Virus record (IMG/VR): IMGVR_UViG_3300035703_000077 | Span: 4,390-68,389 of that record | Direction: 5' to 3' (one strand) | DNA: 64,000 nt | Origin: a virus | Part shown: piece by piece, positions 1-64,000 of the stretch | Layout of the letters: the number at the start of each line of letters is the position of its first letter | Numbering within the stretch: position 1 is the stretch's first letter | The notes under the pieces: generated by a model | Seen by the model: the letters and a program-made list of their open reading frames with translations, nothing else | What the model was told of the DNA's origin: nothing | Database searches by the model: none | Translations under genes and position numbers: made by a program

Positions 1-203
1 CTTGTTACAGGAGTTCCCCAACCACCAAGTTTACTTTCTTGTTTATTGTTTTTAACTTTATAGGTTTTGCCATTTAATTGAAATTCCGTCTTACCTTCCT
101 CTTTGGCTTTTTTAACTGCCATACCAAATGCATTACCTTCTTTAATTATTTTCTGTATTTCTTCTTTAATAATTTGTCTAAGTTTAAATTCTTTTAATTT
201 CAT
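1..203 (-). CDS. Partial small head-region protein (runs off the window) with shared N-terminal leader
   Basis: Not in the ORF track. Read manually from ATG at 203: MKLKEFKLRQIIKEEIQKIIKEGNAFGMAVKKAKEEGKTEFQLNGKTYKVK..., open to position 1. Confidence 0.75.
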   Translation of the reverse strand, partial: MKLKEFKLRQIIKEEIQKIIKEGNAFGMAVKKAKEEGKTEFQLNGKTYKVKNNKQESKLGGWGTPVT

Positions 204-253
204 ATTTAGTTATCCATTTAGTTACGTATCTATATATATTATAAAAAAATATT

Positions 254-856
254 TTATAAATTATCTAAATAATTGGTTAAATAACCAGCCACTCGGTATG
301 ATTTATTTTTAAGTAATTCAATATCATCTGGCTTTGCATTTGATTTTCGCTTAACCCAATCTGCACATAAAAATCCAATTGGTTTTTGGTCAAACGAATA
401 AAGTGGAAAATACATAGATGATCGTGTTCCACCTGTATCACCGACAGATCCTAGCCCGTGATAATCACTTTCTTTATAATCTTTAATATACAAGCCATCT
501 TCATTTAAAATATGAGCTAAAGATCTTGAATATAATGAACATGGGATTCCTTGAAAAAACGAAGATATTTTAGAAACAGAATCAGCAGTTTGCTCATAAA
601 AAATAGTAAATTTTTTAATAGATTTACCAGATGGATAGTAATATGCGCCATTATGAAATTGTGCAATCCACGCTCTATCTGCATCAACCTCTTCCAAAAT
701 GGAATTTAATTCAGCATTTATTAAATCTGAATTTGCTAATAGATCATCTAATGGATCTTTTTTATTTTTCTTTTTATTATCTAAATAAAATTTTGTTACT
801 ATTATAAGTAGAGGACCTAATACCCCAGTTAAAAACGCAATTACTATATCATTCAT
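254..856 (-). CDS. Single-TM protein with GAF-like soluble domain; possible T4 gpT-type holin
   Basis: N-terminal hydrophobic helix (IVIAFLTGVLGPLLIIV), basic stretch, then ADRAWIAQFHNG...SMYFPLYSFDQKPIGFLCADW, a GAF-like pattern. Confidence 0.45.
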   Translation of the reverse strand: MNDIVIAFLTGVLGPLLIIVTKFYLDNKKKNKKDPLDDLLANSDLINAELNSILEEVDADRAWIAQFHNGAYYYPSGKSIKKFTIFYEQTADSVSKISSFFQGIPCSLYSRSLAHILNEDGLYIKDYKESDYHGLGSVGDTGGTRSSMYFPLYSFDQKPIGFLCADWVKRKSNAKPDDIELLKNKSYRVAGYLTNYLDNL

Positions 857-949
857 TAATTTTTTCCAATTAAATTAAAATTATATAACCTAACACTATA
901 CATAAATATTTAATTTAATTATTTATTTGAACAATATGTATATTATGTA

Positions 950-1483
950 TTACTTTTTATTGTTTTTTAATTTTGTGTATTTAAAATATCTGGTTTGCTC
1001 TGCTACATTTTGTTTTTTGTATGTGTTCTCCACATTAGCAGGTGTCATTCCCAATCGTTGTCTCATCACAGACGGGTCAATGTCGTGAATTTCATAATAG
1101 CGAGATAAGATGTGTCCCATATCCTCATATAACGTACGAAGTCTAGTATCCAAATCTCTAGCTTCTACGGAAAATCTATCAAACTTTCTACCCAAATCTT
1201 CTAGCTCTTTCATATTACGTTTGATAGTTACTTTATCAAACCAGTCACCAGCTTCATTTAATGCTAATTCTTTTGCTGCTTCAACTATGCCACCAAGCGT
1301 TTCAGCCACCTCGGTTATATCAGATGGTCTTTCCATTTGATCTTCATATGCTCGGTATGCTGATATAATCTCTAAAAAGTGTTTTTTTAATTCATTAGAT
1401 AGTTGATTAGTTTGATTTTCGTTTAAAACAAATCTAAATTTATTTTTATGTAAAAAATCAGTTATATCAAATTGTTTTTTCAT
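950..1483 (-). CDS. Hypothetical helical head-region protein
   Basis: 177-aa ORF in the co-oriented head cluster; N-terminal VLNE motif. Confidence 0.7.
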   Translation of the reverse strand: MKKQFDITDFLHKNKFRFVLNENQTNQLSNELKKHFLEIISAYRAYEDQMERPSDITEVAETLGGIVEAAKELALNEAGDWFDKVTIKRNMKELEDLGRKFDRFSVEARDLDTRLRTLYEDMGHILSRYYEIHDIDPSVMRQRLGMTPANVENTYKKQNVAEQTRYFKYTKLKNNKK

Positions 1484-1512
1484 TTTTATGTCTCTTTATT
1501 TTATTGTTTGAA

Positions 1513-1791
1513 TTAAAACTCGTGATAGCCAGAATTGGCTTGTTCTATATAGTTTTCTGAATTTACAATATGGTCTTGAATCCACCCTGGAATATCTTTT
1601 TCCATCATTCCTATCTTTTCTTTTAATTCTGTCGCATTTTTTATAATGGAATCCAATGAAGTTTGCGCCATTGATACTTCGTGGTCTTGTTCCTGTATTG
1701 TAGGTTTGAATGCAGTATGAAACGGGTTTGAATGGACTTTACCCAATTCAAATCCTTCTTTTTGTAATATTTTTTTTAATCTCATATTCAT
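1513..1791 (-). CDS. Small hypothetical protein, putative internal head protein
   Basis: MNMRLKKILQKE leader; IQE junction before QDHEVSMAQ. Confidence 0.65.
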   Translation of the reverse strand: MNMRLKKILQKEGFELGKVHSNPFHTAFKPTIQEQDHEVSMAQTSLDSIIKNATELKEKIGMMEKDIPGWIQDHIVNSENYIEQANSGYHEF

Positions 1792-2045
1792 TTTTTATTT
1801 GAAGATTTATTTACGGATTCTTTCATTTCTTTATAAATTTCTTTAATCATTTCACGAATGATATTTTCAACTTTTTTTGGTAGTCCGGTATGTGAAGTTC
1901 CTGCATACTTACGTAATTCTTTTTCGGACATACTATCTACAATATTAAGGACTTCATCAGAAACTTCCGATCTTGGGGTGTCACCTCGTTTAACCGAAAG
2001 GGCAAGACCCATTATTTTTTGTTGTTGTTGCGATACTGCTGGCAT
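1788..2045 (-). CDS. DUF3008-like small protein
   Basis: MPAVSQQQQKIMGLALSVKRG...SMSEKELRKYAGT.H.GLP resembles DUF3008; C-terminal IIREMIKE helix. Confidence 0.55.
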   Translation of the reverse strand: MPAVSQQQQKIMGLALSVKRGDTPRSEVSDEVLNIVDSMSEKELRKYAGTSHTGLPKKVENIIREMIKEIYKEMKESVNKSSNKK

Positions 2046-2050
2046 TGTTT

Positions 2051-2494
2051 TTAATCTCCTTTTACTATTGTGTAAGATCTTGCTTTCACTTTCTTTTTAA
2101 TATCATCTACAGATAACTTTTTAGATAGCGGTGTATTTAATATAGAAAAATCACCACCAACTACCAAGCCATTTGGTAGTTTTTCCAACTTACTGCTATG
2201 AGCAAAAAAATTACCATCAACTTTTCTTAAATTTGGTAATTCTTTAATTTTAGTACCAACTATACTTAAATTACCCTTAACGTGAGTTAAAAGTGATAGT
2301 CCTTCTGGAACTTGTTTCAAATCCGAAAAATCCAAATCACCTTCTTGACCGTTTCTTACGTATGCATACACACGTTCTTTTGCAGGTTTAAAATAATACC
2401 TATTATCTGCGGATAAGGGTTTATCTGCATTAGAAAAAGATTCATTAATTACTTCTCTAATTATTTCTCGCAGTTGTGATTTTGTAATTTTCAT
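2051..2494 (-). CDS. Leader-bearing protein with short leucine-rich-repeat-like solenoid
   Basis: MKITKSQLREIIREVINE leader; repeats LKQVPEGL / IKELPNL / LEKLPNGL with VxGN/GD strands; AAGGA upstream. Confidence 0.65.
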   Translation of the reverse strand: MKITKSQLREIIREVINESFSNADKPLSADNRYYFKPAKERVYAYVRNGQEGDLDFSDLKQVPEGLSLLTHVKGNLSIVGTKIKELPNLRKVDGNFFAHSSKLEKLPNGLVVGGDFSILNTPLSKKLSVDDIKKKVKARSYTIVKGD

Positions 2495-2537
2495 TGATTT
2501 ATCCTTTTTATGTATATAAATATCATTTTTTGTTTTT

Positions 2538-3119
2538 TTAACGTAACATTATCATTTCTTTCATTAGGTGCTGTGCTCTACACCAATCACCACATTTGTC
2601 CGCAGTTATTTTATTTACAACTGATTCGTAAATAGGTGTCATAAATGCACCGTGGGTGGATGGGTTAGATACAAAATCCCAACATAACAATTCAAAATCC
2701 TCACCAACTTCTGTCTTTCCACCGTTTTGTTGAGTTGAACCCATACCACGAGATGAAATACCTAATAGAATTTCAGCTCTCAATAATTCTTTTAGAATAT
2801 TACCAGATGGTGTTGGTAAAATTTCAACTACACCAACAATATCGTTTCCATTCCAATATAATTCTTTTATGTTATGGGATACATTTTTTAAATTAATAAC
2901 GGTAGAATCTGGGTGGTCTAATTCACCAAGTGCTCTACGTTCTTTGATTAATTTTTGGTATTTATCAACTTCACGACGTAAAACACGTTCAGGATATATT
3001 CTACCATTTTGGTTTTCTGCACCTGCACGCTGTAGGACACCCTTTACAAGTGTCCTACCATTTGCATCCTCATTTATTTTACCTTCAAAAAGTTGTGTTT
3101 CAATTAAAAGTGATTTCAT
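2538..3119 (-). CDS. Prohead core protease (T4 gp21-like)
   Basis: Motifs NQNGRIYP, GELDHP, GISSRGMGS, DFVSNPS; lies downstream of the portal gene. Confidence 0.93.
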   Translation of the reverse strand: MKSLLIETQLFEGKINEDANGRTLVKGVLQRAGAENQNGRIYPERVLRREVDKYQKLIKERRALGELDHPDSTVINLKNVSHNIKELYWNGNDIVGVVEILPTPSGNILKELLRAEILLGISSRGMGSTQQNGGKTEVGEDFELLCWDFVSNPSTHGAFMTPIYESVVNKITADKCGDWCRAQHLMKEMIMLR

Positions 3120-3150
3120 TTTTATACTCTCTTGTTAAATAGTATTGTAA

Positions 3151-3522
3151 CTATTTTCTTTTCTTTGCGTGATGGCGTAGTCTGCCAAATTCCGATACTC
3201 TACGTCTAAAAGATTCAGTCTTACCAGTCCAACCCTTATCAACTTGAGTAAAAAACTTTTTCTTCTCATCATCAGTCATGTCAGCAGGTGAAGATTTACC
3301 AGTTTTTTCTAATTCTTTTCTAAAATAAGTCTGGTATTCCGTATCAGCTTCTTTTAAATTTTTGATTACATTTGCTTCAGAGACCGGAACGCAATTTGGA
3401 ACTTCTTTACCATCTTTCATTTTCATTCCAACTTGCGTATAACCTTCCCAACAAGGATTTTCATTTAATTCTTTGATGGTTTCTCTTATCATTTCTCTTA
3501 ATTGTGATTTTGTAATTTTCAT
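3151..3522 (-). CDS. Leader-bearing small protein, putative internal head protein
   Basis: MKITKSQLREMIRETIKELNE leader, then PCWEGYTQVGMKMKDGKEVPNCVP module; further VSE/LKE junctions. Confidence 0.7.
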   Translation of the reverse strand: MKITKSQLREMIRETIKELNENPCWEGYTQVGMKMKDGKEVPNCVPVSEANVIKNLKEADTEYQTYFRKELEKTGKSSPADMTDDEKKKFFTQVDKGWTGKTESFRRRVSEFGRLRHHAKKRK

Positions 3523-3554
3523 TTTTGTAATTCCTTTTATTATATAAGTAAAAC

Positions 3555-4007
3555 TTATTTAGATAATTGTTTAATTTTTTCGGATAATGTTTTTATTCTC
3601 TCACTTATTGCACCAAGATGTTTCTGTGTTCTTTTCCAATAATTATTTGGCTCAAGCTCGTTTTCATTTTTAATTCTACCATACCATTCAACAAACTTTT
3701 CCATTTCGGTGAGTTGATTTCTTAACTCTCGTATTCCAACTCCAATTTTTTGATTTGGAGTTTTTCTTTCTTTTTTAAGTTTCAACCAACGATTTTCTAC
3801 TAATTTATCCTTTGATTCTTTAAATTCTTTAAATGTAGTATATCCAGTTAAATTAGCTAAACGTTCTACTCTATCATCGTCTTTTTTACCAAACGCAAAT
3901 GGAGTGTTGTATCCTGATATATTACCAGTTACACTAATTTCTTCTAACTCATCTTCCATTTCTTTTATGGTTTGTCTAATAAACTCTCTTAACTTATTTG
4001 CTTTCAT
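3555..4007 (-). CDS. Leader-bearing hypothetical head protein
   Basis: MKANKLREFIRQTIKE leader; GYNTPFAF motif; LVE junction. Confidence 0.7.
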   Translation of the reverse strand: MKANKLREFIRQTIKEMEDELEEISVTGNISGYNTPFAFGKKDDDRVERLANLTGYTTFKEFKESKDKLVENRWLKLKKERKTPNQKIGVGIRELRNQLTEMEKFVEWYGRIKNENELEPNNYWKRTQKHLGAISERIKTLSEKIKQLSK

Positions 4008-4876
4008 TTTAATTTATCTCCAATTTCCTTTGCTAATTCATATGATAACATTAACATAGATACATTGTCATCCGACACAACTTTATTTACTTTAATATCT
4101 TCCATTATTTTAATGGTTTCATTTAGCTTAATATTAGTTGTTTTGTCACAAATTTGCTCATTAAGTTTTTTTAACTTTAAAATTGAATTTTTCAATTCAG
4201 TTTTGTAATATTCAACAAAACCAGTAGTATTACTTATATTATTTATATACTGCTCTAATAATTTTTTTTGATTCTTGCTTAATTTCGTAGTGTATTTTTT
4301 ATTAAAATTTTCAACCAAAATTTTATAAGTAAGTAATCTTAAATCTTTATCTTGGTTTGAGAAAGTTTTTAATATTGCTGACTCTTCAATTTTATCTTTA
4401 TTTTTTGTTTGAGTATTTGAAATGTGCTCAATGAGAGTAACTTTAGCATCAAACTTATCTTTAATATTGAATGAATTTGTATTATTTGATTCAAACAATT
4501 TATAAATAGATGCCAATTGACGATAATTAGTTAATGGATACGATAAAAACTTATCTAAATCAAATGATTCTTTAATAGTCTTAATAAGTTCATACTTTTC
4601 TCTAATTAATTTTTTATCATTTATTTTCTTTCGCTCTTCACATACTACATCTATAAACTTTTCAGCACTATTTTCTGTTTTGTATTTTTCTTTGAGTAAC
4701 AATTCGTATAATCGCAATTCCTTAGATAATTCAGTTTTTTTATTAAAGAATTCGTGTAAAATACGCTTGGATTTACCAACGGTATCCCCATTTATAACCT
4801 CCAAAGTTATTTGTCTAACTAATAATTCAAATAAAATACCTGTATTTTTGAATTTTGAATGTTTTAATTTTTTCAT
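4004..4876 (-). CDS. Hypothetical head-assembly protein between portal and protease
   Basis: KHSKFKNTGILFELLVRQIT N-terminus; ATG at 4876 preferred over TTG at 4888. Confidence 0.7.
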   Translation of the reverse strand: MKKLKHSKFKNTGILFELLVRQITLEVINGDTVGKSKRILHEFFNKKTELSKELRLYELLLKEKYKTENSAEKFIDVVCEERKKINDKKLIREKYELIKTIKESFDLDKFLSYPLTNYRQLASIYKLFESNNTNSFNIKDKFDAKVTLIEHISNTQTKNKDKIEESAILKTFSNQDKDLRLLTYKILVENFNKKYTTKLSKNQKKLLEQYINNISNTTGFVEYYKTELKNSILKLKKLNEQICDKTTNIKLNETIKIMEDIKVNKVVSDDNVSMLMLSYELAKEIGDKLK

Positions 4877-4914
4877 TTCTTTTTCCAATTATCTATTATA
4901 TAAATATAACATTA

Positions 4915-6669
4915 TTATAAATCCATATAATCGATCAAATTATCCTCATTTAATATTGTTTTTTTATTATTTCTACTCTTCAAAAAGTTTAAAATTTTGT
5001 TTTTTGGAATAGATTCGGATACTCTATTTCGATTTTTGTGATTTTCCTTGTCACCCAATGGATCTCTACCATATGGATGTCTATCTTTTCTATAAGAACT
5101 TGTGTCCTTTGGTCGACCACCCCCATTGCCATCATTTGGTTTGTTTCTGCCATCTTCTATTTCTTTTTTTATCCTATGTATTTCTTCTTCAACATCGGTT
5201 GCGCTTCTATTTTCTTCGGCAGCTGGATCGGTTCCTTCATTTTCAATTGTATTATATCTATATTTTTCCATTAAATCTCTAATGATCTTACCGCGCTCCT
5301 CTTTGGCTTCATTATCACCAATATTCATAATATTTTTATAAATCCAATCATCAGACACCATCTTAATTTCTTTCATATCACGAACCAATGAAACTTTGGT
5401 TGCCCATAAATTAATCTTTTCTTGTTCGTATATTGTGGATGAGTTAGTTAGTGTTAAATTAAAATCAGTTAATCTATCATCAGTAACTCCTTGTGTATAT
5501 AAGTGTATAATAGCTATTTTAGTTAATTCACTCTCAAGTATACGCTGTATGCGCTCTATCGTTCTAGCAAATCTAACATCGTGCGCTGCAAGAGTTGCTT
5601 TACCAGATAAATCTTCTTCGTAAGATAAGTATGCCTTTGGAACTTTAAGTGCTGCAAATAATCTTTTTTGCAAATACTCAATATCTTCAATGGCAGCATA
5701 TTCAAGACCTGCCAAATTCTCAATGGATGTTCCACTATCACCACCCCTAACCGGTAAAAAGAAATCCTCGGTTAAGTTTTGCATATTAAATTTTAAATTA
5801 TAGTCACCCGTTCTCTTATCAACCAATTCGGCTTTTTTCATTTTATTCATTATTTTTTGCATAAAATTATCAATTTCGGTTGGATTTATACCACCAATAT
5901 CAATTTTAAATATGCGTTTTTCGGGTGCTCTCATTATTCTATGAATAAGCATAGCATCTTCCATCAGGGTTAATTGTTTCCAAATACGTCTAGCATTTTC
6001 TAACATAGATTTACCATATGGTAAAAAGTTTGTATCAGCTAATAATCTAAAATGTGCCATTTCAAAGTTATCATACTCACCCCTACCTAGCGGATCTTGT
6101 TCTACTTTAAATTTAACTTTGTTTGGATCTTCACTATCCCAACCTTCCAATCTTTCGGTATAATAAACTGATTGTGGATGTACATTTATTATTCCTAAAT
6201 TTTCAGATATTTCCAATGCCATATAAAAATCACCATATTTGGCTAAATTTCTAGTCCACGGCCACAAATTAAACTCAATGTTCATTATATCATAGAATAA
6301 ATTGTGTAATCTATCTTTAATGTCATCATCATTGGATTGAATCATCAATACGTCGCCAAATTCATTTTTGGTAGTAGCTTCATCAGCCATAACGTCCAAT
6401 GCAGATGCAATAATTGAGTCAGAATCCATTGCATCATAATCTCTAAACAATCTATGTCTATTATATTGATATGCCATTGCCATATCGGCAGTATTGTATT
6501 CATAATTTTTATGAAGACGCATAAATCTATCTTGCAAAACATTAATATTAGTTTGCTGTCTTTCATTAAAATCTATTACTTTAATTTTACCATCTTTGTC
6601 TTTAATGACAACGTCATTTGAAAACATTGATCGTAGCCTGTCTAACCAAGTTTTATCATTATTAGCCAT
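4915..6669 (-). CDS. Portal vertex protein (T4 gp20-like)
   Basis: LMEDAMLIHRIMRAPEKRIFKIDIG, EDFFLPVRG, DIEYLQKRLFAALKVP motifs. Confidence 0.95.
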   Translation of the reverse strand: MANNDKTWLDRLRSMFSNDVVIKDKDGKIKVIDFNERQQTNINVLQDRFMRLHKNYEYNTADMAMAYQYNRHRLFRDYDAMDSDSIIASALDVMADEATTKNEFGDVLMIQSNDDDIKDRLHNLFYDIMNIEFNLWPWTRNLAKYGDFYMALEISENLGIINVHPQSVYYTERLEGWDSEDPNKVKFKVEQDPLGRGEYDNFEMAHFRLLADTNFLPYGKSMLENARRIWKQLTLMEDAMLIHRIMRAPEKRIFKIDIGGINPTEIDNFMQKIMNKMKKAELVDKRTGDYNLKFNMQNLTEDFFLPVRGGDSGTSIENLAGLEYAAIEDIEYLQKRLFAALKVPKAYLSYEEDLSGKATLAAHDVRFARTIERIQRILESELTKIAIIHLYTQGVTDDRLTDFNLTLTNSSTIYEQEKINLWATKVSLVRDMKEIKMVSDDWIYKNIMNIGDNEAKEERGKIIRDLMEKYRYNTIENEGTDPAAEENRSATDVEEEIHRIKKEIEDGRNKPNDGNGGGRPKDTSSYRKDRHPYGRDPLGDKENHKNRNRVSESIPKNKILNFLKSRNNKKTILNEDNLIDYMDL

Positions 6670-6672
6670 ATA

Positions 6673-6936
6673 TTATATTTCTTTTATTCTTATAGTTAAA
6701 GGTGTTTTACCTTTTATAACTCTGTGGAACATTTCCTTTGGTATTTCTATTGTCATACCTTCTTTTAGTTGGACAGGAACTTTATTATCCATTTGCAATT
6801 CCCAACCTTCACCTTTTAAAATTTCTACAATTCTATCTTTCTTATCTCTATGCCATACCAATTCGTGTCCGTCAACATTTTCATCAAATGTTCGTATAAT
6901 GTGATTTTTATTTTTTATCTGTCTGTATGGCTTCAT
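6673..6936 (-). CDS. Small cupin-fold protein
   Basis: WHRD...E...G.GW...IPKEMFHRVIKG cupin-type His pattern. Confidence 0.6.
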   Translation of the reverse strand: MKPYRQIKNKNHIIRTFDENVDGHELVWHRDKKDRIVEILKGEGWELQMDNKVPVQLKEGMTIEIPKEMFHRVIKGKTPLTIRIKEI

Positions 6937-6939
6937 AAA

Positions 6940-7503
6940 TTACCAATAAGTATTCATATTTTTACTACCACCAAGTAACTTCCAATATCTTGGGATATTG
7001 CAACTCCAATAACCAGCTGAAGTTCTATCTTTTTTATTTTTACAATCGTGTCTATCCGCAAATGCGCGTCTTGCTTCTGGGTTATTAATCTTGGCCGTTA
7101 GCCCACCTTTTGCATCTCCAAAATTTACTTTTACCACATTGCCTTTTTCATTTTTAACATATACTTGATACTTTTTAGGTCCAGATGATCTAGATGGCTT
7201 GTTTAATTCAACATCTCTACCTTGATATTCGGCTTCTTTAATAATTGTTGGAAAATCTAATAAAACTTTCTTACCCTCATAGATTCCAACCTTACCCAAA
7301 TCAGTTTTTAAAAACCATTGATCCATTTGGTTTATTTCTTGTAATAACCCATTATTATACAATTTTCTGGCTTCATTAAATAATTTAAAGAATTCAAGTG
7401 ATCCACTGCGAAATATATTTTCAGATATAGGTATTTTATTATCTAAATGATATTTCATACCTTCGCTTAATAATTTAGTAATATTTTCATTTAACAATTT
7501 CAT
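6940..7503 (-). CDS. Two-module hypothetical protein, putative head cargo
   Basis: Likely start MKLLNENITKLLSE at 7503; IIKE junction before the AEYQGRDVELNKP...KVNFGD...RHDC...AGYWSC module. Confidence 0.7.
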   Translation of the reverse strand: MKLLNENITKLLSEGMKYHLDNKIPISENIFRSGSLEFFKLFNEARKLYNNGLLQEINQMDQWFLKTDLGKVGIYEGKKVLLDFPTIIKEAEYQGRDVELNKPSRSSGPKKYQVYVKNEKGNVVKVNFGDAKGGLTAKINNPEARRAFADRHDCKNKKDRTSAGYWSCNIPRYWKLLGGSKNMNTYW

Positions 7504-7528
7504 AAACATAAATATATAATTTATTAAA

Positions 7529-9103
7529 TTATTTAAATAACCATCTAATATCTTCTTTGCTATCACCAACTTCTATTGAATATGGGTCTTCATTATTCCC
7601 ATTTTGCACATACATACCAACTGAATAAGATGATATATTTTCTAATGCTTTAGTCGTAATGTTAATTCCCTCTTGTTTTAATCTAATAGCCGTGTCTCTA
7701 ATCCATAATGATATTGAAAATGCCATAACAAGGTCATCATTGTAGCCTTGCATTGCCTGTGCCTTTGAGTTTTTCCAAATAAATACAAATAATTCATCTA
7801 TAAGTCGTGTTGATTTTATTGTAATCGCCTTTGACGTTAAATACTCATCTAGTTTGGATATAATAAGTGGTCTAGTGCGTGATGTAGTTGAAAAACCTGC
7901 AACCAAATTACGTTCAGACGCATTTATTTTGTTTGTCAATTGACGTTGTGTATCTACATAACGTAAATCCTTACTCATATAAAACAAATTGCCATAATTT
8001 CTATCAATACATTGCTGAATAGTTGCCCAACCAACGTTTGAATTTTCTATCACTAAAAGTGCATCGTTATATTCAGTTGCAAGTGAAACCAAAAAGTTAC
8101 CAAAGTCTTTTGTATCCATCTTACCTTTGTATTCTGCAACTTGGGTTAGATTTACTATGTCTATAACTTGAGCACCTGAATAGTCAGATGCATCACCCCT
8201 AGCAACGTCCGCACATACAATATAGGTTCCACTTGTGTTTGGATATTCCCATATCCATAAATTACCATCAATACCACGCTTTTCTTGTGGTTCTTCAATG
8301 TGTGTATTTTTATAAAACATTAAAATATCAGGATCTATTACATTATCACCCGAGCTTATAAACGAACAATCACATTCTTGTGCTGCGGCTTTAACTCCTA
8401 ATAATCGGTCTTGCTCATCTCTCCATCGTTTGTCTCGCTCTGGATGGACTGACCAATGCAATTTTGTTGTCATAAACCCATTTAGTCCATTTTCAGCATC
8501 CATCCAAGTTTTGTGAAACCAGTTTCCAACACCATTTGGCGTAGAAAGTGCAATACAACTACCACCTGTAGATAACGTAGATTGTGCAGAAATCCAAATT
8601 TCTTCGGCAACATCAATAAACGCAGCCTCATCAAAAACTAAAAGTGAAAGTGCTTCAGATCTACCTGCGTCTGGTGAAGATGCGATTGCTTTAATTTGAG
8701 ATCCATTTGCTAAACGCAACGATAATTTATTATCTTCCGCAGCCGCACCTCGTAACCACGTTGGTAATAAGTCGTGCATCACCCTAACTTTTGTAACCAA
8801 ATTTTTAGCAACTTCTTGCTTTGTTGCAATAATCAAAACATTAAAATCATTATTAAATAACATTTTCCACAATGAAAACCCAGCAACCAATGTAGAAATA
8901 CCAGTTTGGCGTGATTTTAAAACAATATTAAATCTATTGTCTTTAAAATTTACTAAAGTTTTTTCTTGAAATGGGTATAGATGAAATGGGATTTTACCTC
9001 TAATTGGATGCTGTATTTTACAATATTTTTTCATAAAATACACAGGATCTACTGCACATTTTTTATAATCATCCGCAATTAAGTCTTTTAATGATTTTGA
9101 CAT
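7529..9103 (-). CDS. Terminase large subunit (T4 gp17-like)
   Basis: Walker A KSRQTGIS, Walker B LVFDEAAF, coupling motif STPNG, nuclease ADVARG...D, IENSN, NDDLVMA. Confidence 0.96.
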   Translation of the reverse strand: MSKSLKDLIADDYKKCAVDPVYFMKKYCKIQHPIRGKIPFHLYPFQEKTLVNFKDNRFNIVLKSRQTGISTLVAGFSLWKMLFNNDFNVLIIATKQEVAKNLVTKVRVMHDLLPTWLRGAAAEDNKLSLRLANGSQIKAIASSPDAGRSEALSLLVFDEAAFIDVAEEIWISAQSTLSTGGSCIALSTPNGVGNWFHKTWMDAENGLNGFMTTKLHWSVHPERDKRWRDEQDRLLGVKAAAQECDCSFISSGDNVIDPDILMFYKNTHIEEPQEKRGIDGNLWIWEYPNTSGTYIVCADVARGDASDYSGAQVIDIVNLTQVAEYKGKMDTKDFGNFLVSLATEYNDALLVIENSNVGWATIQQCIDRNYGNLFYMSKDLRYVDTQRQLTNKINASERNLVAGFSTTSRTRPLIISKLDEYLTSKAITIKSTRLIDELFVFIWKNSKAQAMQGYNDDLVMAFSISLWIRDTAIRLKQEGINITTKALENISSYSVGMYVQNGNNEDPYSIEVGDSKEDIRWLFK

Positions 9104-9114
9104 ATACCCTACCT

Positions 9115-9708
9115 TTATTTTAGTGGAACGTAATACTTAATTCCCATATATGGTTTTATTGTGCTATTCAATGGATTTGATGTCAAACCAAAGTCTAAAC
9201 CATAAATTGTTTTAGATTTTGTTTTTAATATTATAGAGCCAGTTGCGTTATTGAACAAATTACTACCACCAAATCCAACACCACCGCCGATATAAAATTC
9301 AGTTCTTGGTGGTTGTATTATTGTAATTTCTTTCGTTATATATACAGAATTTAGTGAAGCATTTACATTTCTGTTTAAAATACTATTTTCAGTTACGGTA
9401 TCTGTAACAATAACAAACCCGTGTTCTTTAAAATTAAGAGTATCTACATACTCAAACTTTGAATAATAATCTTTTATAACTTGGGAGGTATCAATGTAAA
9501 TTGGAACCTTTAATGTTTCAACTCTAGTTCTAAATATTGTGCTTCCTTTTTTAAATATCGTAGTATCTTTTGTTACAACTAATGTATCTATTTTAACTTC
9601 TTCTATTGGTTTTTGGCTTTCAATTACACTTATTCTGTATAAGAAAAATGAACTTAACCCTATTAAAAATAGTATTAAAAAAAATCTAAAATCAAACGAT
9701 GATTTCAT
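9115..9708 (-). CDS. Membrane-anchored hypothetical protein
   Basis: N-terminal TM helix; beta-rich aromatic C-terminus. Confidence 0.6.
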   Translation of the reverse strand: MKSSFDFRFFLILFLIGLSSFFLYRISVIESQKPIEEVKIDTLVVTKDTTIFKKGSTIFRTRVETLKVPIYIDTSQVIKDYYSKFEYVDTLNFKEHGFVIVTDTVTENSILNRNVNASLNSVYITKEITIIQPPRTEFYIGGGVGFGGSNLFNNATGSIILKTKSKTIYGLDFGLTSNPLNSTIKPYMGIKYYVPLK

Positions 9709-10360
9709 AATTAAACTCCTTTAATTTATTATATGCTTCTTTGTTTATTTTTATAACCATATCAAGTTGATCCTTTACCAAGTTAATTTCAGTTAACATA
9801 TCTGCTTTTATTTCATCAATCGGTTTGTCCAATTTCCAAGTTTGAGTTGTGCCGTCTGAATTAACATAGGTATATTCTTGTTTAACTTCACTATATGCTT
9901 GATTTAAATTATCTAATATTTCTTGGGCTTCTTTAATCATATCTTGTGATACTCGCCAGGTTTTGTAAGTTTCCCAGTTTCCGTCAACTCGTATGGGGTG
10001 CTCCAACTCACTCAAACAAGATGAGCAGTAACTATATTTTTCAATTACCTTTTTATCTGTTTTTGAGTATTTACCAGTTTTAGAACAAGTTGACCGGGAA
10101 CATCTTGTTTTTTCGTACAATTGGTTTCTAACTTCAGACATAATGTCTGTCAATTTTGATTTCTTTACTTTAAATCCTTCTTTTTGTTCCCAAATTTTAC
10201 CATCTTCATCCTCCCATACGTCGCCAACTTTTCTAGTAGGTGTATCTTTTATTTTAGTGTACCCAACTTTAATATCACTATCATATTCACCCGTATGTAT
10301 CATTTCAACGAGTTTTCTACGTGTTGGGTGCATAAATTTATTATTAAACTCTTTAGCCAT
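9692..10360 (-). CDS. Hypothetical protein with Cys pairs, upstream of terminase
   Basis: RKVGDVWEDEDGKIWEQKEG; CSRSTC...CSSC. Confidence 0.65.
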   Translation of the reverse strand: MAKEFNNKFMHPTRRKLVEMIHTGEYDSDIKVGYTKIKDTPTRKVGDVWEDEDGKIWEQKEGFKVKKSKLTDIMSEVRNQLYEKTRCSRSTCSKTGKYSKTDKKVIEKYSYCSSCLSELEHPIRVDGNWETYKTWRVSQDMIKEAQEILDNLNQAYSEVKQEYTYVNSDGTTQTWKLDKPIDEIKADMLTEINLVKDQLDMVIKINKEAYNKLKEFNYEIIV

Positions 10361-10402
10361 ATTAATTAAACTATTACTATTATATATAAGTATATATAAA
10401 AC

Positions 10403-10431
10403 AAAAAAACCTCTATTTTTAGTAGAGGTTT
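10403..10431 (-). terminator. Intrinsic terminator
   Basis: Minus strand AAACCTCTA-loop-TAGAGGTTT followed by a T-run. Confidence 0.75.
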
Positions 10432-10455
10432 AGTGTTGAGATGTGTTCATTTGTT

Positions 10456-10764
10456 TTATAATGACTTTACTACTCTCACAAATGTATTAAAATCTTCAAT
10501 ATCTTTACCAATTTGTCTTTCATAACCGAACTCATTATCACCTAAATAGAATGAACCTTGATTGTTTATCATAGCATTGCCTATAGGTATATACCATTGA
10601 GCCGTCACTGCAACTTTCATTATACCTATTTTAGTATTTTTAACTAGTATAGCTTCTATGTAATTTCTAGTTTTTTCCATTTTAAAACCCAATGACTTTA
10701 ACGTCTTAACTTGATTTTCCATTTCAGTATCTTCTATTTCATTAATTATTCTTTTTAATTTCAT
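10456..10764 (-). CDS. Small leader-bearing hypothetical protein
   Basis: MKLKRIINE N-terminus; AAGGA upstream. Confidence 0.65.
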   Translation of the reverse strand: MKLKRIINEIEDTEMENQVKTLKSLGFKMEKTRNYIEAILVKNTKIGIMKVAVTAQWYIPIGNAMINNQGSFYLGDNEFGYERQIGKDIEDFNTFVRVVKSL

Positions 10765-10775
10765 ATTATTCCTTA

Positions 10776-13700
10776 TTAATACATAGTATTTAATATTTGA
10801 TTTATTGGTGCAAATTTACCTGTTAGTTTCATTGGAACCCCTTTATATACAAATACGATACCTTCAACAGGTATAATTGTATCGGTTCCACCTATTGATT
10901 CTAACCTTTTTAATTCTATTTCTAACTTATTAAGTTTATTTGGGTCTCCTGATTTCTTGATATCATTTATTGCAGTATCTAATTTAGCTTTTACATTTTT
11001 AATTGCTGCATCTGGGTTTACAACTAATGCAGATGACAGGAATGATAATATATCAGCACCAATACCTAAAAATATATCTTCAAATTTCATAAAGTTTTCT
11101 TTTTTAAACTTTGTAAAATCTTTTTTATCAATACCAACTGCCCAAGCTAAAAGTTTTTCATCACTTATATTCTTTTTATCTAATCTAAATGACTTATCCT
11201 CAAGTGCCCATCGGTTTGTCAATCCATTTAATACATCAGCCGACACCGTAGTCGGTGCATTCTTTTTAATGTATGAACTCCACCACGCCTTGTGATAATC
11301 TACAACAGAATTAGAGTCATTTAACCCAAATTCAGTTTGTAGTTTAGATAGCATACTTAAATACTTTGGCTTAAGATTATTTAAAGTTTGATTTTGTGGT
11401 AATTTTAATGCTGGTTGAGATTGAATGCTAAATTTATCTTGTACAGTTTGATTTACAGACTTTAACATCTTTTCTAATACCCTACCACTTTCTGGATCTT
11501 CGCCAATTGGGTTTCCATCTTCATCATATTCCAGTGTTCCGTGAAATACCAATAACGGCTGACCATAAACAATAACATTAGATGCCTCTGGGTATATAAT
11601 TTCCAAACTCATAAATTTAGAGCCCTCACCGAAAATTTGTTCTTTTTGGGTTTCGGACAATGCTGAAATTGCTTTTGTTAAGTCTTGCATCGCAAAGTTA
11701 AATGCATCTGCAATTCCACCTCTACCTTCAAATTTTGTAGCAACTTGTGTTATATCCATCGCAGTCTCACCTTTATTTTTTAATTGAGACTTTGACCTAG
11801 CTGCTACCAATTTACCATTTTTCCAAGAAACGGTAATATTCATACCATCAGTTTTTTCTCTTGTAAATTCTAGGTTTCCTTCTAATGCTTTATTTACTAT
11901 ATTTTTTAAGTCTTTAAACGATAAATTCAAATCAGTCTCAAATGGGTGTGATAAATGACCATACGCACCACCTTCTAACAAAATGTTTTCTTTTATAGGT
12001 TTATAATGGCTATCACCATCTATTTGACTATTAAATTTTTTACGCAATCTTTTTATTTCTTTATCGTGCTTATCCATCCATTTTTGATCTGGATATCCCA
12101 TTAATAATTCACTAATTTCATTTTTAGTCGCTTTTCTAACCATAGTTTCACGACTTCTAAAATCTTTGTTTTTTCCTTTATTTGGAACAAATCCAAATCC
12201 ACGATAAAACTTTTCTAATCTAGATTTACTACTTGCACCAAAATCAGTTGATGGTGTCAAGAATATATCTTTACCAACCGAGTCTGCGTAATTAATTAGC
12301 ACATTCATAGCTTTAGTACCAATACCAGTACCACGCTTTTCTTTAGGTATTTCCATTCTAGACAAAACTATGTAATCATTTCTTTCATAAATATCCGCAA
12401 TGATGTCAAATTGTTTTTCTATTTTATCTTCAATGTTTTCATTTAAATTGGATATAATATTATTTAAATTTGAGTCCTTATCAACTAAATTTTTAAATTC
12501 TTGTGATTTTAAAAACATATCATAATATTTTTTTTGATTACCATATGCCTCTTTTTCCCAAGGTAAATTCTTATATTGATTAAAATCCTTTTTCATCATA
12601 TTTATCAAATCTTTAGCAGAAATGAAAACTTTACCATCCCATATTACTGATTTTACATCATCAGTTGATTTTAATTCATTTTTAACTACTTGTTTAACGT
12701 GTGTAAGTTCGTGTATAATTTGTTGTAAAATATTAGAATACGATTTATTTGGATTATATTGAATTATAAATGTTTTAGGAGGTTTAGGTCCAATAAGTAT
12801 CCAAGCAGATGCTCCACTTTTAGAACTAGGACGACTGCGTTTTATAATTATTTTAGCAGAAAATCCAAGTGATTTTTGCATAAATTTTATTAATGAATCA
12901 AACAATATTTTTTCAGCAGGTTCAACTTTATTTGGTTTATCACCAAACAAGTTAGTTAAATCTGTATCTTCAAACTGATACTTTGGATTTGAGGTTTTAA
13001 AATCATTTTTACGCATTACCGTTTTTGCAATGGCACTATTTGCACTTAACATAAACGGAATGTTTATATTTGTTCTATTATCTTTTGCAACGATTTGATT
13101 GTATTGTTTTAGAAATTCAATAAATTTCTTTTTATTTTTACTTAATCGTTTGAAAAATCCAATCAATTCAGCAGATGTAATTGGTTTATCATTACGTGGA
13201 TCATTTAATCTATCAAAAAAGTGTTTGTCTGTAATAACAACATTTATAGGTGATAATTGCTTATCCGCATACTGATCTATCTTTGCCAAATCATCTTTTG
13301 GTATTTCACTTAAAATAGATTCTGTTTTTCTCCATTTACCACCTAATTCTTTGTATTTTTTGGCAGCCCAAGCATTTGCGTATGCACTAGGGTATACATC
13401 AAACTTTTGTTTAGCTTGTGATTTTGCGTAGCTCCATTTTGCAGCATCGGTTGGTTCATTTTTTTCTAAAAATAAACTCATCACCTCATTTAAACGTTCT
13501 TCTAACCCAGTTTTAACAAATACAGGTTTTTGACCTTTTGTTTGCTCCCCACCTTTTTTAGCGTCACCTGCTTTTTTCTGTGCAGCTCTTTTTCGTCTTA
13601 CGAAAGACGCAATACCATCTTTACCTAACTTTCGTGCCTTTTCATTGGATAAACATACAGAATATGGTTCACCTTCTTTTGCATCACCACATTTACCTAA

Positions 13701-15212
13701 TTTCTCACCCGTAGTGGAATATCTATCCCACCCACCGGTTGGACCAGATCCAAGCCATTTTCTTAAATCTTCTGTCATTTTTTTTGTTTTCGGTTTTTTC
13801 ATTTTTTTTGTTTCTTTAGTTTCCACCGGTTCAACTGGAACCCATTCGTCAACCCCAACCGGTTTTAGTGCTGGTTTTAGGGTACTAGATTTATAATTGG
13901 TGACGGTAAAAGTAGCCTTACGGGTTAATAACTCTGGTGTTCTATCTTTTTTTAACCTACCTCGCATAAAACTAGCTCTTGGTTTATCCATTTGTGTATA
14001 TCCAAGTTGTTTAAACCAAGGTTCAGGCTTACCTCTATCTAATAATCTTAAATTACCATCCGTTGTATATGAGGTTTCAGGTGATCCTGCTGCAATATCA
14101 CCACCATAAAAACTTTCATTTTTTGGATTTAGGTATTGTGCACTTTTAACATCAGTGGCATCCAATACATCTTTTTTTATTAATTTTTTTTGTAATTTAT
14201 CATTTTCAATTGCGTATTTATCTTTTAAAATAGAATACCCAACTAATGTTGACTTATTAAGAACACTATTCACCCAATCATCATATGATGTGCCGTCTTT
14301 CATTTTTTCTCTGTCTTCAGCATCTCGTCTCCAAGGCACACCTATTTCAAAATTAGTTATATAACCAGGATCTCTTAGTTCATTATAGTCTTCCATTGTG
14401 TCGTTAACCAAATGACTTATTACGTGCCAACCGAGTTTAGCAGCACGCTCTGCATTAACTCCCTTATATACATCTATATCCTTTAAAAATAAACCAGGTC
14501 CATCATCAATTGGTTTTCCAAATGCTGGCCAAGTTGCAATAGATATTTCTATTAATTTTTTATTTGATTTATTTTTAAGCCAGTTTTCTATTATTTCCTT
14601 TGATACAAATAAGTTTTCACTTTCGTTTAATTTACCAACAATTAAATCATATATTTTTTTATCAAACTTTGGATATAACTTTTTGAAAACCTTTAGCTTT
14701 TCATCATCAGTTCCGGTTTTTAAAATATTTCTAACTTCAGTTCCACTAAGTCCACCACCACCTGGATCATCAATGTAAACATAGCCCCCATCTAAAAATC
14801 CTACCTCGGCTTTACCTTCCCAAGGTTTAAAATACTTACCACCAGTGAATCGGTTAGCATCTTTGCTAGATACAAATATAATAAGTGCAGTTGTCTCTGG
14901 ATCGTATTTTTGTAAAATTTCTTTTGGGGAATATGGATTTTTTACATTTTGTATAAAGTTTGGATTGACACCAAACATTCTTTGAATTATAAGTTTTTTC
15001 TCTTTAAAATTAAAAGGTGATTTTGGTAATTCAACTTTGTCGGACGTTGCAATATAAACATCCGCACCTTTAAATTTAGATTTAAGTTTAGAATATGAGT
15101 CAAAGTGTCCACTATGGAATGGTTGAAATCTACCACCATAAATAACAACTATATTTTTTATAGTGTTTTCTTCTAAAATTTCATTTACAATTTCGTTTAT
15201 AAAGTCTATCAT
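10776..15212 (-). CDS. Multidomain polyvalent protein: HxGH nucleotidyltransferase, putative RNase-like module, zincin, GNAT, ligase-like KxDG domain
   Basis: GGRFQPFHSGH; HFFDRLNDPRN; HELTH...PWEKEA; RGTGIGT...FYRGFGF; GGAYGHLSHPF...EKTDG; likely start MIDFINE at 15212. Confidence 0.75.
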   Translation of the reverse strand: MIDFINEIVNEILEENTIKNIVVIYGGRFQPFHSGHFDSYSKLKSKFKGADVYIATSDKVELPKSPFNFKEKKLIIQRMFGVNPNFIQNVKNPYSPKEILQKYDPETTALIIFVSSKDANRFTGGKYFKPWEGKAEVGFLDGGYVYIDDPGGGGLSGTEVRNILKTGTDDEKLKVFKKLYPKFDKKIYDLIVGKLNESENLFVSKEIIENWLKNKSNKKLIEISIATWPAFGKPIDDGPGLFLKDIDVYKGVNAERAAKLGWHVISHLVNDTMEDYNELRDPGYITNFEIGVPWRRDAEDREKMKDGTSYDDWVNSVLNKSTLVGYSILKDKYAIENDKLQKKLIKKDVLDATDVKSAQYLNPKNESFYGGDIAAGSPETSYTTDGNLRLLDRGKPEPWFKQLGYTQMDKPRASFMRGRLKKDRTPELLTRKATFTVTNYKSSTLKPALKPVGVDEWVPVEPVETKETKKMKKPKTKKMTEDLRKWLGSGPTGGWDRYSTTGEKLGKCGDAKEGEPYSVCLSNEKARKLGKDGIASFVRRKRAAQKKAGDAKKGGEQTKGQKPVFVKTGLEERLNEVMSLFLEKNEPTDAAKWSYAKSQAKQKFDVYPSAYANAWAAKKYKELGGKWRKTESILSEIPKDDLAKIDQYADKQLSPINVVITDKHFFDRLNDPRNDKPITSAELIGFFKRLSKNKKKFIEFLKQYNQIVAKDNRTNINIPFMLSANSAIAKTVMRKNDFKTSNPKYQFEDTDLTNLFGDKPNKVEPAEKILFDSLIKFMQKSLGFSAKIIIKRSRPSSKSGASAWILIGPKPPKTFIIQYNPNKSYSNILQQIIHELTHVKQVVKNELKSTDDVKSVIWDGKVFISAKDLINMMKKDFNQYKNLPWEKEAYGNQKKYYDMFLKSQEFKNLVDKDSNLNNIISNLNENIEDKIEKQFDIIADIYERNDYIVLSRMEIPKEKRGTGIGTKAMNVLINYADSVGKDIFLTPSTDFGASSKSRLEKFYRGFGFVPNKGKNKDFRSRETMVRKATKNEISELLMGYPDQKWMDKHDKEIKRLRKKFNSQIDGDSHYKPIKENILLEGGAYGHLSHPFETDLNLSFKDLKNIVNKALEGNLEFTREKTDGMNITVSWKNGKLVAARSKSQLKNKGETAMDITQVATKFEGRGGIADAFNFAMQDLTKAISALSETQKEQIFGEGSKFMSLEIIYPEASNVIVYGQPLLVFHGTLEYDEDGNPIGEDPESGRVLEKMLKSVNQTVQDKFSIQSQPALKLPQNQTLNNLKPKYLSMLSKLQTEFGLNDSNSVVDYHKAWWSSYIKKNAPTTVSADVLNGLTNRWALEDKSFRLDKKNISDEKLLAWAVGIDKKDFTKFKKENFMKFEDIFLGIGADILSFLSSALVVNPDAAIKNVKAKLDTAINDIKKSGDPNKLNKLEIELKRLESIGGTDTIIPVEGIVFVYKGVPMKLTGKFAPINQILNTMY

Positions 15213-15233
15213 ATTGTATAAATATATAAAGAT

Positions 15234-15262
15234 AAAAAAATAACCACACAAGGTGGTTATTT
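15234..15262 (-). terminator. Intrinsic terminator
   Basis: AAATAACCAC-loop-GTGGTTATTT followed by a T-run on the minus strand. Confidence 0.75.
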
Positions 15263-15721
15263 ATTATGTCTTCCCAATGAAATATCCATTTCAGATTTTG
15301 TAAATCCAATGTCTAGTTCACTTTTATACCAAAAATACAAATCTTCAACACTACCATCATTCATCACATCAACGGCACGATCCCATAAATCTGCACCAAA
15401 TTCTTTATGCAATGCTTTGCGTAATAAATTCAAACGTCGTATTTCATCTTTATTACCCTCTTCACTCAATTTGAGTGCTTTAACTTGCTTCATTCTAGTT
15501 TTATGCCTTGCCTCATCCTGTCTATCTAAATAGTTAGATATTCTTGGATTGTTCATTTCCTCATCATATATTTTTTTTGCTAAGTCACGCTGTTCATCAG
15601 CTTCTATAAGATACGGGGATAATTCAAAATCGCCATTTCTAATACGTAGTAAAAGTGGTGATGATGCTGGTAGATTATTTTTTCTAACATTTGTATACCA
15701 GAGGAACCGATTGTATGCCAT
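15257..15721 (-). CDS. Hypothetical protein
   Basis: 154-aa co-oriented ORF, no recognised motif. Confidence 0.65.
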   Translation of the reverse strand: MAYNRFLWYTNVRKNNLPASSPLLLRIRNGDFELSPYLIEADEQRDLAKKIYDEEMNNPRISNYLDRQDEARHKTRMKQVKALKLSEEGNKDEIRRLNLLRKALHKEFGADLWDRAVDVMNDGSVEDLYFWYKSELDIGFTKSEMDISLGRHNK

Positions 15722-15733
15722 ATTTTCATTTTT

Positions 15734-16492
15734 TTAGTTATTATATTGGTTCATTAAAGTGGTAATTTCATCTTCTGTTAAATATGGATATGGATTATGA
15801 TACCCCAACGATCCCAGATTGTATTTAGATTCAACTGAAAACAACCTAGCATATTCAATGGATGCATATTTGCCAATATTATATTTTATCATTCGTAATG
15901 AAAAAAATAGGTCTTCTGCAAAAAAAGATGCGGTTGACGCATTACCCAAATCTATTAGTTCATTTAAGTCCGTGTTCCAATTATGAAATCTACAAATATA
16001 TTCCATTGTTCTTGGATTTCGCAATGATAGACCACCATTTAATATGGCATATTCATTTACGTAAGAATTACAAGGTGCCCCAATATAATCCCAATCGTAA
16101 AATGACTCTATGCCATTACGTAATATACCACTATCCATTTGAAAAGTCAATACTCTATAAAATTTATTAAAAGTTTTCCAAAAATCAGTTGATGTCATTA
16201 ATAAGCAATAATTTAGTATCTCTTTCATTTTACTATTATTCATCAATTCATCAAAACCATTCAATTTGAAAAATAAAGATGGTATTGGTATTGCCTGATT
16301 GTAAATACCAATTGTTACATTATTAGTATATCCAAACTTTTTTAATTGAGATTTATATGGTCTAACCAAATCATTTTGGGTATATACATACAATTTTGTA
16401 TCTTTTGGTAGATATTTTAAATGATCGTGGCATACCTTACCAAAATTGTCAAATTCTCTATTTTCAACTATAACAGCTGCTAATTGTTGCAT
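15734..16492 (-). CDS. DUF5672-like glycosyltransferase (GT-A-like)
   Basis: LTFQMDS, WDYIGAP, NGGLSLR, AEDLFF, FSVE, G.H motifs; start uncertain (16492 or 16528). Confidence 0.7.
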   Translation of the reverse strand: MQQLAAVIVENREFDNFGKVCHDHLKYLPKDTKLYVYTQNDLVRPYKSQLKKFGYTNNVTIGIYNQAIPIPSLFFKLNGFDELMNNSKMKEILNYCLLMTSTDFWKTFNKFYRVLTFQMDSGILRNGIESFYDWDYIGAPCNSYVNEYAILNGGLSLRNPRTMEYICRFHNWNTDLNELIDLGNASTASFFAEDLFFSLRMIKYNIGKYASIEYARLFSVESKYNLGSLGYHNPYPYLTEDEITTLMNQYNN

Positions 16493-17184
16493 ATTAAACT
16501 TTCCCAATTTACCATAGGTGATAGCCATTTAGTCTCCCCGTGGGTTGATGTTGCAGGTATTGATGAAACTAATGTTCTACCTCTTTGTGAAAGTTCTAAA
16601 AACATATTAAAATCATTTGGGTGGTTTCCGGTTGTCCATTTACGTAGTATTACCTCATCTCTTTTTAATGTAGATGCCATTGCCGCAAACGTCATTGTAG
16701 TTGAATTTGTGATTTTATAATGAGATAATTTACCACAATAAACTCTACTCACTTCAGACTTTCCTTCACAAAACGGGTTTCCACCTTGACTTGGATTTAA
16801 GTATTTATCAGGATGATCGTATCCAGTAACATAATCAAATCCCATTGAAATGCCGTCCGCTATAACAGATTCAGCATTTGGTGTATGCACGTAATCATTT
16901 TCTAATAAATAAACAATTTCATCATTTGACTCTCTAATTGCGTAATCAAGCGCTATATTAAATGATTTTGCAGATGAGTTTGCATTTACATTTATGTAAG
17001 TAGCACGATTATCTGTTACGTTGTATATCATATCTATTGTTTGACTAGAGGCGTCATCCATCAATATAATAAATTGAGAATTTATAAATGTAGTCCAAGC
17101 ATTTCTTAAACAATTTTCATTGTTAATCCAAGATGGCTTATCTTTTTTATAACCAGTGTCTGATATTCTATAAATTACTTTCAT
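16480..17184 (-). CDS. GT-A fold glycosyltransferase
   Basis: IVYLLENDYVH DxD-like motif; SFNIALDYA; position within the GT cluster; likely start 17184. Confidence 0.65.
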   Translation of the reverse strand: MKVIYRISDTGYKKDKPSWINNENCLRNAWTTFINSQFIILMDDASSQTIDMIYNVTDNRATYINVNANSSAKSFNIALDYAIRESNDEIVYLLENDYVHTPNAESVIADGISMGFDYVTGYDHPDKYLNPSQGGNPFCEGKSEVSRVYCGKLSHYKITNSTTMTFAAMASTLKRDEVILRKWTTGNHPNDFNMFLELSQRGRTLVSSIPATSTHGETKWLSPMVNWESLICNN

Positions 17185-17872
17185 TTCGCCTTTCAAAATA
17201 TTTAATAAACAATGGCAATTTATCAGCGGCATAATCTACATTTGGAACTACACTATATATAATAGGTTTTATATTATATTTAGTAAATAATTGAGACCAT
17301 AACCGCTCGGTTCCCCGTTGTTCGTTTTTGTTATTTACACTTACATATTTAATTTCTTCTATTTTAAACAAATCTTCTTTTGTTATTCCAAATATAGGTC
17401 CAAAAATGCCAAATACATAAGGTTCTAGTTTATTTATAGTAATTATACTATTACACCAATTAAATTGCTCATCATTGTCGAAGTATGAAACTCCAATACC
17501 ATAAAACCCACACCACACAAATGGCTGATTATTTGATACACTCTTAAATACTATATCATATGTCTTATCAGACCTAGCAATTAAATTATCGTGTTGAAAA
17601 AAGTATTTATTAAAATTAAAATCGTTTTCAATTATCGTTTTAATTGAGCTGAAATCAAACATTTTATATTTAGATTCAATATAAGTAAAATTTAATTTTT
17701 CACATAATTTTTTAGTTTGAAATATAAATTCGTAATCAGTTGAACCAGTATCTACAACAATTACATTTTGATTTGGGTTATTATTATTTATCAACTTTAA
17801 ATTATCGTGTAAATATTTTATGCCATTGTTAGTAGATATTACAACAGAAGTATCAGAATTTTTCAATCTCAT
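17168..17872 (-). CDS. GT2-like glycosyltransferase
   Basis: SVVIST...VIVVDTGSTD GT2 N-terminus; FFQHDN. Confidence 0.65.
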   Translation of the reverse strand: MRLKNSDTSVVISTNNGIKYLHDNLKLINNNNPNQNVIVVDTGSTDYEFIFQTKKLCEKLNFTYIESKYKMFDFSSIKTIIENDFNFNKYFFQHDNLIARSDKTYDIVFKSVSNNQPFVWCGFYGIGVSYFDNDEQFNWCNSIITINKLEPYVFGIFGPIFGITKEDLFKIEEIKYVSVNNKNEQRGTERLWSQLFTKYNIKPIIYSVVPNVDYAADKLPLFIKYFERRNESNL

Positions 17873-18749
17873 CTAAAACCCCTTTTACATCAAACATTTC
17901 TTCCATTGATGTGTATGGACATTCGTGATATAACCCACCTAATTGAAAATCAAAATACATTGAGTCAGGTAATTTTGTTCGCTCTGGTGGTGGATTTGCA
18001 ACTATATTATTATGCAAGTCGTATCCAAAAACATTAGGTTTTGTGCCAATCCAAATAACATTTGATGTCAATTTAAATGCAGCTGCTGCGTGCTGTAAGC
18101 ACGAATCAATCAATACACGTTTTGCAGATACTAATAACAATGAAAATAATTCAAAGTTTGATAGCGGTTTAAATATTGGCTCAACCGATGGATGTTGTAT
18201 AGCTTGTTGTTCTGCTTTGCAAACTTGCATAATATGGTATTGATTTCCAAATCTATTTACAATCTCGGACGATAATGTAATCGGCATATCACGAGACCAA
18301 CTATAAATTGGTTGCCCGTCTGCAATAGGTCCACCATTGGTATGCAATAGTAGAATTGGCTTCTCTCGTCTCCAAAGTGAAGAAAAATTCTGTTGCATCA
18401 TATTCATATGAACTTCGGGTAAAGCATTACCATCATACTCTAATCCATAAATTTCGTGCCAGGTTTTTAGTAGCGAATCTTTTTGATTAATGTGCCCGCT
18501 TTCAAAATAAGGCTCTCTACGTAGAAATATAGTATCGGAGTTTTTAATATACTCTTCCCAAAAATAAGGAGCAAAACCTATTTTATAAACCCGATAAACG
18601 TGTGGGTTATTTAAAAATACCTCTGGCCACGCAGTCATTACAACTAGTTTTCTATCTTTATATTTTTTTTTAATTGCAGGCAGAATAGCAGTTGATGCGA
18701 CAATTTTACCTAAACCACCTTCTGCGTGAAATACTACATATTTTTCCAT
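17853..18749 (-). CDS. GT9 (heptosyltransferase)-like GT-B enzyme
   Basis: GGLGK N-terminal motif; EVFLNNPHV; IDSCLQHAAAA. Confidence 0.7.
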   Translation of the reverse strand: MEKYVVFHAEGGLGKIVASTAILPAIKKKYKDRKLVVMTAWPEVFLNNPHVYRVYKIGFAPYFWEEYIKNSDTIFLRREPYFESGHINQKDSLLKTWHEIYGLEYDGNALPEVHMNMMQQNFSSLWRREKPILLLHTNGGPIADGQPIYSWSRDMPITLSSEIVNRFGNQYHIMQVCKAEQQAIQHPSVEPIFKPLSNFELFSLLLVSAKRVLIDSCLQHAAAAFKLTSNVIWIGTKPNVFGYDLHNNIVANPPPERTKLPDSMYFDFQLGGLYHECPYTSMEEMFDVKGVLDEIEKF

Positions 18750-18772
18750 TTTTTATTTTTTATTTATGTTTT

Positions 18773-18801
18773 AATATAATAAAATTATTTGAAATTTTCA
18801 A
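18773..18801 (-). promoter_or_regulatory. Sigma70-type promoter TTGAAA-N17-TATATT
   Basis: -35 at 18796-18801, -10 at 18773-18778, 17-nt spacer; matches three other copies. Confidence 0.55.
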
Positions 18802-19876
18802 ATTCTTTTTTTGATCTGTGTAAAGATGATCCTATTACTTGGTGCATATCATAGTACTTATAATCTGCTAATCTACCACCAAATATGAAATTTGTTTCAT
18901 TATTCATCAAATATTTATACTTATTGTATTTTTGATTATTGGTTTGATTATTTATAGGATAGTAAGGTTCACCATTTAAAGTTGGATATTCTTTTGTTAT
19001 AATTGTATGCGATTGATTACCAAATTCAAAATGTTTGTGTTCAATTATACGTGTATATGGTATTTCATATTCGGTATAGTTTATACCAGCAGTTCCTTGA
19101 AAATCCATAATATCTAATGTTTCAGTTTTAAAGTCCAAACTTCTATAATCTAACTTTCCAAATTTGTAATCATAAAATCTATCAATTGGACCTGTATATA
19201 CTATTTTATTTGCAATACTATCAAAATAATCTCTATTTGAAAAATAATCTTGATTTAATCTAACCTCAATTCCATCTAAAAGTTTTTCAAATATTTGAGT
19301 ATATCCGCCTATTGGTATTCCTTCATATCTATCAAAATAATAACTATCATCAAAATTGAATCTAATTGGTATTCGTTTTATTATAGATGTTGGTAATTCC
19401 TTTGGGTCACATCCCCATTGCTTTTTGGTATATCCCCTTATAAAAATGTTATAAAGATCTTCGCCAATATTAGATAAACACCAATCTTCTAAATTTGTAG
19501 GTTTTTCAATGTGAATTTTATTGTCATCAAATAGTTTAATAGCGTCACTTGGAGTTTTGACATCATAAATTTGATACAATGTTAGTAAATTAATTGGAAA
19601 TGAATAAATATTACCTTTGTAATTTACCTTAGGTCTATACTTGAAATTATTAAATTCAACTAAGCAATTGACGTATTCCCAAATTTCTTTATTGGATGTG
19701 TGAAATATATGAGGACCATATTTATGAACGTTAATACCCTCTACGTTTTCTGTATAACAATTTCCACCTATATGTGACCTTTTATCAATCACTAAAACGG
19801 ATTTTCCGTAGTTTTTCATTTCCCGTGCAAATACGGAACCAAATAAACCACTACCAACAATTAAATAATCATACAT
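18785..19876 (-). CDS. glf: UDP-galactopyranose mutase
   Basis: GSGLFG FAD motif, HIGGNCY, HKYGPHIFHT, YTKKQWG, EPYYP, GRLADYKYYDMHQ. Confidence 0.95.
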   Translation of the reverse strand: MYDYLIVGSGLFGSVFAREMKNYGKSVLVIDKRSHIGGNCYTENVEGINVHKYGPHIFHTSNKEIWEYVNCLVEFNNFKYRPKVNYKGNIYSFPINLLTLYQIYDVKTPSDAIKLFDDNKIHIEKPTNLEDWCLSNIGEDLYNIFIRGYTKKQWGCDPKELPTSIIKRIPIRFNFDDSYYFDRYEGIPIGGYTQIFEKLLDGIEVRLNQDYFSNRDYFDSIANKIVYTGPIDRFYDYKFGKLDYRSLDFKTETLDIMDFQGTAGINYTEYEIPYTRIIEHKHFEFGNQSHTIITKEYPTLNGEPYYPINNQTNNQKYNKYKYLMNNETNFIFGGRLADYKYYDMHQVIGSSLHRSKKEFENFK

Positions 19877-19877
19877 T

Positions 19878-21062
19878 TTAGTTTGTTAATACATTAATAA
19901 AATTTAACCACATTTTACCAACTCTGTCTATATTAAAATTGCTTAAAATATAATCAGTTCCTCTATTTCTAATATTTTGTTTTAATGTTGGGTTTGCTTC
20001 TAAATAATAAATTGCATCTAGTATATTATTTATATTGTTTTTAAATTTACCATCAGGATCTTTAGTTAATTTCTCACGCTGTATATCATCTACATTTACA
20101 TAACTTGGAAAGTTTATCCAAAAACAATAGTCACGGAAATATTCAGGTAGGGCACCCAATTGATATGTTATAGGTATTGCACCCAATGCGATTGCTTCAG
20201 CAACTACACACGAGAATGTATCTTTGTGGACATCTTGATATGGTGTATATAGCGGATATAAAAAGTATTCGCTTTCGGCAATATGAGAAAATAGTGTATG
20301 CTTATCAACCCCATTATGTGAGTTAAAGAAATGATCAGTATGTTGATGTGTGGCTAATAAATAATCAAATGAGTGAAATTCTAAATCAGGATAATTTAAA
20401 TGACGCAACGCTTCAACTGCCACATCACCACCACGTGCCCAAGCTGCGTGGAAAACAAATTTATGTGGTTTTTTCTTTATATTTTTTGCTAAAACTTTAT
20501 TAATCATCTCATCCATAACAGGATTTGGTATTAATGTAGAAAATACTTTACTTTGGTATGAATTTTTGGCACTTTCTATTGTAGATTGGTTCATATTCTG
20601 CTCCCAATTTGAAATATTGACAAACCCAAGGGTTAAATTATTTTCTTTAGAATAATTTATTAATTCCCCAATTCCGTATATCCATTGCATATGACACCAA
20701 TAAATAAGTGACTTTTTGACTTTAATTGGTAATTTATCATAATGGTGAAACCATAATGAACTAACTAAAATATCAAACTCTAAATCATTAATATTCTCAA
20801 AATCTGTAAATGTGTATGTAACTCCATTTACTTTTGTACCTGGTACAAAATCTATACCACTATTTTTATAGTCCTGTTCTAATTGTGGTTCTAATCTATC
20901 AAATGCAAAAACAACATCGTGTCCTTGTTTTGCCAAATATTCAGCAACCAAAATGGAACTACCATCAGTACCTGATCCTCCACCATTACCATATCTAATA
21001 GTGTCACCTGTTAAATAATTACTTCTTCTACTATTTCCTATTACAATAAAAGCTATTCTCAT
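19878..21062 (-). CDS. GT4-like (GT-B) glycosyltransferase
   Basis: GGSGT N-terminal loop, EYLAKQGHDV, DTFSCVVAEAIALGAIPI. Confidence 0.8.
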   Translation of the reverse strand: MRIAFIVIGNSRRSNYLTGDTIRYGNGGGSGTDGSSILVAEYLAKQGHDVVFAFDRLEPQLEQDYKNSGIDFVPGTKVNGVTYTFTDFENINDLEFDILVSSLWFHHYDKLPIKVKKSLIYWCHMQWIYGIGELINYSKENNLTLGFVNISNWEQNMNQSTIESAKNSYQSKVFSTLIPNPVMDEMINKVLAKNIKKKPHKFVFHAAWARGGDVAVEALRHLNYPDLEFHSFDYLLATHQHTDHFFNSHNGVDKHTLFSHIAESEYFLYPLYTPYQDVHKDTFSCVVAEAIALGAIPITYQLGALPEYFRDYCFWINFPSYVNVDDIQREKLTKDPDGKFKNNINNILDAIYYLEANPTLKQNIRNRGTDYILSNFNIDRVGKMWLNFINVLTN

Positions 21063-21064
21063 AT

Positions 21065-22318
21065 TTATAGTATTTTTTCATAGGGTTCGCTCCAACCAAG
21101 TTTTTCATCATACAAATACATTAAAATTTTGTATGGTTCTTGTTGACTAGAAAATCTAGCCAAATAATAATTTTCAATCAAATTAACTTGGTTTGGGTCA
21201 GTATTTATATTAAAATCTTTTCTATACAACTCTACATCATTTTTTGATAAAACACCCAAGGTTAAAAATTGTTTATTTTTAAAATCCAATTTAGAAAAAA
21301 ATCCTAAATCCCACGTAATTCCAATTTCGTGTTTTTTTGATATAAAACCACTTTCCCAATCTCCTGTATATGGTGGTTCATTTACTTTTAAAGTATAATC
21401 GTGTATTCTACATTTTTTGAAATCAAATCCACCATAAACTTCATAATCACGCAATGTTCTAACATCACCAAGACCATAAATCCCCATATCTATACCATTA
21501 TCTTCAGTGCCAAATAATTGTCTAGTTTTTTTACGGGCAAATATGTCACGCTCCCCACTTGTTTTTTTGGTTTCACTTTGGCTTCCGTGATCTTCCCAAT
21601 GTTTTGGTCTGTAATTTCGTGTATACTCGTGCCACATTACCATTCTATACGGTGAGTACATATCCCACCCGTGTGTAAATGCACGAACTGATAAAGTGGT
21701 TTCTTCAGTATATCCACCAAAATATATATCCGGATCATACGGAACTTCTTTTATAAAATAACCCCAAGTAAAGTAAAAGTGACCACTTATAGTTCTAGCT
21801 TTTATAACACGATTTCTTTGTTTATGATCTTGAATATACCAAGGCATACTCATTAAAAGTTTGTCAGAACTAAATTCGTATTGAGACATTAAAGATGGTA
21901 TCAAATCCCACGTAGGTCTATCTTTTGTTGGGTCAAACGGAGTGCAATACGTTGTTATTATTGGTTTTGGGGATTCTTCTAATGCCTGTTTAAAATCTTC
22001 TAATACAATTTCATCCCATCCCATTACAAATCTATGGTGTGAGTCAATTTGAAGTGTATATTCCTCATCATCGTACAATGAATTGGTCACTGATCGTGCC
22101 CACCCAAGTCCTTCCGACTTTGAATAGTGATATTTAGCTATTCTAAATCGTGGGTCATTATCGTATCTATTTATATCTTCGGTCTCGTCGTATTGCCAAC
22201 AAATTCCAAATGTTAAATTTTCTGGATTCTTGGCACGCTCCAACATATCTTCTATTGTTGGTATTAATTGTGGGTCTCTATAACTTGCGATTTGTACAAA
22301 TATTTTATCTTTCTTCAT
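21065..22318 (-). CDS. GT60-like polypeptide/hydroxyproline GlcNAc transferase (Skp1 GlcNAc-T family)
   Basis: IFVQIASYRDP, LQIDSHHRF (DSH), VPYDP..YF...EE, RAFTHGWD, MWHEY. Confidence 0.82.
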   Translation of the reverse strand: MKKDKIFVQIASYRDPQLIPTIEDMLERAKNPENLTFGICWQYDETEDINRYDNDPRFRIAKYHYSKSEGLGWARSVTNSLYDDEEYTLQIDSHHRFVMGWDEIVLEDFKQALEESPKPIITTYCTPFDPTKDRPTWDLIPSLMSQYEFSSDKLLMSMPWYIQDHKQRNRVIKARTISGHFYFTWGYFIKEVPYDPDIYFGGYTEETTLSVRAFTHGWDMYSPYRMVMWHEYTRNYRPKHWEDHGSQSETKKTSGERDIFARKKTRQLFGTEDNGIDMGIYGLGDVRTLRDYEVYGGFDFKKCRIHDYTLKVNEPPYTGDWESGFISKKHEIGITWDLGFFSKLDFKNKQFLTLGVLSKNDVELYRKDFNINTDPNQVNLIENYYLARFSSQQEPYKILMYLYDEKLGWSEPYEKIL

Positions 22319-22378
22319 TATAACTTTGGTTTAGATTGTATATATAAATATATGAATTTTATTTTATACAAAAATTAT

Positions 22379-25300
22379 TTAACAGCCATAACATATTTTC
22401 CCAATTAGTTGATTTACTTGATGTGTCAAACTTTCAATTTGACATTGTTGTTGTTGAATTGCATTAGTTAAAACAGAAACAATAACAGGATAGTTTATAC
22501 CGAGTATACATCCGCCCGTAACAACTTCGGGTATAAATGGTTTAACTTGTTGTGCAATAAAACCTATATTTTTATGTTTTTCTTCATCATTTTTCATAGT
22601 GTATGTAACGGGTTTTAATTTCATAACATCACATAATCCATAACATATTCTACTAATATTTTCTTTTAATCTAATATCTGAATAATTTACCCAATTTACC
22701 CCACATCCAACATTAGCTATCCATATATTACACCCACCACATATATCACGGCACACACGTAAGCATCCACATACAAATACACTCTCACATGAAATTAAAC
22801 AATTATACGTTGTTATCGTATTTTTAGATAATATAGTTCCACATGTACAAAAATCGCCACAAGATGTTATTTTAGCACATTCATATCCAAAAAAGGGTAA
22901 TGTATGAAATGAAACACTACCACTAACAATACATACATTATTACTAAGTGTTGTAATACCATCAATATCCACACAACCACATATACAAGTATTACCACCT
23001 GAATCAACTTGAAAATCGTGCCATTGACTTACAGTAATAAATCTTGGAATTTTAAGTGTATTTGAACCTATGTCAGTTGCAAACATCGAACCATTGCAAT
23101 TCATATATATATTATTAGAATATAATTCATCACTTCGTATTTCAAATCCACCTATACACCCACACGTTGCTTGAATAATACCACATATTCTTGTATTACT
23201 ACCTAATATAATGGATCCACCTGTCGTATAACTTATTCCACAATTACCATTTAATTTAAATCCACTTGTAGTCCAAAAATTATCAGCATCTATACAAAAT
23301 GAATTTGCTGTAACATTACCACTTACGGTTGCCGACGTTGCAATAAGAGAACCATTCATACAAACTCTAAATGGTGCAGTTGAAAATGTACCAGAACCAA
23401 GATAAATGCCATTAGAATCGGCTGTGAATGAATTTGGAGCAGTTCCTATTCTAATAGTTGAGCCACAAATAGTACCACCAGATATATTTGGTGAACAAAT
23501 ACAAGCATTTGCTACTAGAGAGTTTGCAGTTATGTTACCACTAACAGTTAAATTAGTTCCATCCCACAATAAGCAATTAGATGCAGATTTAAGAGATAAT
23601 TTTGGTGTATTCGCATCATAACCTATAAAAATGCCATTAGTATTATATGCAGTTGCCAACATCCTAATTTTTGGATTGCAATATGTTGGAAAATTTGCAT
23701 CTATTGCTATTATATTTAAACTACCAGAAGTACCCACATTTATAGTTCTGTTTGCGTAAACATCTTGTGCAAATAATATATCAGTTGCTACTGATTGTAG
23801 GGTACAACCAAATGACCTCCAATTAGTATTAGTTCCAGATGGTGCACACCAAAAGAATCCGCAACACCCATCTAGTGATGTGTTATTAGTTTGCCAATAA
23901 CAAGAGCTATATGATACAACATCACGTCTTATGCAATTGTGAAAGAATAATTTACTATTATCCCAATCACCTTGATAAAATACACCAGTACCATCACCAT
24001 CTGTACCAGATCTAACTTTATTAAGTGTAATGTTGTCGTTAATTACACGCAACGTACCTTCAGAATCACAAACAGAAGCAGTCACATTTAATACTATACT
24101 TGGTACATTGGTAGCTAAACACGCTGCACCAAAATTTATAGTTCCCAGTGTGGGATTGTAAGTTGGAGCCACACTCAATGATTGTGAGGTTGAAGTTAGT
24201 GATACTAATGTTAAAGGTTTTGCAGATCCTGTATAAAATTCATTTGCAACTACTGTAACTGTACTGAAATTTTCTATCTGCACACAACTAGCATTTGCGG
24301 AGACCGATTGTGCTTTTGGATTTGACAATAATGAAACTTGAGGTGCGTTTATTCTTGATTTTGCATAATAAACAACTCTTTCTGTTGTAGTCAATATCCC
24401 ATTTGGATCTCGGTAATCAATATTTATATTTAATGTCGCATTTTCAGTTGAAATTGAACTTATACCATACACATTAGTGGTAGGTACCGCTTGTAATGGT
24501 GTTGCTCCAGAACCAGTTACAGTATATCTAAATTTACCATTTGATAAATTTGATACATCTGCCACATATTCAAAATCAACCAAATCGTTTCCACTATATA
24601 CAATAACAGAACCTGTTGATGTGGTAATACCACTTTGAACCACACCAATAGAATTTGCAGGTAATACAAAGTTTGAATTTGATACTGTTATAACTAATGG
24701 GGGTGCCGCATCTGTTAATCTAAATATTGTAGTGGAACTTGTATCACCATCCACCGTAGCAGTATAGCTTATAGACGAAACCTTAACATCACTACGTGAT
24801 CCTGTAAAATTTGTAATGGATAATTCAGCGGACGTATCTGTTACATTTATTAATAAACCAGGATATTGACCACCTGCATAACTTGCAGATGTGAGTAATG
24901 CACCGTTCTCATCAAATGCAGATGATGCAAATGTAGTAGAACCAGAATATCCTTGTCTAATTAATGTTAAATTAATATCGTTTTGAACCAATGGTGATGG
25001 TTCATTTTTATAATCAAATCTAAATGCTATATTATCGGAAGTCAAACTTAATTGTTTAGCCAACCCAGCAACGTCATTCCCACCAGTAAATTGTTTAGAC
25101 CGCTCAACTAAAACGGGTATGTAGTTATTATTTATATCATAAAATTCAAACCTAAAGTCAAAAGTTTCGTTAAATAACTTTCGTGGAATTTGTTGAATAA
25201 ATGTGATCTCATCGGGTGAGAACGAAGTTTCCTGCGATGCCTTTAAACTAACATTTGCCAAAAACCAACTTGTTGGTATAGTTACAGACGAATCTAAATC

Positions 25301-26722
25301 ACCAACAACCTCAAACACCAATTTACCATCACCTGTACTAATTGGTATAAAGTTTATATTAACATCGGTTTTCGTTAAATATTCATTTGAATATTTTATA
25401 GTTCCTATCTCTTGCAAATACTCGGATGAACTTATATACGTTTTTATGTAAGACGTATCACTGCGAGAGCCACTATACAAAACTTTATAAGATAATGAAT
25501 ATTCACTATCTTTTGTAAATGTAAAATCATCTTTAGTTATTACTTTTTGAAAGCTACCACTCTGTGGGTTAAAATCTATTTGAATAGAATTTAATAAATT
25601 TGAAGAGTTTAATGATATCGGGTGATCGATGCTGCTACTTTCCCAATACGTGTCAAAATTAGTTCCATAGAAGTTACCATAATAAACTTCGGTAGCATTA
25701 CTTGCCGTATAGTCTAATAAAAATTCAGTTGCCTCTAATTTAATATCTTGAACTAATTGGAAATCTTCTAATAAACTTCTTGACTTTCTGAATACTTTAA
25801 CTCTGGCAACGTCACCAACAAAGGTTCCTAATCTGCGTAATATGAACTTACCAAATGAACTTAAAGTTGATGAATTTGTTACCGTTTCATTTTCAAAATA
25901 CTCAAATGATGATGTATATGATGCTGATACAAAATTGCTGACTACGTTAGAATTACCAACTATAGTCGTGTATGGTTTATCAACTAATAATTCTCTTTCA
26001 TTTAATACCTCAATAACACTTGCAGAATAGTCTAGAGATGGTATTGTAATTATATTGTCCTGAATGGATGATGTCCAATTTGGACCAGATGATGTGCGTA
26101 GTTTATATAAAGTTCCACCACTATACCCATCCAAAAATATACCAGCATTTGGTATTTCTGCTATACCATCCACCGAACCGCTTTGAGTTATAGTTGGAAC
26201 ATCTATATTAAAAATTGGTTTTACAATTTCGTCTATTTGAATAGTGGGTCTATAATAAAATCTAACCTTATCTTCATTTGCTAAATTTCTATTTATTTTA
26301 AAACGTCTTTTCCACTTTACATTATATTTACCACGCCACTCATCTGGAACATTTCTTTTTATACCATTTTCATCTACGTAAGTTTTTAATTCTGCTAATA
26401 TAGTTATATTGGCTTCACCTATCGGTGTATCTTCATAAACGTGAACGGAAACTACTTTAGATAAACCTTCGTAGTATTCAGGTATCCCATCACCTAATTC
26501 TATGTATACATTGTTACCATTTACATCTTTAATTTCAAGTAAAACATCCGTACTTTCTCTTAAATGATCAGTTCCCTCAATAATAAATCCGTTTTTACCA
26601 CCAGTAAAAACATCTCTAAATTCATTTACTTTTAAGTAAAATGAATTAGGGTCTATATCGTTAATAAAAGTTGAATATTTATCTAAATTTAAATTAGTTC
26701 CGTATTTCTTTATTCTAGACAT
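22379..26722 (-). CDS. Baseplate-attached tail fibre with Cys-rich distal half and peptidase-S74 intramolecular chaperone
   Basis: C-terminal SDIRLKENI...LKPVTY...IGFIAQQV...NY...LTNAIQ followed by a coiled coil; Ser/Thr/Gly-rich beta repeats. Confidence 0.85.
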   Translation of the reverse strand: MSRIKKYGTNLNLDKYSTFINDIDPNSFYLKVNEFRDVFTGGKNGFIIEGTDHLRESTDVLLEIKDVNGNNVYIELGDGIPEYYEGLSKVVSVHVYEDTPIGEANITILAELKTYVDENGIKRNVPDEWRGKYNVKWKRRFKINRNLANEDKVRFYYRPTIQIDEIVKPIFNIDVPTITQSGSVDGIAEIPNAGIFLDGYSGGTLYKLRTSSGPNWTSSIQDNIITIPSLDYSASVIEVLNERELLVDKPYTTIVGNSNVVSNFVSASYTSSFEYFENETVTNSSTLSSFGKFILRRLGTFVGDVARVKVFRKSRSLLEDFQLVQDIKLEATEFLLDYTASNATEVYYGNFYGTNFDTYWESSSIDHPISLNSSNLLNSIQIDFNPQSGSFQKVITKDDFTFTKDSEYSLSYKVLYSGSRSDTSYIKTYISSSEYLQEIGTIKYSNEYLTKTDVNINFIPISTGDGKLVFEVVGDLDSSVTIPTSWFLANVSLKASQETSFSPDEITFIQQIPRKLFNETFDFRFEFYDINNNYIPVLVERSKQFTGGNDVAGLAKQLSLTSDNIAFRFDYKNEPSPLVQNDINLTLIRQGYSGSTTFASSAFDENGALLTSASYAGGQYPGLLINVTDTSAELSITNFTGSRSDVKVSSISYTATVDGDTSSTTIFRLTDAAPPLVITVSNSNFVLPANSIGVVQSGITTSTGSVIVYSGNDLVDFEYVADVSNLSNGKFRYTVTGSGATPLQAVPTTNVYGISSISTENATLNINIDYRDPNGILTTTERVVYYAKSRINAPQVSLLSNPKAQSVSANASCVQIENFSTVTVVANEFYTGSAKPLTLVSLTSTSQSLSVAPTYNPTLGTINFGAACLATNVPSIVLNVTASVCDSEGTLRVINDNITLNKVRSGTDGDGTGVFYQGDWDNSKLFFHNCIRRDVVSYSSCYWQTNNTSLDGCCGFFWCAPSGTNTNWRSFGCTLQSVATDILFAQDVYANRTINVGTSGSLNIIAIDANFPTYCNPKIRMLATAYNTNGIFIGYDANTPKLSLKSASNCLLWDGTNLTVSGNITANSLVANACICSPNISGGTICGSTIRIGTAPNSFTADSNGIYLGSGTFSTAPFRVCMNGSLIATSATVSGNVTANSFCIDADNFWTTSGFKLNGNCGISYTTGGSIILGSNTRICGIIQATCGCIGGFEIRSDELYSNNIYMNCNGSMFATDIGSNTLKIPRFITVSQWHDFQVDSGGNTCICGCVDIDGITTLSNNVCIVSGSVSFHTLPFFGYECAKITSCGDFCTCGTILSKNTITTYNCLISCESVFVCGCLRVCRDICGGCNIWIANVGCGVNWVNYSDIRLKENISRICYGLCDVMKLKPVTYTMKNDEEKHKNIGFIAQQVKPFIPEVVTGGCILGINYPVIVSVLTNAIQQQQCQIESLTHQVNQLIGKICYGC

Positions 26723-26749
26723 ACATATAAATATACATAACCCTATAAA

Positions 26750-29700
26750 TTAAAAATTAATATAGCTAAATTCACCCTTTTTTCTTATTTCCATTATTGA
26801 GTCCACAAAATCTCGTGCGATGTCCAAGTGTGAAATTAAAATGATAAAATCAAATTGAGTTTTTAAATATGAAAACATCAAGAATATAGATTGCAAATTT
26901 TCACCATCCAAAGTCCCTAATCCCTCATCTATAATTAGAAAATTGGGTCTTGGTAGGTTGCACAAATTTATAAGTGCAATTCTAATAGCCAACCCACCAA
27001 CAAATCGCTCCATACCACTACTCATTTCTAATGGCCATTTCTGGTCAGAGTACACGATATAAGCATTAATAGTTTTACCATCCATTTCTAGTTCAATTGT
27101 AAAATCTACAATCTGTGTCAGTATATTATTTATTTCTTGCTCTATTATAGGAATTGCTTTTGATATTAGATTGTATGGAACCCCATTTCGGCTTATGCTG
27201 TCTAAATAATATTCATATAATTTTGCAGTTTGGACTAATTCTTCATATTCTAAAATGTTTTTTTCAATTGATTTTAGCTCTGCTTTTAATTCATTATTCT
27301 TTGTTTGAGCTTTTAACATTTCTTGCTGTAGTTTATCAATAGATTTGTCTTGCTCTTTTATTTTTAATGTCACCTCACCAATTTGCGTTTCTATTATAGC
27401 ATTAGATTTTATAGTATTCTCGTTTTTATAAAAATTACCGATATTTCGTTCTATTGTTTCAAGGGTGGATCCTAATGTATGTAGCAATAAATTTAATTCG
27501 CTTTTGGATTGATTTAAGTGTATTAAATTATTTTTTGCAGTATCCAATTCATTTAACAAATCATTATATTCATTCCACGTTACTTTAACATAAGATAGTT
27601 TATCAATACTATCCTCTATTGGTCTCAATTCACTCATTTTAACATCAATATGAGCTTTAATTTCTTCTATTGTTGTCTGTATAGTTTCTTTTTTGTCAAT
27701 AACAGATTTTGAATTTTTAACACATATACTGCAATCTGGGTTATATTCGTGCTCATTCAAATGAGCCATTGTATCTTCATTTGAGTTTAATTTATAAACT
27801 AATTTGTCCAATTCAGTATGCAAAGATGCGGACAATGCATTTAATTCATTTAGTTTGTTATATTCAATTTCAATAGTAGAATAGTCGGTATCCTTTTTTA
27901 GTCGCAGTTCGGTTTCTAGTTTCTCAAAATTAATTATTGATAATTCTGTTTCATTTAATTTTGTTTTAACGTCATCTGTTTCAGTTTCTTTATTTTGTTT
28001 ATCTTTTAGTAGCTTATCAATATTAAATGATTCAACATTTAGAGGAACTATCTGCTTATTTAGATCTGCAAGTTGGTCAATATTAACTTGTCTATCTAAC
28101 TTGAATGTGTCAAGTTTAGTTTGCAAGTCTGTCTGTAATTGTTTATTTTCAACCAGTTCAACATCTATGTCTTTTATCCTATCACTATAATCTATATTTT
28201 CATATCGCTCAAGCAGTGCGTTTGTTTTTTTATTATTTTCCAAAACCAAATCGTATAACTTATCAAAGACATCTATACCAATAAATTGTGATAATATGTC
28301 CTTACGCTCGCTTTGTGACTTATCAATAAATAAAGAATTGTTACCTTGCAAAGATAGTGTGGTTAAAATAAAATCATCATATTTACCAATATAATATTCT
28401 ATTTTGTCATTCGTGTCACGTCTGTGCTCACCATTTAATGATTCTACATTACCATCATACTCTCTCCAAAAATTAACATCAACTCGCACACCAGTTTTCG
28501 TTTTTTTAGCATATCGCTCCACGTAATAATCGGTATTGTTTATTTGAAAATGAAACTTACAATAGAAATTATCTCTTTGATTATTCATTATATGCTGCGC
28601 CTTAAATGCACGAGAACATTTATCAAATATACAAAATGACAGAGCATCCCACACCGATGATTTACCCTGTGCGTTTGGTGCGAACAAACCTATCAATCCT
28701 GTTGCTTTGTTAAAATGTATTTTGTTACCATCGCCATACGAAAACATATTTGAAAATTCAAATGTTTTTGGAATCCAAACAATACGATCTAAATATGACT
28801 CGTTTGAATTTAGCTTGTTATTAAATTGAACGTTTAAATCGTATATCTTATCTAGTGCATCTTGATTTAAGCCATATGAGTCTTTTAAATAGTCACCAAT
28901 CAATTTATTTTGAAAAACTACATCTCTAACATTACCTATTAGGGATGAATCTATTGATGAACTTGATTTTAGTGAATTTAGTGTATCCATTCTAGTAACA
29001 CTAACTTCAACCTCATCAAACATACTCTTCAACTCTTTTATACAAGATTGGAGCTCAATATTATTTGTATTTTGTATTTTTAATCTAAATCGTATTCGTT
29101 TAGGTAGCTTTACACCGACCTCATCATATACCCATTGTGGTATTTGACCATCTATAATATCTAATGTCAAATAACCATATTCATTATAGATGTTATGCTC
29201 TGTAAAATTTCTATTTTTAATATCCCATAATAAATACCCGTGGTTTTCTAAAAGCTCACCTTGCCCCTGTTGTAATAAACTGCCACAATACACTAATATT
29301 GGTTTATTTAATATCGCATCATATTCCTGTAAGACTTGTCTTCTGTGTATATCCCCGAACATTCCAATGTGGAACCCATCAAAAATATCAGCAGTAAATG
29401 ATTTAGAACTAACAGTATAACCAACATCCGTTTTTGATGAATAAACAGGTCCGTGAAAAAATACTATTTTATGATCACCCTCAATATCATTTCCGTGGAT
29501 CCAATTTTCTTTATTATCAAAAATTGAAAAAACTGATATAGTCAAATTACCAACGTTATATACTCCCGTATCCTTTAAGTAAAATAGATTTGAGTGATTT
29601 AGTGATTCTACAATTGGAGATAGAACATCTAGTCGTGATGGATTTAATAAGTTACAATCGTGGTTTCCGGCTATTACAAGAGTTGGTAGTCTATCAGCAC

Positions 29701-29929
29701 ACTCTTTTAAAAACCAACTAACCTCTCTTACCAATTCAGGTGTCATTTCAGTTTTTGCGTGTGCAATGTCTCCGCCAATATACAAAATACTATTTTTTGG
29801 TCTATTATCTAGATCTTGTAAAAATTTGTTAAATACTAATCTATATTCGTTATGTCTCTTTAAATTTCTTATGTGCAAATCAGCAATATGATACACATAA
29901 TCTATTGTTGTGTTATTTAATATTTTCAT
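26750..29929 (-). CDS. Fused Mre11/SbcD nuclease and Rad50/SbcC ATPase (T4 gp47+gp46 equivalent)
   Basis: HIADLH, GGD, GNHD, GDIH; Walker A APNAQGKSS, coiled coil with CSIC hook, SSGME signature, IIDEG, ISH. Confidence 0.92.
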   Translation of the reverse strand: MKILNNTTIDYVYHIADLHIRNLKRHNEYRLVFNKFLQDLDNRPKNSILYIGGDIAHAKTEMTPELVREVSWFLKECADRLPTLVIAGNHDCNLLNPSRLDVLSPIVESLNHSNLFYLKDTGVYNVGNLTISVFSIFDNKENWIHGNDIEGDHKIVFFHGPVYSSKTDVGYTVSSKSFTADIFDGFHIGMFGDIHRRQVLQEYDAILNKPILVYCGSLLQQGQGELLENHGYLLWDIKNRNFTEHNIYNEYGYLTLDIIDGQIPQWVYDEVGVKLPKRIRFRLKIQNTNNIELQSCIKELKSMFDEVEVSVTRMDTLNSLKSSSSIDSSLIGNVRDVVFQNKLIGDYLKDSYGLNQDALDKIYDLNVQFNNKLNSNESYLDRIVWIPKTFEFSNMFSYGDGNKIHFNKATGLIGLFAPNAQGKSSVWDALSFCIFDKCSRAFKAQHIMNNQRDNFYCKFHFQINNTDYYVERYAKKTKTGVRVDVNFWREYDGNVESLNGEHRRDTNDKIEYYIGKYDDFILTTLSLQGNNSLFIDKSQSERKDILSQFIGIDVFDKLYDLVLENNKKTNALLERYENIDYSDRIKDIDVELVENKQLQTDLQTKLDTFKLDRQVNIDQLADLNKQIVPLNVESFNIDKLLKDKQNKETETDDVKTKLNETELSIINFEKLETELRLKKDTDYSTIEIEYNKLNELNALSASLHTELDKLVYKLNSNEDTMAHLNEHEYNPDCSICVKNSKSVIDKKETIQTTIEEIKAHIDVKMSELRPIEDSIDKLSYVKVTWNEYNDLLNELDTAKNNLIHLNQSKSELNLLLHTLGSTLETIERNIGNFYKNENTIKSNAIIETQIGEVTLKIKEQDKSIDKLQQEMLKAQTKNNELKAELKSIEKNILEYEELVQTAKLYEYYLDSISRNGVPYNLISKAIPIIEQEINNILTQIVDFTIELEMDGKTINAYIVYSDQKWPLEMSSGMERFVGGLAIRIALINLCNLPRPNFLIIDEGLGTLDGENLQSIFLMFSYLKTQFDFIILISHLDIARDFVDSIMEIRKKGEFSYINF

Positions 29930-30864
29930 ATTCCTTTTAATTTTACACGGATCATATCATCCCATTGAGTTGCTTTTGTGCTTCTAATTATTTCTTGCGT
30001 CTTAATAAAGCCAAGGTCACTTGGGTCTTTTTCAGTTGGGATGATATTAGTAACTTGTATGCCGTTTTTAGTAAAATAATTTACATATTTATTAGCTTGG
30101 TCTTGGGCATCATTATCTAGCATTATTTTAATTTTTTTTACCTTATTCAAAAAAATAGTTTCCATCAATCGCTTTGATATAAACTTACCAAATAGCGGTA
30201 TGGCGTTTCGTCTAATAGCGATTGCATCAAATACACCTTCACATAATGTAATTTCATATTTCCAATTTATTTGATTTTCAAATCCTATGACGTTTTTGGA
30301 TATAGGTGGGTTTTTATACTTGAAATTAGTTTCATTATATGCACGTGCCATAAAATAATTTAACTGATTATCTTTATCATATGATGGTATTATAATTCTA
30401 TTTTCATATATACCATTTTCACAATATCCTATGTTATATTTGACTATAATATCATCATTTATACCCCTACTTAACAAATAACGTTTGACATAGTCAAAGT
30501 TAGGATCTATTGAAATTTTCTTTTCGTTTAGTTGTTTAAATTCATTTGGTAGTTTTAATTTAACTACCTCTTCTGTTTCAGTTTCTGTACTATTATAATA
30601 ACTAGAACCATATATGGTATTGATAGTACTTATCTTTGAATGATCGCAATTTAACTTACGCAAAAGAAACCCAATAGTATTACCTTTTGAGTTGCATACC
30701 CAACAATGAAATTTTTGACTATTTAAATTTACTTGTAGTTTCTTTTTGTGATGATGACAAAACGGGCAATGATATGCCATTTCATCATTTGGATATGTGG
30801 TGCCTACACCCAATAGAGAATCCAAAATATTAACTACTATTAACTTATCTTTGTGTGAAATCAT
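29926..30864 (-). CDS. DNA primase (Zn finger + TOPRIM)
   Basis: CPFC...CWVC zinc finger, RIIIP, CEGVFDA, LDND, KDPSDLG; likely start MISHKDK at 30864. Confidence 0.9.
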   Translation of the reverse strand: MISHKDKLIVVNILDSLLGVGTTYPNDEMAYHCPFCHHHKKKLQVNLNSQKFHCWVCNSKGNTIGFLLRKLNCDHSKISTINTIYGSSYYNSTETETEEVVKLKLPNEFKQLNEKKISIDPNFDYVKRYLLSRGINDDIIVKYNIGYCENGIYENRIIIPSYDKDNQLNYFMARAYNETNFKYKNPPISKNVIGFENQINWKYEITLCEGVFDAIAIRRNAIPLFGKFISKRLMETIFLNKVKKIKIMLDNDAQDQANKYVNYFTKNGIQVTNIIPTEKDPSDLGFIKTQEIIRSTKATQWDDMIRVKLKGI

Positions 30865-30871
30865 ACAACAC

Positions 30872-30900
30872 AATATAACATAAATTTGTTATTTTGTCAA
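30872..30900 (-). promoter_or_regulatory. Sigma70-type promoter TTGACA-N17-TATATT
   Basis: Perfect -35 at 30895-30900, -10 at 30872-30877, 17-nt spacer, directly upstream of primase. Confidence 0.75.
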
Positions 30901-31311
30901 AAAAATTGTTGTATCTTTATGATAAAACTTACCCAAAATTGTATCATTCCAATATAAATCAGGATGTTCTAAGACCTCATACTTAAACAAATATTTAGTT
31001 TCCAAATATGTGAGTTGTTTTTTACTATATGCAAATTCTAAAATGTATCTAGTAAATTCTGTTTGTTTACCTTCTTTTATCATTTGCTTAATTAGTAAGT
31101 TAGAACCATAATAATTTAACCAATCAGATTCTTTTACAATTTTTCTTTTTCTTTTATATCCTTTTAGCGGGGGTAGTGTTTTTTTGGAGTTTAATAATTT
31201 TTTACCTATGTACTTTTTACCACTATTATGTTCTAATAAATATACAAAACCAATAGCACTTTCAGGTATGTCTGAAAGTGCTTTTATTTCAAGATTATTA
31301 TAATTCCACAT
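30889..31311 (-). CDS. GIY-YIG-like nuclease
   Basis: GFVYLL...KKYIGKK...ESDWLNYYGS...E. Confidence 0.7.
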   Translation of the reverse strand: MWNYNNLEIKALSDIPESAIGFVYLLEHNSGKKYIGKKLLNSKKTLPPLKGYKRKRKIVKESDWLNYYGSNLLIKQMIKEGKQTEFTRYILEFAYSKKQLTYLETKYLFKYEVLEHPDLYWNDTILGKFYHKDTTIFLTK

Positions 31312-31312
31312 A

Positions 31313-31495
31313 TTATTGCGGTTTGCTGTCTGTATATTTTCTTTCGTTTAATTTACCACCACGTGCTTTTTCTAAAGCTGATTCGTTTTTTGATAAATCA
31401 GGTCCACCATCTGCTTCAATTGGTGTTTTATCTTTTGATTTATCTGGTAGCTTATTGAAATCCGATTTTTTATACATATCTAATATAGATGCCAT
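31313..31495 (-). CDS. Small hypothetical protein
   Basis: 60 aa; AAGGAG Shine-Dalgarno upstream. Confidence 0.7.
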   Translation of the reverse strand: MASILDMYKKSDFNKLPDKSKDKTPIEADGGPDLSKNESALEKARGGKLNERKYTDSKPQ

Positions 31496-31533
31496 ATTGT
31501 ATCTCCTTTTATATAATTATTTATTTTTTTTAT

Positions 31534-32388
31534 TTACATATCAAATCTAACTATAAAATTTAATGGATAATCTGGTAATTTTTTTACTGGCTTTGCTAAT
31601 TTAGCAACTAATATTAAATCGTGGTCATCATCGTAAAATCCTATGGTTGTAATATATGGTCTTAAATATGATCCAGTTTGATCAGTTAAACCATATAAAA
31701 AATAATCATCCCAAGAACCAGATTTTGATGGATCAGTTGAAGATTGAAATGTTTTCTTAACAAATAATGAACCAGACAGATCAACAACTGCAGAGGGATT
31801 AGTAGATGTATTTGCTTCATATTCAGTTACAGTTAAAAATATCTCACGCTCATAAATAGTTTGTGTTGATTTAAATTTAATATTAAAATCTTGATAAGAT
31901 TCACTAGTTATACTTTTTGTCATAACTATTAAACCTTGTCCATAAAATACGTTACCATACACAACACTACCGCTTTTTAAATTAGAATATCCATCATCCT
32001 TTAAAACTATACTAGATGAATTGTCAGTTAGTGTAACTGAATTTGGTTTTATTCCTTCACCATAATAACTAGATGAAATAGACAATACAACAATTTCACC
32101 TTCTAATAATCTTTCATCCGTAGATGTAAAATTTTCTCGATTACCTGGTAAGTATGCACTACCAGTTGTTGGATTATAATAATATTGTTGTTTTATTGCT
32201 GAATATAATAATCTTGGGTATGTACCATTAACTTTAACCTCAATTTCTTCGTCAAATGTTGAACCACTTAATTGATTTCCAAATTCACTACCATAATATC
32301 GATCAATACTTGATGATGTCAAATCCCAATTTTTATAGGTAGTAAGTTTTCTAACTGTTATATCGTCTTTTTGAATAGGTTTTATCAT
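31534..32388 (-). CDS. Virion structural (baseplate/tail) protein
   Basis: C-terminal PYITTIGFYDDDHDLILVAKLAKP shared with the neighbouring gene; likely start 32388. Confidence 0.7.
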   Translation of the reverse strand: MIKPIQKDDITVRKLTTYKNWDLTSSSIDRYYGSEFGNQLSGSTFDEEIEVKVNGTYPRLLYSAIKQQYYYNPTTGSAYLPGNRENFTSTDERLLEGEIVVLSISSSYYGEGIKPNSVTLTDNSSSIVLKDDGYSNLKSGSVVYGNVFYGQGLIVMTKSITSESYQDFNIKFKSTQTIYEREIFLTVTEYEANTSTNPSAVVDLSGSLFVKKTFQSSTDPSKSGSWDDYFLYGLTDQTGSYLRPYITTIGFYDDDHDLILVAKLAKPVKKLPDYPLNFIVRFDM

Positions 32389-32405
32389 AAATATAAATAT
32401 AGTAT

Positions 32406-32439
32406 AAAAAAATAACCCAACCATAGGATTGGGTTATTT
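32406..32439 (-). terminator. Intrinsic terminator
   Basis: AATAACCCAA-loop-TTGGGTTATT followed by a T-run on the minus strand. Confidence 0.75.
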
Positions 32440-32471
32440 ATATTGACATATTTAAATCCAAATTTTATTAA

Positions 32472-33686
32472 TTAAAAATCTAATCTAATTTTTATTAATA
32501 GTTCTTTACTGAAATCTTTTACAATTGGTTGCGAAACTTTACCAACTGCAAGTAGTTCATTTGAATCATTATACAACCCAACGGTAGTTATATATACTTT
32601 TGGATTATCAATAAACGTGTCTTCAATAGGTCTCCCATCATCCCCTCTAAATGTAGGATTATTAGAGTAATTAAAATGTCTATTTTGTACTCTAACAAAA
32701 TAATGAGATGTTGATATTGTTTCTGTACTTCTAGCTTCAAAATCACTACCTCCTTTTATAGCATTATATAATAAAGCGTGATTTTGCTTATCAGCATCAA
32801 TACCATAATCAACCGATGCCCCACCAAGTGAAGCAGTGCCGATTGAAGTTCCAATTGTATTATGAATTGCAGTTGGATTTAATACTATAATTCCTTGGTC
32901 TGGATAGAATAAACCATATCCTAAATTATTAGATGATGTTGGATTTGAGATTGTTGGAGCAGCAGACGTACCTAAATTTATAGATCCCGAAACTATATTA
33001 AATACACGACCAGATGTACCAGACGTTTCATTAAACTTATTTCCAGAATCATCAATAAATGTAAATACACCATTTGAACCACTTAAATTAAATTCAATGT
33101 TACCAGCATCAACTTTTTCTCTATATCTTGCTCTTGCAAAATTTATAACATAAATATCACTAGATGCCGTTAATACACCAGTTACGTTTGTTAAAAATTG
33201 GAATCTGGTATCATCACTATCTAATAACAAAGTTCTATACTGACCATAAATTGCAGTAGTTGGTAAAGTTCCGTCACCATTAGACAAGTCCAATGATATA
33301 GAACCACTACCAGATACGTGCCCGTAGGTTACTGCGAATTGAACCTCCGCAGATGCAGAAGTTGCATTGGTTTGATATACATTCCAATAGTATTTACCAG
33401 AAGATGATACTTGTGTAGATGATGTGAAAAATGTATTTAATGAACCCTCACCACCGCTCCATAAACCAGTAGTTACAATTTCAATATCATTAACTACATC
33501 ATCGGTTAAGTTAAACATTCTATAAGGACCCATCTGTGCTTCGCTTGTTGCCGCCCCAATCAAAGGATTCCCAGTGGAAAATTGAGGAATTAAATTAGCG
33601 ATATCAGCATCCGTTACAGGTGTACCTGTCTGAAATAATTGAGTTATTGCTTGTTGTAAACCCGTTTGGTTTGTTATTTGTGCCAT
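32472..33686 (-). CDS. Virion structural (baseplate/tail) protein
   Basis: FNYSNNPTF...VYITTVGLYNDSNELLAVGKVSQP C-terminus; Ser/Thr/Gly-rich. Confidence 0.7.
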   Translation of the reverse strand: MAQITNQTGLQQAITQLFQTGTPVTDADIANLIPQFSTGNPLIGAATSEAQMGPYRMFNLTDDVVNDIEIVTTGLWSGGEGSLNTFFTSSTQVSSSGKYYWNVYQTNATSASAEVQFAVTYGHVSGSGSISLDLSNGDGTLPTTAIYGQYRTLLLDSDDTRFQFLTNVTGVLTASSDIYVINFARARYREKVDAGNIEFNLSGSNGVFTFIDDSGNKFNETSGTSGRVFNIVSGSINLGTSAAPTISNPTSSNNLGYGLFYPDQGIIVLNPTAIHNTIGTSIGTASLGGASVDYGIDADKQNHALLYNAIKGGSDFEARSTETISTSHYFVRVQNRHFNYSNNPTFRGDDGRPIEDTFIDNPKVYITTVGLYNDSNELLAVGKVSQPIVKDFSKELLIKIRLDF

Positions 33687-33704
33687 TTTATATTAATCCT
33701 TATA

Positions 33705-34355
33705 TTATGTAGTTGGTATATATTCAACTTCAATCGGTACTGTAATCGAAGCTCCGGTTTGATTTCCAATTATAGTAATTGTAGTACTAAAACTTCTCGT
33801 AACATCGGTTATAGGTACAACTTGAAATGTAGTTCCATCTAAATTATAAATTGCAGTCATATCACTTACACTAGAACCAAGTGGAGTTGCTGCAGTTATT
33901 TGTACCGCTTCCTTGTCTGCAACTATAATTGTAAATGTAGTATTTTGAGTAGCTGCCGATTGTGGGAATGTTGAAATTGTAACAGTTTGAGCTGCTGTGG
34001 ATTGTCGCGTTCTATCAGCATAGATTTTAATACTATTTGCACCAGTGAAGCTAACATTACCAATATTTATAGTTGGTATTTGCGTAGTACCTCTTGGCAT
34101 TGTCATAAGTAAATTTTTCATAACTTGTGTTTCATCAACACCAGCTTCTAAAATAGGTAATGCCCGAATTGCAGCATCATAATAAGCAGAACCTTTTGGA
34201 TGTGCAGTATCATATAATGAATAATCAATTTCATCGTCCGATAATGCAAATTTAGTTATTTGTAAAGTTCCCCTATTCTGTGCTAATTTTTCTCTACCAC
34301 GACGCGTTAAAACCGCATCAATGGTAATTTCAGTTGTGTTATCTAAATATGCCAT
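33705..34355 (-). CDS. Virion structural protein
   Basis: IDAVLTRRGREKLA...ITKFALSDDEIDY N-terminus; lies in the tail block. Confidence 0.65.
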   Translation of the reverse strand: MAYLDNTTEITIDAVLTRRGREKLAQNRGTLQITKFALSDDEIDYSLYDTAHPKGSAYYDAAIRALPILEAGVDETQVMKNLLMTMPRGTTQIPTINIGNVSFTGANSIKIYADRTRQSTAAQTVTISTFPQSAATQNTTFTIIVADKEAVQITAATPLGSSVSDMTAIYNLDGTTFQVVPITDVTRSFSTTITIIGNQTGASITVPIEVEYIPTT

Positions 34356-34431
34356 ATTTATTTCCTTTAAAAAATTTTAAACGTTTTATTTTTTGTATAA
34401 ATATAAGTATAAAAAAATATATTTTTTACTA

Positions 34432-37400
34432 TTATTCAACGAACAATATTGGTTCCCCACTACCACGTCCAGTCTCATTAACTTTAAGTGTATTAGGATC
34501 AGTTAAGAATACTTCGACAACAGGTTTTCCATCATATGTATTTGCCGATGTAAGTTTAACACCTTTATATATAGAATTCATCAAACCAGCTGTCAAATCA
34601 TTTGTAAATTTATAGTGAGATGGTAAATATCCATTCAATGGTTTAACTTCAACTATATTTCCACCTACTATAGGATCAGATTCATCTGGATTTAAAAATG
34701 TCAGTCTATATCTAAATCTTTCTATTTTTACATTTGCATATTCATCGTAACCAGAAACGGAAACTAATGAACCTGAAATTATTTCATTAACTAATTCAAA
34801 ATATCTTTCTTTTATTACAAATACTTTTTTTCTTTCTTTGATATAGCCACCCCTACGATCTCTAGTTGTGATTATAGCAACTCCATTTTGAGCGAAAATA
34901 TTTCTACCACCTACCGATGGTAATTCCTCATCTACTCCAATATTTTCATATTCATCTTTTATAATGTATGTTTTTTTAGTTTCTGTTTTTATTCTTGGTA
35001 ATTGTATGTTAAAGTCATCTATATTAAACACAACATTAACATCATCTTTAACATCAACATTTGAATTATAATTATGATATGCAAAATCTATAATATTAAA
35101 ATCTTCGTAGTTTATAGTTGAACTTAAATTATCAAAATTGATGTTTAAATTAGTATTATCTACCAAATTTATATCACTCTCATAATCAGTTTTTACTAAT
35201 TTTAATGATGATGTATAATTAGTTATATTTCCAGAATTATCCTCATAATTGATCAATAAATTCGTATCATCTTGAATATCGATAATTGAATTTAAATCAT
35301 CAACTTTACCATCAAAACTATTGGTATTATTACTTATTGACGTAAATATATTTTTGAAATCGTACCCAACGGATGATGTGTAATTTATATTAAATGAATC
35401 CAAATTATAAATAGATGATGATACTACCCCATCTTTATAATAATCAATATTCCCATCATAAATTTTATATAATGCATTTGGTGTTATTCTAATAGGTAAA
35501 TCTTCATTTATAGTAGAATATTCACCAGATTCACTAACTATTATACTATAATCTGCATTTAAATTATTATATTCAGTTTTAACTGAATTCCATTCATATT
35601 TACTTCTTTCAAGTAAGTGTGGCTCATATAGTAATCCAGTTGAAAATCTAGATCTAGCTGGAACTAATGTTTTTAATACTTCAAATATAGATTTATCTAT
35701 ATATTTAACAAGTCTAACAAATTCATATGGGTTTAAATCAGTTCTTTCGAAATAATACTTTCGTAAATCATTTAATTCCTTATATGTTGATTTATACTGA
35801 TCTACAGGATTACCAATAAAGTCATCTAAATACAAATCCCCAAATGACTTAATTATATCCAAATTAACTTCTCTAGTTGGTGATAAAAACACTCCCAGTT
35901 TATTAGAATCAATAGTTGACCTATCATAAATACCCTTTGCTGTATATTCTATAGGACTAAGTCTATTATCCGACACACTTGAACTTTCAAATCTAATCTT
36001 ATCTGTGTAAATATAAGAACCCTTCGGAACAATACCAGTAACCGTTCGCTCGTATGGTAGATATTGATATGGGTATAAAGATGCAGAGTAAAAATTGGAA
36101 GCTGTTGCAAATGTCGCATATGATTGGTTATACGCTACATTTTTAATGTATGGATCTAACGTTCTATCCTTTGGATATTCAAAGTCTAATCTAAATAATA
36201 AATCTGCAGTAGAACTACTTATGTCGTTTCCATTTATTGCTTCTGGTAATAATGTATGAATTTCAAGCGACGATGTGTTTAATGGTTCAGTCCATAATCT
36301 AAACTCATCAATAGTTCCTTTGAATCCTTGACCAACTATAAGTTGATTACTACCACTCCAATTTGAAGAGCCAGTGGGTATTGTGACAGATCCTGAAACT
36401 TTACTTCTAACTCTATCTCTAGCAGCTTCATACGCATATATCGTATATGTGTCGCTCGTTGAGCCAGTAACACGATTTAAAAGAATTTGAGTATATGTAT
36501 CATTATATAAATTTATTTCGCTAGTAGATGCTGAATACAATGTTGAACTACCACTTATTGTAAATTCAACATATCCTGTATTTTGTGGAGTTCTAACAAA
36601 ATCAATAGACCACGCATTATTATTTTTAATAATATTTTGATCTTCTATTGCATTTGTATTCAATCTCAATTCAACAGATTGAGGATAAATTAAGCTACCA
36701 CTTAGATATGGTTTCCAATCCACTGAAATATATGAACCAGTATAAGAACCGGATACAAAATTTATAGCTGAGCTTCTATCTTGATACGTGTATGTCTTTC
36801 TAATACCATCACTACCGTCATCTTGTGGTCCGCCATACTCAACTACATTTAAAATATATTCAGGAATACCGTATGCAGCTAATATTGCATTAATACTACG
36901 TTTGGTTCCTTTATTTTTTAAAATGTATGGTAAGTTATTAAGTATTCTTCTCCAAATTTGAGTTCTATATTCCTTTTCAGAAAATTCTGTTATTTGATTA
37001 CCTTGCTCATCCACTCCAAACGCATATAGCCATAAAAGTTGTGATGATGCCCCGATATTTGGATTCCAACCAAGTGATTTCAAATATGGATATACCAACT
37101 CATCAATTATACCATTATATTTTTTGTTTTCAATAAATTTAGCGTCTTTTAGCGCATTAATATGAGTCCAAACAATATCAAAATGATGACCTACCATATT
37201 TAAAAATGTTATAAAATCAATATTTTCTTGGTCTCTAATAATATATTCTGGTATATTACTAATTAAACGATGTACATTTATTTTATCAAATGTTTCAGCC
37301 GCATCCAATGCTGTATCAAACCATTGTTTAACAATATCAGTATTTGAACCACTCAAAATTGAGCCAGCCCCTGGATATCCGTAACCAGTTGTTACATCGG

Positions 37401-37896
37401 TATATAAAAATTCCTCAAACCCTGTGAATCCACCTATTAATTCGTGTTTTTGGGTTTTTAATCTCTTTAATTCATTTATTGCTGAAATATTATAAATTGA
37501 GCTTGATGAATTAGTTAATTCATTTATTTTACTATCGTAATTTTCTAATACTTGAACTTTATAATAAAAATTTAAAACGAGTTCATCTGCCGAACCAAAC
37601 CTAACAAAATTATCAAATTGATATCCAGAACCAGATTCAGCATAAATTATTTGCAGTTTGGATGTATCAATGCCACTTTTATAAAAATACTCTGTTAGTA
37701 ATTTTTCATTTACAACAGAACCAGATGCTAAAATTTGATCAAAATATTCAAAACCAACACCACCCTCGTCCAATATATTCCAATTTGGGGGTCGTATTTT
37801 AATACAATCCTCAATAATTTCATCGACAAGCCTAACTTTTACAATTAGATGACCATTTCTATTTGGGCTGCTAAGTATTAAATCTAAATCATTCAT
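34432..37896 (-). CDS. Large baseplate wedge-like protein (gp7/P2 gpI-like segment + LamG-like domain)
   Basis: RRILNNLPYILKNKGTKRSI..IL..YG; FKGTIDEFRLW LamG-like end. Confidence 0.65.
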   Translation of the reverse strand: MNDLDLILSSPNRNGHLIVKVRLVDEIIEDCIKIRPPNWNILDEGGVGFEYFDQILASGSVVNEKLLTEYFYKSGIDTSKLQIIYAESGSGYQFDNFVRFGSADELVLNFYYKVQVLENYDSKINELTNSSSSIYNISAINELKRLKTQKHELIGGFTGFEEFLYTDVTTGYGYPGAGSILSGSNTDIVKQWFDTALDAAETFDKINVHRLISNIPEYIIRDQENIDFITFLNMVGHHFDIVWTHINALKDAKFIENKKYNGIIDELVYPYLKSLGWNPNIGASSQLLWLYAFGVDEQGNQITEFSEKEYRTQIWRRILNNLPYILKNKGTKRSINAILAAYGIPEYILNVVEYGGPQDDGSDGIRKTYTYQDRSSAINFVSGSYTGSYISVDWKPYLSGSLIYPQSVELRLNTNAIEDQNIIKNNNAWSIDFVRTPQNTGYVEFTISGSSTLYSASTSEINLYNDTYTQILLNRVTGSTSDTYTIYAYEAARDRVRSKVSGSVTIPTGSSNWSGSNQLIVGQGFKGTIDEFRLWTEPLNTSSLEIHTLLPEAINGNDISSSTADLLFRLDFEYPKDRTLDPYIKNVAYNQSYATFATASNFYSASLYPYQYLPYERTVTGIVPKGSYIYTDKIRFESSSVSDNRLSPIEYTAKGIYDRSTIDSNKLGVFLSPTREVNLDIIKSFGDLYLDDFIGNPVDQYKSTYKELNDLRKYYFERTDLNPYEFVRLVKYIDKSIFEVLKTLVPARSRFSTGLLYEPHLLERSKYEWNSVKTEYNNLNADYSIIVSESGEYSTINEDLPIRITPNALYKIYDGNIDYYKDGVVSSSIYNLDSFNINYTSSVGYDFKNIFTSISNNTNSFDGKVDDLNSIIDIQDDTNLLINYEDNSGNITNYTSSLKLVKTDYESDINLVDNTNLNINFDNLSSTINYEDFNIIDFAYHNYNSNVDVKDDVNVVFNIDDFNIQLPRIKTETKKTYIIKDEYENIGVDEELPSVGGRNIFAQNGVAIITTRDRRGGYIKERKKVFVIKERYFELVNEIISGSLVSVSGYDEYANVKIERFRYRLTFLNPDESDPIVGGNIVEVKPLNGYLPSHYKFTNDLTAGLMNSIYKGVKLTSANTYDGKPVVEVFLTDPNTLKVNETGRGSGEPILFVE

Positions 37897-37898
37897 TA

Positions 37899-40800
37899 TT
37901 AACTTCTCTGTTTACTTATCCATATTGACGTATTAACTGTTATGTCTTCAGGTAATGGCTCATACATTTTTAGCACCAAGGTTGGATTTACGCTTGTTGG
38001 TATTTCGTTTCCCAATTCGTCTACTTCAAATTCACTAAACGTTATATCATCACGTTCCCAATTTGCAATCAGTCTTGGTTCTTCATTATCAAAGTGCAAA
38101 TAGTGATTTAAATATTTTGCAACTTCATCTTTATATATAGTAAAATCAAATTTTGGTTTTATTATATTATTTAAGTTATTTATAATAAATGGTCTTGGTA
38201 TTTGTATGTTGGATTTGTTAAACTGTATAACAATATCTTCATACTGACCTTCTTTATATTTATTGTTTTCAAATCGTTCTGGTACTAAAATTAAAGTAAA
38301 ATCAAAAGTGTCACCATCACCAGTATCTATCCCAAATCTACTAATTAAATCTTGCATATTAAAATTGGCAATACTATCTGGTTTATACCTTTGATATAGG
38401 TAATTTTCACCATAATTAGTAACATAAATTGCAACATTTGTAGAAAATTCAGATTCAAATGTAACATCAAAATCTTGATTAAAGCCAATATAGTCTCTAG
38501 CATTTATTCCCTCTGGATATTCAATTCGTGTGATAATTGGTGGTGTAACATCTGGAATAATAGATGAAACTATATCAACTTTACCAGAATTACCATAATA
38601 ATCTATATATGATGTATTTATTTTAACTATTATATTGGATTTAATTTGATTAGCTAATACACGAATTTCTCCATTATTTAAAATTTCAAATCCAACATAA
38701 TCTACAAATTTATTAGTATCTTCTTCGTATGCAAAAATTGAGTTAATAGTATATGTAGAATCGTCAGTTAACGTTTTACCAGATTCCAATTTAACAAACT
38801 TTAATGGTGTTGAAACTTTATCATTTGGTAATATTTGAGTTGCTAAGATTGGTATGTTTTTTATTTCATCATATGTTTGATCAATTATATCAAAATTATC
38901 ACTAACTATTACAACTTGGCGTAATACTGTTGTTTTTACTGATATTTTACTAAATCTTTGTGGTAATTGAATTCTATTCAAATAAAATTGTAAAGTAGTT
39001 GTACCTTCTTTTCCACTAATATCTTTGTACTCTATTTCGGCATACCCATATTCAGATTGTAATATTTTTTTTACAGACGGTCTGAATTTTGAAAATGATG
39101 ATAATTCATAGCTATCAATTGAGTTACCATATACTTTTTTTATTTTAAACTGATTTTTATTTAGTAAATTGTTTTGGGTATATTGCATTGGTATTGGTGC
39201 TAATCCAGATCCAACTTCTCTCTCTGATAATTCAACTAAAATTTCAGGAAATGGTATTGGTGTCTGTACCAATGACCGTCTAAAATCCACCTCGACATCT
39301 ATAAAATTTGGTTTTATTGTTGCTAAAACTTCTTGTCCACGTGGTGCAATTCTATTAACAGGTATAAATATTTGTACATTGGATTTTGAAGCACCACAAC
39401 TATCGATATAATCAACAAATATTTTTATACTATGGTTTTTTTCCAAAATCCCATTTTCTGGTATAAAAATTTCATTTGTAGCAGGTGCATCCGTTGTTAA
39501 AACAAATCCTTCTATTTTTTTTATTTTATATGTACCCTTTACCAAATCTCCCGTTGTATAACGTAACGGAACTCTTGTATTATTCATTAAATCAGTCTCA
39601 TCTGCTAGAATCTTAATGGATGGTGTCGATATTGAGTTTATATTGAATTGGTTTGTATAATCAACAATTACATTTATATTTGATGGATTGGGTGTAAATG
39701 TTACTACATATGGTTTAGGTGCAATTCTATTTATTTTAAATGATGTATAAGTTCTATTTAAATTTAAATTGTCATCCCTATATTCAATTGTAACATTTAC
39801 GACATAGCTTTTATCTAAAAAATTACGCTGTAATGTAATTGTATTGTCATTACCAAATAAAAAATTAAGATTATCAACATCTGATGTAACATTTACAATT
39901 TTAAATTCACCGGATTTAGGATCATTACTATTTTGAGTAAAATTTAAAATTTTAACATCATTTGTGTTTTTAGTATTAGTTTGCGTTACACTTATAGATA
40001 CGGGTAATATCTCACCAAGTATTGAGTTATTACAATCAACCGGTAATAATAAATCCGCATTTGGCTTTGCTACGATTGTATATGTTGGTATCGTTGGAGG
40101 TGTTACATCTTCACCTTCAATATCAGGTATTATTTCAAAATATACAGTTTCAGTAAGTGGTTCTATTTCAATTGGAATATTTTGATTTGTATTTCTGTAC
40201 CTAATTGTAGCTTTACCATATATTGGTTTGGATATATTATAAACATAAACTTCAAAATAATTTTGCGTATACCCAAACGTTTGATTTTGTCGATTTGGTG
40301 GAATTGCATTTGAATTTAAAAAACCATTAAATTCAATTCTATCACTAGACTCTTCTTTTGTAAATTCTACATTTGTTATTGTAAAATAGCCAGCAGATGG
40401 CTCAAACGGTGTAAATGAATATTCAAAATTATCATTATTTAATCTAGGCTCGAACCCATTTACTGTTACTCTAAAAGTTTCAAATTGAGTTCCCGATTTA
40501 GTTGAAATCGGTATAAAATTTTTATTAACTTTTACATATTTTTTAGATGGATTTATAGTAAAGCTAGATGGTGTTAATACATCTGTACGATATAAGTTGA
40601 ATATTAGTTCATAATCTCGTATATCTCCAATATTATTTTTATAACGTATTTTTACAATGCCAGTTAATGCTTGATCAGAAAAAACATCGTTTATCGAAAA
40701 TCCAAAAATATTTGGTTTAAGAGAATCTACATTAGATCCTGCCACATAATTTACACGCTGTTGAGTTGGAGTCTTCCAATTTCTATAAAACTCAATGCCA

Positions 40801-42992
40801 ATTATACTAAATATATTCCTACCAATATCTATATTTGATCTTGGTTGTATATTTTCAACTTTGGTTGTTCCCAAAACTTCAATATTACTTGGTCCGTCAT
40901 AACCAAATGCAGTTTTATATATAGAGTCTACTTTTACATTTATTACATTTGGTGTTAATGTAAAAATTGGATTTCTAACTACTATACCATTTAATTTATA
41001 ATAAACTTGTGTTTCATATAAAGTTCCATTAACTTTATAAATTATGGTATATGTAACATTTTGCTCTCTAGTTAAAAACGAAGTTATTTGATTTGGTATT
41101 GCTAAAAAATTTACATTAGAGTTACTCCAGAATTCAGGAGATTGGAAATTTAATCTTACACTACTAAATTGTACATTATCTACATAATATTGATTGTCCA
41201 ATAGTAAATTTTTTGGAACTTTATTGATCCAATTTAATGTAGTAATACTACCGTTTTGATTTATAATTCTACCAAATAATGATATTGGGTTTGTTCTATC
41301 CCATAACCCAAAAGTTTCTATACCAGCCGGTAACGGCGATGTATCTGTTATTCTTATTATATTATTTGTGGTTTCATCAATATAATATGGAACTGTAATA
41401 ATGCCAGATTGATCTTTTGTATTTTGATTTGGTATTAACGGTGAATTGATTGTATCAAAATCAAAGTAAAATTCAACTTTATCTGTTTTTTGAGGTGATA
41501 GTGCTTGTGATAAACGTAAATTTACAGGAAATGTTATAGAACCATCGGCTGACTTAAATATTAATAATATATTTCTATTTAGTGTATTTGTGTTTTGAGT
41601 TACAAATCCAGATATAGTTTTTGAACCTTTCCCATTTAATTCATTTATAGTTAGCCAATTAACAGGGATATTATTTTCAAATTGTATAGCCCAATCAAAC
41701 CCGTCATCTGTTATTATATTAAATGAAAAATTACCACCACTATATGGTATTAATATTTCTTGGGTACTAATTGTAAAATTTGGTGCATTATTTATATTTA
41801 AGTTTAAGTTAACTGTATTTCCATTTATTAATTCAAATGTCTGTGAAGTTTCACCCAAATTATTTACATTTGGTAAATTGTAATAAGGTGTAAATTTAAC
41901 TTTTAAATCAATGAATTTTTTTAACTGGTCTGGTTTATTTATTTTTAAAATTTTACTACCATTTAAAATTTCATTGGTTTGTGTTTTAATTTCACTTACT
42001 TGTGATATTATTTCTTCAGATCCATTTGAATTCACCCCAAATATTTGATATTTTACATTAGTTGAATTTTTACAATTATAATTTATATCTATAATAGATT
42101 GATCTAAATTATATTTTAATATCGGATTTGGTTTTGCATCTACTATTGTAATTTGAGGTACTTGTTGAGTATCTGTTTTTTGCCATAAATTAAATGACAA
42201 AGTAGAAATGCTACCATCAGTTGCGACAAAACTTTTTTCTTGTTTAATATATACATTATCAAATGGATCCCATTTTTCAATAAAAATAGCATATTCTGTA
42301 TAATTGATAGGTTTATTTATTGATATTCTATAAAAGGAATCTGTTATATAGCTGTTATCACGAAACTCAATTTTTATAGACTTATCTTTTATTTCACTAA
42401 ATGGTATTGATATTTCACGAGGACCTCGTGTGTTATTAATAGCAACCCCATCCCTGTGGATAATACCTACGTCATTACCTCTATTTGATTCAATCTTTAA
42501 TCTCAAATTACCGTTTGGAAAAACGCTGTCTGGTATGCCATCTGATACTATAAAATCACTATTATTTTGAGTAAAGCTGCCATTTGGATTTGTTATAGTT
42601 ACTAATAATTTTGTATTATTAGGTATAGTAGAAATAGATGGTAATATTATATCACACTCAATTTCATTTGCCCGTACTAAATCTATAAGTGTTGGATCTT
42701 CTACTGCTACATTAGAAACTATCTGCTCTCTTATTCCACTATTGTTATATCTAAAATATTTTACATTACTTACAGATACCAAGGAACCAAAACTAACAGA
42801 TGCACCAAAATATACATTTTCAACATAAATTTTTACAGTTGTAGGTTGGTTTCTATTAGATAAACTATTTGGTAAAAAGTATGGAGATACTATATATGGC
42901 GTAAGTTGGTCAGCAACCCGTTCAATTGCAGCTGTTTCTGCATTTACTCGCGAAAATATATTATTTAATTGACCACTTTGTATTATTGCCAT
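37899..42992 (-). CDS. Large virion protein with a BACON domain and about six Ig-like repeats
   Basis: BACON-like segment (W...NWLTINELNGKG...NTNTLNR); repeated P-N...V.VD...I.Y.D..G modules; ends KMYEPLP...WISKQRS. Confidence 0.65.
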   Translation of the reverse strand: MAIIQSGQLNNIFSRVNAETAAIERVADQLTPYIVSPYFLPNSLSNRNQPTTVKIYVENVYFGASVSFGSLVSVSNVKYFRYNNSGIREQIVSNVAVEDPTLIDLVRANEIECDIILPSISTIPNNTKLLVTITNPNGSFTQNNSDFIVSDGIPDSVFPNGNLRLKIESNRGNDVGIIHRDGVAINNTRGPREISIPFSEIKDKSIKIEFRDNSYITDSFYRISINKPINYTEYAIFIEKWDPFDNVYIKQEKSFVATDGSISTLSFNLWQKTDTQQVPQITIVDAKPNPILKYNLDQSIIDINYNCKNSTNVKYQIFGVNSNGSEEIISQVSEIKTQTNEILNGSKILKINKPDQLKKFIDLKVKFTPYYNLPNVNNLGETSQTFELINGNTVNLNLNINNAPNFTISTQEILIPYSGGNFSFNIITDDGFDWAIQFENNIPVNWLTINELNGKGSKTISGFVTQNTNTLNRNILLIFKSADGSITFPVNLRLSQALSPQKTDKVEFYFDFDTINSPLIPNQNTKDQSGIITVPYYIDETTNNIIRITDTSPLPAGIETFGLWDRTNPISLFGRIINQNGSITTLNWINKVPKNLLLDNQYYVDNVQFSSVRLNFQSPEFWSNSNVNFLAIPNQITSFLTREQNVTYTIIYKVNGTLYETQVYYKLNGIVVRNPIFTLTPNVINVKVDSIYKTAFGYDGPSNIEVLGTTKVENIQPRSNIDIGRNIFSIIGIEFYRNWKTPTQQRVNYVAGSNVDSLKPNIFGFSINDVFSDQALTGIVKIRYKNNIGDIRDYELIFNLYRTDVLTPSSFTINPSKKYVKVNKNFIPISTKSGTQFETFRVTVNGFEPRLNNDNFEYSFTPFEPSAGYFTITNVEFTKEESSDRIEFNGFLNSNAIPPNRQNQTFGYTQNYFEVYVYNISKPIYGKATIRYRNTNQNIPIEIEPLTETVYFEIIPDIEGEDVTPPTIPTYTIVAKPNADLLLPVDCNNSILGEILPVSISVTQTNTKNTNDVKILNFTQNSNDPKSGEFKIVNVTSDVDNLNFLFGNDNTITLQRNFLDKSYVVNVTIEYRDDNLNLNRTYTSFKINRIAPKPYVVTFTPNPSNINVIVDYTNQFNINSISTPSIKILADETDLMNNTRVPLRYTTGDLVKGTYKIKKIEGFVLTTDAPATNEIFIPENGILEKNHSIKIFVDYIDSCGASKSNVQIFIPVNRIAPRGQEVLATIKPNFIDVEVDFRRSLVQTPIPFPEILVELSEREVGSGLAPIPMQYTQNNLLNKNQFKIKKVYGNSIDSYELSSFSKFRPSVKKILQSEYGYAEIEYKDISGKEGTTTLQFYLNRIQLPQRFSKISVKTTVLRQVVIVSDNFDIIDQTYDEIKNIPILATQILPNDKVSTPLKFVKLESGKTLTDDSTYTINSIFAYEEDTNKFVDYVGFEILNNGEIRVLANQIKSNIIVKINTSYIDYYGNSGKVDIVSSIIPDVTPPIITRIEYPEGINARDYIGFNQDFDVTFESEFSTNVAIYVTNYGENYLYQRYKPDSIANFNMQDLISRFGIDTGDGDTFDFTLILVPERFENNKYKEGQYEDIVIQFNKSNIQIPRPFIINNLNNIIKPKFDFTIYKDEVAKYLNHYLHFDNEEPRLIANWERDDITFSEFEVDELGNEIPTSVNPTLVLKMYEPLPEDITVNTSIWISKQRS

Positions 42993-43039
42993 AATTCATA
43001 CTATTGTTTTACTATAATAAATATTAAATAATTTGTTTA

Positions 43040-45238
43040 TTATAATTCAAATTTACTAAAGGTTTTTTTATCTTTTAAAAAATCTGTTATAGCTTGTGTA
43101 GGCTGTTGATACACACCCCCCTTAGTTGGATCAGTTATTTTAACTAATTCTTGCCAATCTGATTTGTAAAAAAATCCATCACCATCGGTAAAACCTTTAA
43201 AGAAAGGATAGTTACGACCCCAATTTATATACTTTAAATTTCCAGTTCCACCAAATTGTATTGGACTTGGTTTTCCAAATTCATAAACATAAAATTCTCG
43301 TGTAACGTCATAATATCTATTTTCAAATTTACCAGTAACATAATTCAAAGACGAGTATGGAACTTTAGCTTGCGATTTCCATACTCCCATAGTTGGTATT
43401 GTTATTCTTCTAAATTTTAAAAATATATTTATATCCTTTGTTATTTTTATTTCTAGTTTAAATTTATCCGATAGTAATTCACCAGTATCCCAATTATAAA
43501 ATCCCTCAAATACCCAATCTTCAGTTTGTGCTTGTGGAAAAAAGCCTTGTAAAGTACTTTCACTTGATATTTTTGAGCCATATAATAATACTGACTTAGA
43601 ACAATTTATCCGCTTTCCACCGTCAATATCTGTAAAACTATTAGGTTGATCATTAATTGAAATTGACTTATTTTTTATTGTATAATATAATGGCCAATTT
43701 AACAGTTCAATCTCTATTCTATTATCTTTAAATATTTCTATATTTTTTTCATCCCCCTTATTTTCATTAAAATAATAATATGGTATTAAATAATTATCGT
43801 TTGGTATATATTTTATATTTGTGTTAACAATTGTGGGTTGATTTGGTATTATTGGCTGAATCGGTGAAATTGAAGCAAAATCTCGTTCAGAATCTGTCCA
43901 AGTGAATTCACGTATTAATTGTTGCTTTTCTTGTTTCAAATATTCTACATAGCCATCCCATTCAGTATCATCGGTAGTATTAAATTTACGTTGAATAAAA
44001 TTTAAGTCTTTTGATACATATGATTGATTTACATAATCATACTCCTTTACTTGTAATGGCTCAAGTGAAAATCCATCAAATACAATAGGTATTTTACCAG
44101 GTACTGCTAAAGCTGCATCATACTTATACAATAAATTTTTTGGTTGATTTGAATATAATGAAACTTTAACACGACCTTGCTCACGATCAAAATTTACGCG
44201 AGGTAATGGTGTTGGTGATGGTGTGACGCCAGGTGGTAATGTTGGTGTTGGTGTAGGTGTTGGTGTTGGTGGGTTTGGATCTCTTTGAGTAGGAACTGAT
44301 ATTGTTGGTCTAATTGTTGGTGAAGTAAACTCTTCAATATCTTCGACAAATTCAGTTTCTTCAAAATCTACTAATTTGGGTATATATACCTCCAAACTTT
44401 CTAATAGTTTATTAAAACAAAATGTTGGAAAATCTATACTAACTTGTGATGTAGGTTTATCTTTCCCAAAGTTTGGATTAAATGTATTGTACGTGCGACC
44501 AATTAAAGAATCTTTATCTTGAAGTTCAAATCTAACTGCATTTTTAAATGCATTAATTAAATTATTTATAATTTTATTAAACTCAAATATATTGTTTTTA
44601 AAATATTGTTTTATTATCTCATTAAAAACAGGTTCAGTGACTTGATTAATTAATAATTCTCTAATATTATCTAGTGTAATAGAATCTAAAAATGGATCAA
44701 TTGCTTCAAAAATATCTTCTTTAAATTGTTCATCATTTAAAAACGCTTGATATCTCTCATCTATAATCTGTTGGAGTGGTAAACCATCAACTCGTATTTC
44801 ATCAACATCAAATGGTAAAACTCTTATTTCAGTTCTGGACGGTGATATTTCCTGTATCCATACTCTATTAGGTTTATCTTGTGTACCAAGTCTGTTATTA
44901 ACAAACATCATTTCTACAGTAAATATTCCAATATTATAGCCAGCATCTTTTATTAATTTCTTAACGTCAATAGTATAATTTCTTCTTGATTTTTTATCAA
45001 CATTTTCAATTTTTTTATAATATTGAGGTTGATTTGCTTTATTAATATATCTAACCAATCCATAATTACGTTGTGGTAGTGGATTATTACTAGCGTCATA
45101 AATTATAACACGTATAGTATCGTGTTTAAATGATCCAAATGAAGTTTTTAAATCATACTGTTGAAATATTTCTAATTCATTTTCAGGTACAAATCTACCT
45201 TTATCTTGTATTATGGATTTGAATTTATCTAATGACAT
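43040..45238 (-). CDS. Virion structural protein with Pro/Thr linker
   Basis: WIQEISPSRTEIR motif; PNPPTPTPTPTPTLPPGVTPSPTP linker. Confidence 0.6.
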   Translation of the reverse strand: MSLDKFKSIIQDKGRFVPENELEIFQQYDLKTSFGSFKHDTIRVIIYDASNNPLPQRNYGLVRYINKANQPQYYKKIENVDKKSRRNYTIDVKKLIKDAGYNIGIFTVEMMFVNNRLGTQDKPNRVWIQEISPSRTEIRVLPFDVDEIRVDGLPLQQIIDERYQAFLNDEQFKEDIFEAIDPFLDSITLDNIRELLINQVTEPVFNEIIKQYFKNNIFEFNKIINNLINAFKNAVRFELQDKDSLIGRTYNTFNPNFGKDKPTSQVSIDFPTFCFNKLLESLEVYIPKLVDFEETEFVEDIEEFTSPTIRPTISVPTQRDPNPPTPTPTPTPTLPPGVTPSPTPLPRVNFDREQGRVKVSLYSNQPKNLLYKYDAALAVPGKIPIVFDGFSLEPLQVKEYDYVNQSYVSKDLNFIQRKFNTTDDTEWDGYVEYLKQEKQQLIREFTWTDSERDFASISPIQPIIPNQPTIVNTNIKYIPNDNYLIPYYYFNENKGDEKNIEIFKDNRIEIELLNWPLYYTIKNKSISINDQPNSFTDIDGGKRINCSKSVLLYGSKISSESTLQGFFPQAQTEDWVFEGFYNWDTGELLSDKFKLEIKITKDINIFLKFRRITIPTMGVWKSQAKVPYSSLNYVTGKFENRYYDVTREFYVYEFGKPSPIQFGGTGNLKYINWGRNYPFFKGFTDGDGFFYKSDWQELVKITDPTKGGVYQQPTQAITDFLKDKKTFSKFEL

Positions 45239-45272
45239 ATTTATAAATATTTTTTTATTATTTATTAACTAA

Positions 45273-48200
45273 TTAACTCCATTTAGTTTGTATACTTGCA
45301 TCACCACTTACAATATATACAGTACCTCGAACTGCTTGTATCCTATGAGCACCAGTTTCATTTTGACGTTTTGGTTTTACTAGAGTAGTTCGTTTTCTGT
45401 CACCATCTATGTAAGAAATAGTCCAAGTATCAGCATCATCACTAACTATAAAATACGTTTCAATAAATGCATTTTGAATATATAATGTATATGCCTCTCC
45501 TGTTGAAGCTGGAGTTATAGTTCCTTGCTGTGTTCCTACTATTATAACTCCATTTTTCGTTGCATCGAAATCAAATGATTCAAATGAATTTAAAGTTTTT
45601 ACAATTATTCTATTATCTGGTGTTAAATATTCAAATGTAAATGGATAATTGAATATGGTATTAGATAATGCATTGTATCTAACTATATTTGGATCTGTGC
45701 CACCTGTTCCAATATTACTTAAATCATTTAATTGAGTTATTTGTATAGACTTTGTTTCTGTTCCATACTTTAATACAAGAGTAGCAGACCTGTTAGCAAG
45801 TGTTGTATTGGCTTGTATTTGCACTGGAACTTTTAATGTACCATTGCCAGATATAGGTGTAGGTTTAACCCACGTTTCATTAGATTCTAATGTCCATATT
45901 AAATTTGGATTATTTGTCAATATATCAACTTCAAATGTAATTCCTTTTGATGATACTGCATTGATTGATGAATCAGTTTTAAATTCAACTGTTGTGGCAA
46001 TATTTGATAATTGGTTAATAGTTAATGTAGATGGAATTGGTGTTCCATCAGTTGCGCTAACAGTCAAAATACCATCACGTGAATTTAAAGTATTATTTGG
46101 AAGTATTTTCAATTCTATTGCTTGGTTACCTTTACCATTTCTGGTATTTGCCTCGATCCAATTAACATTAATATCTAATTTCCAACTCAAATTATTATCA
46201 TTATTAGTGTCAATTGTTATGGTTCTATTTTCACCAGATCCAATTGCGTCTTTTATATTAGATGGCGTAATTTTTAACAATCGATTTGTCGTTACATTTC
46301 CTTTATTTTGACTAATATTAATAATAGCATAGTTTGTACCAGAGTTAATATTTGCTGAATAGTTTATATTTGAAGTTGCGTCTTGAACAAAAATTCTAGC
46401 TTGTCGTATGGATGGTGAATTTTGCAATGAACTAATATAAGATGCTATTTTAAATTTTATGTTAGAACTACCGACACCAGCAACAATTCCATTTATAGGT
46501 GTAAAACTAGTTGTAGTGTTTGTTAAATTTTGAGGTATAATCCAATCTGGTAAGCCAGCTATAATCCACCTAGTATCTGTTTTTTGAGTTATTATTTTAA
46601 AGTCTATTTCAGTTGCGTCACTTGAAACAGATTTACCATTTAAAATAGTTTTATCCACACCATTTGTATCAACTACACTAATTAACGGGTTTTGGCTAGT
46701 TCCTGTGCCAGCTCTGCCAAATAAAATCGGGTATATTTCAAATGCAGATGACCCATCCCAATTTGCATATTCTAGTGTCAAAAATAACTTTATTATTTGT
46801 CCGGTTGGAAATTGATTAAAATGTTTAGACGGATCAATTATATAACTTTTACTTAAATTATTTGGATTCATATATTTAAACCCATCGGCATCTCCAATAA
46901 TTATAGAGTTATAGTATCTCCAATCCGTGTTAGTAAAGTTTGTATTTTGATTTTGCATAAATAGTGATGGTATCATACCATATCCCCATTCAGCAATTTT
47001 TTCTTCAATATTCACTGGACTTATTACGTCTTGTGTTGTTCGTGGTTCAAATTTTAAACCATATTTGAAATCTAAATCGGCACCACCGCTTAATGTAATT
47101 CGAAGTTTTCTAATACTAGCATCTGATGGTAGATTACTTAAATCTATATTTATTTTGGTTTCAGGTGTGTATAATTTATACCCTCGCACTAATGCAGTGG
47201 AGTTTAAAATAGTTTGTCCCAACCCATCACGTGGGCTAATTACATATTCTTGATCTGAAACTGGTAATCCTTTAAACGTTGGATCTTCATTTATTTGTTG
47301 TTGTGATAACTGTATTGGCAATGAAGTCGTGGTTACATTCCATGGTGACGATACATCTATTACATTTATAGATAACGATGAGTCCCTATCAATATATGGG
47401 TATACATTTAAAGGTATTATATCAGGGTAATTTTCTGGAAATTGTCCCCAATCTCCAGTATTTGGATTAACATCAAAATATCCGGTACCACATAATGATG
47501 GCATTACAAAAAATCCCGTTTCAGCCAACTCTCGAATTTCACTTGCAGTTGCATTACGATAAACACCATTAAAAGCATCTTGTTTATTTGCGTAAATTCT
47601 AGTTGATTCTAAGCCCACATAGCGTGACTCCCACCCATTTGGTCTTTGATCTAATACGTTAGTCCATAATCCCCTAACTGATCTAGTTTCTATATTATTA
47701 TGTATATAATATCCAACATTTTTTATACACTCTCCCTCTCTCTTAAATACAGGTGAAAATCTACGTTTAATATTTATTGGTTCACCATTATATTCAAATT
47801 TAATTTTTTTATTTCTAACTTGAACTGTTGGGTATGGGTCAAAGTGATTGTATGGTGGGTAACTAGGGAATACTGCATTCGGTCTATTAACCCATTCTAC
47901 AGTTGAATAACGAGGAACTTTGATCCTATATTTAGTTCCACTTGGAACATTTTGATAATTTTCTGGAATAGATTCACCATCATTTAGTATTCTATTACTT
48001 TTATTATATGGATCAAACCAATATTTAGAAACACCATTAGAATTACGAGTTTCTATAGGTGACACAAATTCACCAATTAGGCCTGGACTTGCCCCACCCG
48101 GTAGCCTTTTGTATGGTCCTAATGGTACAATCAAGCTATCACCAGATACACTGACATCCAAATTGAACGTGGATCCACCTTCTTCTATACTAACAATTTC

Positions 48201-49991
48201 ATATTCAACATTGTTTTCTAGATTTAGTCCAAATGTTAGCCATGAATTATATAAACCCAAAGATAAATCTGTTATAAATGGATTACCACCATCTATAACT
48301 AATGTCTCTTCACCAATAGGTGTACCTAAGTCAATCCCATTACCATTATATATTGTTTTTTTAATAGTGACTTTATAATCAAATGAAGATGCCCCATTTG
48401 TTCGTATGTATTCACGATATTTTTTAACAAGTGGGTGACTTTCCCCTAATTCAGTTAAATCTGGTGCTAATCGAATACCAACCATTGAACCCCTACGAGT
48501 TTTAAATCTATAAGGATCACCGAATGCACCTGGTTTATTAGCGGTAGGATTATTTTGATTTTTATACGCACTACTATCTATACCTATAATACCAAATGGT
48601 ATATCTCTAACATTCGCAGATGCCGATTCACTTATACTTCTAAATGTGTAAAAACCTAACCAATTCATAATAGCTAAAAATGGGCTATCATTTAAACTAA
48701 CTACAAAATTTTTAGGTGAACTTAAATCCCAAGTTTCAACGCCTCTATCCACTCGAATAACCGGCGATGTCCATTCGTTGGGGTAACAATCTGCACTTCG
48801 GCATACCAAATCTCTATATGAATTATCAATATCATAATCTGTAGTTGGTTTCCACCCACCACCTGCATCTAATATTGTACTTGCTTGTTCTATTGGTAAA
48901 CTAGTATCCCATACCTCATACGAAGTGTCTTTTAGATTAAATTTTCTTAAATCAGGCACCATTGGTGAATAATTTGCCATTTTTTGTTTTAAAAATGATG
49001 TCATAACTTCATACGAATCTGGTGCATTTGAGAATGGAATGCCTCTTAATGATTCAACTGGAGCTCCACTATTTCTACCATCAATATCACCAACTGCATA
49101 TGGAGTGCATATCCACCCTTTAACATTATTTTTAATTTGAAATATTCTAAATAATTCACTTGCGTGATTCTTGGCTACTTTTGGAAGTGTGTACCAATAG
49201 TCACGAGCTCGTCTAATTTCTGCCTCAATGGGTTCCCTCCAATTTGGCGTTTCTTTATCACGACGTGCTTCTTCTCTTCGTATTCTTTCTTCACGTGGGA
49301 TATCACCTGGAGGTGGAGTTCTTGTGGGTATGGAAGTTGTAGGTGTAGTAGTTGGAGTTGGAGTTGGAGTTGGACCTGTTCCCCCACCACCGAATCCACC
49401 ACCACCCCCTCCGGTGCCACCACCACCTCCTCCGGTGCCACCACCGAATCCACCACCACCACCAGCAGCTGCACCACCAGAGATTAAACTATTTAGAGAA
49501 TTTATTTGACTTTGCAAAGCAGAAATCTGTGCTTTAAACGCATTAACTTGACCACTTAATTCTGCATTTCTAGATTCCGCCTCCGTTGCACGCTGAATAG
49601 CAGAATTAAAATCACTCATTGCTTTATTTAAACGCGATGTCAAATCTTCAATTTGTTTTTGTAATGATTCACTTAATTTACCAGCTGATTCTAATTGAGC
49701 TTGTAAATCTTCAACCTGTCTCTGTAAATCTGTGACTTGAAGTCTGAATTCTTCTGATAGGATATTGGCGTTTTGAAATTGAAGTATAACATTATCAAAG
49801 TCATTTAATAGTCTATTATATTCATCCAATGTTACTAAATTAAAATCGGTAGCTTTTGGTTGTGGGATTAGTTCACTTACTTCTACATTTACTGCTTTTT
49901 TTAATTCAGTATCATTATAAGATGGTCTTATAAGTGAAGATCCAGCTAGACCAGGTGTATTATCTCTTGTATTAAAAACTTTTTTAGCCAT
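45273..49991 (-). CDS. Large virion protein: coiled coil, Gly-rich/PT linker, three C-terminal BACON-like domains
   Basis: Heptad region QVTDLQRQVEDLQAQLE; poly-Gly; PTPTPTP; W...W...G.G....I..N.....R BACON pattern three times. Confidence 0.65.
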   Translation of the reverse strand: MAKKVFNTRDNTPGLAGSSLIRPSYNDTELKKAVNVEVSELIPQPKATDFNLVTLDEYNRLLNDFDNVILQFQNANILSEEFRLQVTDLQRQVEDLQAQLESAGKLSESLQKQIEDLTSRLNKAMSDFNSAIQRATEAESRNAELSGQVNAFKAQISALQSQINSLNSLISGGAAAGGGGGFGGGTGGGGGGTGGGGGGFGGGGTGPTPTPTPTTTPTTSIPTRTPPPGDIPREERIRREEARRDKETPNWREPIEAEIRRARDYWYTLPKVAKNHASELFRIFQIKNNVKGWICTPYAVGDIDGRNSGAPVESLRGIPFSNAPDSYEVMTSFLKQKMANYSPMVPDLRKFNLKDTSYEVWDTSLPIEQASTILDAGGGWKPTTDYDIDNSYRDLVCRSADCYPNEWTSPVIRVDRGVETWDLSSPKNFVVSLNDSPFLAIMNWLGFYTFRSISESASANVRDIPFGIIGIDSSAYKNQNNPTANKPGAFGDPYRFKTRRGSMVGIRLAPDLTELGESHPLVKKYREYIRTNGASSFDYKVTIKKTIYNGNGIDLGTPIGEETLVIDGGNPFITDLSLGLYNSWLTFGLNLENNVEYEIVSIEEGGSTFNLDVSVSGDSLIVPLGPYKRLPGGASPGLIGEFVSPIETRNSNGVSKYWFDPYNKSNRILNDGESIPENYQNVPSGTKYRIKVPRYSTVEWVNRPNAVFPSYPPYNHFDPYPTVQVRNKKIKFEYNGEPINIKRRFSPVFKREGECIKNVGYYIHNNIETRSVRGLWTNVLDQRPNGWESRYVGLESTRIYANKQDAFNGVYRNATASEIRELAETGFFVMPSLCGTGYFDVNPNTGDWGQFPENYPDIIPLNVYPYIDRDSSLSINVIDVSSPWNVTTTSLPIQLSQQQINEDPTFKGLPVSDQEYVISPRDGLGQTILNSTALVRGYKLYTPETKINIDLSNLPSDASIRKLRITLSGGADLDFKYGLKFEPRTTQDVISPVNIEEKIAEWGYGMIPSLFMQNQNTNFTNTDWRYYNSIIIGDADGFKYMNPNNLSKSYIIDPSKHFNQFPTGQIIKLFLTLEYANWDGSSAFEIYPILFGRAGTGTSQNPLISVVDTNGVDKTILNGKSVSSDATEIDFKIITQKTDTRWIIAGLPDWIIPQNLTNTTTSFTPINGIVAGVGSSNIKFKIASYISSLQNSPSIRQARIFVQDATSNINYSANINSGTNYAIINISQNKGNVTTNRLLKITPSNIKDAIGSGENRTITIDTNNDNNLSWKLDINVNWIEANTRNGKGNQAIELKILPNNTLNSRDGILTVSATDGTPIPSTLTINQLSNIATTVEFKTDSSINAVSSKGITFEVDILTNNPNLIWTLESNETWVKPTPISGNGTLKVPVQIQANTTLANRSATLVLKYGTETKSIQITQLNDLSNIGTGGTDPNIVRYNALSNTIFNYPFTFEYLTPDNRIIVKTLNSFESFDFDATKNGVIIVGTQQGTITPASTGEAYTLYIQNAFIETYFIVSDDADTWTISYIDGDRKRTTLVKPKRQNETGAHRIQAVRGTVYIVSGDASIQTKWS
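49330..49478. repeat. Low-complexity coding repeats (poly-Gly and PT linker)
   Basis: ccaccaccgaatccaccaccacc and cctccggtgccaccacc each occur twice; tandem gttgga. Confidence 0.85.
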
Positions 49992-49992
49992 T

Positions 49993-51045
49993 TTAATTTA
50001 TTAATCTAAATTTATAATTATCATTGAAGTATTCAATAGCTCCGTTTCTTTCAATTTTAAAATTTATAATATAATCTCTATTAATTTCCCAATCAGTAAA
50101 ATCCAAATCTATATAGTTAATATTAGTGGTATTACAGCTAATACGGGAATAATCCGAAAATGGTATTATTATAGTATCCGTTAAGTAATCTCTAATTTCA
50201 TAGTATGATATTTTTGGTAAAGCTCTTTGTTTATATTGATGCGCTTTATTATAAATATTAGTAGGGTATAATTCTCTACCAACAATTTCTATTCTATTTT
50301 TAGTATTTACTTTATAATTTGTTTTTAATTTTGGTACAACTGCTAATTGATATGCTGAATTTAAATTCATCAAACTTCCAGTTGAATATGTAAAATCATT
50401 AATTCCAACTCTTAATCTAGGTGAATGTATAGTGTGTGTTTCTTTACTAAAAAATTGTAATTTTCCATAATCGGTTTGGTCTAAATCAGCAGCATTTGAA
50501 TGTTTTATTATTAATCCATTATTAGGTATTGATCCACTTAACCACCCCGTTACAGCATCAATTACATTTAATTCTGTGTCTCCACTTTGATAATTAAATG
50601 ATTGGCTAGCTTCAGGGGCAACAAACCAAACCCCACCCAAACCATCGTCAAACGTTGAAAACGAGCTACCTGTTATTACACCACTACCCCACACAGTTAG
50701 TGAATTTGCATCCCTATATTTCCACGTAACTCCATATGTGTTTTTATCGTAATCAATTCTACCAGTTCCCATTTCCCAACTTCCTGATATAGGATATGCA
50801 TATATTGTATAATCCAATGGTATTTCATCTACTTGATCAACTCTTAATATTAAGTGTGCAGTCTCAATTGATTGACTAACTAAACTACTAAAATCAAATT
50901 GTATTAATGATCTTGCGATATTAAAATTGTCAGATCCTGATAAAAATTTACCAACTTCTAATATCGGATCTAGTCCCGTGTTAGATGTTATTGCACCTTT
51001 ATAAATAGATGTGTCTTTTGATGGTTTTAGAAATTTATACATCAA
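49993..51045 (-). CDS. DNRLRE/CBM96-like virion protein
   Basis: KDTSIY...NTG...RSLIQFD...W.MGTG...NNGLII...F.SKE....PRL pattern. Confidence 0.6.
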   Translation of the reverse strand: MMYKFLKPSKDTSIYKGAITSNTGLDPILEVGKFLSGSDNFNIARSLIQFDFSSLVSQSIETAHLILRVDQVDEIPLDYTIYAYPISGSWEMGTGRIDYDKNTYGVTWKYRDANSLTVWGSGVITGSSFSTFDDGLGGVWFVAPEASQSFNYQSGDTELNVIDAVTGWLSGSIPNNGLIIKHSNAADLDQTDYGKLQFFSKETHTIHSPRLRVGINDFTYSTGSLMNLNSAYQLAVVPKLKTNYKVNTKNRIEIVGRELYPTNIYNKAHQYKQRALPKISYYEIRDYLTDTIIIPFSDYSRISCNTTNINYIDLDFTDWEINRDYIINFKIERNGAIEYFNDNYKFRLIN

Positions 51046-53078
51046 ATAATCCTTCCTCTAATATCAGTTTGTGGGAACTTAACTTCAAAAACACATGGGT
51101 CTAATGATGGATATACTATTTTACCACTAGTTGCCAAATCGATTGGGTATTTATATGGTGAATATAAACCATTACATAAATTATAAATTTTAACATCCTG
51201 TGCAGTAGATACACCTTCTACAGTTGATAACAATAATTCAATTTCAGAAATATTAATTGGCATATCAAATGTCCAAAAATCTATATTAAAATATTCACGC
51301 AATTCATTTAAACAGTTAGTTAATACTTCACGTTTGTTATAATTTTGTAAAACAGATATAGTAAAATCCACTCCAATATTTACGATAAACCCGTCTAATA
51401 TATTTATTGCATCAGTTAACATTCTGTGCTCGGACAAATATGTTTTAACATTTTCTTTTATGGCTGGATTTAATACAGCTAAATTTTTATTTATGTCGTA
51501 GCCAAGTACATATAAATTGACTGCAAATGGATTATTTCTTTCACTGATTTCAAGTTGTTTATTTCTTAAAAATTCTTCTAATTTTAATTCAACTTGTTGT
51601 CTACTATCTTCCAAATTATCTGGAGTTGATACAAAATCATATATAAAATTTGATAGTTCATTTAAAACACGAGTAGATGCCAATACAGATGATGGTGAAT
51701 AACTATCAATCACACCGTCACCCATCACCGTTGCCTTTGCAACTGATCCGTATTTAGTTGGCATTGACAATGTCCTAACCACATAATCTTGTTTAGTAAC
51801 AGCTCGGTTTTGAGTAGAAAAATTAGCCAATGAGTTTTGTTTTATTTCCTCTAACGTTTCTAAACCAGCACCACCCCTTGCAGGTTCTTCATTTTCAACG
51901 GCAACGGATGTTTCAATGGATGATGCTAACCTAGCTTGAGAATCCGTAAGTAATGAAAAATTATTTTCAAATTCTATACCAACAATTCTAACCAAATCAC
52001 CAATACCCACATTTGACTCTACCCCACCACCCACATAATATTTTACAGTTATGTCAGTATTAGATGGTGATTGTCCATACGATTTTATCTTTAAAAATGC
52101 AGTTGGATCATAAGAAGTACCCATTTGATCAATTGAACTATTCAATCCTAATCCAACATTTTTAAAATTTGGTATAAGTATTTCATCATTTGAATTTGGG
52201 TCACCTACACCAAAATTTATAGATGTAGTATAATCTTCATTAATGCTAACCGTAAATCTTCTAGGAGTTTTTAAAGTTTTTAAAATATAAGGTACAGTAT
52301 CTCTATATTTAGAAAGTTCTGGATCATTTATAAATGTGTTTGGATAATCTAGATATACAGTATCTTGTGCTAAATAAGGAACTTCATAGTATTTGTTGTT
52401 ATTAGAATCTCTAACATCATAAACTGATATAACATTAGTATCACTTAGTAAAATATTAGAAAATGGAGTGCTTTCTCCAAAATTTACGGTTATTGTTTTT
52501 TCAGTTGCTGCAATTGCTTGTATTTTCTTTTTAACCAAGTATAAGTCTGGTTCATCTGTATTTGGATCAATTCTATATATACTAGTCTCTCGTTCAAATG
52601 GATCTGCGAAGTCCAACATATCTGTGGTAACAAATCTAACCGATGGGTTTGATGTTGATTCAACCGTCATACCTTGCTTAATTCGTAGATAATAAGTTGG
52701 ATCTGGTACATTGTTTGCACCTATTCCTATTGCAGGAACTAATTGATATACAGTTAGATTAACTATCGCAGGTGCCGCAACTCTCGGCTTATATCCTAAA
52801 AATTTTGATAATGCGAATACATTTAATCTATCTTGTGCATAAGGCATTAAAGACTCTCTTAATGTATCATCCACATAATAAGATAATACATCACCAACAT
52901 AAGATGCCATTTCCAAAAACATCATACCAGGGGACGCTTCATTAAAGTCCGTATATGTGTTAGGGAAATAAGTTTTTGCAAACTCTATTAAGTTTCTTTT
53001 AAATTGATCAAAATCCTTATTTAAATACTTAATATCCTTTGATGTTGTTCTAATATTTCTAGATGTTTTTAATGACAT
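51042..53078 (-). CDS. Baseplate wedge protein (T4 gp6 / baseplate J-like)
   Basis: DFDQFKRNL, YVGDVLSYY, LGYKP, GGAGLETLEEIK, QNRAVTKQDY. Confidence 0.9.
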   Translation of the reverse strand: MSLKTSRNIRTTSKDIKYLNKDFDQFKRNLIEFAKTYFPNTYTDFNEASPGMMFLEMASYVGDVLSYYVDDTLRESLMPYAQDRLNVFALSKFLGYKPRVAAPAIVNLTVYQLVPAIGIGANNVPDPTYYLRIKQGMTVESTSNPSVRFVTTDMLDFADPFERETSIYRIDPNTDEPDLYLVKKKIQAIAATEKTITVNFGESTPFSNILLSDTNVISVYDVRDSNNNKYYEVPYLAQDTVYLDYPNTFINDPELSKYRDTVPYILKTLKTPRRFTVSINEDYTTSINFGVGDPNSNDEILIPNFKNVGLGLNSSIDQMGTSYDPTAFLKIKSYGQSPSNTDITVKYYVGGGVESNVGIGDLVRIVGIEFENNFSLLTDSQARLASSIETSVAVENEEPARGGAGLETLEEIKQNSLANFSTQNRAVTKQDYVVRTLSMPTKYGSVAKATVMGDGVIDSYSPSSVLASTRVLNELSNFIYDFVSTPDNLEDSRQQVELKLEEFLRNKQLEISERNNPFAVNLYVLGYDINKNLAVLNPAIKENVKTYLSEHRMLTDAINILDGFIVNIGVDFTISVLQNYNKREVLTNCLNELREYFNIDFWTFDMPINISEIELLLSTVEGVSTAQDVKIYNLCNGLYSPYKYPIDLATSGKIVYPSLDPCVFEVKFPQTDIRGRII

Positions 53079-53082
53079 TTAA

Positions 53083-53514
53083 TTATCCTTCTATTGTAAA
53101 AAATACAGACTCTGTTTCAATATTATCCGTTAATGTATAATTAACTTGAATTCCAACTTTATTTTGGTCTATCATTTCAGGTGAAATATCCACGTCTATA
53201 CTATCTAAACTTACATATGGTAACCACGTTTGAAAAGCATTTTCAATTGTAGAAATTATTTGCGTCTCCAAATCTCCATCAATGTTATTAAATAATAAAC
53301 TATGTAAGCCAGTTCCAAAATTTGGATACATAACTCGCTCACCCTCTTTTGTGCGAAGTAAATTTGATATATTAGTTTTAATTTGCTCGGTAGATAAATA
53401 ATTTACATCAAAGTAACCTTGTTTTCCATATTTTATAGGTAATGATAATCCTAATGGTATATTTTTAAAATCATCACTATCTGTTAATAAACGGGATCCA
53501 AGTATATATGCCAT
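53083..53514 (-). CDS. Baseplate wedge protein gp25/GPW-like
   Basis: NLLRTKEGERVMYPNFGTGL..LLF...WLPYV. Confidence 0.9.
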   Translation of the reverse strand: MAYILGSRLLTDSDDFKNIPLGLSLPIKYGKQGYFDVNYLSTEQIKTNISNLLRTKEGERVMYPNFGTGLHSLLFNNIDGDLETQIISTIENAFQTWLPYVSLDSIDVDISPEMIDQNKVGIQVNYTLTDNIETESVFFTIEG

Positions 53515-53516
53515 TA

Positions 53517-53873
53517 TTATTTACCTTTATTAATAGCTTTCATTAGTTCTGAATAATCTCTATTCATAGCCTTTAAAACCGAGCCTTGTGATGCATTAGA
53601 TGGGTCTATATTAACACCAACAGGTACTATATCACTCATATCCATCATCACGCGTGGAGTTGCCATACTTAATGTATTTTGCATAGTTGGCCACTCATCA
53701 AAATCATTATGATTAATAGTATTGACAGACTCTTTAACTAAAGATTTATTTTCTTTAATAATCTTACGAACCTGTTTAGATACCTCTTCTTTAACAATTA
53801 AATTTAATTGTTTTTTAACTTCTTCTTTTACTAATATTTGTATAGCTTTTACTATTTTATTTATATCACTCAT
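53517..53873 (-). CDS. Hypothetical protein
   Basis: ILVKEEVKKQL helix; C-terminal RDYSELMKA. Confidence 0.65.
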   Translation of the reverse strand: MSDINKIVKAIQILVKEEVKKQLNLIVKEEVSKQVRKIIKENKSLVKESVNTINHNDFDEWPTMQNTLSMATPRVMMDMSDIVPVGVNIDPSNASQGSVLKAMNRDYSELMKAINKGK

Positions 53874-53917
53874 AATAATGTAAATTTATTTAATATAAAT
53901 ATCTAAATATGAATTTA

Positions 53918-55972
53918 TTAACACTTCACATCCGTTTTAATTGGGGCGTGATATTCAAAATGCCACATCTCATCTACACCAGCACCATCAGCTAAACGAA
54001 TTGGATTATACCAACCAAATTTAGGACCATTGACCGATAACCAGCGATATAATTGCGAGCTATTCCTACCTTTTCTATTGATACCAGGATCACCAGATCC
54101 ATCAACGACTCTATACAACTCACCAAAATCAATTGCTAATGCAAGTCCGTGTGGTGATGATCCAGCTTTTGCTACAGTTGCACCACTACCTAAAGATTGT
54201 TGATGTTCAAGGTCTCTATATGCAGACGTAAGTGTCCAGTTTATACCATCTTTTTTTGCAGCAGCTTTCATTGAAAAATATGCTTGAGCAGCTTGTGGGT
54301 GAAGTAAGAACCAACCACCAGTTCCATTATAGGTGTATCTTGATTTTCCACCTTTTTCTACACCAACTAAATCTTTTACAGGAATTTTAGCATTTTCATA
54401 ACCCTTACATTGAAAGTCTTTTGGCATTGGCGGTTTAGTGCCACCCACCTTTGGATATATCACAGCTTCTTTAATATCATTAAGTGGAACTGTTGGTGTA
54501 TCAATTAATTTTAAAGCCTCTGTGTTATTTTGAACCGATGGTGCAGCTTCAACTATAGTTCCAAGTGACGGCACCTTACCAGTTGTTTTTACGAAACCTA
54601 AAAATTCTTGTGACTCTTCTAGTGGCGAATCATCACCTGGGGGCGCTTGATCCTTTCCTACTCTAGATACACTTGGGTCATTTCCCGTAAAATTTAATCT
54701 ACTCAATAGTCTAGGTAACCTTGCTTTTAAAGCAAGATACTTTGGAATATTATTAGTTGGTCCTGGCAGTGTCTGTGGTGGTGTTGTACCCGTTGCAATA
54801 TAGTAAATGTTTGTTATAATTAAGTCTATCAATTCGCCTAACCATTGGTTTAAATCATTACCACGTGGTATATTTTGCAAGTTGGGACCTGATCCTAATA
54901 TACATCTTCCTTTGTGACCTGCAAATACTCTAAAATCAAAATTATTGGTAGTTACGTGCCAGTTTCCACCAATGTCACCCGTAATACCCTTTGCCAAGTC
55001 CCAACTCCAGTGCCCATCTGATATTAGCCCTGTATTACCCTTTGACCACATTATCATTTCTTTTGTTTTAGAGGATAAAATAATACGACCTGAATTTATT
55101 AAAACTTGGTCTTCATCTAAAACTTTTGGATAATCTGGAAATGATTTAGGTTTTGTGACAAAATTTGATTTATTTGATTCATTGACAGTTCCAGGTTGAA
55201 ATGGTAGTTCTTTTTTACCAGATGACATTATTAATATAGAACCATCTCTATTTATGTCCTCAACTGTAATTTGACCCTTTTTCTTTTGTTTTTTAGACAA
55301 GCTATTTTCTCTATTTCTAATAGTAATAGATGGATACATTTTTTGAGGTTTATTGTCATATCCACTAAATCTAATAGATTGCCCAAATCTAGATTCAATT
55401 AAAAAGTCACCTTCGTATAATTTTAATCTATGTAGTTTATTATCCGTTTCGTAATACTTACCATAATTTTCATCATTATATGGAGAATCCGCACCTTTTG
55501 TTTTTGATATACCAGTTGATGCGACATTTCCATATTTAGAGGCAGTGGATTGAGCTTGTCCCCCACCATATGTATCATAATATCCCCTAACTTCTTTTAA
55601 ATTTGTTTTATTTGCGGTTTCACTTGGATTTACCACCGTAGTGCAAACTCTATAATATGCACGCCCAGTAGGTGATTGTATTATTTCTACAATTTCATTT
55701 TTTACCGGTAGATTTATAATATTTCTGTCAAGTGGATATGCTATTTGGAATTGTTCGTCTCGCGTTTTCCAATTTGATGATCTTTTTACCACAATCGCAC
55801 CAACTACCGCAGTATCCTTATCAACAACTCCTTGAAGTTTTCTAACTTCAGGGTGTGACTCATCTAATATAACATCGGCAACAGTCGCTAAACTTACGGT
55901 TCTATCGTCTTTGTTAAAATTTGACTTGTTTTCAAATTGTATATTATTTGATATATTATTTAATACACTCAT
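53918..55972 (-). CDS. gp5-like baseplate hub/spike with C-terminal M15B (VanY-like) peptidoglycan peptidase
   Basis: PVKNEIV, EGD.LIESRFGQSIRF, INSGRIIL; C-terminal SAYR...SPHGLALAID...EMWHFEY Zn-peptidase motifs. Confidence 0.78.
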   Translation of the reverse strand: MSVLNNISNNIQFENKSNFNKDDRTVSLATVADVILDESHPEVRKLQGVVDKDTAVVGAIVVKRSSNWKTRDEQFQIAYPLDRNIINLPVKNEIVEIIQSPTGRAYYRVCTTVVNPSETANKTNLKEVRGYYDTYGGGQAQSTASKYGNVASTGISKTKGADSPYNDENYGKYYETDNKLHRLKLYEGDFLIESRFGQSIRFSGYDNKPQKMYPSITIRNRENSLSKKQKKKGQITVEDINRDGSILIMSSGKKELPFQPGTVNESNKSNFVTKPKSFPDYPKVLDEDQVLINSGRIILSSKTKEMIMWSKGNTGLISDGHWSWDLAKGITGDIGGNWHVTTNNFDFRVFAGHKGRCILGSGPNLQNIPRGNDLNQWLGELIDLIITNIYYIATGTTPPQTLPGPTNNIPKYLALKARLPRLLSRLNFTGNDPSVSRVGKDQAPPGDDSPLEESQEFLGFVKTTGKVPSLGTIVEAAPSVQNNTEALKLIDTPTVPLNDIKEAVIYPKVGGTKPPMPKDFQCKGYENAKIPVKDLVGVEKGGKSRYTYNGTGGWFLLHPQAAQAYFSMKAAAKKDGINWTLTSAYRDLEHQQSLGSGATVAKAGSSPHGLALAIDFGELYRVVDGSGDPGINRKGRNSSQLYRWLSVNGPKFGWYNPIRLADGAGVDEMWHFEYHAPIKTDVKC

Positions 55973-56358
55973 AAATTTTTTATTTTATCATTAGTCTCTT
56001 TAATGGAATATTCTATTTTTTTATTATCATCAAATATACTGTCAATATCAACTAGTAATTGCCGTTTTTCATCTTCCGTTAATAGCACACCATCCGCTGA
56101 TCCTTTTTTCTCTGATGTAATTATTTTCTGTGCAACGGATGCTAACCTAACTAATTGCTCATCGTTTTTTATAGATGATTCAATTAAATCAGTTAAAACA
56201 TTACCAACGGCAGATAAGTCACCACCAGTTTTAATCATACTCCTTACAAAGTCTATCTGTTCGGATATTTTATTCTTTTTTGTGACTTGGTTGGAGTAAA
56301 TATCTTTAAATAGGTCGCTTAAACTTTTACCTTTAAATAGTTCAAAATCTGTACTCAT
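55969..56358 (-). CDS. Hypothetical helical protein
   Basis: Likely start MSTDFELF at 56358, next to a TACTTATA motif. Confidence 0.65.
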   Translation of the reverse strand: MSTDFELFKGKSLSDLFKDIYSNQVTKKNKISEQIDFVRSMIKTGGDLSAVGNVLTDLIESSIKNDEQLVRLASVAQKIITSEKKGSADGVLLTEDEKRQLLVDIDSIFDDNKKIEYSIKETNDKIKNL

Positions 56359-56380
56359 AAATATAAGTATATATATAAAC

Positions 56381-56411
56381 AAAAAATGGAAAGGGTTTAG
56401 CTTTCCATTTT
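56381..56411 (-). terminator. Intrinsic terminator
   Basis: AAAATGGAAAG-loop-CTTTCCATTTT followed by a T-run, immediately after the sigma gene. Confidence 0.75.
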
Positions 56412-57210
56412 AATCATAATCTATAAATTTATATTCGTCTTTTCCAAATTCATATTCGTCTATATAATCTTCATATTCACTATCTATAAATTTTGCTATA
56501 TTATTTAATTCAACTATTTTTACATTATCTATATGACCGTGCTCAAAGAAATTATTGGATAGTTTTTTATAATAAAATTTCATAATATTAACAACTTTTG
56601 TTAAGTTGTGGGTTTTACATCCAGTCATTTCTCTAATATAGATATACAAGGCTTTTTTGTTAAAGTTTTCAATATATTGAGATCGCTTTATTAATTCCAA
56701 AATTGCGTATGCTATATCTATTTCACGTTTTTTTGTAAATATAGTTGGTATATTTGTGTCCCAAAACTCAATAAGAAGATTTTTAAATTCCAAATAATCA
56801 TTAGCTAACTCTTCATCATAGAAACCATTTTCAACATCCCAACTTTCTGGCATTTCGGAAATGGTAGAGACTTTCTGGTATCGCTTATAATTTTTAATGT
56901 CATTTAGCATTAAATAATTCCTAGCGATTACCGTAAAGTATGAAAACGCCCGTCCCAGTGTAACATCATATTTATCTATTTTCTCAATCAAATTAGATAC
57001 AACCTCTCGTTTTATATCATCGGGTGAATCGTCAAAATGAGAAAATCCATAAGTATTTAACACATTTTCAGCTAATTTTTCAAATGGATATTGTATCTTA
57101 TCTTTATAGATTTTTGATTTTTTTATTGGGTCTAATGTATTGTTATACTCAATAATAGCGTTTTGCGCTGTTATACCAAAATAAATTTTTGATTTCTTTT
57201 TTCGTGCCAT
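56410..57210 (-). CDS. Phage sigma factor, T4 gp55-like (late transcription)
   Basis: Region-2-like KIDKYD...RAFSYFTVIARNY; acidic C-terminal tail, as in gp55. Confidence 0.7.
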   Translation of the reverse strand: MARKKKSKIYFGITAQNAIIEYNNTLDPIKKSKIYKDKIQYPFEKLAENVLNTYGFSHFDDSPDDIKREVVSNLIEKIDKYDVTLGRAFSYFTVIARNYLMLNDIKNYKRYQKVSTISEMPESWDVENGFYDEELANDYLEFKNLLIEFWDTNIPTIFTKKREIDIAYAILELIKRSQYIENFNKKALYIYIREMTGCKTHNLTKVVNIMKFYYKKLSNNFFEHGHIDNVKIVELNNIAKFIDSEYEDYIDEYEFGKDEYKFIDYD

Positions 57211-57216
57211 TATGTG

Positions 57217-57462
57217 TTATATATTTTTATTATATTCGTCTATCAATCGCTTAATACTATCGAATGTAGAACCAACATAATCATCTTTTTCAAATAGACC
57301 CATACTATCTATTTGCACCAATTCTTTGTAAATATTATTTATTTTTATTTTTGTTGATAAATAGATTTGCTCAAGTTTATCCAATTTCTTAAATAAGTTC
57401 AACAAACCTATTATCAACAAAAAATTTAAAATAAAACTAATTAAAAATAATGCGTAAATCAT
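57217..57462 (-). CDS. Small membrane protein
   Basis: N-terminal TM helix plus coiled coil; adjacent to the lysozyme-like gene. Confidence 0.6.
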   Translation of the reverse strand: MIYALFLISFILNFLLIIGLLNLFKKLDKLEQIYLSTKIKINNIYKELVQIDSMGLFEKDDYVGSTFDSIKRLIDEYNKNI

Positions 57463-57465
57463 ATT

Positions 57466-58050
57466 TTAAAGTTCTAACTTATATCCTGAAAATCTAACCA
57501 TATAATATGTGATACTAGTGCCAAATGCATCTCTTGAAACTTGTCCACGCTCAAAGTAAGTAACTATTGACCCAGGACCCCCTAAATGCGCAGCTGCTAA
57601 TATTCCACTTTCAGTTATCGGTGTATTATTTATAATCAATACATTTTGCACGGACGTTCCGTCTAGTGTATGCTTATCAATATATGGTTGTAATCTTTCT
57701 TTATTTTTTTTAAGCAATTTTACCATTGCCTCATCCTGTAATCTCGGGTTTTTTAAAAATTCACTATGTGACGTATAAATACCCAAGCCTCTTAATGTTT
57801 TACTAGAAAATTGATATTTACCTAAATACCCATATCTACTAACTATATTATACCTTCCATTAGATTCCTTTTTACCAACAGCATCCATAAAATCATACAA
57901 ATCACCACGAATTTCATATTCGATAGTATCTGGTTTATAATTTTTTAGAATTTCAGCAGTCAATTCGGGACTAATGGGTTGATTTTTTAAAGCACTATCT
58001 GTAAATAAATATATAGATAATACTAGAAAAAGTATTTTCAGAATTTTCAT
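57466..58050 (-). CDS. Secreted/anchored lysozyme-like (transglycosylase) protein
   Basis: Signal/TM N-terminus; KES (catalytic Glu), GYLGKYQF, ITESGILAAAHLGG. Confidence 0.72.
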   Translation of the reverse strand: MKILKILFLVLSIYLFTDSALKNQPISPELTAEILKNYKPDTIEYEIRGDLYDFMDAVGKKESNGRYNIVSRYGYLGKYQFSSKTLRGLGIYTSHSEFLKNPRLQDEAMVKLLKKNKERLQPYIDKHTLDGTSVQNVLIINNTPITESGILAAAHLGGPGSIVTYFERGQVSRDAFGTSITYYMVRFSGYKLEL

Positions 58051-58242
58051 CTTTATCTTCCTTTATACTAGTTAAGATTTATATTGTGGAGATTATAGTA
58101 TTTGAGTTTATAATGTATTAATTTTTATATATACTTATTTCCACTTTGATAACTTTTAGTTATTTTAAGTCGAAACCTGCTATCTCCATATTTAAATGGT
58201 ATACGAAGTTATAAGTATAAGAAAACAAAAAAATAGTCATTT

Positions 58243-58512
58243 TTATGATTCACCTGTATTCGTAAAATTAAATATAGAATCTTTAATATTTAACATATCA
58301 AATTTATCATATTTAACTTTCTTATTGTCAGTGTTCATAAGTTTTCCATTATTATAAAATTGTATTAATTCTTGCTTGAATGAATCTTCATCTACGATAT
58401 TGTATTTAAACATATATAGCAATAAAAATTCCATTAAAGTAAATGTTTCTGTTACTATTTTTTGTAAATCTTCATTCGATATACCATCAGTATCAGCCAT
58501 CAAGCTCCCCAT
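58243..58512 (-). CDS. Hypothetical protein
   Basis: Co-oriented 89-aa ORF overlapping its upstream neighbour. Confidence 0.5.
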   Translation of the reverse strand: MGSLMADTDGISNEDLQKIVTETFTLMEFLLLYMFKYNIVDEDSFKQELIQFYNNGKLMNTDNKKVKYDKFDMLNIKDSIFNFTNTGES

Positions 58513-58750
58513 TTAAATTTATTTTGAATATATTATTGCTTTCATCTAATTTATCATAAAGATTGTCACCAAATGCAAGTTTGATGCTACTTTCTTGATA
58601 TCCAATAGCTTGTGCTAATCTAACACACATTATTTTATATTCCCATATATTCATATTATCTGGTACTATAAATTCTATTTTAGATGCCTCGCGATTTATA
58701 AATTCATCATCGATGTCCAAAAATTCAAAACTTAATTTTGCTTTATTCAT
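58493..58750 (-). CDS. Hypothetical protein
   Basis: 85-aa co-oriented ORF. Confidence 0.6.
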   Translation of the reverse strand: MNKAKLSFEFLDIDDEFINREASKIEFIVPDNMNIWEYKIMCVRLAQAIGYQESSIKLAFGDNLYDKLDESNNIFKINLNGELDG

Positions 58751-58761
58751 ATAAATATCCT

Positions 58762-59481
58762 TTATTGTAAAATATAACCTTCTTTTTCAATAAAGTGTAA
58801 TGCATCTTTATATTTTATAAATTTTGAATCATTACCATCCATTGATTTAATCATAACTCTGTCATTTCTGCCGTATTTCCTATCATTCACAACTTGCGTT
58901 GAATATATCCTACGCTTATCGGTTATTAAAATTCCATTCAAGTGGTCAATCTCGTGTTGTGCAGTAACACATTCTAGCAAGCCCGTGTCTGACATAACAT
59001 CATTAAAATTTTTATATTCTTCTTTATCTGCACTAAAAACCAACTCACCCAAATTATCAGTTTTAACTGTGATTGATTTAGCCCTGATTGTAGATTTTGG
59101 TTTTCGTAATGTATTTGGAATTGATAAACAACCCTCCATATAAACAACAGAGTCTTGGGAATATTCAGTAATAACGGGATTAACCAAAATCAAAGGATCT
59201 TTGACATTTATAATGCATACTCTTTTATCAATTCCAATTTGATTTGCAGATAATCCAACTCCACCATATAGTTTTAAATAAACAGCAAGTAGAGCCGAAA
59301 TTCTATTTAATTCATCATCAGTTATAGATGAGCTTTCAATTTTATTAGATAAAATACCAACATCTTTTATAATTGGCTTTATATCATCTTTTTGTATATT
59401 TGCCAAATGTTCAAGAGACAGCCATTCTGGCTTCGGTGGCTTTTCTAAATGTATTGTATCCGACCAAGTATTATCTTCCAT
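58762..59481 (-). CDS. def: Peptide deformylase
   Basis: GVGLSANQIG, EGCLS, QHEIDHLNG motifs. Confidence 0.93.
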   Translation of the reverse strand: MEDNTWSDTIHLEKPPKPEWLSLEHLANIQKDDIKPIIKDVGILSNKIESSSITDDELNRISALLAVYLKLYGGVGLSANQIGIDKRVCIINVKDPLILVNPVITEYSQDSVVYMEGCLSIPNTLRKPKSTIRAKSITVKTDNLGELVFSADKEEYKNFNDVMSDTGLLECVTAQHEIDHLNGILITDKRRIYSTQVVNDRKYGRNDRVMIKSMDGNDSKFIKYKDALHFIEKEGYILQ

Positions 59482-59504
59482 TTATATTATCCTTTTTTTT
59501 ATTA

Positions 59505-60575
59505 TTAAAATAGTTTATGCGGTTTTGCTTCATTCATTCCCGCGGATGTAATAACAACGTAATCTGTGTTTCCTTGGTATGTGAGTATATCACTTGCCCC
59601 GACATAGGATAATGCAGATCGTAAACCATCTTGTAATTTCATTATGGTGTATTTTACACCACCTTTAAAAGGAATAACGGTTGATTCACCTTCTACATTT
59701 CTACTTTCAAGTCCGTGTGTTGTTTTAGTCTCCAAGGATGCCGAACCTCTATATCGTTTATATAGTTGATTACCCTTTTCAATAATAGAACCAGGAGTTT
59801 CAACTGTTCCAGCTAATAAAGAACCCAACATAACGGTATCCGCCCCAACTGCAATTGCCTTTGCAATATCACCAGATGTTCTAATACCACCGTCCGCAAT
59901 TATAGGAACCAACCCATAAACGAATTCAAGTTCAGCTTGAGCCTTTACACAATCTTCAATTGAAGTTACAGATGGGATACCCATACCAGTTTCAATGCGA
60001 GTAGTGCACAATGAACCACCACCGATACCAACTCTAACGGCATCCGCACCCCATTTAATTAAATCCGAAGTTCCACTATAAGTTGCAACTGAACCAGCAA
60101 TGACATCAACTGAATGATGTCTCTTAACCCAACTGATCATATCCTTTACATTTTTATGATGACCGTGTGCAACATCAATTAAAATTATATTACACCCAGC
60201 CTTTACCAATTCTATAACTCGGTTACGTTCATTGTCACCAACACCAACCGCAGCCATAATTGGAATTTCTAAATCACCCCAAACTGAATTTAATTGTTCT
60301 TTGTTTTGACTAATATATGATTTTAAGTTTTGGATAATTTTGGATTGGTCATCAACTGCCATAAATCTATGAATACACCCAACACCACCCATTGATAAAA
60401 GCCGGACTGCCATATCATATTCACAAACCGTGTCCATCGGTGCAGCGACAAACGGACTAACAATATCAAAGTTTTTAGTTAACTTTGATTTTAAACTAAT
60501 TTCTTTACGAGAACCGACTTCACTATATTTTGGAATTAGTTGGATATCATCGTAGGTGTAAGCTATTTTTCTCAT
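59505..60575 (-). CDS. IMP dehydrogenase / GMP reductase family (no CBS domain)
   Basis: TYDDIQLIP, APMDTV, IDVAHGH, GIGGGSLCTT (catalytic Cys), IADGGI, YRGSAS. Confidence 0.9.
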   Translation of the reverse strand: MRKIAYTYDDIQLIPKYSEVGSRKEISLKSKLTKNFDIVSPFVAAPMDTVCEYDMAVRLLSMGGVGCIHRFMAVDDQSKIIQNLKSYISQNKEQLNSVWGDLEIPIMAAVGVGDNERNRVIELVKAGCNIILIDVAHGHHKNVKDMISWVKRHHSVDVIAGSVATYSGTSDLIKWGADAVRVGIGGGSLCTTRIETGMGIPSVTSIEDCVKAQAELEFVYGLVPIIADGGIRTSGDIAKAIAVGADTVMLGSLLAGTVETPGSIIEKGNQLYKRYRGSASLETKTTHGLESRNVEGESTVIPFKGGVKYTIMKLQDGLRSALSYVGASDILTYQGNTDYVVITSAGMNEAKPHKLF

Positions 60576-60597
60576 TCGTGTTTTTACTTTATTTTAT

Positions 60598-60626
60598 AAT
60601 ATACTTAATTTAATTTTAAAAATCAA
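60598..60626 (-). promoter_or_regulatory. Sigma70-type promoter TTGATT-N17-TATATT
   Basis: -35 at 60621-60626, -10 at 60598-60603, upstream of the IMPDH/GMPR gene. Confidence 0.6.
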
Positions 60627-60634
60627 CTTTTTAT

Positions 60635-61405
60635 TTAGTTTGAAAGCGGTAACTTAATTGTAGCGTGTGATTTATAGTCCCTAAGTATAAAATCAGATGG
60701 TTTTAAACTATTTATTAAACTATCAATATCCAACGGAACTTCAGGTATAGCGTGCATCATATTAAGCAACTCTTCATTAAATTCCACTTTAGGCAACTCA
60801 AACGATTCTCTATCTAATTGCTCCTTTATTAGTTCAATATGATTACTGTATATGTGAGTATCTCCACCATTGAATATCAATTCATCAGGAACCATATTAA
60901 CATATCTACCAATAAACATAAGTAATAATCCATAGGAGGCTAAATTAAAAGGTAATCCCAATCCAACATCAGTGCTTCGCATATTGAACATTAGAGAGAT
61001 TGCTCGGTTTGGTATGTTTTCTTTATTCATTAAGTCAATAGTTGGTGGAACAAAGTGTAATCTACCAAGTGTTGTTTCATAATATCTCACGCGTTCTTCT
61101 ATACTCAACTCTCTCGTATAAACTTGAAAACTATAGTGACAAGGTGGAAGCACCATATCTGAAAGGTCATCTACTGCCCACGCATTTACAATTAACCTAC
61201 GAGAGTCCGGATTTTCTTTTAATTGTTTAATTAAATCGGATATTTGATCAACATTACCATTCCAGTTACGCCACTGTGCTCCATAAATTGGTCCTAACTT
61301 ACCCCACTTTTGGGAAAACTCATCATCGGTTTTGATTTTGTTGATAAATTCTTCTTTTGTATAAGGTCTACCACTTTCGTGTAAATCGTTTTTATTTGCT
61401 TTCAT
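60635..61405 (-). CDS. thyA: Thymidylate synthase, C-terminal part
   Basis: LGPIYGAQWR, DSRR, LPPCH, RSTDVGLGLPFN, DTHIYSNH; ATG at 61405 overlaps the endonuclease stop. Confidence 0.9.
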   Translation of the reverse strand: MKANKNDLHESGRPYTKEEFINKIKTDDEFSQKWGKLGPIYGAQWRNWNGNVDQISDLIKQLKENPDSRRLIVNAWAVDDLSDMVLPPCHYSFQVYTRELSIEERVRYYETTLGRLHFVPPTIDLMNKENIPNRAISLMFNMRSTDVGLGLPFNLASYGLLLMFIGRYVNMVPDELIFNGGDTHIYSNHIELIKEQLDRESFELPKVEFNEELLNMMHAIPEVPLDIDSLINSLKPSDFILRDYKSHATIKLPLSN

Positions 61406-62108
61406 TTTGTATGTTTTTATATTTCCATTTATACCCAAATGCCGTTTTATTTCTTCCTGTGAGACAGTGTCTTATGGTACCGACATTTATATTTAACTCA
61501 TTAGCAGCATCAATTGCTGATTTAAATTCACAAATTATATCACCAACGAGGTTGAGCTGGTAGATAGGTTTTTTATTTCGTTCATGTATCTTGTCTAAAA
61601 ACGAATAATCCGTTTTCCTATTTTTAATGGATTCTCGCCAACTGTCCCAATCTGTATTTTGCTTTGCTTTCTTAGATCTATCTTTAAAATCCACTTTGCT
61701 AATTCTTTCTCTCAATACCTTCTTTCGTTCTTCTTCAGTTGCAGTTTCTAACCACAAATTAAGGTGTTTACTGCGAGAAGGGTCGTGTCTTCTAGCGTCT
61801 GAATAATCTATAAATTTTGAGGTATCCCCACCATCTCCCCCTTCTTCTATCAGATTAGCCCACTCCTTAGATTCAACTATATTATACAGTTTGCTTAATT
61901 GTATTCCCATCTCTATTAACTTTTGAATATCAGTTGTTTCAAGAACAATTTCGGTTTTAATATCACAACTTTGTAAGTTATGTTTTTTTATATGACGTTT
62001 CCAAATCTTACCACTTCCAGAGTATAAATGAGGGTCTTTAGTTGTTTTACCAAGATACTTTAAACCCAAAGGACTCGTTTTGATGTATAAAAAATATTTT
62101 GTTTCCAT
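61392..62108 (-). mobile_element. Free-standing GIY-YIG homing endonuclease with NUMOD1/IENR1 tail, inserted in thyA
   Basis: FLYIK...KYLGKT...YSGSG; ANL; C-terminal KPIYQLNLVG...FKSAIDAANEL...TAFGYKWKY. Confidence 0.85.
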
Positions 62109-62120
62109 ATTTGTTTTTAA

Positions 62121-62128
62121 TATAAATA
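62121..62128 (-). promoter_or_regulatory. TATTTATA putative late promoter of the endonuclease (representative of about 18 copies)
   Basis: Same octamer lies just upstream of many structural-gene starts. Confidence 0.55.
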
Positions 62129-62146
62129 TGGTGATTTGTATAAAAA

Positions 62147-62467
62147 CTATAAAGTTTTTCTATCTTTTTCTATTTTGTTACATTCATCTAAATAAAAACG
62201 ATATGCATCCCCATCCCAAATGCGACATTCATTCTCAACCAAATACTTGATGTTTGTATCTCCTCTTAAGAACCATAGTAACTCTGTTACAATTGTTTTA
62301 AATGGCATCTTTTTGGTAGTAAGTAGGGGGAACCCATCTGACATCTTATGTCTAATTTGTCTACCGAATACAGATAGAGTACCAGTACCGGTCCTGTCTG
62401 ATTTAGATATCCCCTGGTAAAGAATATCTTTAACTAATTGTTTATATTGTTCGTCTAAATTATTCAT
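62147..62467 (-). CDS. thyA: Thymidylate synthase, N-terminal part
   Basis: [32 protein letters not shown]; ends in TAG. Confidence 0.9.
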
Positions 62468-62473
62468 ATTATA

Positions 62474-62704
62474 TTAATTATCTTCTATTGTAACATTGTG
62501 GTCTTCTATTAATGTGTATAATGTATCTCTTATATTTTCGCACATACCTATTTCATCGTTATTTAAAGTATCTTCATTATACTTTATTTTATTTCTTAAA
62601 TAAATGTCCAACTCCCTAATAATAGATTTGTAACTATTACCATTAAGGCAATCATTAAATTCTGTTTGTTCTTGAGGTAAGTTAAATTCTAATTTTGCTT
62701 TCAT
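62474..62704 (-). CDS. Hypothetical protein
   Basis: MKAKLEFNLPQEQTEF N-terminus; start overlaps the upstream stop. Confidence 0.65.
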   Translation of the reverse strand: MKAKLEFNLPQEQTEFNDCLNGNSYKSIIRELDIYLRNKIKYNEDTLNNDEIGMCENIRDTLYTLIEDHNVTIEDN

Positions 62705-63174
62705 CTATTTAATATTTTTATTATTTTTTCTTTAATTCCAGTTTGTTTAATTCCTTCTAAATATCTAGGAGTCCATACAAAGTTATCTTTTAAAAAGTAC
62801 CTCATATCAAGATCATCAACTACCACCCAACTATCGCCATCAGTTAAGTTTTCGGTAACCCACATATCTATCTCACCAGCTCGCTGTCGTTCAAGTAACG
62901 AACTTGGTGGTAAATTAGGCATATAGGTAACAGATATAGGAGATGTTTTAATTCCTCGTTCGGTGTATAATTCTTGTAACTGATCTAATGTAGCCTTATA
63001 TCTCCAATCGGACGATACAACAATTTCACAATTAGTTTCATCTATAATTTGGTTTAAGACCTTAATAGCTTTTTTATCAAAATCGTCAAACTTTGCGTTT
63101 TTCTTAAATCTACTTCCCCAATTATCAGGAAGACAAATGACACCATCGTGATCTAAAAAAAGTATCTTACGCAT
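62701..63174 (-). CDS. HAD-superfamily phosphatase (HAD_SAK-like)
   Basis: LFLDHDGVI, VVSSDWR, R..EI..W, VVVDD. Confidence 0.8.
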   Translation of the reverse strand: MRKILFLDHDGVICLPDNWGSRFKKNAKFDDFDKKAIKVLNQIIDETNCEIVVSSDWRYKATLDQLQELYTERGIKTSPISVTYMPNLPPSSLLERQRAGEIDMWVTENLTDGDSWVVVDDLDMRYFLKDNFVWTPRYLEGIKQTGIKEKIIKILNR

Positions 63175-63371
63175 TACTCATTTGTGTAGTGTTCTAATTG
63201 ATCTTGATTGAAAATGTGAAGCATACCATTATCATCCATTTCGGCAACTATTCTAATGGAACCATTTGTTGTTTCAAAAACAGAAACAATGGTGCAAGGG
63301 AACTTGTAACCCTTTGGCTTCCACGCTTTGTCACCAATTTTAAATTTATAGTTTTTTTCCATATTAGTCAT
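63174..63371 (-). CDS. Small SH3-like hypothetical protein
   Basis: KFKIGDKA...IV.V...LHIFN..QLE; likely start 63371. Confidence 0.6.
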   Translation of the reverse strand: MTNMEKNYKFKIGDKAWKPKGYKFPCTIVSVFETTNGSIRIVAEMDDNGMLHIFNQDQLEHYTNE

Positions 63372-63383
63372 ATTATTTAATAC

Positions 63384-63412
63384 AATATAGTATTTTTTAG
63401 TGATAAAATCAA
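63384..63412 (-). promoter_or_regulatory. Sigma70-type promoter TTGATT-N17-TATATT
   Basis: -35 at 63407-63412, -10 at 63384-63389; heads the HAD-thyA operon. Confidence 0.6.
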
Positions 63413-63414
63413 AT

Positions 63415-63450
63415 AAAAAAACCACCCCAAGTATTAATTAGGATGGTTTT
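63415..63450 (-). terminator. Probable intrinsic terminator
   Basis: AAAACCATCC-loop-GGGTGGTTTT (one G-U pair) followed by a T-run. Confidence 0.55.
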
Positions 63451-63477
63451 ATTTTTATTAGTATTTATATTATTTTA

Positions 63478-63750
63478 TTATTCCAAACCAAACAACTTTA
63501 AAAGATTAAATACCCAAGTTGCAACGGGAATTCCCAATACTTCACTAGTTCCCCATACTGCAGTTACTAAAGATAATAACCTAGCTATTACCGTACCTAA
63601 GTAATTTATTTCTTTTTCTTTAGTTTTAGGATTTATTTTAATAGTTCCATCTGGATTTCTTTTATATACGGCGAATGGCCATATCCACTGTAGTAACGTG
63701 GGTTTTAAATCTTCCCACAACCCTTTTAGTGTATTTATAATTTTATCCAT
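63478..63750 (-). CDS. Small membrane protein
   Basis: Hydrophobic C-terminal half; AAGGA upstream. Confidence 0.6.
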   Translation of the reverse strand: MDKIINTLKGLWEDLKPTLLQWIWPFAVYKRNPDGTIKINPKTKEKEINYLGTVIARLLSLVTAVWGTSEVLGIPVATWVFNLLKLFGLE

Positions 63751-63817
63751 ATATGTTTCCTTTCATTAGTTTGGAATACCAAACGGTTAAATATAAATAT
63801 TAAAATATCATTTTTAA

Positions 63818-64000
63818 TTAATTACGTGGTTTATAAAGACCAAATGTTATGATTTCTAAAAATGACTTTTTTTTAGCCACAGACGTTACAACTTCCGGTG
63901 CTGCAACATTTGCTTCGGGCTTCTTACTAGCAAGGAAGTCGCCGATGATGTGCGCACCAATTTCCGGTGCTGCAACATTTGCTTCGGGCTTCTTACTAGC
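63818..64000 (-). CDS. Partial CDS (3' end) with a repeat at 23-aa spacing
   Basis: Manual translation: ASKKPEANVAAPEIGAHIIGDFLASKKPEANVAAPEVVTSVAKKKSFLEIITFGLYKPRN*. Confidence 0.6.
   Translation of the reverse strand, partial: ASKKPEANVAAPEIGAHIIGDFLASKKPEANVAAPEVVTSVAKKKSFLEIITFGLYKPRN
63893..64000. repeat. 39-nt exact direct repeat, 69-nt period
   Basis: ttccggtgctgcaacatttgcttcgggcttcttactagc at 63893-63931 and 63962-64000 (second copy reaches the window edge). Confidence 0.9.

Follow-up and report, generated by a model that had tools for sequence, protein, structure and literature searches.

On the minus strand of IMG/VR virus record IMGVR_UViG_3300035703_000077 (positions 4,390–68,389; this stretch of 64,000 nucleotides is referred to as the window and numbered from its first letter) lies a long gene of an aquatic, T4-like myovirus that is uncultured; it encodes the phage's trimeric, host-recognising long tail fibre. 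The parts of the gene, together with a downstream sugar island that is given for context only, are:

22379..26722, minus strand: long tail-fibre gene (open reading frame; 1447 aa plus stop codon)
24287..26722, minus strand: proximal part, residues 1–812, Cys = 0 (Cys count, alignment A1)
22682..24286, minus strand: distal mature part, residues 813–1347, 37 Cys, 6.9% (Cys count, homologue alignment)
23801..23980, minus strand: small beta domain, residues ~915–974, 6 Cys (AF2, motif in alignment A2)
22682..22879, minus strand: tip, residues 1282–1347, 12 Cys, 18% (hexapeptide rows, predicted triple beta-helix)
22382..22681, minus strand: Peptidase_S74 intramolecular chaperone, residues 1348–1447, 6 Cys (Pfam PF13884)
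15257..22318, minus strand: sugar island, downstream of the fibre gene (Pfam, PHROGs)

Judging from alignment A1, residues 1–812 are the conserved attachment and shaft part, and the N-terminal ~900 aa of the fibre share 40–50% identity with fibres encoded at the same place in 69 of 70 related IMG/VR loci. At related loci, SbcCD-like nuclease and primase genes come first, followed by the fibre. PHROG tail-fibre families match the C-terminus (residues 1335–1441), and Peptidase_S74 (residues 1348–1401; 47.8 bits versus a cut-off of 22) is the sole Pfam family on the fibre at E ≤0.1. Judged by the portal protein, a Microcystis phage and Flavobacterium phages are the nearest cultured relatives, a hint that makes oxic water a plausible habitat.

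As a rule, the structural proteins of phages contain hardly any Cys, and tail fibres are no exception. The original prediction had described a sharp switch to Cys-rich sequence within this fibre, and our recount agrees with it exactly: Cys is absent from residues 1–812 and occurs 43 times in residues 813–1447 (6.8%), beginning with residue 813 itself. The region it named, 22379–24286, corresponds precisely to residues 813–1447 plus the stop codon; the strings quoted in its favour (TCICGCVD, SCGDFCTCG, CLISCESVFVCGCLRVCRDICGGC and the C-terminal KICYGC) are each found in the translation, and the Cys do run on into the chaperone, with six of them in residues 1348–1447. Were the Cys spread evenly, the chance of finding all 43 within the last 635 residues would be 4e-16. 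Along the distal mature part, Cys density rises by segment toward the C-terminal end (3.3, 5.2, 5.8, 7.7, and 18.2%), with 12 Cys among the 59 residues from 1282 to 1340, and the Cys motifs—six CxC, two CxxC, and six CxxxC—are found mainly within the final 110 residues before the chaperone; His content, by comparison, is 0.6%. The other 48 ORFs of the window that were taken as genes (drawn from 61, leaving out 11 plus-strand shadow ORFs and one nested ORF) contain 107 Cys among 18,687 residues (0.57%), and the window's other structural proteins contain 0.1–0.4%.

Several trivial origins of this composition were ruled out. The S74 match and the homologue alignments share the frame of the ORF, which excludes a frame artefact, and the canonical zinc ribbon of the primase (CxxC...CxxC) reads TGY as Cys, which excludes an artefact of the genetic code; the Cys codons of the fibre are 36 TGT and 7 TGC. 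The two halves of the gene have matching compositions at four-fold synonymous sites (A/T 0.41/0.41 and 0.43/0.43), so mutational bias is not the source of the Cys. Nor is the distal region the target of a diversity-generating retroelement: within 15000–30000, the span examined for a template repeat, it has no repeat of ≥30 nt bar a 31-nt internal pair, and no reverse transcriptase domain occurs among the 46 window proteins scanned.

Among relatives, the Cys-rich state is rare and all-or-none, with a two-peaked distribution. Cys-rich fibres make up none of 70 and two of 56 related IMG/VR fibres, and nine of 55 and four of 150 database matches (query included). Of 194 collected relatives, 11 carry at least 8 Cys in some 200-aa span while most carry 0–2, and none of the 51 complete lineage-1 relatives from IMG/VR has more than 6 Cys. 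Where the Cys-rich state does occur, it is found in three unrelated distal module types, and on a 129-row tree built from the proximal half, with 12 Cys-rich rows, it requires at least five changes. In the clade formed by fibres P0001, P0002, P0003, and P0058 (43, 54, 50, and 37 Cys), Cys density is kept at 38–61% distal identity. Single Cys positions, however, turn over as fast as Ser or Thr: within Cys-rich clades, 31–89% of them are kept versus 40–76% for average residues, and Gly and Trp are far better kept than Cys. In L078 and P0029, the distal part is Cys-rich and the chaperone Cys-poor.

Cys had been proposed to sit where Ser or Thr are usual, and this holds: in Cys-poor homologues, the Cys columns are occupied by T (199), S (162), A (134), G (111), V (59), and I (57), and TCICGC, for instance, aligns with VSISGN. 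On the strength of these alignments, Cys takes the place of residues that are Thr, Ser, Ala, or Gly in homologues without Cys. In the P0001 clade, the neighbours of Cys are hydrophobic at ±1 and rarely so at ±2, which is the non-core phase. Within the tip, a 6-residue period (C-G/N-x-I/L/V-x-x) extends over 11 hexapeptide rows, and 11 of the 12 tip Cys fall in odd hexad columns (p 0.003); column 1 is Cys in six of 12 rows. This period is a resemblance only to the left-handed beta-helix hexapeptide repeat, the profile of which (Pfam Hexapep) gave no match. Cys prefer even spacing in P0001 (17 observed versus 10.5 expected), a preference absent in P0002, and a local-shuffle test of Cys spacing yielded no more than weak signals per protein.

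The S74 cleavage motif S-D-x-R-x-K is present as S1348-D-I-R-L-K1353, aligned with 47 other chaperone tails, and alignment A3 shows no variation at its S, D, R, and K; self-cleavage of the chaperone is presumed to occur at S1348 (SDIRLK). Chaperones of the S74 family form trimers and initiate folding at the C-terminal end before releasing themselves by self-cleavage. The tail fibre of PDB entry 8jov matches the chaperone at E 1.2e-5. In an AF2 monomer of residues 1230–1447, pLDDT exceeds 90 in the chaperone and stays below 50 in the tip, which folds in silico as a trimer only. A trimer model of the same residues scored 0.92 versus 0.00 for the best of 3 controls, with three runs sharing at least 97% of contacts and a partner pLDDT of at least 90. 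When the trimer score was calibrated, 20 of 30 proteins whose solved structures are pairs of one chain attained the mark, as did 1 of 23 solved single chains; these counts apply only roughly to our model because it used its own alignment and three copies. The model yields residue contacts, the best of which run chain-to-chain from i to i+6 (I1297, I1303, L1309, V1315, L1321, I1327, I1333). It predicts that the S74-bearing region 1230–1447 is a homotrimer and that the tip is a hexapeptide triple beta-helix, with successive rungs coming from different chains and with Cys in non-core columns; the chaperone part of the model resembles solved S74 trimers and may pass through that likeness.

Further upstream, the small beta domain carries a motif common to many fibres (GVFYQGDW...RRDVV...YWQT...W; alignment A2). 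An AF2 monomer of residues 905–1225 (mean pLDDT 74.8 overall) reaches pLDDT 87–94 at model residues 11–70, which correspond to this domain; the domain's fold resembles, only weakly, that of the chitinase B chitin-binding domain (E 0.7). Against the PDB, Foldseek returned no match to the 905–1225 model at E ≤0.001, with no more than weak rows, to lambda, Mu, T4 gp34, and T5 fibres. For the tip, neither sequence nor Foldseek searches of the PDB gave a solved look-alike, and no homologues were found beyond about residue 1275; a PDB sequence search with the fibre matched nothing except the S74 part of 8jov, and the ESM Atlas, queried with residues 1205–1347, returned S74 clusters alone (best score 0.85, no lead). 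Similarly, a tblastn search of cultured phages with the distal 635 aa gave 231 records in which the S74 part alone aligned, none covering 80%. Rfam gave no match at gathering score over the whole window.

As the best of several readings, plausible but tentative, we propose that lysis exposes the thiols to oxidation and that they then staple the chains of the host-recognising tip together. The original idea of a Cys ladder in a trimer is supported as geometry, in the light of the 6-residue period and the trimer model; the modest conservation of single Cys, no better than that of an average residue, speaks against a ladder of fixed structural pairs. Over the 535 residues of the distal mature part, selection would have put Cys in place of many Ser, Thr, Ala, and Gly in the non-core phase of ordinary fibre modules, most densely beside the chaperone junction, where the predicted triple beta-helix would carry Cys ladders with rungs alternating between chains. 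Since the model sets successive hexapeptides of different chains side by side, thiols of different chains are predicted neighbours. These thiols would be reduced while the fibre folds in the cytoplasm; upon lysis into oxic water, neighbouring ones would oxidise to disulfides, many of them between chains, with ladder neighbours about one strand apart and CxC pairs as the putative partners, and the disulfides would lock the tip covalently after departure of the chaperone. Because a three-fold stacked lattice would give nearly any new Cys a partner, the number of Cys would matter and their positions could drift. Both the oxidation of the thiols and its benefit are what we infer, and several points argue against staples. 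Classical structural disulfides are usually the best-conserved positions, whereas within the Cys-rich clades an average residue is kept as well as a single Cys. Parallel strands do not offer their in-register neighbours an ideal geometry for disulfides, and the odd number of Cys in the mature part (37) also counts against the disulfide reading. Moreover, Cys is raised in the chaperone, which is expected to leave the virion, and an extracellular benefit therefore cannot explain the Cys there. No thiol oxidase, DsbA, or thioredoxin domain was found among the 46 window proteins scanned. The even spacing of Cys that P0001 favours and P0002 lacks is a further point against staples.

Like other S74 fibres and tailspikes (K1F endosialidase, T5 pb1), this protein has a C-terminal S74 domain with the SDxRxK motif, a long trimeric beta fibre before it, and modular distal parts; unlike known S74 members and nearly all relatives found, which are almost Cys-free, it is 6.9% Cys over the distal mature stretch and 6% Cys over the chaperone. 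The short period, aliphatic core column, and triangular stacked strands of the predicted tip recall hexapeptide-repeat beta-helices and the T4 gp5-type triple beta-helix. As differences, three chains are predicted to share one helix here, and a Cys column stands in for the usual small polar residues. As to disulfides in phage tails, Agrobacterium phage Milano has a disulfide-cross-linked tail, including symmetric Cys24/Cys26 bonds between three tailspike chains (PMC10811340). Milano likewise has a trimeric receptor-binding protein with a CxC motif, the disulfides being putative in our case, and its Cys are few, conserved, and located at N-terminal attachment ends and throughout baseplate and sheath (PMC10811340). 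Those of our fibre are, by contrast, many, distal, and poorly conserved, and little Cys occurs in the window's other structural proteins. In cyanophage Pam3, an aquatic myovirus as well, disulfides tie the fibres to the baseplate, and DTT sets the fibres free (PMC9942802). Fibre disulfides matter in Pam3 and are putative here; one Cys per Pam3 fibre chain joins Cys-rich wedge loops, and the Pam3 fibre as described lacks a Cys-rich shaft or tip (PMC9942802). Our fibre would be a third kind of case beside these two known disulfide-dependent phage tails.

A Cys content of 6–7% that is kept in the host-recognising half and recurs in unrelated modules points to an undescribed chemistry of the adsorption organ, for which covalent self-stapling, metal loading, and redox control are candidates. 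If the staples are real, they would offer a natural design rule for sturdier engineered receptor-binding proteins. An S74 chaperone usually lets such fibres fold in E. coli. A bolder proposal, which we regard as distinctly improbable, takes the Cys ladders for more than braces: an exposed thiol lattice of regular spacing at the receptor-binding tip, whose oxidation, reduction, or metal loading would depend on the surroundings. Such a redox- or metal-gated adhesin would change between a form locked for storage and one competent for adsorption, or would make covalent or metal-bridged bonds to the host envelope, and aquatic T4-like phages would have evolved it three times or more.

Among the rivals to disulfide staples, metal–thiolate sites are unlikely, though worth serious consideration: symmetric Cys triads and clusters of CxC, CxxC, and CxxxC would coordinate Zn, Fe, or Cu, either along the three-fold axis or around it, and the metal would stiffen the tip. 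Metal ions do occur on the axis of phage fibres and spikes (T4 gp37, gp12), and T4 fibres hold His-bound iron and zinc. The 12 Cys of residues 1282–1340 and the three motif types near the mature end are consistent with such sites, the trimer model would gather three copies of each motif, and binding would be possible in the cytoplasm and would also fit the chaperone Cys. However, metal ligands should be strongly conserved and the fibre Cys are not, His is scarce, most tip Cys lie off-axis in non-core columns by hexad phase, and Pfam matched no metal-binding family on the fibre. The climb in Cys density from 3.3 to 18.2% toward the chaperone junction, continuing into the chaperone, would instead suit a folding aid—a rather doubtful reading in our view—whereby Cys near the chaperone bond chains transiently and keep their register as the beta-helix zips, leaving the mature fibre reduced. 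The P22 tailspike, which differs from this fibre in its handful of Cys, its native state without disulfides, and its lack of an S74 domain, makes do with few Cys, compared with 43 over 635 residues here. It nonetheless provides a precedent, such a folding role having been proposed for its Cys: C-terminal Cys beside the triple beta-helix react only in folding intermediates, a behaviour that its authors link to an auto-chaperone role, and this 'cysteine annulus', like the Cys of our tip, adjoins a triple beta-helix at the folding-nucleating C-terminal end of a trimeric adhesin (PMC3357383). Against a folding aid, the 51 complete lineage-1 relatives manage with their few Cys, and the chaperones of L078 and P0029 are Cys-poor despite a Cys-rich distal part.

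That the Cys have no function, Ser-to-Cys changes having been tolerated and having drifted upward, agrees with their Ser/Thr-like turnover and with the single base that separates Ser from Cys (TCT or AGT to TGT). Yet drift should yield about 0.2–0.6%, as in the phage, rather than 6–7%, and the two-peaked distribution, the survival of high density through 40–60% divergence, its origin in three module types, the unbiased synonymous sites, and the periodic placement of the tip Cys together make this explanation very unlikely. We also give little credence to host-directed thiols, that is, exposed Cys arrays at the receptor-binding end that would aid adsorption chemically, linked to the host envelope through mixed disulfides or bridging metal; the placement of the Cys in the non-core phase, their peak density at the very tip of the mature fibre, and the keeping of Cys numbers rather than positions would fit, but no precedent was found in the literature searched, free thiols would not last in oxic water, and the chaperone Cys would be left unexplained. 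An S-linked modification, as originally suggested, is scarcely to be expected and finds no support in the neighbourhood. It would consist of S-glycosylation by the downstream glycosyltransferases or of thioether cross-links, for which the enzymes would be encoded in another part of the genome. In its favour, the sugar island begins 60 bp after the fibre gene, both other Cys-rich loci have glycosyltransferases directly downstream, and Cys occupies sites that in relatives hold Ser and Thr, the usual targets of O-glycosylation. However, 56 of 63 Cys-poor relatives and all three Cys-rich loci have glycosyltransferases encoded no more than 8 kb downstream, and these enzymes are therefore unlinked to the Cys state, which rules out the island, as an association, as a Cys-specific partner. 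Radical SAM genes are found at 20 of 63 Cys-poor loci and at none of the three Cys-rich ones, the window contains no LanC or radical SAM domain, and no RiPP-like maturase gene was seen in the window or within 8–10 kb downstream in L078 and L081.

The island itself encodes a GlcNAc-type glycosyltransferase, a GT1-like glycosyltransferase, a UDP-galactopyranose mutase (Glf), a GT9-like and a GT2 glycosyltransferase, and a DUF5672 protein, among others. Seven of its eight genes are without a tblastn match in 70 related loci. Islands with other glycosyltransferases are the rule in this phage group.

The Cys-rich stretch pointed out in the original prediction is the 3′ 1.9 kb of a single ORF:

window:22379-26722, minus strand: tail-fibre ORF, 1447 aa by translation

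Counted on the translation, the fibre contains 43 Cys (36 TGT, 7 TGC), the first of them at residue 813 and none in residues 1–812, in agreement with the numbers proposed earlier, and every Cys-containing string quoted at that time is present. Were Cys spread evenly along the fibre, the probability of all 43 falling within the last 635 residues would be 4e-16. Cys accounts for 6.8% of residues 813–1447; its share in the other 48 accepted window ORFs (of 61 in all, one nested ORF and 11 shadow ORFs on the plus strand were set aside) is 0.57%, with 0.1–0.4% in the large structural proteins. The reading frame is real: Peptidase_S74 (Pfam) matches residues 1348–1401 with 47.8 bits vs a cut-off of 22, PHROG tail-fibre families match the same S74 end, and fibre homologues align in the same frame. 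Since the canonical CxxC...CxxC zinc ribbon of the window primase is encoded with TGY, these codons specify ordinary Cys here.

In BLAST alignments to Cys-poor homologues, fibre Cys stood most often opposite Thr (199) and Ser (162), followed by Ala (134), Gly (111), Val (59), and Ile (57), and opposite gaps in 192 cases. Column by column, alignment A2 pairs CIRRDVV in the fibre with TRRDVV in Cys-poor homologues, SNCLLWDG with TNSLLWDG, GTICGSTIRIG with GALSGGTISIG, FRVCMNG with FRVTPAG, and ATCGCIGGFEI with ATGGSIGGWTI; in a weak local match (E 1.0), FQVDSGGNTCICGC of the fibre lies opposite FQVDSSGNVSISGN. Cys-column counts and column-by-column replacements thus bear out the suggestion that Cys occupies positions where Ser or Thr are usual, and the distal half is not depleted of Ser and Thr. 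Mutational bias as the cause was ruled out by matching synonymous sites in both halves, as four-fold degenerate third positions are alike (proximal A 0.41, T 0.41; distal A 0.43, T 0.43). A diversity-generating retroelement (DGR) was likewise dismissed as the origin of the distal part, because neither a template repeat nor a reverse transcriptase was found.

Cys-rich distal parts in four sets of related fibres, which overlap and are not independent samples (P-numbers, related fibre proteins from protein databases, P0001 being the query; L-numbers, related IMG/VR loci)
5.8-billion-protein search: 9 of 55 matches, query counted (P0001–P0003, P0025, P0029–P0032, P0046)
1.84-billion library: 4 of the 150 best representatives, query counted (P0001, P0002, P0058, P0154)
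IMG/VR fibres, window's own lineage: 0 of 70; 51 are complete, each with at most 6 Cys
IMG/VR fibres, second lineage: 2 of 56, L078 (20 Cys) and L081 (34 Cys)

The maximum number of Cys per 200-aa window was 0–2 in 156 of the 194 collected proteins and at least 8 in 11, making the distribution two-peaked. Among 50,697 records of cultured phages, no match to the distal part was found outside the S74 domain, and a full-text literature search, mostly outside subscription journals, returned no description of a tail fibre with comparable Cys density. Among S74 tail fibres, the Cys-rich distal part stands out as a clear oddity that can be tested.

On a FastTree phylogeny of the conserved proximal 560 residues (129 distinct rows, 12 of them Cys-rich; excluded were proteins below 1100 aa, repeated N-termini, and proteins lacking GGKN[GA]F close to the start), the Cys-rich state requires at least five changes. 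Cys-rich distal parts fall into three kinds, namely the P0001 type, the P0025 type, and P0154. Distal parts of the P0025 type are 49–76% identical among themselves and occur on three proximal sub-clades, suggesting recombinational exchange. Within Cys-rich clades, pairwise retention was 31–89% for single Cys vs 40–76% for non-Cys residues, and Gly and Trp were far better retained than Cys. The number of Cys is maintained nonetheless (43 in P0001, 54 in P0002, 50 in P0003, and 37 in the 607-aa fragment P0058). Given that density is kept while single Cys drift, selection seems to act on Cys number rather than on particular positions.

Cys density climbs toward the chaperone junction:

Cys share along the distal fibre
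Residues 813-904: 3.3%
Residues 905-1039: 5.2%
Residues 1040-1229: 5.8%
Residues 1230-1281: 7.7%
Residues 1282-1347 (tip): 18.2%
Residues 1348-1447 (chaperone): 6.0%

Homologues end at about residue 1275 and none was found for the last 70 mature residues, which are hence an orphan segment. Arranged six residues per row starting at 1276, this segment displays three regular columns: column 4 holds aliphatic or aromatic residues (I, F, I, I, L, V, L, I, I), Gly or Asn is frequent in column 2, and Cys fills column 1 in six of twelve rows (1282, 1288, 1294, 1312, 1318, and 1324). Odd columns hold 11 of the 12 tip Cys (one-sided binomial p 0.003). An AF2 monomer left the tip unfolded (pLDDT <50; chaperone >90). 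A three-copy prediction of residues 1230–1447 scored 0.92 vs 0.00 for the best of three controls; the score mark, passed by 20 of 30 solved one-chain pairs and by 1 of 23 solved single chains, is a rough guide here, as the run used three copies and our own alignment (A3). Three trimer runs shared at least 97% of contacts, with partner pLDDT of at least 90. The S74 part of the model is similar to trimers already solved, and this likeness may by itself account for its pass; no solved look-alike was found for tip residues 1282–1347. The modelled interface is continuous across residues 1287–1361, and its surest inter-chain contacts run from i to i+6 in column 4 (I1297–I1303, I1303–L1309, V1315–L1321, L1321–I1327, and I1327–I1333) or between columns 4 and 6. 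From this contact list, we infer that the tip would form a triple beta-helix with one hexapeptide per chain per layer. Its core would consist of columns 4 and 6 and leave out the Cys columns, and successive Cys-column rungs would lie on different chains. The predicted trimer and the hexad columns thereby lend support, for the tip, to the geometry of the Cys ladder originally envisaged. In the P0001 clade overall, residues flanking Cys at ±1 are hydrophobic and those at ±2 seldom so, in the same phase as in the tip; this pattern was not seen in the P0025 clade. Separately, a 31-nt imperfect direct repeat (window 22386-22416 / 22638-22668; exact core 12 nt) codes for ICYG at both ends of the chaperone (RICYGLC at its start, KICYGC at the C-terminus); either a small duplication or coincidence may account for it.

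Of the mechanisms considered, oxidative stapling, whereby fibre thiols would oxidise after phage release, is the best supported. The nearest described cases are Pam3 (PMC9942802), Milano (PMC10811340), and the P22 tailspike (PMC3357383). Stapling is favoured because disulfide-dependent phage tails exist: Pam3 fibres come off with DTT, and symmetric Cys24/Cys26 bonds join the tailspike chains of Milano. The likely habitat, oxic water, also speaks for stapling, and a symmetric stacked lattice would explain why Cys number is kept while positions drift. Against it count the raised Cys content of the chaperone, which is expected to be discarded, the poor conservation of single Cys positions, and a thiol-pair geometry that is model-level. 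The turnover of single Cys also speaks against a fixed set of structural disulfides or of metal ligands; in the metal rival, fibre Cys would bind metal as thiolates. Further rivals are a folding role like that in P22 (PMC3357383), reactive thiols acting on the host, and Cys that are merely tolerated; the trait itself is real, selected, and rare.

S-modification of the fibre Cys, the remaining rival and the other half of the original prediction, could draw on a sugar island that starts 60 bases downstream of the fibre gene:

window:15257-22318, minus strand: sugar island

The island encodes a GlcNAc-type glycosyltransferase, a GT1-like protein, a UDP-galactopyranose mutase (a galactofuranose supply), a GT9-like protein, GT2, and DUF5672, among others. 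Seven of its eight genes lacked a tblastn match in 70 related loci, marking the region as hypervariable. For an association test, we took loci in which a complete fibre of 1000 aa or more is followed by 5 kb or more of sequence (L078, L081, the window, and 63 Cys-poor loci) and grouped plus-strand ORFs of at least 100 aa within 8 kb of the fibre into 61 clusters; 54 representatives were scanned against Pfam, and the other seven clusters, single window genes, were scanned separately. Glycosyltransferases lay within 8 kb downstream in 56/63 Cys-poor and 3/3 Cys-rich loci, and radical SAM genes in 20/63 and 0/3, respectively. As an association, the island was thus ruled out as a Cys-specific partner for S-glycosylation, and the idea of S-modification gains nothing from the neighbourhood. 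Carrying a sugar and modification island behind the fibre gene characterises this phage group at large rather than the Cys-rich state, and seems to serve virion or host modification in general. Radical SAM genes of related loci, some with SPASM (e.g., L070:21890-23356, L066:19294-21291, L001, and L123), often adjoin 2OG-Fe(II) oxygenases, methyltransferases, and GT7-type transferases. Directly 3′ of the Cys-rich L078 fibre, L078:15100-15792 encodes a 230-aa protein in which a 75-aa N-terminal piece with five Cys is followed by an 11-Gly run and a Hint/intein-like domain starting with Cys; one possibility is a small Cys peptide that cleaves itself.

A gp20-type portal, large terminase, prohead protease, gp25, and baseplate-J homologues mark the window (G+C ~30%; contig 68,389 bp) as part of a T4-like myovirus, whose nearest cultured phages by portal protein are Microcystis phage Mel-JY01 (50%) and Flavobacterium phages vB_FspM_immuto (54%). 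BACON domains occur in one window protein, a structural protein of 1572 aa (45273-49991, minus strand), and in relatives, a hint of a Bacteroidota-type host or of carbohydrate binding. The gene order SbcCD-like nuclease, primase, then fibre is the same in 69/70 related IMG/VR loci, and a SegE-like GIY-YIG endonuclease gene (30889-31311, minus strand) adjoins the primase gene. Thymidylate synthase is split on the minus strand into 106 aa (62147-62467) and 267 aa (60635-61438), with a NUMOD1/I-HmuI-like endonuclease ORF (61392-62108) in between, an arrangement suggestive of insertion by an intron or a homing endonuclease; in an Rfam scan of the window, no group I intron reached the gathering score. 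A 1491-aa protein with an N-terminal cytidylyltransferase-like domain (10776-15251, minus strand) is kept between fibre island and terminase in several relatives. At the same genome position as the fibre, five related loci (L018, L027, L034, L036, and L061) carry fibres of 3300–3570 aa, more than twice its length.

Follow-up and report, generated by a model that had tools for sequence, protein, structure and literature searches.

The window analysed here, a stretch of 64,000 nucleotides, covers positions 4,390 to 68,389 of the IMG/VR virus record IMGVR_UViG_3300035703_000077; the source record comprises 68 kb and is estimated to be 38% complete. The following features, all encoded on the minus strand, are referred to below.

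15734-16528, minus strand: DUF5672 protein of the glycan cluster
16480-17232 and 17168-17872, minus strand: two weakly GT2-like proteins of the glycan cluster
17853-18749, minus strand: 298-aa protein of the glycan cluster
18785-19876, minus strand: UDP-galactopyranose mutase (Glf), third gene of the cassette (PF03275, 7.8e-78)
19878-21062, minus strand: 394-aa GT-B-like glycosyltransferase (GT), second gene of the cassette (weak PF00534 match, 17.2 bits, below the cut-off)
21065-22318, minus strand: GT60-type (PF11397 'GlcNAc') glycosyltransferase, 417 aa, first gene of the cassette (E 1e-61)
22379-26722, minus strand: tail fibre (1447 aa) carrying an S74-type intramolecular chaperone domain at its C terminus; 10 [ST]GS sites
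31534-32388, minus strand: protein B, peripheral tail or baseplate-module protein, 284 aa from its probable start; 6 sites
32472-33686, minus strand: protein C, tail-module protein, 404 aa; 4 sites including an overlapping SGSGS
34432-37896, minus strand: protein D, large baseplate or tail protein, 1154 aa; 12 sites
37899-49991, minus strand: three motif-free giant open reading frames (1697, 732 and 1572 aa) between E and D; 0 sites each
49993-51045, minus strand: protein E, 349-350 aa, directly after the gp6-like wedge gene; 5 sites
51042-53514, minus strand: gp6-like baseplate wedge (678 aa) and gp25-like protein (143 aa), assigned by family matches; 0 sites
56410-57210, minus strand: 266-aa protein, the sole non-GT gene sharing the phyletic pattern of a glycosyltransferase trio described below

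The tail fibre was recognised by PF13884 at residues 1348-1401 (1.8e-12) and by tail-fibre PHROGs, and it shows a weak PDB match to tail fibre 8jov via the chaperone end only. Protein B probably starts at 32388 rather than 32424, and a fold search of the PDB with its model (pLDDT 76) returned no match at E<=0.001. In protein D, 8 of the 12 sites fall within residues 382-514, a weak LamG-like stretch (PF13385); no PDB sequence relative of this protein was found. The N-terminal domain of protein E was modelled (pLDDT 79) as a CBM-like beta-sandwich fold (8wab CBM, E 1.3e-4). The 1572-aa giant open reading frame contains BACON domains and a coiled coil. Homologues of the giant open reading frames were found in no genome of the comparison panel, and their position is held by a single small gene in the phages Mel-JY01 and immuto. 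The gp6-like wedge and the gp25-like protein belong to the internal baseplate and serve as a negative contrast; their orthologues carry 0 sites in all panel genomes. GenBank phages gave no match to the tail region in a nucleotide search, and the closer relative retrieved by a metagenome scan is one 24-kb contig with 93% identity. A group I intron in the split thymidylate synthase gene was considered and rejected, as no Rfam match was obtained.

The tripeptide [S/T]-G-S was counted with overlapping matches, and expectations were derived from 2000 shuffles per protein. The five named proteins, i.e. the fibre and proteins B, C, D and E, contain 10, 6, 4, 12 and 5 copies with 0.35-2.35 expected in each: 10 vs 2.35 in the fibre, 6 vs 0.47 in protein B (counted on the 296-aa frame 31534-32424), 12 vs 1.04 in protein D and 5 vs 0.35 in protein E (all p<0.0005), and 4 vs 0.81 in protein C (p=0.007). 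A sequence-only reading of this DNA had arrived by eye at about 12, about 10, 6, 5 and 3 copies in protein D, the fibre and proteins B, E and C; our recount gave 12, 10, 6, 5 and 4 in this order, since the overlapping SGSGS of protein C had been counted once. It had also reported that the motif is missing from the 1697-aa and 1572-aa neighbours, where we likewise found none (0.85 and 1.79 expected from shuffles), and had doubted that composition alone explains the pattern. The strong enrichment over shuffled sequences bears out this doubt, and compositional bias as the source of the motif was rejected by the shuffles together with the per-protein expectations. When every tripeptide in these five sequences was scored in an unbiased way, SGS came out on top (26 copies vs 2.72 expected, Poisson P 3.8e-17), followed by TGS (11 vs 2.30). 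Of the 53 GS dipeptides, 37 are preceded by S or T, and of the 83 [ST]G dipeptides, 37 are followed by S. Eight large neighbours with together 8129 aa show the motif in none of 31 xGS and none of 72 [ST]Gx occurrences, with about 5.1 expected; avoidance outside the five proteins is weak, the rest of the window having 5 copies vs 9.0 expected. The hydrophobic residue often seen before the motif was confirmed as V, L, I or Y at 22 of the 37 sites, and of the SAS and TAS variants that had been pointed out as well, SAS shows a mild excess (7 vs 1.57). The motif sites are encoded by widely differing codons, which indicates a feature of the protein level; a repeat at the DNA level was therefore rejected as its source.

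The GT60-GT-Glf cassette lies directly after the fibre gene on the same strand. Membership of its first gene in PF11397 is supported by 209.8 bits at a curated cut-off of 21, with the same result in the source record, and Glf combines the GLF domain PF03275 with an N-terminal FAD/NAD-binding Rossmann domain (PF13450, 1.9e-22); its product would supply UDP-galactofuranose. GT60 enzymes transfer GlcNAc to protein hydroxyl groups, and GT60 polypeptide alpha-GlcNAc transferases occur in Dictyostelium and trypanosomatids (CAZy), which the 417-aa protein of the window resembles by its PF11397 match (1e-61). This activity, the position of the cluster and the occurrence of the same cassette inside the tail module of panel genome G033 fit the inference of the sequence-only reading that the adjacent cluster itself recognises the tripeptide and decorates baseplate and fibre subunits. 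The distribution of the genes, however, makes this very improbable. Motif enrichment was found in 3 of 7 GT60-positive and in 4 of 5 GT60-negative genomes: immuto, Mel-JY01, G060 and G062 lack a GT60 altogether yet show strong enrichment, whereas no enrichment is seen in G024 and G029, with the cassette at 63-71% identity, or in G055 and XacN1, which have a more distant GT60 alone. GT60 was found in 0 of 20 contigs bearing a gene of the protein E family. GT60 homologues are present on 41 viral contigs; in G033, G032 and G024 this protein is 68-71% identical to that of the window, the second cassette gene, which always adjoins GT60, 64%, and Glf 52-68%. Across phages with core genes only 24-46% identical, the cassette shows 64-71% identity. 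It is far more similar than the core genes of such distant phages, and hence it is horizontally mobile and moves independently of the motif-bearing proteins. Judged from gene distribution, the [ST]GS proteins appear not to be the defining substrate of GT60, and the cassette is a mobile unit separate from the motif.

Enrichment of the motif is clade-wide. Protein B has 1311 homologues with a family mean of 3.9 sites vs 0.33 expected (n=120) and a TGS at residue 238 in 120 of 120; protein E has 935 homologues with a mean of 3.3 vs 0.48 expected (n=120) and three sites conserved in 90-107 of 120. Orthologues of protein C in immuto, Mel-JY01 and G033 carry 4 sites each at 38-40% identity. Members of the protein D family have 12, 11, 5 and 6 sites, which are not positionally common to the orthologues of Mel-JY01, immuto and G033, and the orthologue in LR756508.1, a genome negative for the trio described below, has 2. 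In the complete genomes of immuto and Mel-JY01 the enrichment is confined to external virion proteins, namely fibres, peripheral baseplate, outer sheath and sometimes capsid; elsewhere in the proteome the counts match expectation (40 vs 33.4 and 36 vs 27.7), with none of the weak avoidance seen in the window. Orthologues of tube, portal, gp6 wedge, gp25 and hub have 0 sites in all genomes compared, and non-virion orthologues (terminase, primase and others) have at most 1, irrespective of trio status. Sheath orthologues carry 7, 4 and 6 sites in trio-positive genomes vs 0 and 0 in G024 and T4, and the sites lie in the N-terminal 40% of the protein outside the conserved core. Hosts of the clade include Flavobacterium and Microcystis, and enrichment is equal in a cyanobacterial phage.

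The phyletic profile of immuto pointed to candidate enzymes. Homologues in all three other motif-positive genomes used were found for 19 of 187 immuto open reading frames; four of these are absent from five motif-negative genomes, and three of the four form a contiguous glycosyltransferase trio consisting of a GT-B protein of about 480 aa, a GT-B protein of about 436 aa and a GT2 protein of about 207 aa. The 480-aa protein matches Glycos_transf_1 with 30.1 bits, above the cut-off of 26.4, and the 436-aa protein with 20.8 bits, below it. Both contain EX7E, the conserved catalytic motif of GT4-type GT-B enzymes ('NEGwGlslTE' and 'EGfGRPllEF'), with both Glu residues invariant in six genomes. The GT2 protein (immuto 52421-52843) matches Glycos_transf_2 with 30.3 bits at a cut-off of 23.3 and has its DxD motif as 'DADE', also invariant in six genomes. 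At least 8,000 homologues of the 436-aa enzyme were found. The window's 250-aa GT2-like protein is 28% identical to the product of a gene inside the trio-containing glycan cluster of Mel-JY01, its only homologue in the relative genomes.

In the panel of 12 related genomes, enrichment was observed in 6 of 6 trio-positive and 0 of 6 trio-negative genomes. The comparison of enrichment with GT-cluster presence, which had been proposed along with the sequence-only reading, thus came out negative for GT60 and positive for the trio. In each of immuto, Mel-JY01, G033, G032, G060 and G062, enrichment at P<1e-3 is reached by 5-10 proteins, and in trio-negative G024, G029 (51% complete), G055 (89% complete), XacN1 and T4 by none of 161-523 open reading frames. 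G055 shows a mild excess (57 vs 36.2), with two proteins at P of about 0.007. The 436-aa GT is missing from the 484 kb of LR756508.1, where a motif scan of the 43-kb tail region gave 13 vs 7.4. Some orthologues in trio-positive genomes have 0 sites, namely the sheath of G032 and the 317-aa G062 member of the family of a 394-aa G032 protein. This G062 orthologue, and LR756508.1 with its protein D homologue and no trio, were examined as counterexamples and rejected because both genomes are consistent at the genome level. Every motif-positive complete genome has some GT cluster, and the trio is present in all three E-bearing panel genomes that are at least 80% complete. It is absent from the 68-kb source record; the 436-aa GT was not found in 20 contigs of the E family, which are all at most 50% complete and hence uninformative on the trio, nor in eleven further GT60-bearing fragments, among which only G055 is informative. 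Relatedness confounds the association, and the co-variation is support, not proof: compared with G024, G032 has about 20 additional genes in common with the immuto clade. The fourth gene of the profile encodes the 266-aa protein, which has a conserved A.SYF..I....L core, gave no match in a Pfam search and, judged by eye only, may be sigma-factor-like; as a non-GT gene sharing the pattern of the trio it indicates that shared ancestry contributes to this pattern.

With confidence somewhat short of even, we propose that [S/T]-G-S is an O-glycosylation acceptor motif for the trio and that the cluster in the window is an accessory glycan-tailoring cassette. The motif, more loosely hydroxyl-small-Ser, would be a short surface motif on outward-facing virion proteins, selected in quantity across a very large group of aquatic myoviruses, with fibres, peripheral baseplate proteins, outer sheath domains and sometimes the capsid as targets. 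The conserved phage-encoded trio would act on protein in the cytoplasm and attach glycans to the Ser or Thr of the motif. To judge from its relatives, the phage of the window presumably carries the trio elsewhere in its genome, outside the incomplete record. The GT60-GT-Glf-GT2 cluster would at most elaborate the glycan, e.g. with GlcNAc or galactofuranose, without reading the tripeptide. The earlier idea of a candidate sequon for phage-encoded virion glycosylation on a subset of tail proteins thus persists as the best single reading, as the motif is clade-wide, is found on external proteins and co-varies with the trio, whereas the role assigned to the adjacent cluster is not supported. Glycosylation of DNA by the trio is unlikely in immuto, the DNA of which contains only dA, dC, dT and fdPreQ1 by LC-MS (PMC10516641); the literature searched contained no mention of Mel-JY01.

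A serious rival, though in our estimate a less likely one, is that hydrophobic-[S/T]-G-S-hydrophobic stretches build exposed turns, strand caps or short beta repeats, favouring solubility, hydration or fibre packing with no modification at all. The trio would then co-occur through shared ancestry and module exchange and act elsewhere, e.g. on host envelope glycans. In the models of proteins B and E, DSSP assigns a non-regular state to the middle Gly of 10 of the 11 sites, and several sites, among them B 139-141, B 205-207 and E 35-37, coincide exactly with strand-turn-strand junctions; surface exposure was judged from the DSSP strings of these predicted models only. Trio-negative orthologues often have the Gly in place already at the corresponding positions, and at low-occupancy sites Gly is the ancestral element. 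Related fibres carry the motif in arrays with a period of 6-7 residues ('FTGSVRITGSLSL') beside collagen-like GXY tracts of S/T, the latter in G032, G033 and G060; the window's five proteins have isolated sites only and are not G-X-Y collagen-like. The non-GT gene with the same phyletic pattern also agrees with a structural role, as does the observation that the cytoplasmic, non-virion proteins of trio-positive genomes show no avoidance of the motif. However, T4, XacN1 and G024 make the same kinds of beta-rich fibres, sheath and baseplate without enrichment. Orthologues with the same fold differ by 14 vs 0 sites in the case of the 394-aa protein of G032 and its counterpart (32% identity) in G024, the nearest panel relative of G032, which often keeps the Gly without the flanking hydroxyls. 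Sites turn over between lineages and are not tied to fold positions, and S is specific at +1 over the common turn residues N, T, D and G. Moreover, several conserved sites retain the S/T and S on either side of the Gly with at least 97% conservation, whereas the Gly itself varies to A, S, E or Q; this retention of the hydroxyls argues against a Gly-dependent turn.

Hydroxyls conserved at i and i+2 would suit many chemistries, and the motif might serve phosphorylation, acylation, phosphoglycosylation, recognition by an assembly chaperone or contact with host surface polysaccharides. The restriction to external proteins also fits ligand contact, as does the CBM-like domain of protein E. We regard such functions as improbable, because no kinase, acyltransferase or other candidate enzyme shows the matching phyletic pattern, which is confined to the trio and one further gene. 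In addition, the hosts belong to different phyla, which makes a common host ligand unlikely, and the sites occur on many unrelated folds including the sheath.

To our knowledge, phage virion glycosylation is known from a few cases only. Work by Freeman and colleagues (2023, Cell Host Microbe) reportedly describes mycobacteriophage-encoded glycosyltransferases that modify virion structural proteins, as would be the case in the O-glycosylation by the trio proposed here. The mycobacteriophages are actinobacteriophage siphoviruses with capsid and tail-tube targets, while the candidate targets here are fibre, peripheral baseplate and outer sheath of aquatic myoviruses; the defined tripeptide motif is a further difference of the present candidate system. 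In Gram-positive bacteria, the O-GlcNAc transferase pair GtfA/GtfB acts on serine-rich repeat adhesins. An analogy, and only that, is seen in the two adjacent GT-B-type proteins, in serine-rich acceptors with hydroxyls at alternate positions and in the long Ser/Thr-rich tracts of related phage fibres. GtfA/GtfB entries were not among the PDB sequence matches listed for the trio GT-B proteins, and both phage proteins keep EX7E, unlike GtfB, which is not known to be catalytic. The general O-glycosylation sequon of Bacteroidota, D-(S/T)-(A/I/L/V/M/T), is likewise a three-residue motif on many proteins, and one host of the clade is Flavobacterium; that system differs in its motif and is host-encoded and periplasmic. 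Since the motif is equally enriched in a cyanobacterial phage, it is independent of the Bacteroidota host system. Chloroviruses such as PBCV-1 use virus-encoded cytoplasmic glycosyltransferases and a non-canonical sequon; a core glycan is built by enzymes present in all chloroviruses and receives virus-specific decorations, as described in a review (PMC5408694). This arrangement mirrors the conserved trio and the variable accessory cassettes. Among solved structures, chlorovirus NY-2A B736L comes closest to both GT-B proteins of the trio (E 0.0016 and 0.09), a similarity too weak for a claim of orthology, and B736L has no known function according to that review (PMC5408694). Chlorovirus glycans are, moreover, N-linked to Asn on the capsid of a eukaryotic-alga virus, whereas the candidate acceptors here are Ser/Thr on bacteriophage tail proteins.

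Our broader picture, held yet more cautiously than the acceptor assignment, is that a very large group of aquatic myoviruses, with hosts as distant as Flavobacterium and Microcystis, coats outward-facing tail proteins, and sometimes the capsid, with O-glycans, that the trio reads [S/T]-G-S, that sites turn over freely on exposed turns like a glycan shield and that mobile cassettes diversify the glycan. The literature searched, which left most subscription journals outside, contained no sequence motif predicting phage virion glycosylation. If our picture is correct, [S/T]-G-S would become the first O-glycosylation sequon to be defined in a bacteriophage, legible from sequence in thousands of uncultured genomes, and with [S/T]-G-S as the acceptor of the trio, glycosylated surfaces would become predictable in very abundant environmental phages. 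It would bear on protease resistance, the avoidance of non-productive adsorption and host recognition, and would provide a compact, portable enzyme-and-tag system for glycoengineering. Even if purely structural, the motif would be a clean lineage-specific marker of outward-facing tail proteins, unused by current annotation pipelines. In either case, the mobile GT60-GT-Glf cassette is a separate unit.

The window, part of a 68-kb viral record with an estimated completeness of 38%, has a GC content of about 30%, and all its genes lie on the minus strand. Its gene content, which includes the tail and baseplate genes of a myovirus, is as follows:

Tail/baseplate module, minus strand: gp6-like wedge, gp25-like protein, hub/lysin with VanY domain, fibre with S74 chaperone end
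Also in the window, minus strand: portal, terminase, primase, SbcC-like nuclease
Glycan gene cluster downstream of the fibre, minus strand: PF11397/GT60 protein, weak GT-B, UDP-galactopyranose mutase, two weak GT2-like proteins, DUF5672 protein

Only two relatives have been cultured, Flavobacterium phage immuto and Microcystis phage Mel-JY01; they share the gene order, and their tail proteins are 27-32% identical to those of the window. Upstream of the baseplate genes, a 684-aa protein (53918-55972) has a VanY D-Ala-D-Ala carboxypeptidase domain at its C-terminus and may be a tail-associated cell-wall hydrolase. Three giant ORFs of 1697, 732 and 1572 aa (37899-49991) separate the baseplate genes E and D, a position held in the relatives by one small gene; none has a homologue in any genome of the comparison panel, and the 1572-aa product combines BACON domains with a coiled coil. 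A SegE-like GIY-YIG endonuclease gene (30889-31311) separates the tail module from the primase gene, an arrangement also present in immuto, Mel-JY01 and panel genome G033. A 1491-aa protein (10776-15251) fuses an N-terminal cytidylyltransferase-like domain to several domains of unknown function and has a partial counterpart in Mel-JY01, annotated as cytidylyltransferase-like. The thymidylate synthase gene is split in two ORFs (60635-62467): 62147-62467 covers positions 1-90 of the Pfam model and 60635-61438 positions 75-264, and both match one single immuto gene. Between them sits an ORF with a NUMOD domain that resembles homing endonucleases (61392-62108). The split gene gave no match to an intron family of Rfam at E<=0.01.

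The sequence-only reading had described [S/T]-G-S as a motif recurring in five tail proteins, missing from their giant neighbours and not obviously explained by composition. Counts, shuffling and a tripeptide scan agree with this description. [ST]GS sites, observed and expected, were as follows:

Fibre, 22379-26722, minus strand: 10 observed, 2.35 expected
Protein B, 31534-32388, minus strand: 6 observed, 0.47 expected
Protein C, 32472-33686, minus strand: 4 observed, 0.81 expected
Protein D, 34432-37896, minus strand: 12 observed, 1.04 expected
Protein E, 49993-51045, minus strand: 5 observed, 0.35 expected

When each protein was shuffled 2000 times with its composition preserved, no more than 0.7% of the shuffles reached the observed count, so that composition alone does not account for the motif. 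SGS came out on top when all tripeptides were scanned without bias (26 vs 2.72, P 3.8e-17), followed by TGS. Within the five proteins S or T stands before 37 of 53 GS pairs and S after 37 of 83 [ST]G pairs, while in eight large neighbours (8129 aa) none of 31 xGS and none of 72 [ST]Gx tripeptides form the motif, which is absent from all three giant ORFs, the 1697-aa and 1572-aa neighbours included. V, L, I or Y directly precedes 22 of the 37 sites. Codons vary between sites, and the signal therefore lies at the protein level.

The observation is confirmed and extends across the clade. Proteins E and B have 935 and 1311 detected homologues, respectively, from aquatic metagenomes, and the best 120 of each family carry on average 3.3 (expected 0.48) and 3.9 (expected 0.33) sites. 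Among these 120, B TGS-238 (120/120) and E TGS-221 (107), SGS-169 (99) and SGS-86 (90) are near-fixed, and the remaining sites are restricted to sub-lineages. Proteome-wide, 9 ORFs of immuto and 12 of Mel-JY01 are enriched, all belonging to the tail module, the tail sheath, annotated virion structural proteins or their gene neighbours, and the remainder is at expectation (40 vs 33.4 and 36 vs 27.7). In T4 the motif occurs 20 times (28.6 expected) and none of 219 ORFs is enriched.

The proposal that the adjacent GT60-containing cluster reads the motif did not hold. Its core is a cassette of the GT60-type glycosyltransferase, a 394-aa glycosyltransferase and the mutase Glf, found at these loci:

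Window, 18785-22318, minus strand: cassette
G033, 105210-111482: cassette
G032, 70561-76946: cassette
G024, 249931-254142: cassette

The cassette enzymes of G033, G032 and G024, which are large aquatic phages, share 64-71% (GT60), 64% (394-aa protein) and 52-68% (Glf) identity with the window, compared with 24-46% for core genes, which indicates that the cassette is horizontally mobile; GT60 homologues occur on 41 viral contigs, the longest of 335 kb. Neither tblastn nor HMM search found GT60 in the enriched phages immuto and Mel-JY01, whereas XacN1 encodes it (4e-77) with the motif at expectation (78 vs 77.2), and the cassette carriers G024 (complete, 257 kb; 54 vs 43.6) and G029 (24 vs 22.6) are likewise unenriched. 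Enrichment was found in 3 of 7 GT60-positive and 4 of 5 GT60-negative genomes, hence the expected co-variation is missing and the enzyme first proposed is, judged by gene distribution, the wrong one.

A different set of genes follows the motif. At another genomic location, immuto and Mel-JY01 share a syntenic glycan cluster that contains the 436-aa enzyme described below. All 187 immuto ORFs were profiled against motif-positive Mel-JY01, G033 and G032 and motif-negative T4, XacN1, G024, G029 and G055. Homologues in all three motif-positive genomes were found for 19 ORFs, four of which have none in the motif-negative ones, and three of these four are contiguous glycosyltransferase genes (480-aa GT-B, 436-aa GT-B and 207-aa GT2; the trio) with invariant catalytic signatures in all three enzymes. 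In immuto the trio genes are gp181, gp180 and gp178. G060 and G062, found independently via another protein family, contain the full trio and are enriched (362 vs 116.8 and 149 vs 57.2). The 484-kb genome LR756508.1 has no 436-aa enzyme and shows no enrichment in its tail region (13 vs 7.4). With LR756508.1 scanned in its tail region, all six trio-positive and none of six trio-negative genomes are enriched (Fisher's test 0.002, a descriptive value only, as the genomes are related to one another). Evidence against the trio includes the mildly raised count of G055, which lacks it, and its absence from the 68-kb source record, whose completeness is estimated at 38%. Only 5 of 50,697 GenBank phage records (four of immuto and Mel-JY01) encode the 436-aa enzyme, which has 258 relatives in viral contigs and at least 8,000 homologues in metagenomes.

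The fourth gene of the profile is not a glycosyltransferase, which means that shared ancestry contributes to the pattern. It encodes a 266-aa protein (window 56410-57210) without Pfam or PHROG match, whose conserved 'A.SYF..I....L' core looks, by eye only, sigma-factor-like. In the Mel-JY01 annotation the 480-aa orthologue appears as a pair of neighbouring ORFs, 190 and 302 aa long (L096 5442-6933, record positions 83441-84932), which together span the immuto enzyme and could reflect a split gene or a frameshift. An ORF of about 90 aa lies between the 436-aa and GT2 genes in G032 (302925-303215), G060 (43359-43649) and G062 (116117-116377); over ~50-65 aa its product is 47-57% identical to the major capsid protein, around residues ~290-350, and it lacks [ST]GS.

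Comparisons between orthologues speak against a motif required by the fold. A 394-aa protein of G032 contains 14 sites (0.88 expected) and its same-length G024 orthologue (32% identity) none; the G024 residues aligned with the sites are often TGT, TGL, SGT, IGT or VGT, the glycine being kept and the hydroxyl flanks absent. G024 is the nearest panel relative of G032: the two share 69 proteins at 45%, against 39-43 at 35-38% that G032 shares with the immuto clade. The sheath carries 7 sites in immuto, 4 in Mel-JY01 and 6 in G033, but none in G024 or T4; capsid orthologues have 1, 1, 5 and 2 in trio-positive vs 0, 0 and 0 in trio-negative genomes. Immuto has [ST]GS peptides in the sheath gp041, the tail spike gp101, gp056 and its B, C, D and E orthologues. 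The immuto sheath sites fall within residues 62-275 of 709, a region which, from the T4 gp18 structure, we take to correspond to protruding domains, and the conserved C-terminal core is free of sites. Four trio-positive lineages have 12, 11, 5 and 6 sites at differing positions in protein D, and the equally distant LR756508.1 orthologue has 2. Tube, portal, wedge, gp25 and hub orthologues lack sites in every genome, non-virion proteins (terminase, primase etc.) have 0 or 1 irrespective of trio status, and some orthologues in trio-positive genomes have none, which counts against the trio. At conserved sites the flanks are the constrained residues (E columns 110-112: S 0.97, G 0.76, S 0.98; B columns 98-100: T 0.99, G 0.21 with A in 87, S 0.99).

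In the structures predicted for B (pLDDT 76) and E (pLDDT 79) the central glycine is non-regular at 10 of 11 sites, often just after a strand or helix, and two sites are in low-confidence loops. This placement is compatible with exposed turns, and it suits the competing explanations equally. The B model had no fold match; the modelled N-terminal domain of E resembles polysaccharide-binding CBMs. Giant fibres of up to 2865 aa (G033 50053-58413 and 69369-77966; G032 229201-245424; G060 103818-120671) alternate collagen-like G-X-Y tracts, almost all Ser/Thr, with globular segments bearing periodic Phi-[ST]GS-Phi repeats. Such arrays and tracts have a structural flavour and count against glycosylation.

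According to the published account (PMC10516641), LC-MS of immuto DNA detected only dA, dC, dT and fdPreQ1, making DNA an unlikely target of the trio in immuto. Full-text searches of a library with few subscription journals found no description of the motif or the trio. Virion glycosylation is documented in mycobacteriophages; the closest logic is that of chloroviruses, in which the virus encodes the enzymes, the sequon is atypical and variable decorations are added to a conserved core (PMC5408694). The idea of a virion-glycosylation sequon keeps its clade-wide motif, loses the GT60 cluster as reader and survives in revised form: the trio may, with slightly less than even probability, glycosylate [S/T]-G-S sites in the virions of this clade.

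Follow-up and report, generated by a model that had tools for sequence, protein, structure and literature searches.

A thymidylate synthase gene (thyA) interrupted by a homing endonuclease gene raises the question of whether one enzyme chain is restored by splicing of RNA or protein, whether the gene has been killed by the insertion, or whether the enzyme is built from two separate chains. Thymidylate synthase (TS) is among the best-studied enzymes, and its gene is the classic td intron host of phage T4. Such an interrupted gene lies on the minus strand of the window, the whole stretch of 64,000 nucleotides analysed here (positions 4,390 to 68,389 of IMG/VR record IMGVR_UViG_3300035703_000077), which belongs to an uncultured freshwater T4-like phage. 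Judging from its sequence and that of its relatives, this thyA is most likely made as two chains that are reassembled with neither RNA nor protein splicing.

The upstream part of the gene, thyA-N (62467..62147), is an open reading frame (ORF) of 106 aa that encodes the N-terminal part of TS, contains the motifs DRTG, ELLWF and IWD, and ends with its own TAG stop at 62149..62147. It is followed by a spacer of exactly 38 nt (62146..62109) that is part of the inserted cassette and holds TATTTATA at 62128..62121, and then by the gene of a free-standing homing endonuclease of 238 aa with a TAA stop (62108..61392). The end of the endonuclease gene overlaps the start of the downstream part, thyA-C, by 14 nt (61392..61405, ATGAAAGCAAATAA). 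thyA-C (61405..60635) encodes the 256-aa C-terminal part of TS, with the motifs PPCH, RSTD and HIY, and has its own ATG, the position of which was placed by conservation. An RNA hairpin of 8 bp is predicted at 62105..62131, with arms CCAUAUUU and AAAUAUGG. All of these features lie on the minus strand, and the coordinates and gene anatomy agree to the base with the first-pass annotation, which had described the thyA-N motifs and the stop at 62147, the 38 nt with their TATTTATA motif, and the overlap of the endonuclease stop with the thyA-C ATG at 61405; the TATTTATA motif proved to be kept in the cassette.

An assembly artefact as the source of the split was ruled out by independent data: a contig from another study's run (X3, record 11; 1043 nt long, with 2 letters that differ) covers 61341-62383, comprising the head of thyA-C, the whole endonuclease, the spacer and part of thyA-N, and contigs of run X2 bridge both junctions. 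No joint that skips the endonuclease was present among the contigs and reads of other runs aligned to the locus. A single weak joint was observed in X5, from 62118 to 62156, with a shorter side of 21 letters and a depth of 2.6. No RNA run was among those listed as containing the stretch. A DNA similarity search of named phages returned no record covering at least 80% of the region. Within the virus record of 68,389 bases, PF00303 has no matches other than the two thyA halves; because this record is estimated to be 38% complete, a second TS, either thyX or another thyA, may be encoded elsewhere in the phage genome.

A cryptic self-splicing intron, of group I or another kind, with a core that overlaps the endonuclease ORF would give a single-chain ThyA, as happens in T4 td with its I-TevI intron (PMC2988022, Table 1). 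The group I scan proposed in the first-pass annotation was run, and no match to Intron_gpI (RF00028) was found at E<=10 in size-matched 2.5-kb and 1.25-kb scans of the locus, whereas the same kind of scan detects a positive control, the group I intron that forms the second thyA interruption of the relative L071 (32.9 bits, E 2.7e-6). The control intron scores below the family gathering score of 50, and at the gathering threshold Rfam returned nothing in 17 loci, the true L071 intron included; E-value scans with a control were used for this reason. The Rfam model is insensitive to such ORF-bearing introns, and a very degenerate ribozyme could escape Rfam alone. The intron reading also draws on the later thyA interruption of L071 and L042, which is of the intron kind, and on the 3' end of I-TevI, which extends into the intron core according to PMC2988022. 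The geometry of the locus stands against it, as only 38 nt on the 5' side and 0 nt on the 3' side lie outside the endonuclease ORF, which agrees with the earlier remark that there is little room for a group I core. The downstream piece has its own start at the same codon position in all 8 loci compared (ATG in 7, GTG in L090); by contrast, the exon 3' of the true intron in L071 and L042 lacks a start codon. Furthermore, L042 and L071 keep the split with no endonuclease, their halves overlapping by an ATGA stop/start with nothing in between, and yet both halves are conserved. A spliced single-chain ThyA is therefore very improbable. A 250-nt gap in L053 was considered as an intron and rejected, as it has no RNA family match and lies in a continuous ORF of 496 aa, making it an in-frame insert.

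Splicing at the protein level is the second route to a single chain, in which split-intein halves at the broken ends would ligate the two chains by trans-splicing, as in the fractured genes that combine split inteins with a free-standing endonuclease (Dassa et al. 2009, PMC2677866). In neither thyA half does Pfam detect an intein or Hint domain, consistent with the lack of intein motifs recorded at first pass. Intact homologues, namely ThyA of Flavobacterium phage immuto and P0123 (reading ...YLKECDKMKGSKKDLHETGRP...), run uninterrupted through the break, and so there is no room for intein halves; compared with the intact allele P0123, the thyA-N tail adds only about 7 residues and the thyA-C head is collinear with the native sequence. 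The split-intein halves known to us are longer than these broken ends allow. Thymidylate synthase is named nowhere in Dassa et al. 2009 (PMC2677866; 0 occurrences). Trans-splicing is thus extremely improbable for this locus and, in contrast to the products of the fractured genes, the two ThyA chains would stay separate.

Both halves retain the features of the TS family. thyA-N matches Pfam PF00303 over profile positions 1-90 of 266 (E 1.2e-31) and thyA-C over positions 76-264 of 266 (E 2e-57), and together they are collinear with intact phage ThyA. Residues 6-86 of thyA-N align without gaps with residues 2-82 of E. coli TS, and residues 4-92 with residues 2-90 of L. casei TS, also without gaps; residues 19-99 of thyA-C align with residues 124-208 of the L. 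casei enzyme. The arginine of DRTG, the glutamate of ELLWF and the tryptophan of IWD are borne by thyA-N, and GPIYG, DSRR, the cysteine of PPCH, RSTD, FN and HIY by thyA-C. Among these, the DRTG arginine, the ELLWF glutamate, the PPCH cysteine, the RR of DSRR, RSxD and H.Y have catalytic or substrate-binding roles. D24, R25, E62, W65 and W84 do not vary among the 38 split-type thyA-N fragments, nor do Y41, R69, R70, C89, H90, R143, S144, D146, N154, H184 and Y186 of thyA-C across 25 sequences.

The alignments place the break after IWDGDAY, in accordance with its earlier assignment to the variable insert that follows IWD. The model of the intact allele belongs to the TS type known from L. casei, S. 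aureus and E. faecalis. On this model the break lies in loop 100-114, flanked by helices 85-99 and 115-132, and block 101-110 has a mean pLDDT of 60; in terms of the L. casei-type small domain, the predicted break point is a loop of low confidence that joins two helices. The predicted complex of the two chains has an ipSAE of 0.92, compared with 0.00 for the best control; among solved complexes 116 of 157 attain this mark, and among mismatched pairs 2 of 215. This pass may nevertheless reflect memory of solved structures, because the halves belong to a fold with many of them. Contacts agree at >=98% between runs, with a partner pLDDT of >=89, and the predicted interface of 262-276 contacts includes N residues 82-99 and C residues 1-25.

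The split is not confined to the window. The same cassette is present at the same position, termed site 1, in 10 distinct IMG/VR thyA genes among the 115 distinct thyA 5' ends fetched. Of the 10 loci whose endonuclease is at least 66% identical to that of the window, 9 show the order N / endonuclease / C, and the tenth starts inside the endonuclease with thyA-C after it. Among the 120 protein clusters that match best, about 107 consist of thyA-N fragments of 100-109 aa. In every relative, thyA-N has its own conserved stop and thyA-C its own conserved start, and every N and C ORF is open in the 8 site-1 loci read end to end and in both endonuclease-less loci. In L093, the endonuclease is frameshifted and thyA-N is intact, with a tblastn match to thyA-C that extends to residue 200, near the contig end. 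From these loci, the endonuclease appears to decay or be lost while the thyA halves persist.

Comparison of substitution rates gives a dN/dS of 0.06-0.18 for thyA-N (13 of 21 pairs computable, the others saturated), 0.13-0.44 for thyA-C (21 of 21 pairs) and 0.05-0.22 for the endonuclease, thyA-N being under the strongest constraint of the three. For L042 and L071, a sister pair without the endonuclease, values are 0.12 for thyA-N and 0.39 and 0.15 for the thyA-C exons. Both halves are therefore under purifying selection, with dN/dS well below 1, and the pseudogene-like decay that the first-pass annotation had named as evidence against a working split was not seen. Part of the low dN/dS between different backgrounds may predate the conversion of each allele to the split form, constraint after the split being measured by the L042/L071 pair alone, or perhaps also by the window and L011.

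This caveat bears on the possibility that the insertion killed thyA, the halves being remnants carried on a selfish cassette and the phage relying on host TS or on a gene in the unsequenced 62% of its genome. Homing endonucleases are able to spread even at a cost, and both the 38% completeness of the record and the constraint that may be older than allele conversion are compatible with this scenario. It is nevertheless improbable, as the N and C ORFs are open with invariant catalytic residues in the 8 site-1 and both endonuclease-less loci, thyA-N fragments dominate the top clusters (107 of 120), the dN/dS of 0.12-0.39 in the L042/L071 clade concerns divergence that most parsimoniously followed the split, and the decaying or lost part is the endonuclease and not thyA. 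A related possibility is that only ThyA-C works, with some other activity, and that ThyA-N is dispensable. ThyA-C does have the nucleophile cysteine and most of the substrate-binding residues, but ThyA-N is the most constrained ORF, its DRTG arginine and ELLWF glutamate are invariant in all 38 split-type fragments, and the predicted interface between the two chains is large, leaving very little probability for a dispensable ThyA-N. The heteromeric ThyA proposed at first pass, in contrast, gains support from purifying selection on both halves, the endonuclease-less splits and the predicted complex, with no intron or intein found.

The distribution of split genes points to movement of the cassette. 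Split genes require 5 label changes on a 56-row tree, at least 3 of which are forced by starred branches, and their monophyly is rejected (delta lnL 141.8, p-AU 0.0015) on a 24-row subset whose 14 unsplit rows were picked after the first tree was seen. L005 and L090 share 70-77% identity over the 5' part of thyA-N and 87-98% over a block that opens about 80 nt upstream of the N stop and closes about 60 nt downstream of the C start; beyond this block their identity is 80% or less. More generally, thyA backgrounds that are otherwise 70-77% identical agree at 88-98% over the cassette and some 80-120 nt on either side. Such a sharp, co-conversion-like block of high identity between divergent backgrounds points to homing, by which a mobile cassette would spread. 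The split thus appears to be widespread, mobile and kept by selection in related wild phages, and for this reason the enzyme is most likely rebuilt from two chains.

In the endonuclease, a GIY-YIG-like (SegE/I-TevI-like) nuclease domain at the N-terminus is joined by a linker to a NUMOD1/I-HmuI-like helix-turn-helix DNA-binding domain at the C-terminus. The C-terminal domain is recognised by Pfam (NUMOD1, E 2.1e-6; I-HmuI_NUMOD-like, E 1.7e-6), and the N-domain was assigned from structural models. In an AF2 model (pLDDT 64 overall, 73-88 in the N-domain), residues 3-87 match the I-TevI catalytic domain 1ln0_B (Z 6.9, rmsd 2.9, 81 aligned), with further N-domain matches to 1mk0 (Z 6.7), PD-T4-3 (Z 6.6-6.7) and UvrC GIY-YIG (Z 4.0-4.4), whilst residues 166-234 match I-HmuI 1u3e (Z 9.0) and the C-domain also matches the I-TevI DNA-binding domain 1i3j (Z 5.5). 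The ESM Atlas returned GIY-YIG/SegE clusters at 0.94-0.96 (TM 0.73-0.88). Given middling Z-scores and an N-domain pLDDT of 73-88, the models lend moderate support to a GIY-YIG fold. By sequence, the N-domain has no Pfam match at E<=10, leaving the PF01541 and PF19835 profiles unmatched, only the sub-threshold TIGR01453 in NCBIfam (24.9 bits against a cut-off of 56), nothing in the PDB, and a BLASTP E of 0.41 with the SegE-like ORF of the window itself; hhalign against two canonical GIY-YIG endonucleases links the C-terminal domain only. The endonuclease of the relative L103 matches PF01541 at E 0.27, and residues 15-46 of the L005 homologue are 51% identical to the canonical GIY-YIG endonuclease L069 (BLASTP E 3e-4, in an 8-sequence database). 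In sequence, the N-domain is thus divergent.

The junctions of the cassette are conserved in their geometry. Among the 8 loci of the endonuclease family, 7 have a spacer of 38 nt and L085 has one of 42 nt, the core CCATCACCATATTTATA being nearly identical, and the 14-nt endonuclease/thyA-C overlap is present in all 7 loci of the family with an intact endonuclease. Allowing up to 2 mismatches, ACCATATTTATA matches the window 48 times, compared with an expected 36.2 +/- 6.7, and 6 of 100 shuffles attain the same count, which is no enrichment; sigma-70-like sites are not above chance (13 against 16.4). As the motif shows no enrichment elsewhere in the window, TATTTATA in the spacer is no more than a candidate promoter. 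The 3' arm of the predicted hairpin includes the endonuclease AUG (62108..62106), and its stem (MFE -5.5 kcal/mol and z -1.59 in the window) is the MFE structure in 6 of 7 loci of the cassette type of the window, one arm position varying between A and G with pairing kept (U-A or U-G). This is a weak hairpin, at -5.5 to -6.1 kcal/mol with z between -0.8 and -2.2; an unrelated GIY-YIG cassette, in L083, has a stronger hairpin over the AUG (-15.8 kcal/mol, z -2.77). By likeness to the hairpins described for T4 I-TevI, segB and Aeh1 mobE (PMC2988022), the hairpin may be regulatory, and endonuclease expression may be late or translationally gated through this leader.

In the mechanism proposed here, thyA has been entered by a mobile cassette at the loop that joins two helices of the L. 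casei-type ThyA small domain. The cassette would bring with it a stop codon, a leader of 38 nt, the gene of a free-standing GIY-YIG-type endonuclease and the start codon from which the downstream fragment is translated. ThyA-N (106 aa) and ThyA-C (256 aa) would be expressed without RNA or protein splicing and would co-fold into the ordinary TS fold and, because TS is an obligate dimer, the active enzyme would be an (N.C)2 heterotetramer with an active site formed by residues of both chains. The endonuclease would cut unsplit thyA alleles of co-infecting phages, and repair would then copy the cassette and about 80-120 nt of each flank, a form of intron-less homing.

A literature search found no paper on split thyA, and genes in pieces of this kind are, to our knowledge, few, comprising nrdA, gene 43 and topoisomerase. 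Split thyA is a further case of the kind described for Aeromonas phage Aeh1, in which nrdA is split by mobE and ribonucleotide reductase is made of two polypeptides (PMC3045599; PMC2988022); this source material bears out the Aeh1 and T4 td precedents cited at first pass. As reported there, a free-standing endonuclease divides a nucleotide-metabolism gene of a T4-like phage into two polypeptides with no intron or intein, and a hairpin lies over the endonuclease translation start, reported in Aeh1 and predicted here (PMC2988022). The two systems differ in host gene (nrdA versus thyA) and endonuclease (HNH versus GIY-YIG-like), in that Aeh1 nrdA is described as broken in a functionally critical region and thyA in a variable surface loop, and in that insertion-created tails flank the Aeh1 break whereas largely native helices flank this one. 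Reassembled function is reported for Aeh1 and probable for split ThyA, and the thyA cassette occurs in many lineages with apparent transfer between alleles. Gene 43 (DNA polymerase) is split in Aeromonas phage 25 by seg43(25) and in phage 44RR by IC-UTS with no endonuclease (PMC2988022); as described, a GIY-YIG seg-type endonuclease likewise lies between two halves of an essential enzyme gene, and a related phage keeps the split without it, as do L042 and L071, but the enzyme is another one and an untranslated spacer takes the place of the ATGA overlap.

T4 td shares the TS gene and the T4-like phage, and its I-TevI shares the GIY-YIG nuclease and helix-turn-helix architecture and a leader hairpin that may gate translation. 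However, self-splicing repairs td RNA, whereas here no ribozyme is detectable and the downstream piece starts itself, and the td insertion site is not that of the thyA cassette. Intron-less homing by a free-standing GIY-YIG endonuclease is known from T4 SegB-SegG, which are inherited with flanking markers in a co-conversion tract, as the thyA endonuclease appears to be. The seg genes lie between genes, whereas the thyA endonuclease lies inside a coding sequence and its cassette supplies both the stop and the start codon on which a viable split depends.

Splits of thyA are known at three positions: site 1, that of the window; site 2, before MVLPPCH, with a GIY-YIG endonuclease; and site 3, after YGxxWRxW, with an HNH endonuclease. 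The site-1 cassette may tentatively be regarded as the source type of a family of gene-splitting cassettes, although this is rather doubtful; it would have moved to at least two other positions, sites 2 and 3, carrying a copy of the helix natively located after site 1 (TQEEFINKIKTDDEFAKKWG), a portable clasp that makes an otherwise lethal break tolerable. The helix copy (TQEEFINKIKTDDEFAKKWG) would then form the N-terminus of the downstream fragment and face a conserved short tail of the upstream fragment. The upstream tails at sites 2 and 3 do not significantly resemble the native GDAYxxYL helix: their best E values are 0.007-1.1, and shuffled sequences reach minima of 5e-4 to 0.04. If true, this reading would explain the origin of the 'reassembly tails' of genes in pieces.

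Split thyA concerns the same gene as td and the same broad class of endonuclease, yet it would survive as two chains without splicing, and it is abundant in freshwater phages. Annotation pipelines label the 106-aa fragments 'thymidylate synthase' or 'partial', which calls for caution, and the breaks offer natural split points for TS-based protein-fragment complementation. As the endonuclease is intact, decayed or lost in different relatives and the breaks occur at three gene positions, split thyA provides a natural series for the tolerance of an essential enzyme to fragmentation, and the series also bears on how a free-standing endonuclease cassette may render its own insertion harmless.

The thymidylate synthase gene of the window lies on the minus strand as two open reading frames with a third between them: thyA-N (62467..62147; 106 aa, TAG stop) is followed by a 38-nt spacer (62146..62109), a middle endonuclease ORF (62108..61392; 238 aa, TAA stop) and thyA-C (61405..60635; 256 aa, ATG start), whose ATG begins 14 nt before the end of the endonuclease TAA. 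These coordinates bear out the layout, the 38-nt gap and the stop/start overlap described in the first-pass annotation, and the motif that it had placed in the gap, TATTTATA, is present in the spacer. In Pfam, thyA-N corresponds to positions 1-90 (E 1.2e-31) and thyA-C to positions 76-264 (E 2e-57) of the 266-position thymidylate synthase profile, and the two are the only ThyA matches in the 68,389-base IMG/VR virus record (estimated 38% complete), 64 kb of which make up the window. A contig from a different study covers the head of thyA-C, the entire endonuclease, the spacer and part of thyA-N with 2 of 1043 letters different, and both junctions are bridged by contigs of another run; the split arrangement is no assembly artefact. 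One low-depth contig of sequencing run X5 omits 37 nt of the cassette spacer (window 62118-62156; shorter side 21 letters), and may represent a relative with a shorter leader or an assembly quirk.

The window also encodes a T4-like portal, prohead protease, terminase and gp25 together with a BACON-domain protein, and its closest named relatives are the Flavobacterium phages vB_FspM_immuto. Auxiliary nucleotide-metabolism genes flank the split thyA: a GMP reductase/IMPDH-family gene (59505-60575, minus strand; PF00478 E 1.5e-103) lies directly downstream of thyA-C with a peptide deformylase (58762-59481, minus strand) beside it, and a HAD-family phosphatase-like gene (62701-63174) lies upstream of thyA-N. 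A second free-standing endonuclease ORF, of SegE type (30889-31311, minus strand; 140 aa, Pfam SegE_GIY-YIG E 1.3e-26), adjoins the primase gene (29926-30873). A GlcNAc-type glycosyltransferase and a UDP-galactopyranose mutase (PF03275 E 7.8e-78; both within 18785-22318, minus strand) sit among the structural genes of the phage.

Rfam E-value scans over 2.5-kb and 1.25-kb stretches containing the interruption detected no group I intron at E<=10 and returned chance-level snoRNA and miRNA matches only, in line with the first-pass remark that little room is left for a group I intron core. The control for such scans was a second interruption of thyA, located further along thyA-C, after RSV, in the related loci L042 and L071, which carries a GIY-YIG ORF and has a downstream exon without its own start codon; Intron_gpI (RF00028) was detected in that of L071 at 32.9 bits (E 2.7e-6, 1.3-kb scan). 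The control intron scores below the Rfam gathering score and was missed by a gathering-threshold scan, and so Rfam alone is no proof of intron absence. The anatomy strengthens the case against an intron, with just 38 nt on the 5' side of the endonuclease ORF and 0 nt on the 3' side. L071 retains the whole intronic GIY-YIG ORF (231 aa), and in L042 this ORF lacks its N-terminal part (149 aa).

Signs of an intein are likewise missing, as the first-pass annotation had noted: Pfam returned no intein domain in thyA-N, thyA-C or the endonuclease, and the broken ends are collinear with intact ThyA apart from approximately seven residues. The intact allele P0123 (359 aa), which shares a 90% cluster with a 105-aa split fragment, is continuous over the break position (...YLKECDKMKGSKKDLHETGRP...), and immuto ThyA (423 aa) is uninterrupted across it. 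Relative to P0123, the split form carries ~7 additional residues at the N tail, and its C head consists of native sequence; judged from these ends, there is no room for split-intein halves.

Residues 4-92 of thyA-N align to residues 2-90 of L. casei TS and residues 19-99 of thyA-C to its residues 124-208, and therefore the break falls in the long-form TS insert, absent from E. coli TS, which is the variable insert to which it had first been assigned. An AF2 model of P0123 (pLDDT 86.6, pTM 0.87), which is closest in structure to L. casei, S. aureus and E. faecalis TS (E ~1e-32), contains a helix at 85-99, a loop at 100-114 (mean pLDDT 60 for block 101-110) and helices at 115-124 and 126-132, which places the cassette in a surface loop of low order, with a helix on either side. 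The catalytic and substrate-binding residues are shared out between the chains: the DRTG arginine, ELLWF glutamate and IWD tryptophan are on N, and the GPIYG tyrosine, DSRR, the PPCH cysteine, RSTD, FN and HIY are on C. All of them are invariant among 38 N fragments and 25 C sequences.

The predicted complex of thyA-N and thyA-C scored 0.92 in three runs against 0.00 for the best control, a mark that 116 of the 157 solved complexes reach, along with 2 of the 215 mismatched pairs. Contact agreement between runs was at least 98% and partner pLDDT at least 89. Both helices next to the break (N residues 82-99 and C residues 1-25) are part of the predicted interface. Many structures of the fold that N and C together make up have been solved, and this pass may therefore reflect the predictor's memory of them; the prediction indicates compatibility of the pieces with the TS fold rather than binding of N to C. 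TS is an obligate dimer in which the DSRR arginines reach into the active site of the partner, and the proposed working form of the enzyme would thus be (N.C)2. The heteromeric, two-chain ThyA suggested at first pass is an interpretation that comparative evidence and the compatible fold prediction support.

An endonuclease query against IMG/VR returned 31 loci. The endonuclease is at least 66% identical in 10 of these, nine of which have thyA-N upstream and thyA-C downstream by tblastn; in the remaining locus, which starts within the endonuclease, thyA-C follows. The other 21 loci share just one endonuclease domain, and no thyA was found nearby. A thyA-N query gave 413 relatives, the best 80 of which were retained. 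When all fetched loci were pooled, 115 distinct thyA 5' ends were counted, in a sample biased by the queries used: 76 belong to whole genes, 11 to genes running off the contig, 10 to genes split at the position found in the window (site 1), 7 plus one variant to genes split at site 2, 8 to genes split at site 3, and 2 to other forms.

The geometry of the site-1 split is fixed across loci. N pieces are 105-106 aa long and end in ...AYQAYLKECEKLKKDxxNx; the spacer, whose core is near-invariant, measures 38 nt in seven of eight loci and 42 nt in L085; the endonuclease is 238-242 aa long, with the 14-nt overlap in 7/7 loci where it is intact; and the C head reads MKANKNDLHESGRP.T.EEFINKIKT, starting with ATG in seven loci and GTG in L090. 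A collection of 5.8 billion proteins contains 5682 matches to thyA-N at E<=1e-10 in the size range 58-186 aa. Among the best 120 clusters, one of which is the window's own protein, 107 are 100-109 aa long and at least 76 carry a YL.EC.K tail.

The C-terminal end of the endonuclease carries, according to Pfam, NUMOD1 and I-HmuI-like DNA-binding modules; Pfam gives no match for the N-terminal ~100 residues, in which Y-x10-YLG followed by Y.GSG..W and ESKEWANL can be picked out by eye. ESM Atlas leads fall in GIY-YIG/SegE clusters (feature scores 0.94-0.96, TM 0.73-0.88). In an AF2 model (mean pLDDT 64; N-domain 73-88), the I-TevI catalytic domain 1ln0_B can be superposed on residues 3-87 (Z 6.9, rmsd 2.9 A over 81 residues), as can 1mk0 (Z 6.7) and further GIY-YIG nucleases. 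For residues 166-234, the structural matches are the DNA-binding domains of I-HmuI (Z 9.0) and I-TevI (Z 5.5). The L005 homologue is 51% identical over 35 residues to a canonical GIY-YIG endonuclease (E 3e-4, in a tiny database). Fold and DNA-binding module agree with GIY-YIG membership and the sequence profile does not; we read the protein as a divergent Seg/I-TevI-type enzyme.

The spacer is predicted to fold into an 8-bp hairpin (CCAUAUUU/AAAUAUGG) with the endonuclease AUG within the 3' arm. This hairpin is the MFE structure in six of the seven loci with the window's cassette type, and one arm position varies between A and G with the pair kept (U-A or U-G). It is weak (-5.5 to -6.1 kcal/mol, z -0.8 to -2.2); over the AUG of the unrelated L083 cassette, the hairpin is far stronger (-15.8 kcal/mol, z -2.8). 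PMC2988022 describes a late promoter within such a hairpin that limits translation of I-TevI, I-TevII, I-TevIII and segB in T4, and likewise a translation-restricting hairpin with a late promoter for Aeh1 mobE. An analogy with these leaders is tempting because TATTTATA spans the 5' arm and loop, but the motif is not enriched elsewhere in the window; the cassette leader may by analogy be a T4-like late-promoter/hairpin gate on endonuclease translation.

On a 56-row ThyA tree, split genes need five state changes, at least three of which are forced by starred branches. Examples are the pairing of split L090 and whole L027 at support 100 and that of split L008 and whole L025 at support 98. A single group of 10 split genes was rejected (delta lnL 141.8, p-AU 0.0015) on a 24-row subset in which the tested group and unsplit rows were picked after the first tree. 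In the protein alignment, each split gene is similar to a different unsplit gene far from the junction, and one sequence is common to all split genes near it, which accounts for their scatter on the tree. Between L005 and L090, DNA identity is 70-77% in the first 240 columns of N, 97-98% in the last ~80 nt of N and the spacer, 87-98% in the endonuclease, 88% in the first ~60 nt of C, 80% in the following 60 nt and 53-83% further on, a profile characteristic of homing in which the flanks are co-converted.

Pairwise dN/dS is 0.06-0.18 for N (13/21 pairs computable, 8 saturated), 0.05-0.22 for the endonuclease (17/21 pairs) and 0.13-0.44 for C (21/21 pairs, variable inserts included). Part of the constraint on N and C could be older than the conversion of each allele to the split form, and for this reason L042 (4001-6142) and L071 (4001-6152) offer a cleaner test of selection. 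The two form a clade (support 100, same tree) and are split at site 1 without an endonuclease, the N stop and C start overlapping as ATGA; dN/dS between them is 0.12 for N and 0.39 and 0.15 for the two C exons. In L093 (4001-4712), the endonuclease is frameshifted after approximately residue 155, thyA-N is intact, and thyA-C is matched by tblastn up to residue 200, close to the contig end. L083 (4001-5959) carries a different, canonical GIY-YIG endonuclease at site 1 (PHROG 314, 270 aa) with a related C-terminal DNA-binding domain and a 25-nt overlap with thyA-C. These states indicate that the split thyA persists as the endonuclease is gained, degenerates and is lost.

Site 2 lies directly before MVLPPCH (L018, L069/L078, L073 (4001-6357), L082, L126, L147 and L164). 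Its upstream piece (214-231 aa) ends in ...DLPVTDYRTDDELYQDYLKDFEKK (also given as ...TDYRTDDELYQDYLKDFEKK), its endonuclease is a canonical GIY-YIG enzyme of 277-302 aa whose end overlaps the start of the downstream fragment, and the downstream piece starts M..LTKEEFLEKLKTDRDFNNRYGRKHITEGK. L187 is a site-2 variant. Site 3 lies after YGxGWRNW (L116-L120 (L117: 659-2858), L122, L129/L130, L160 and L174), with an upstream tail of GKSDDKLYEDYLKKVKEK, an HNH endonuclease of 230-237 aa and a downstream head of ..THEDGTPFTKEEFLQKLKTDKEFNDEFGNKG (also given as ..FTKEEFLQKLKTDKEFNDEFGNKG). L129/L130 have two extra ORFs (142 and 90 aa) between endonuclease and downstream fragment. In L160, a 226-aa ORF downstream of the split thyA (5511-6191) has an HNH-endonuclease-like start and ends in a copy of the ThyA C-terminus (...ENYQSHPKIVAPLSN), and may be another cassette with a spare gene end.

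All 10 heads tested match the native helix after site 1 (~105-136 of whole ThyAs; E 1e-4 to 8e-10, best E for shuffled heads at least 1e-3), and the tails of sites 2 and 3 gave no significant likeness to any native ThyA segment. For the site-2 heads, the likeness to this small-domain helix ranges from E 1e-4 to 7e-9 in comparison with whole ThyAs. The endonucleases of the three sites share DNA-binding modules, not nuclease domains. This pattern suggests that cassettes may have moved within thyA, taking a copy of the site-1 flank along, and the carried copy may now help the fragments to find each other.

PMC2988022 and PMC2677866 describe Aeh1 nrdA split by the free-standing endonuclease mobE, T4 topoisomerase gene 39/60 split by mobA, and gene 43 split by seg43(25) in phage 25 and without an endonuclease in 44RR. 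No intron-less split thyA is described in the passages matched by full-text search in PMC4837284, PMC3322345, PMC7344957, PMC8351571 and PMC5468394. The likeness to Aeh1 nrdA lies in a gene split by a free-standing endonuclease, whereas here the gene is thyA and the endonuclease is of GIY-YIG type. The split thyA joins this known kind of genes in pieces, with thyA as the host gene and a GIY-YIG-type endonuclease, and is unusually rich in natural variants.
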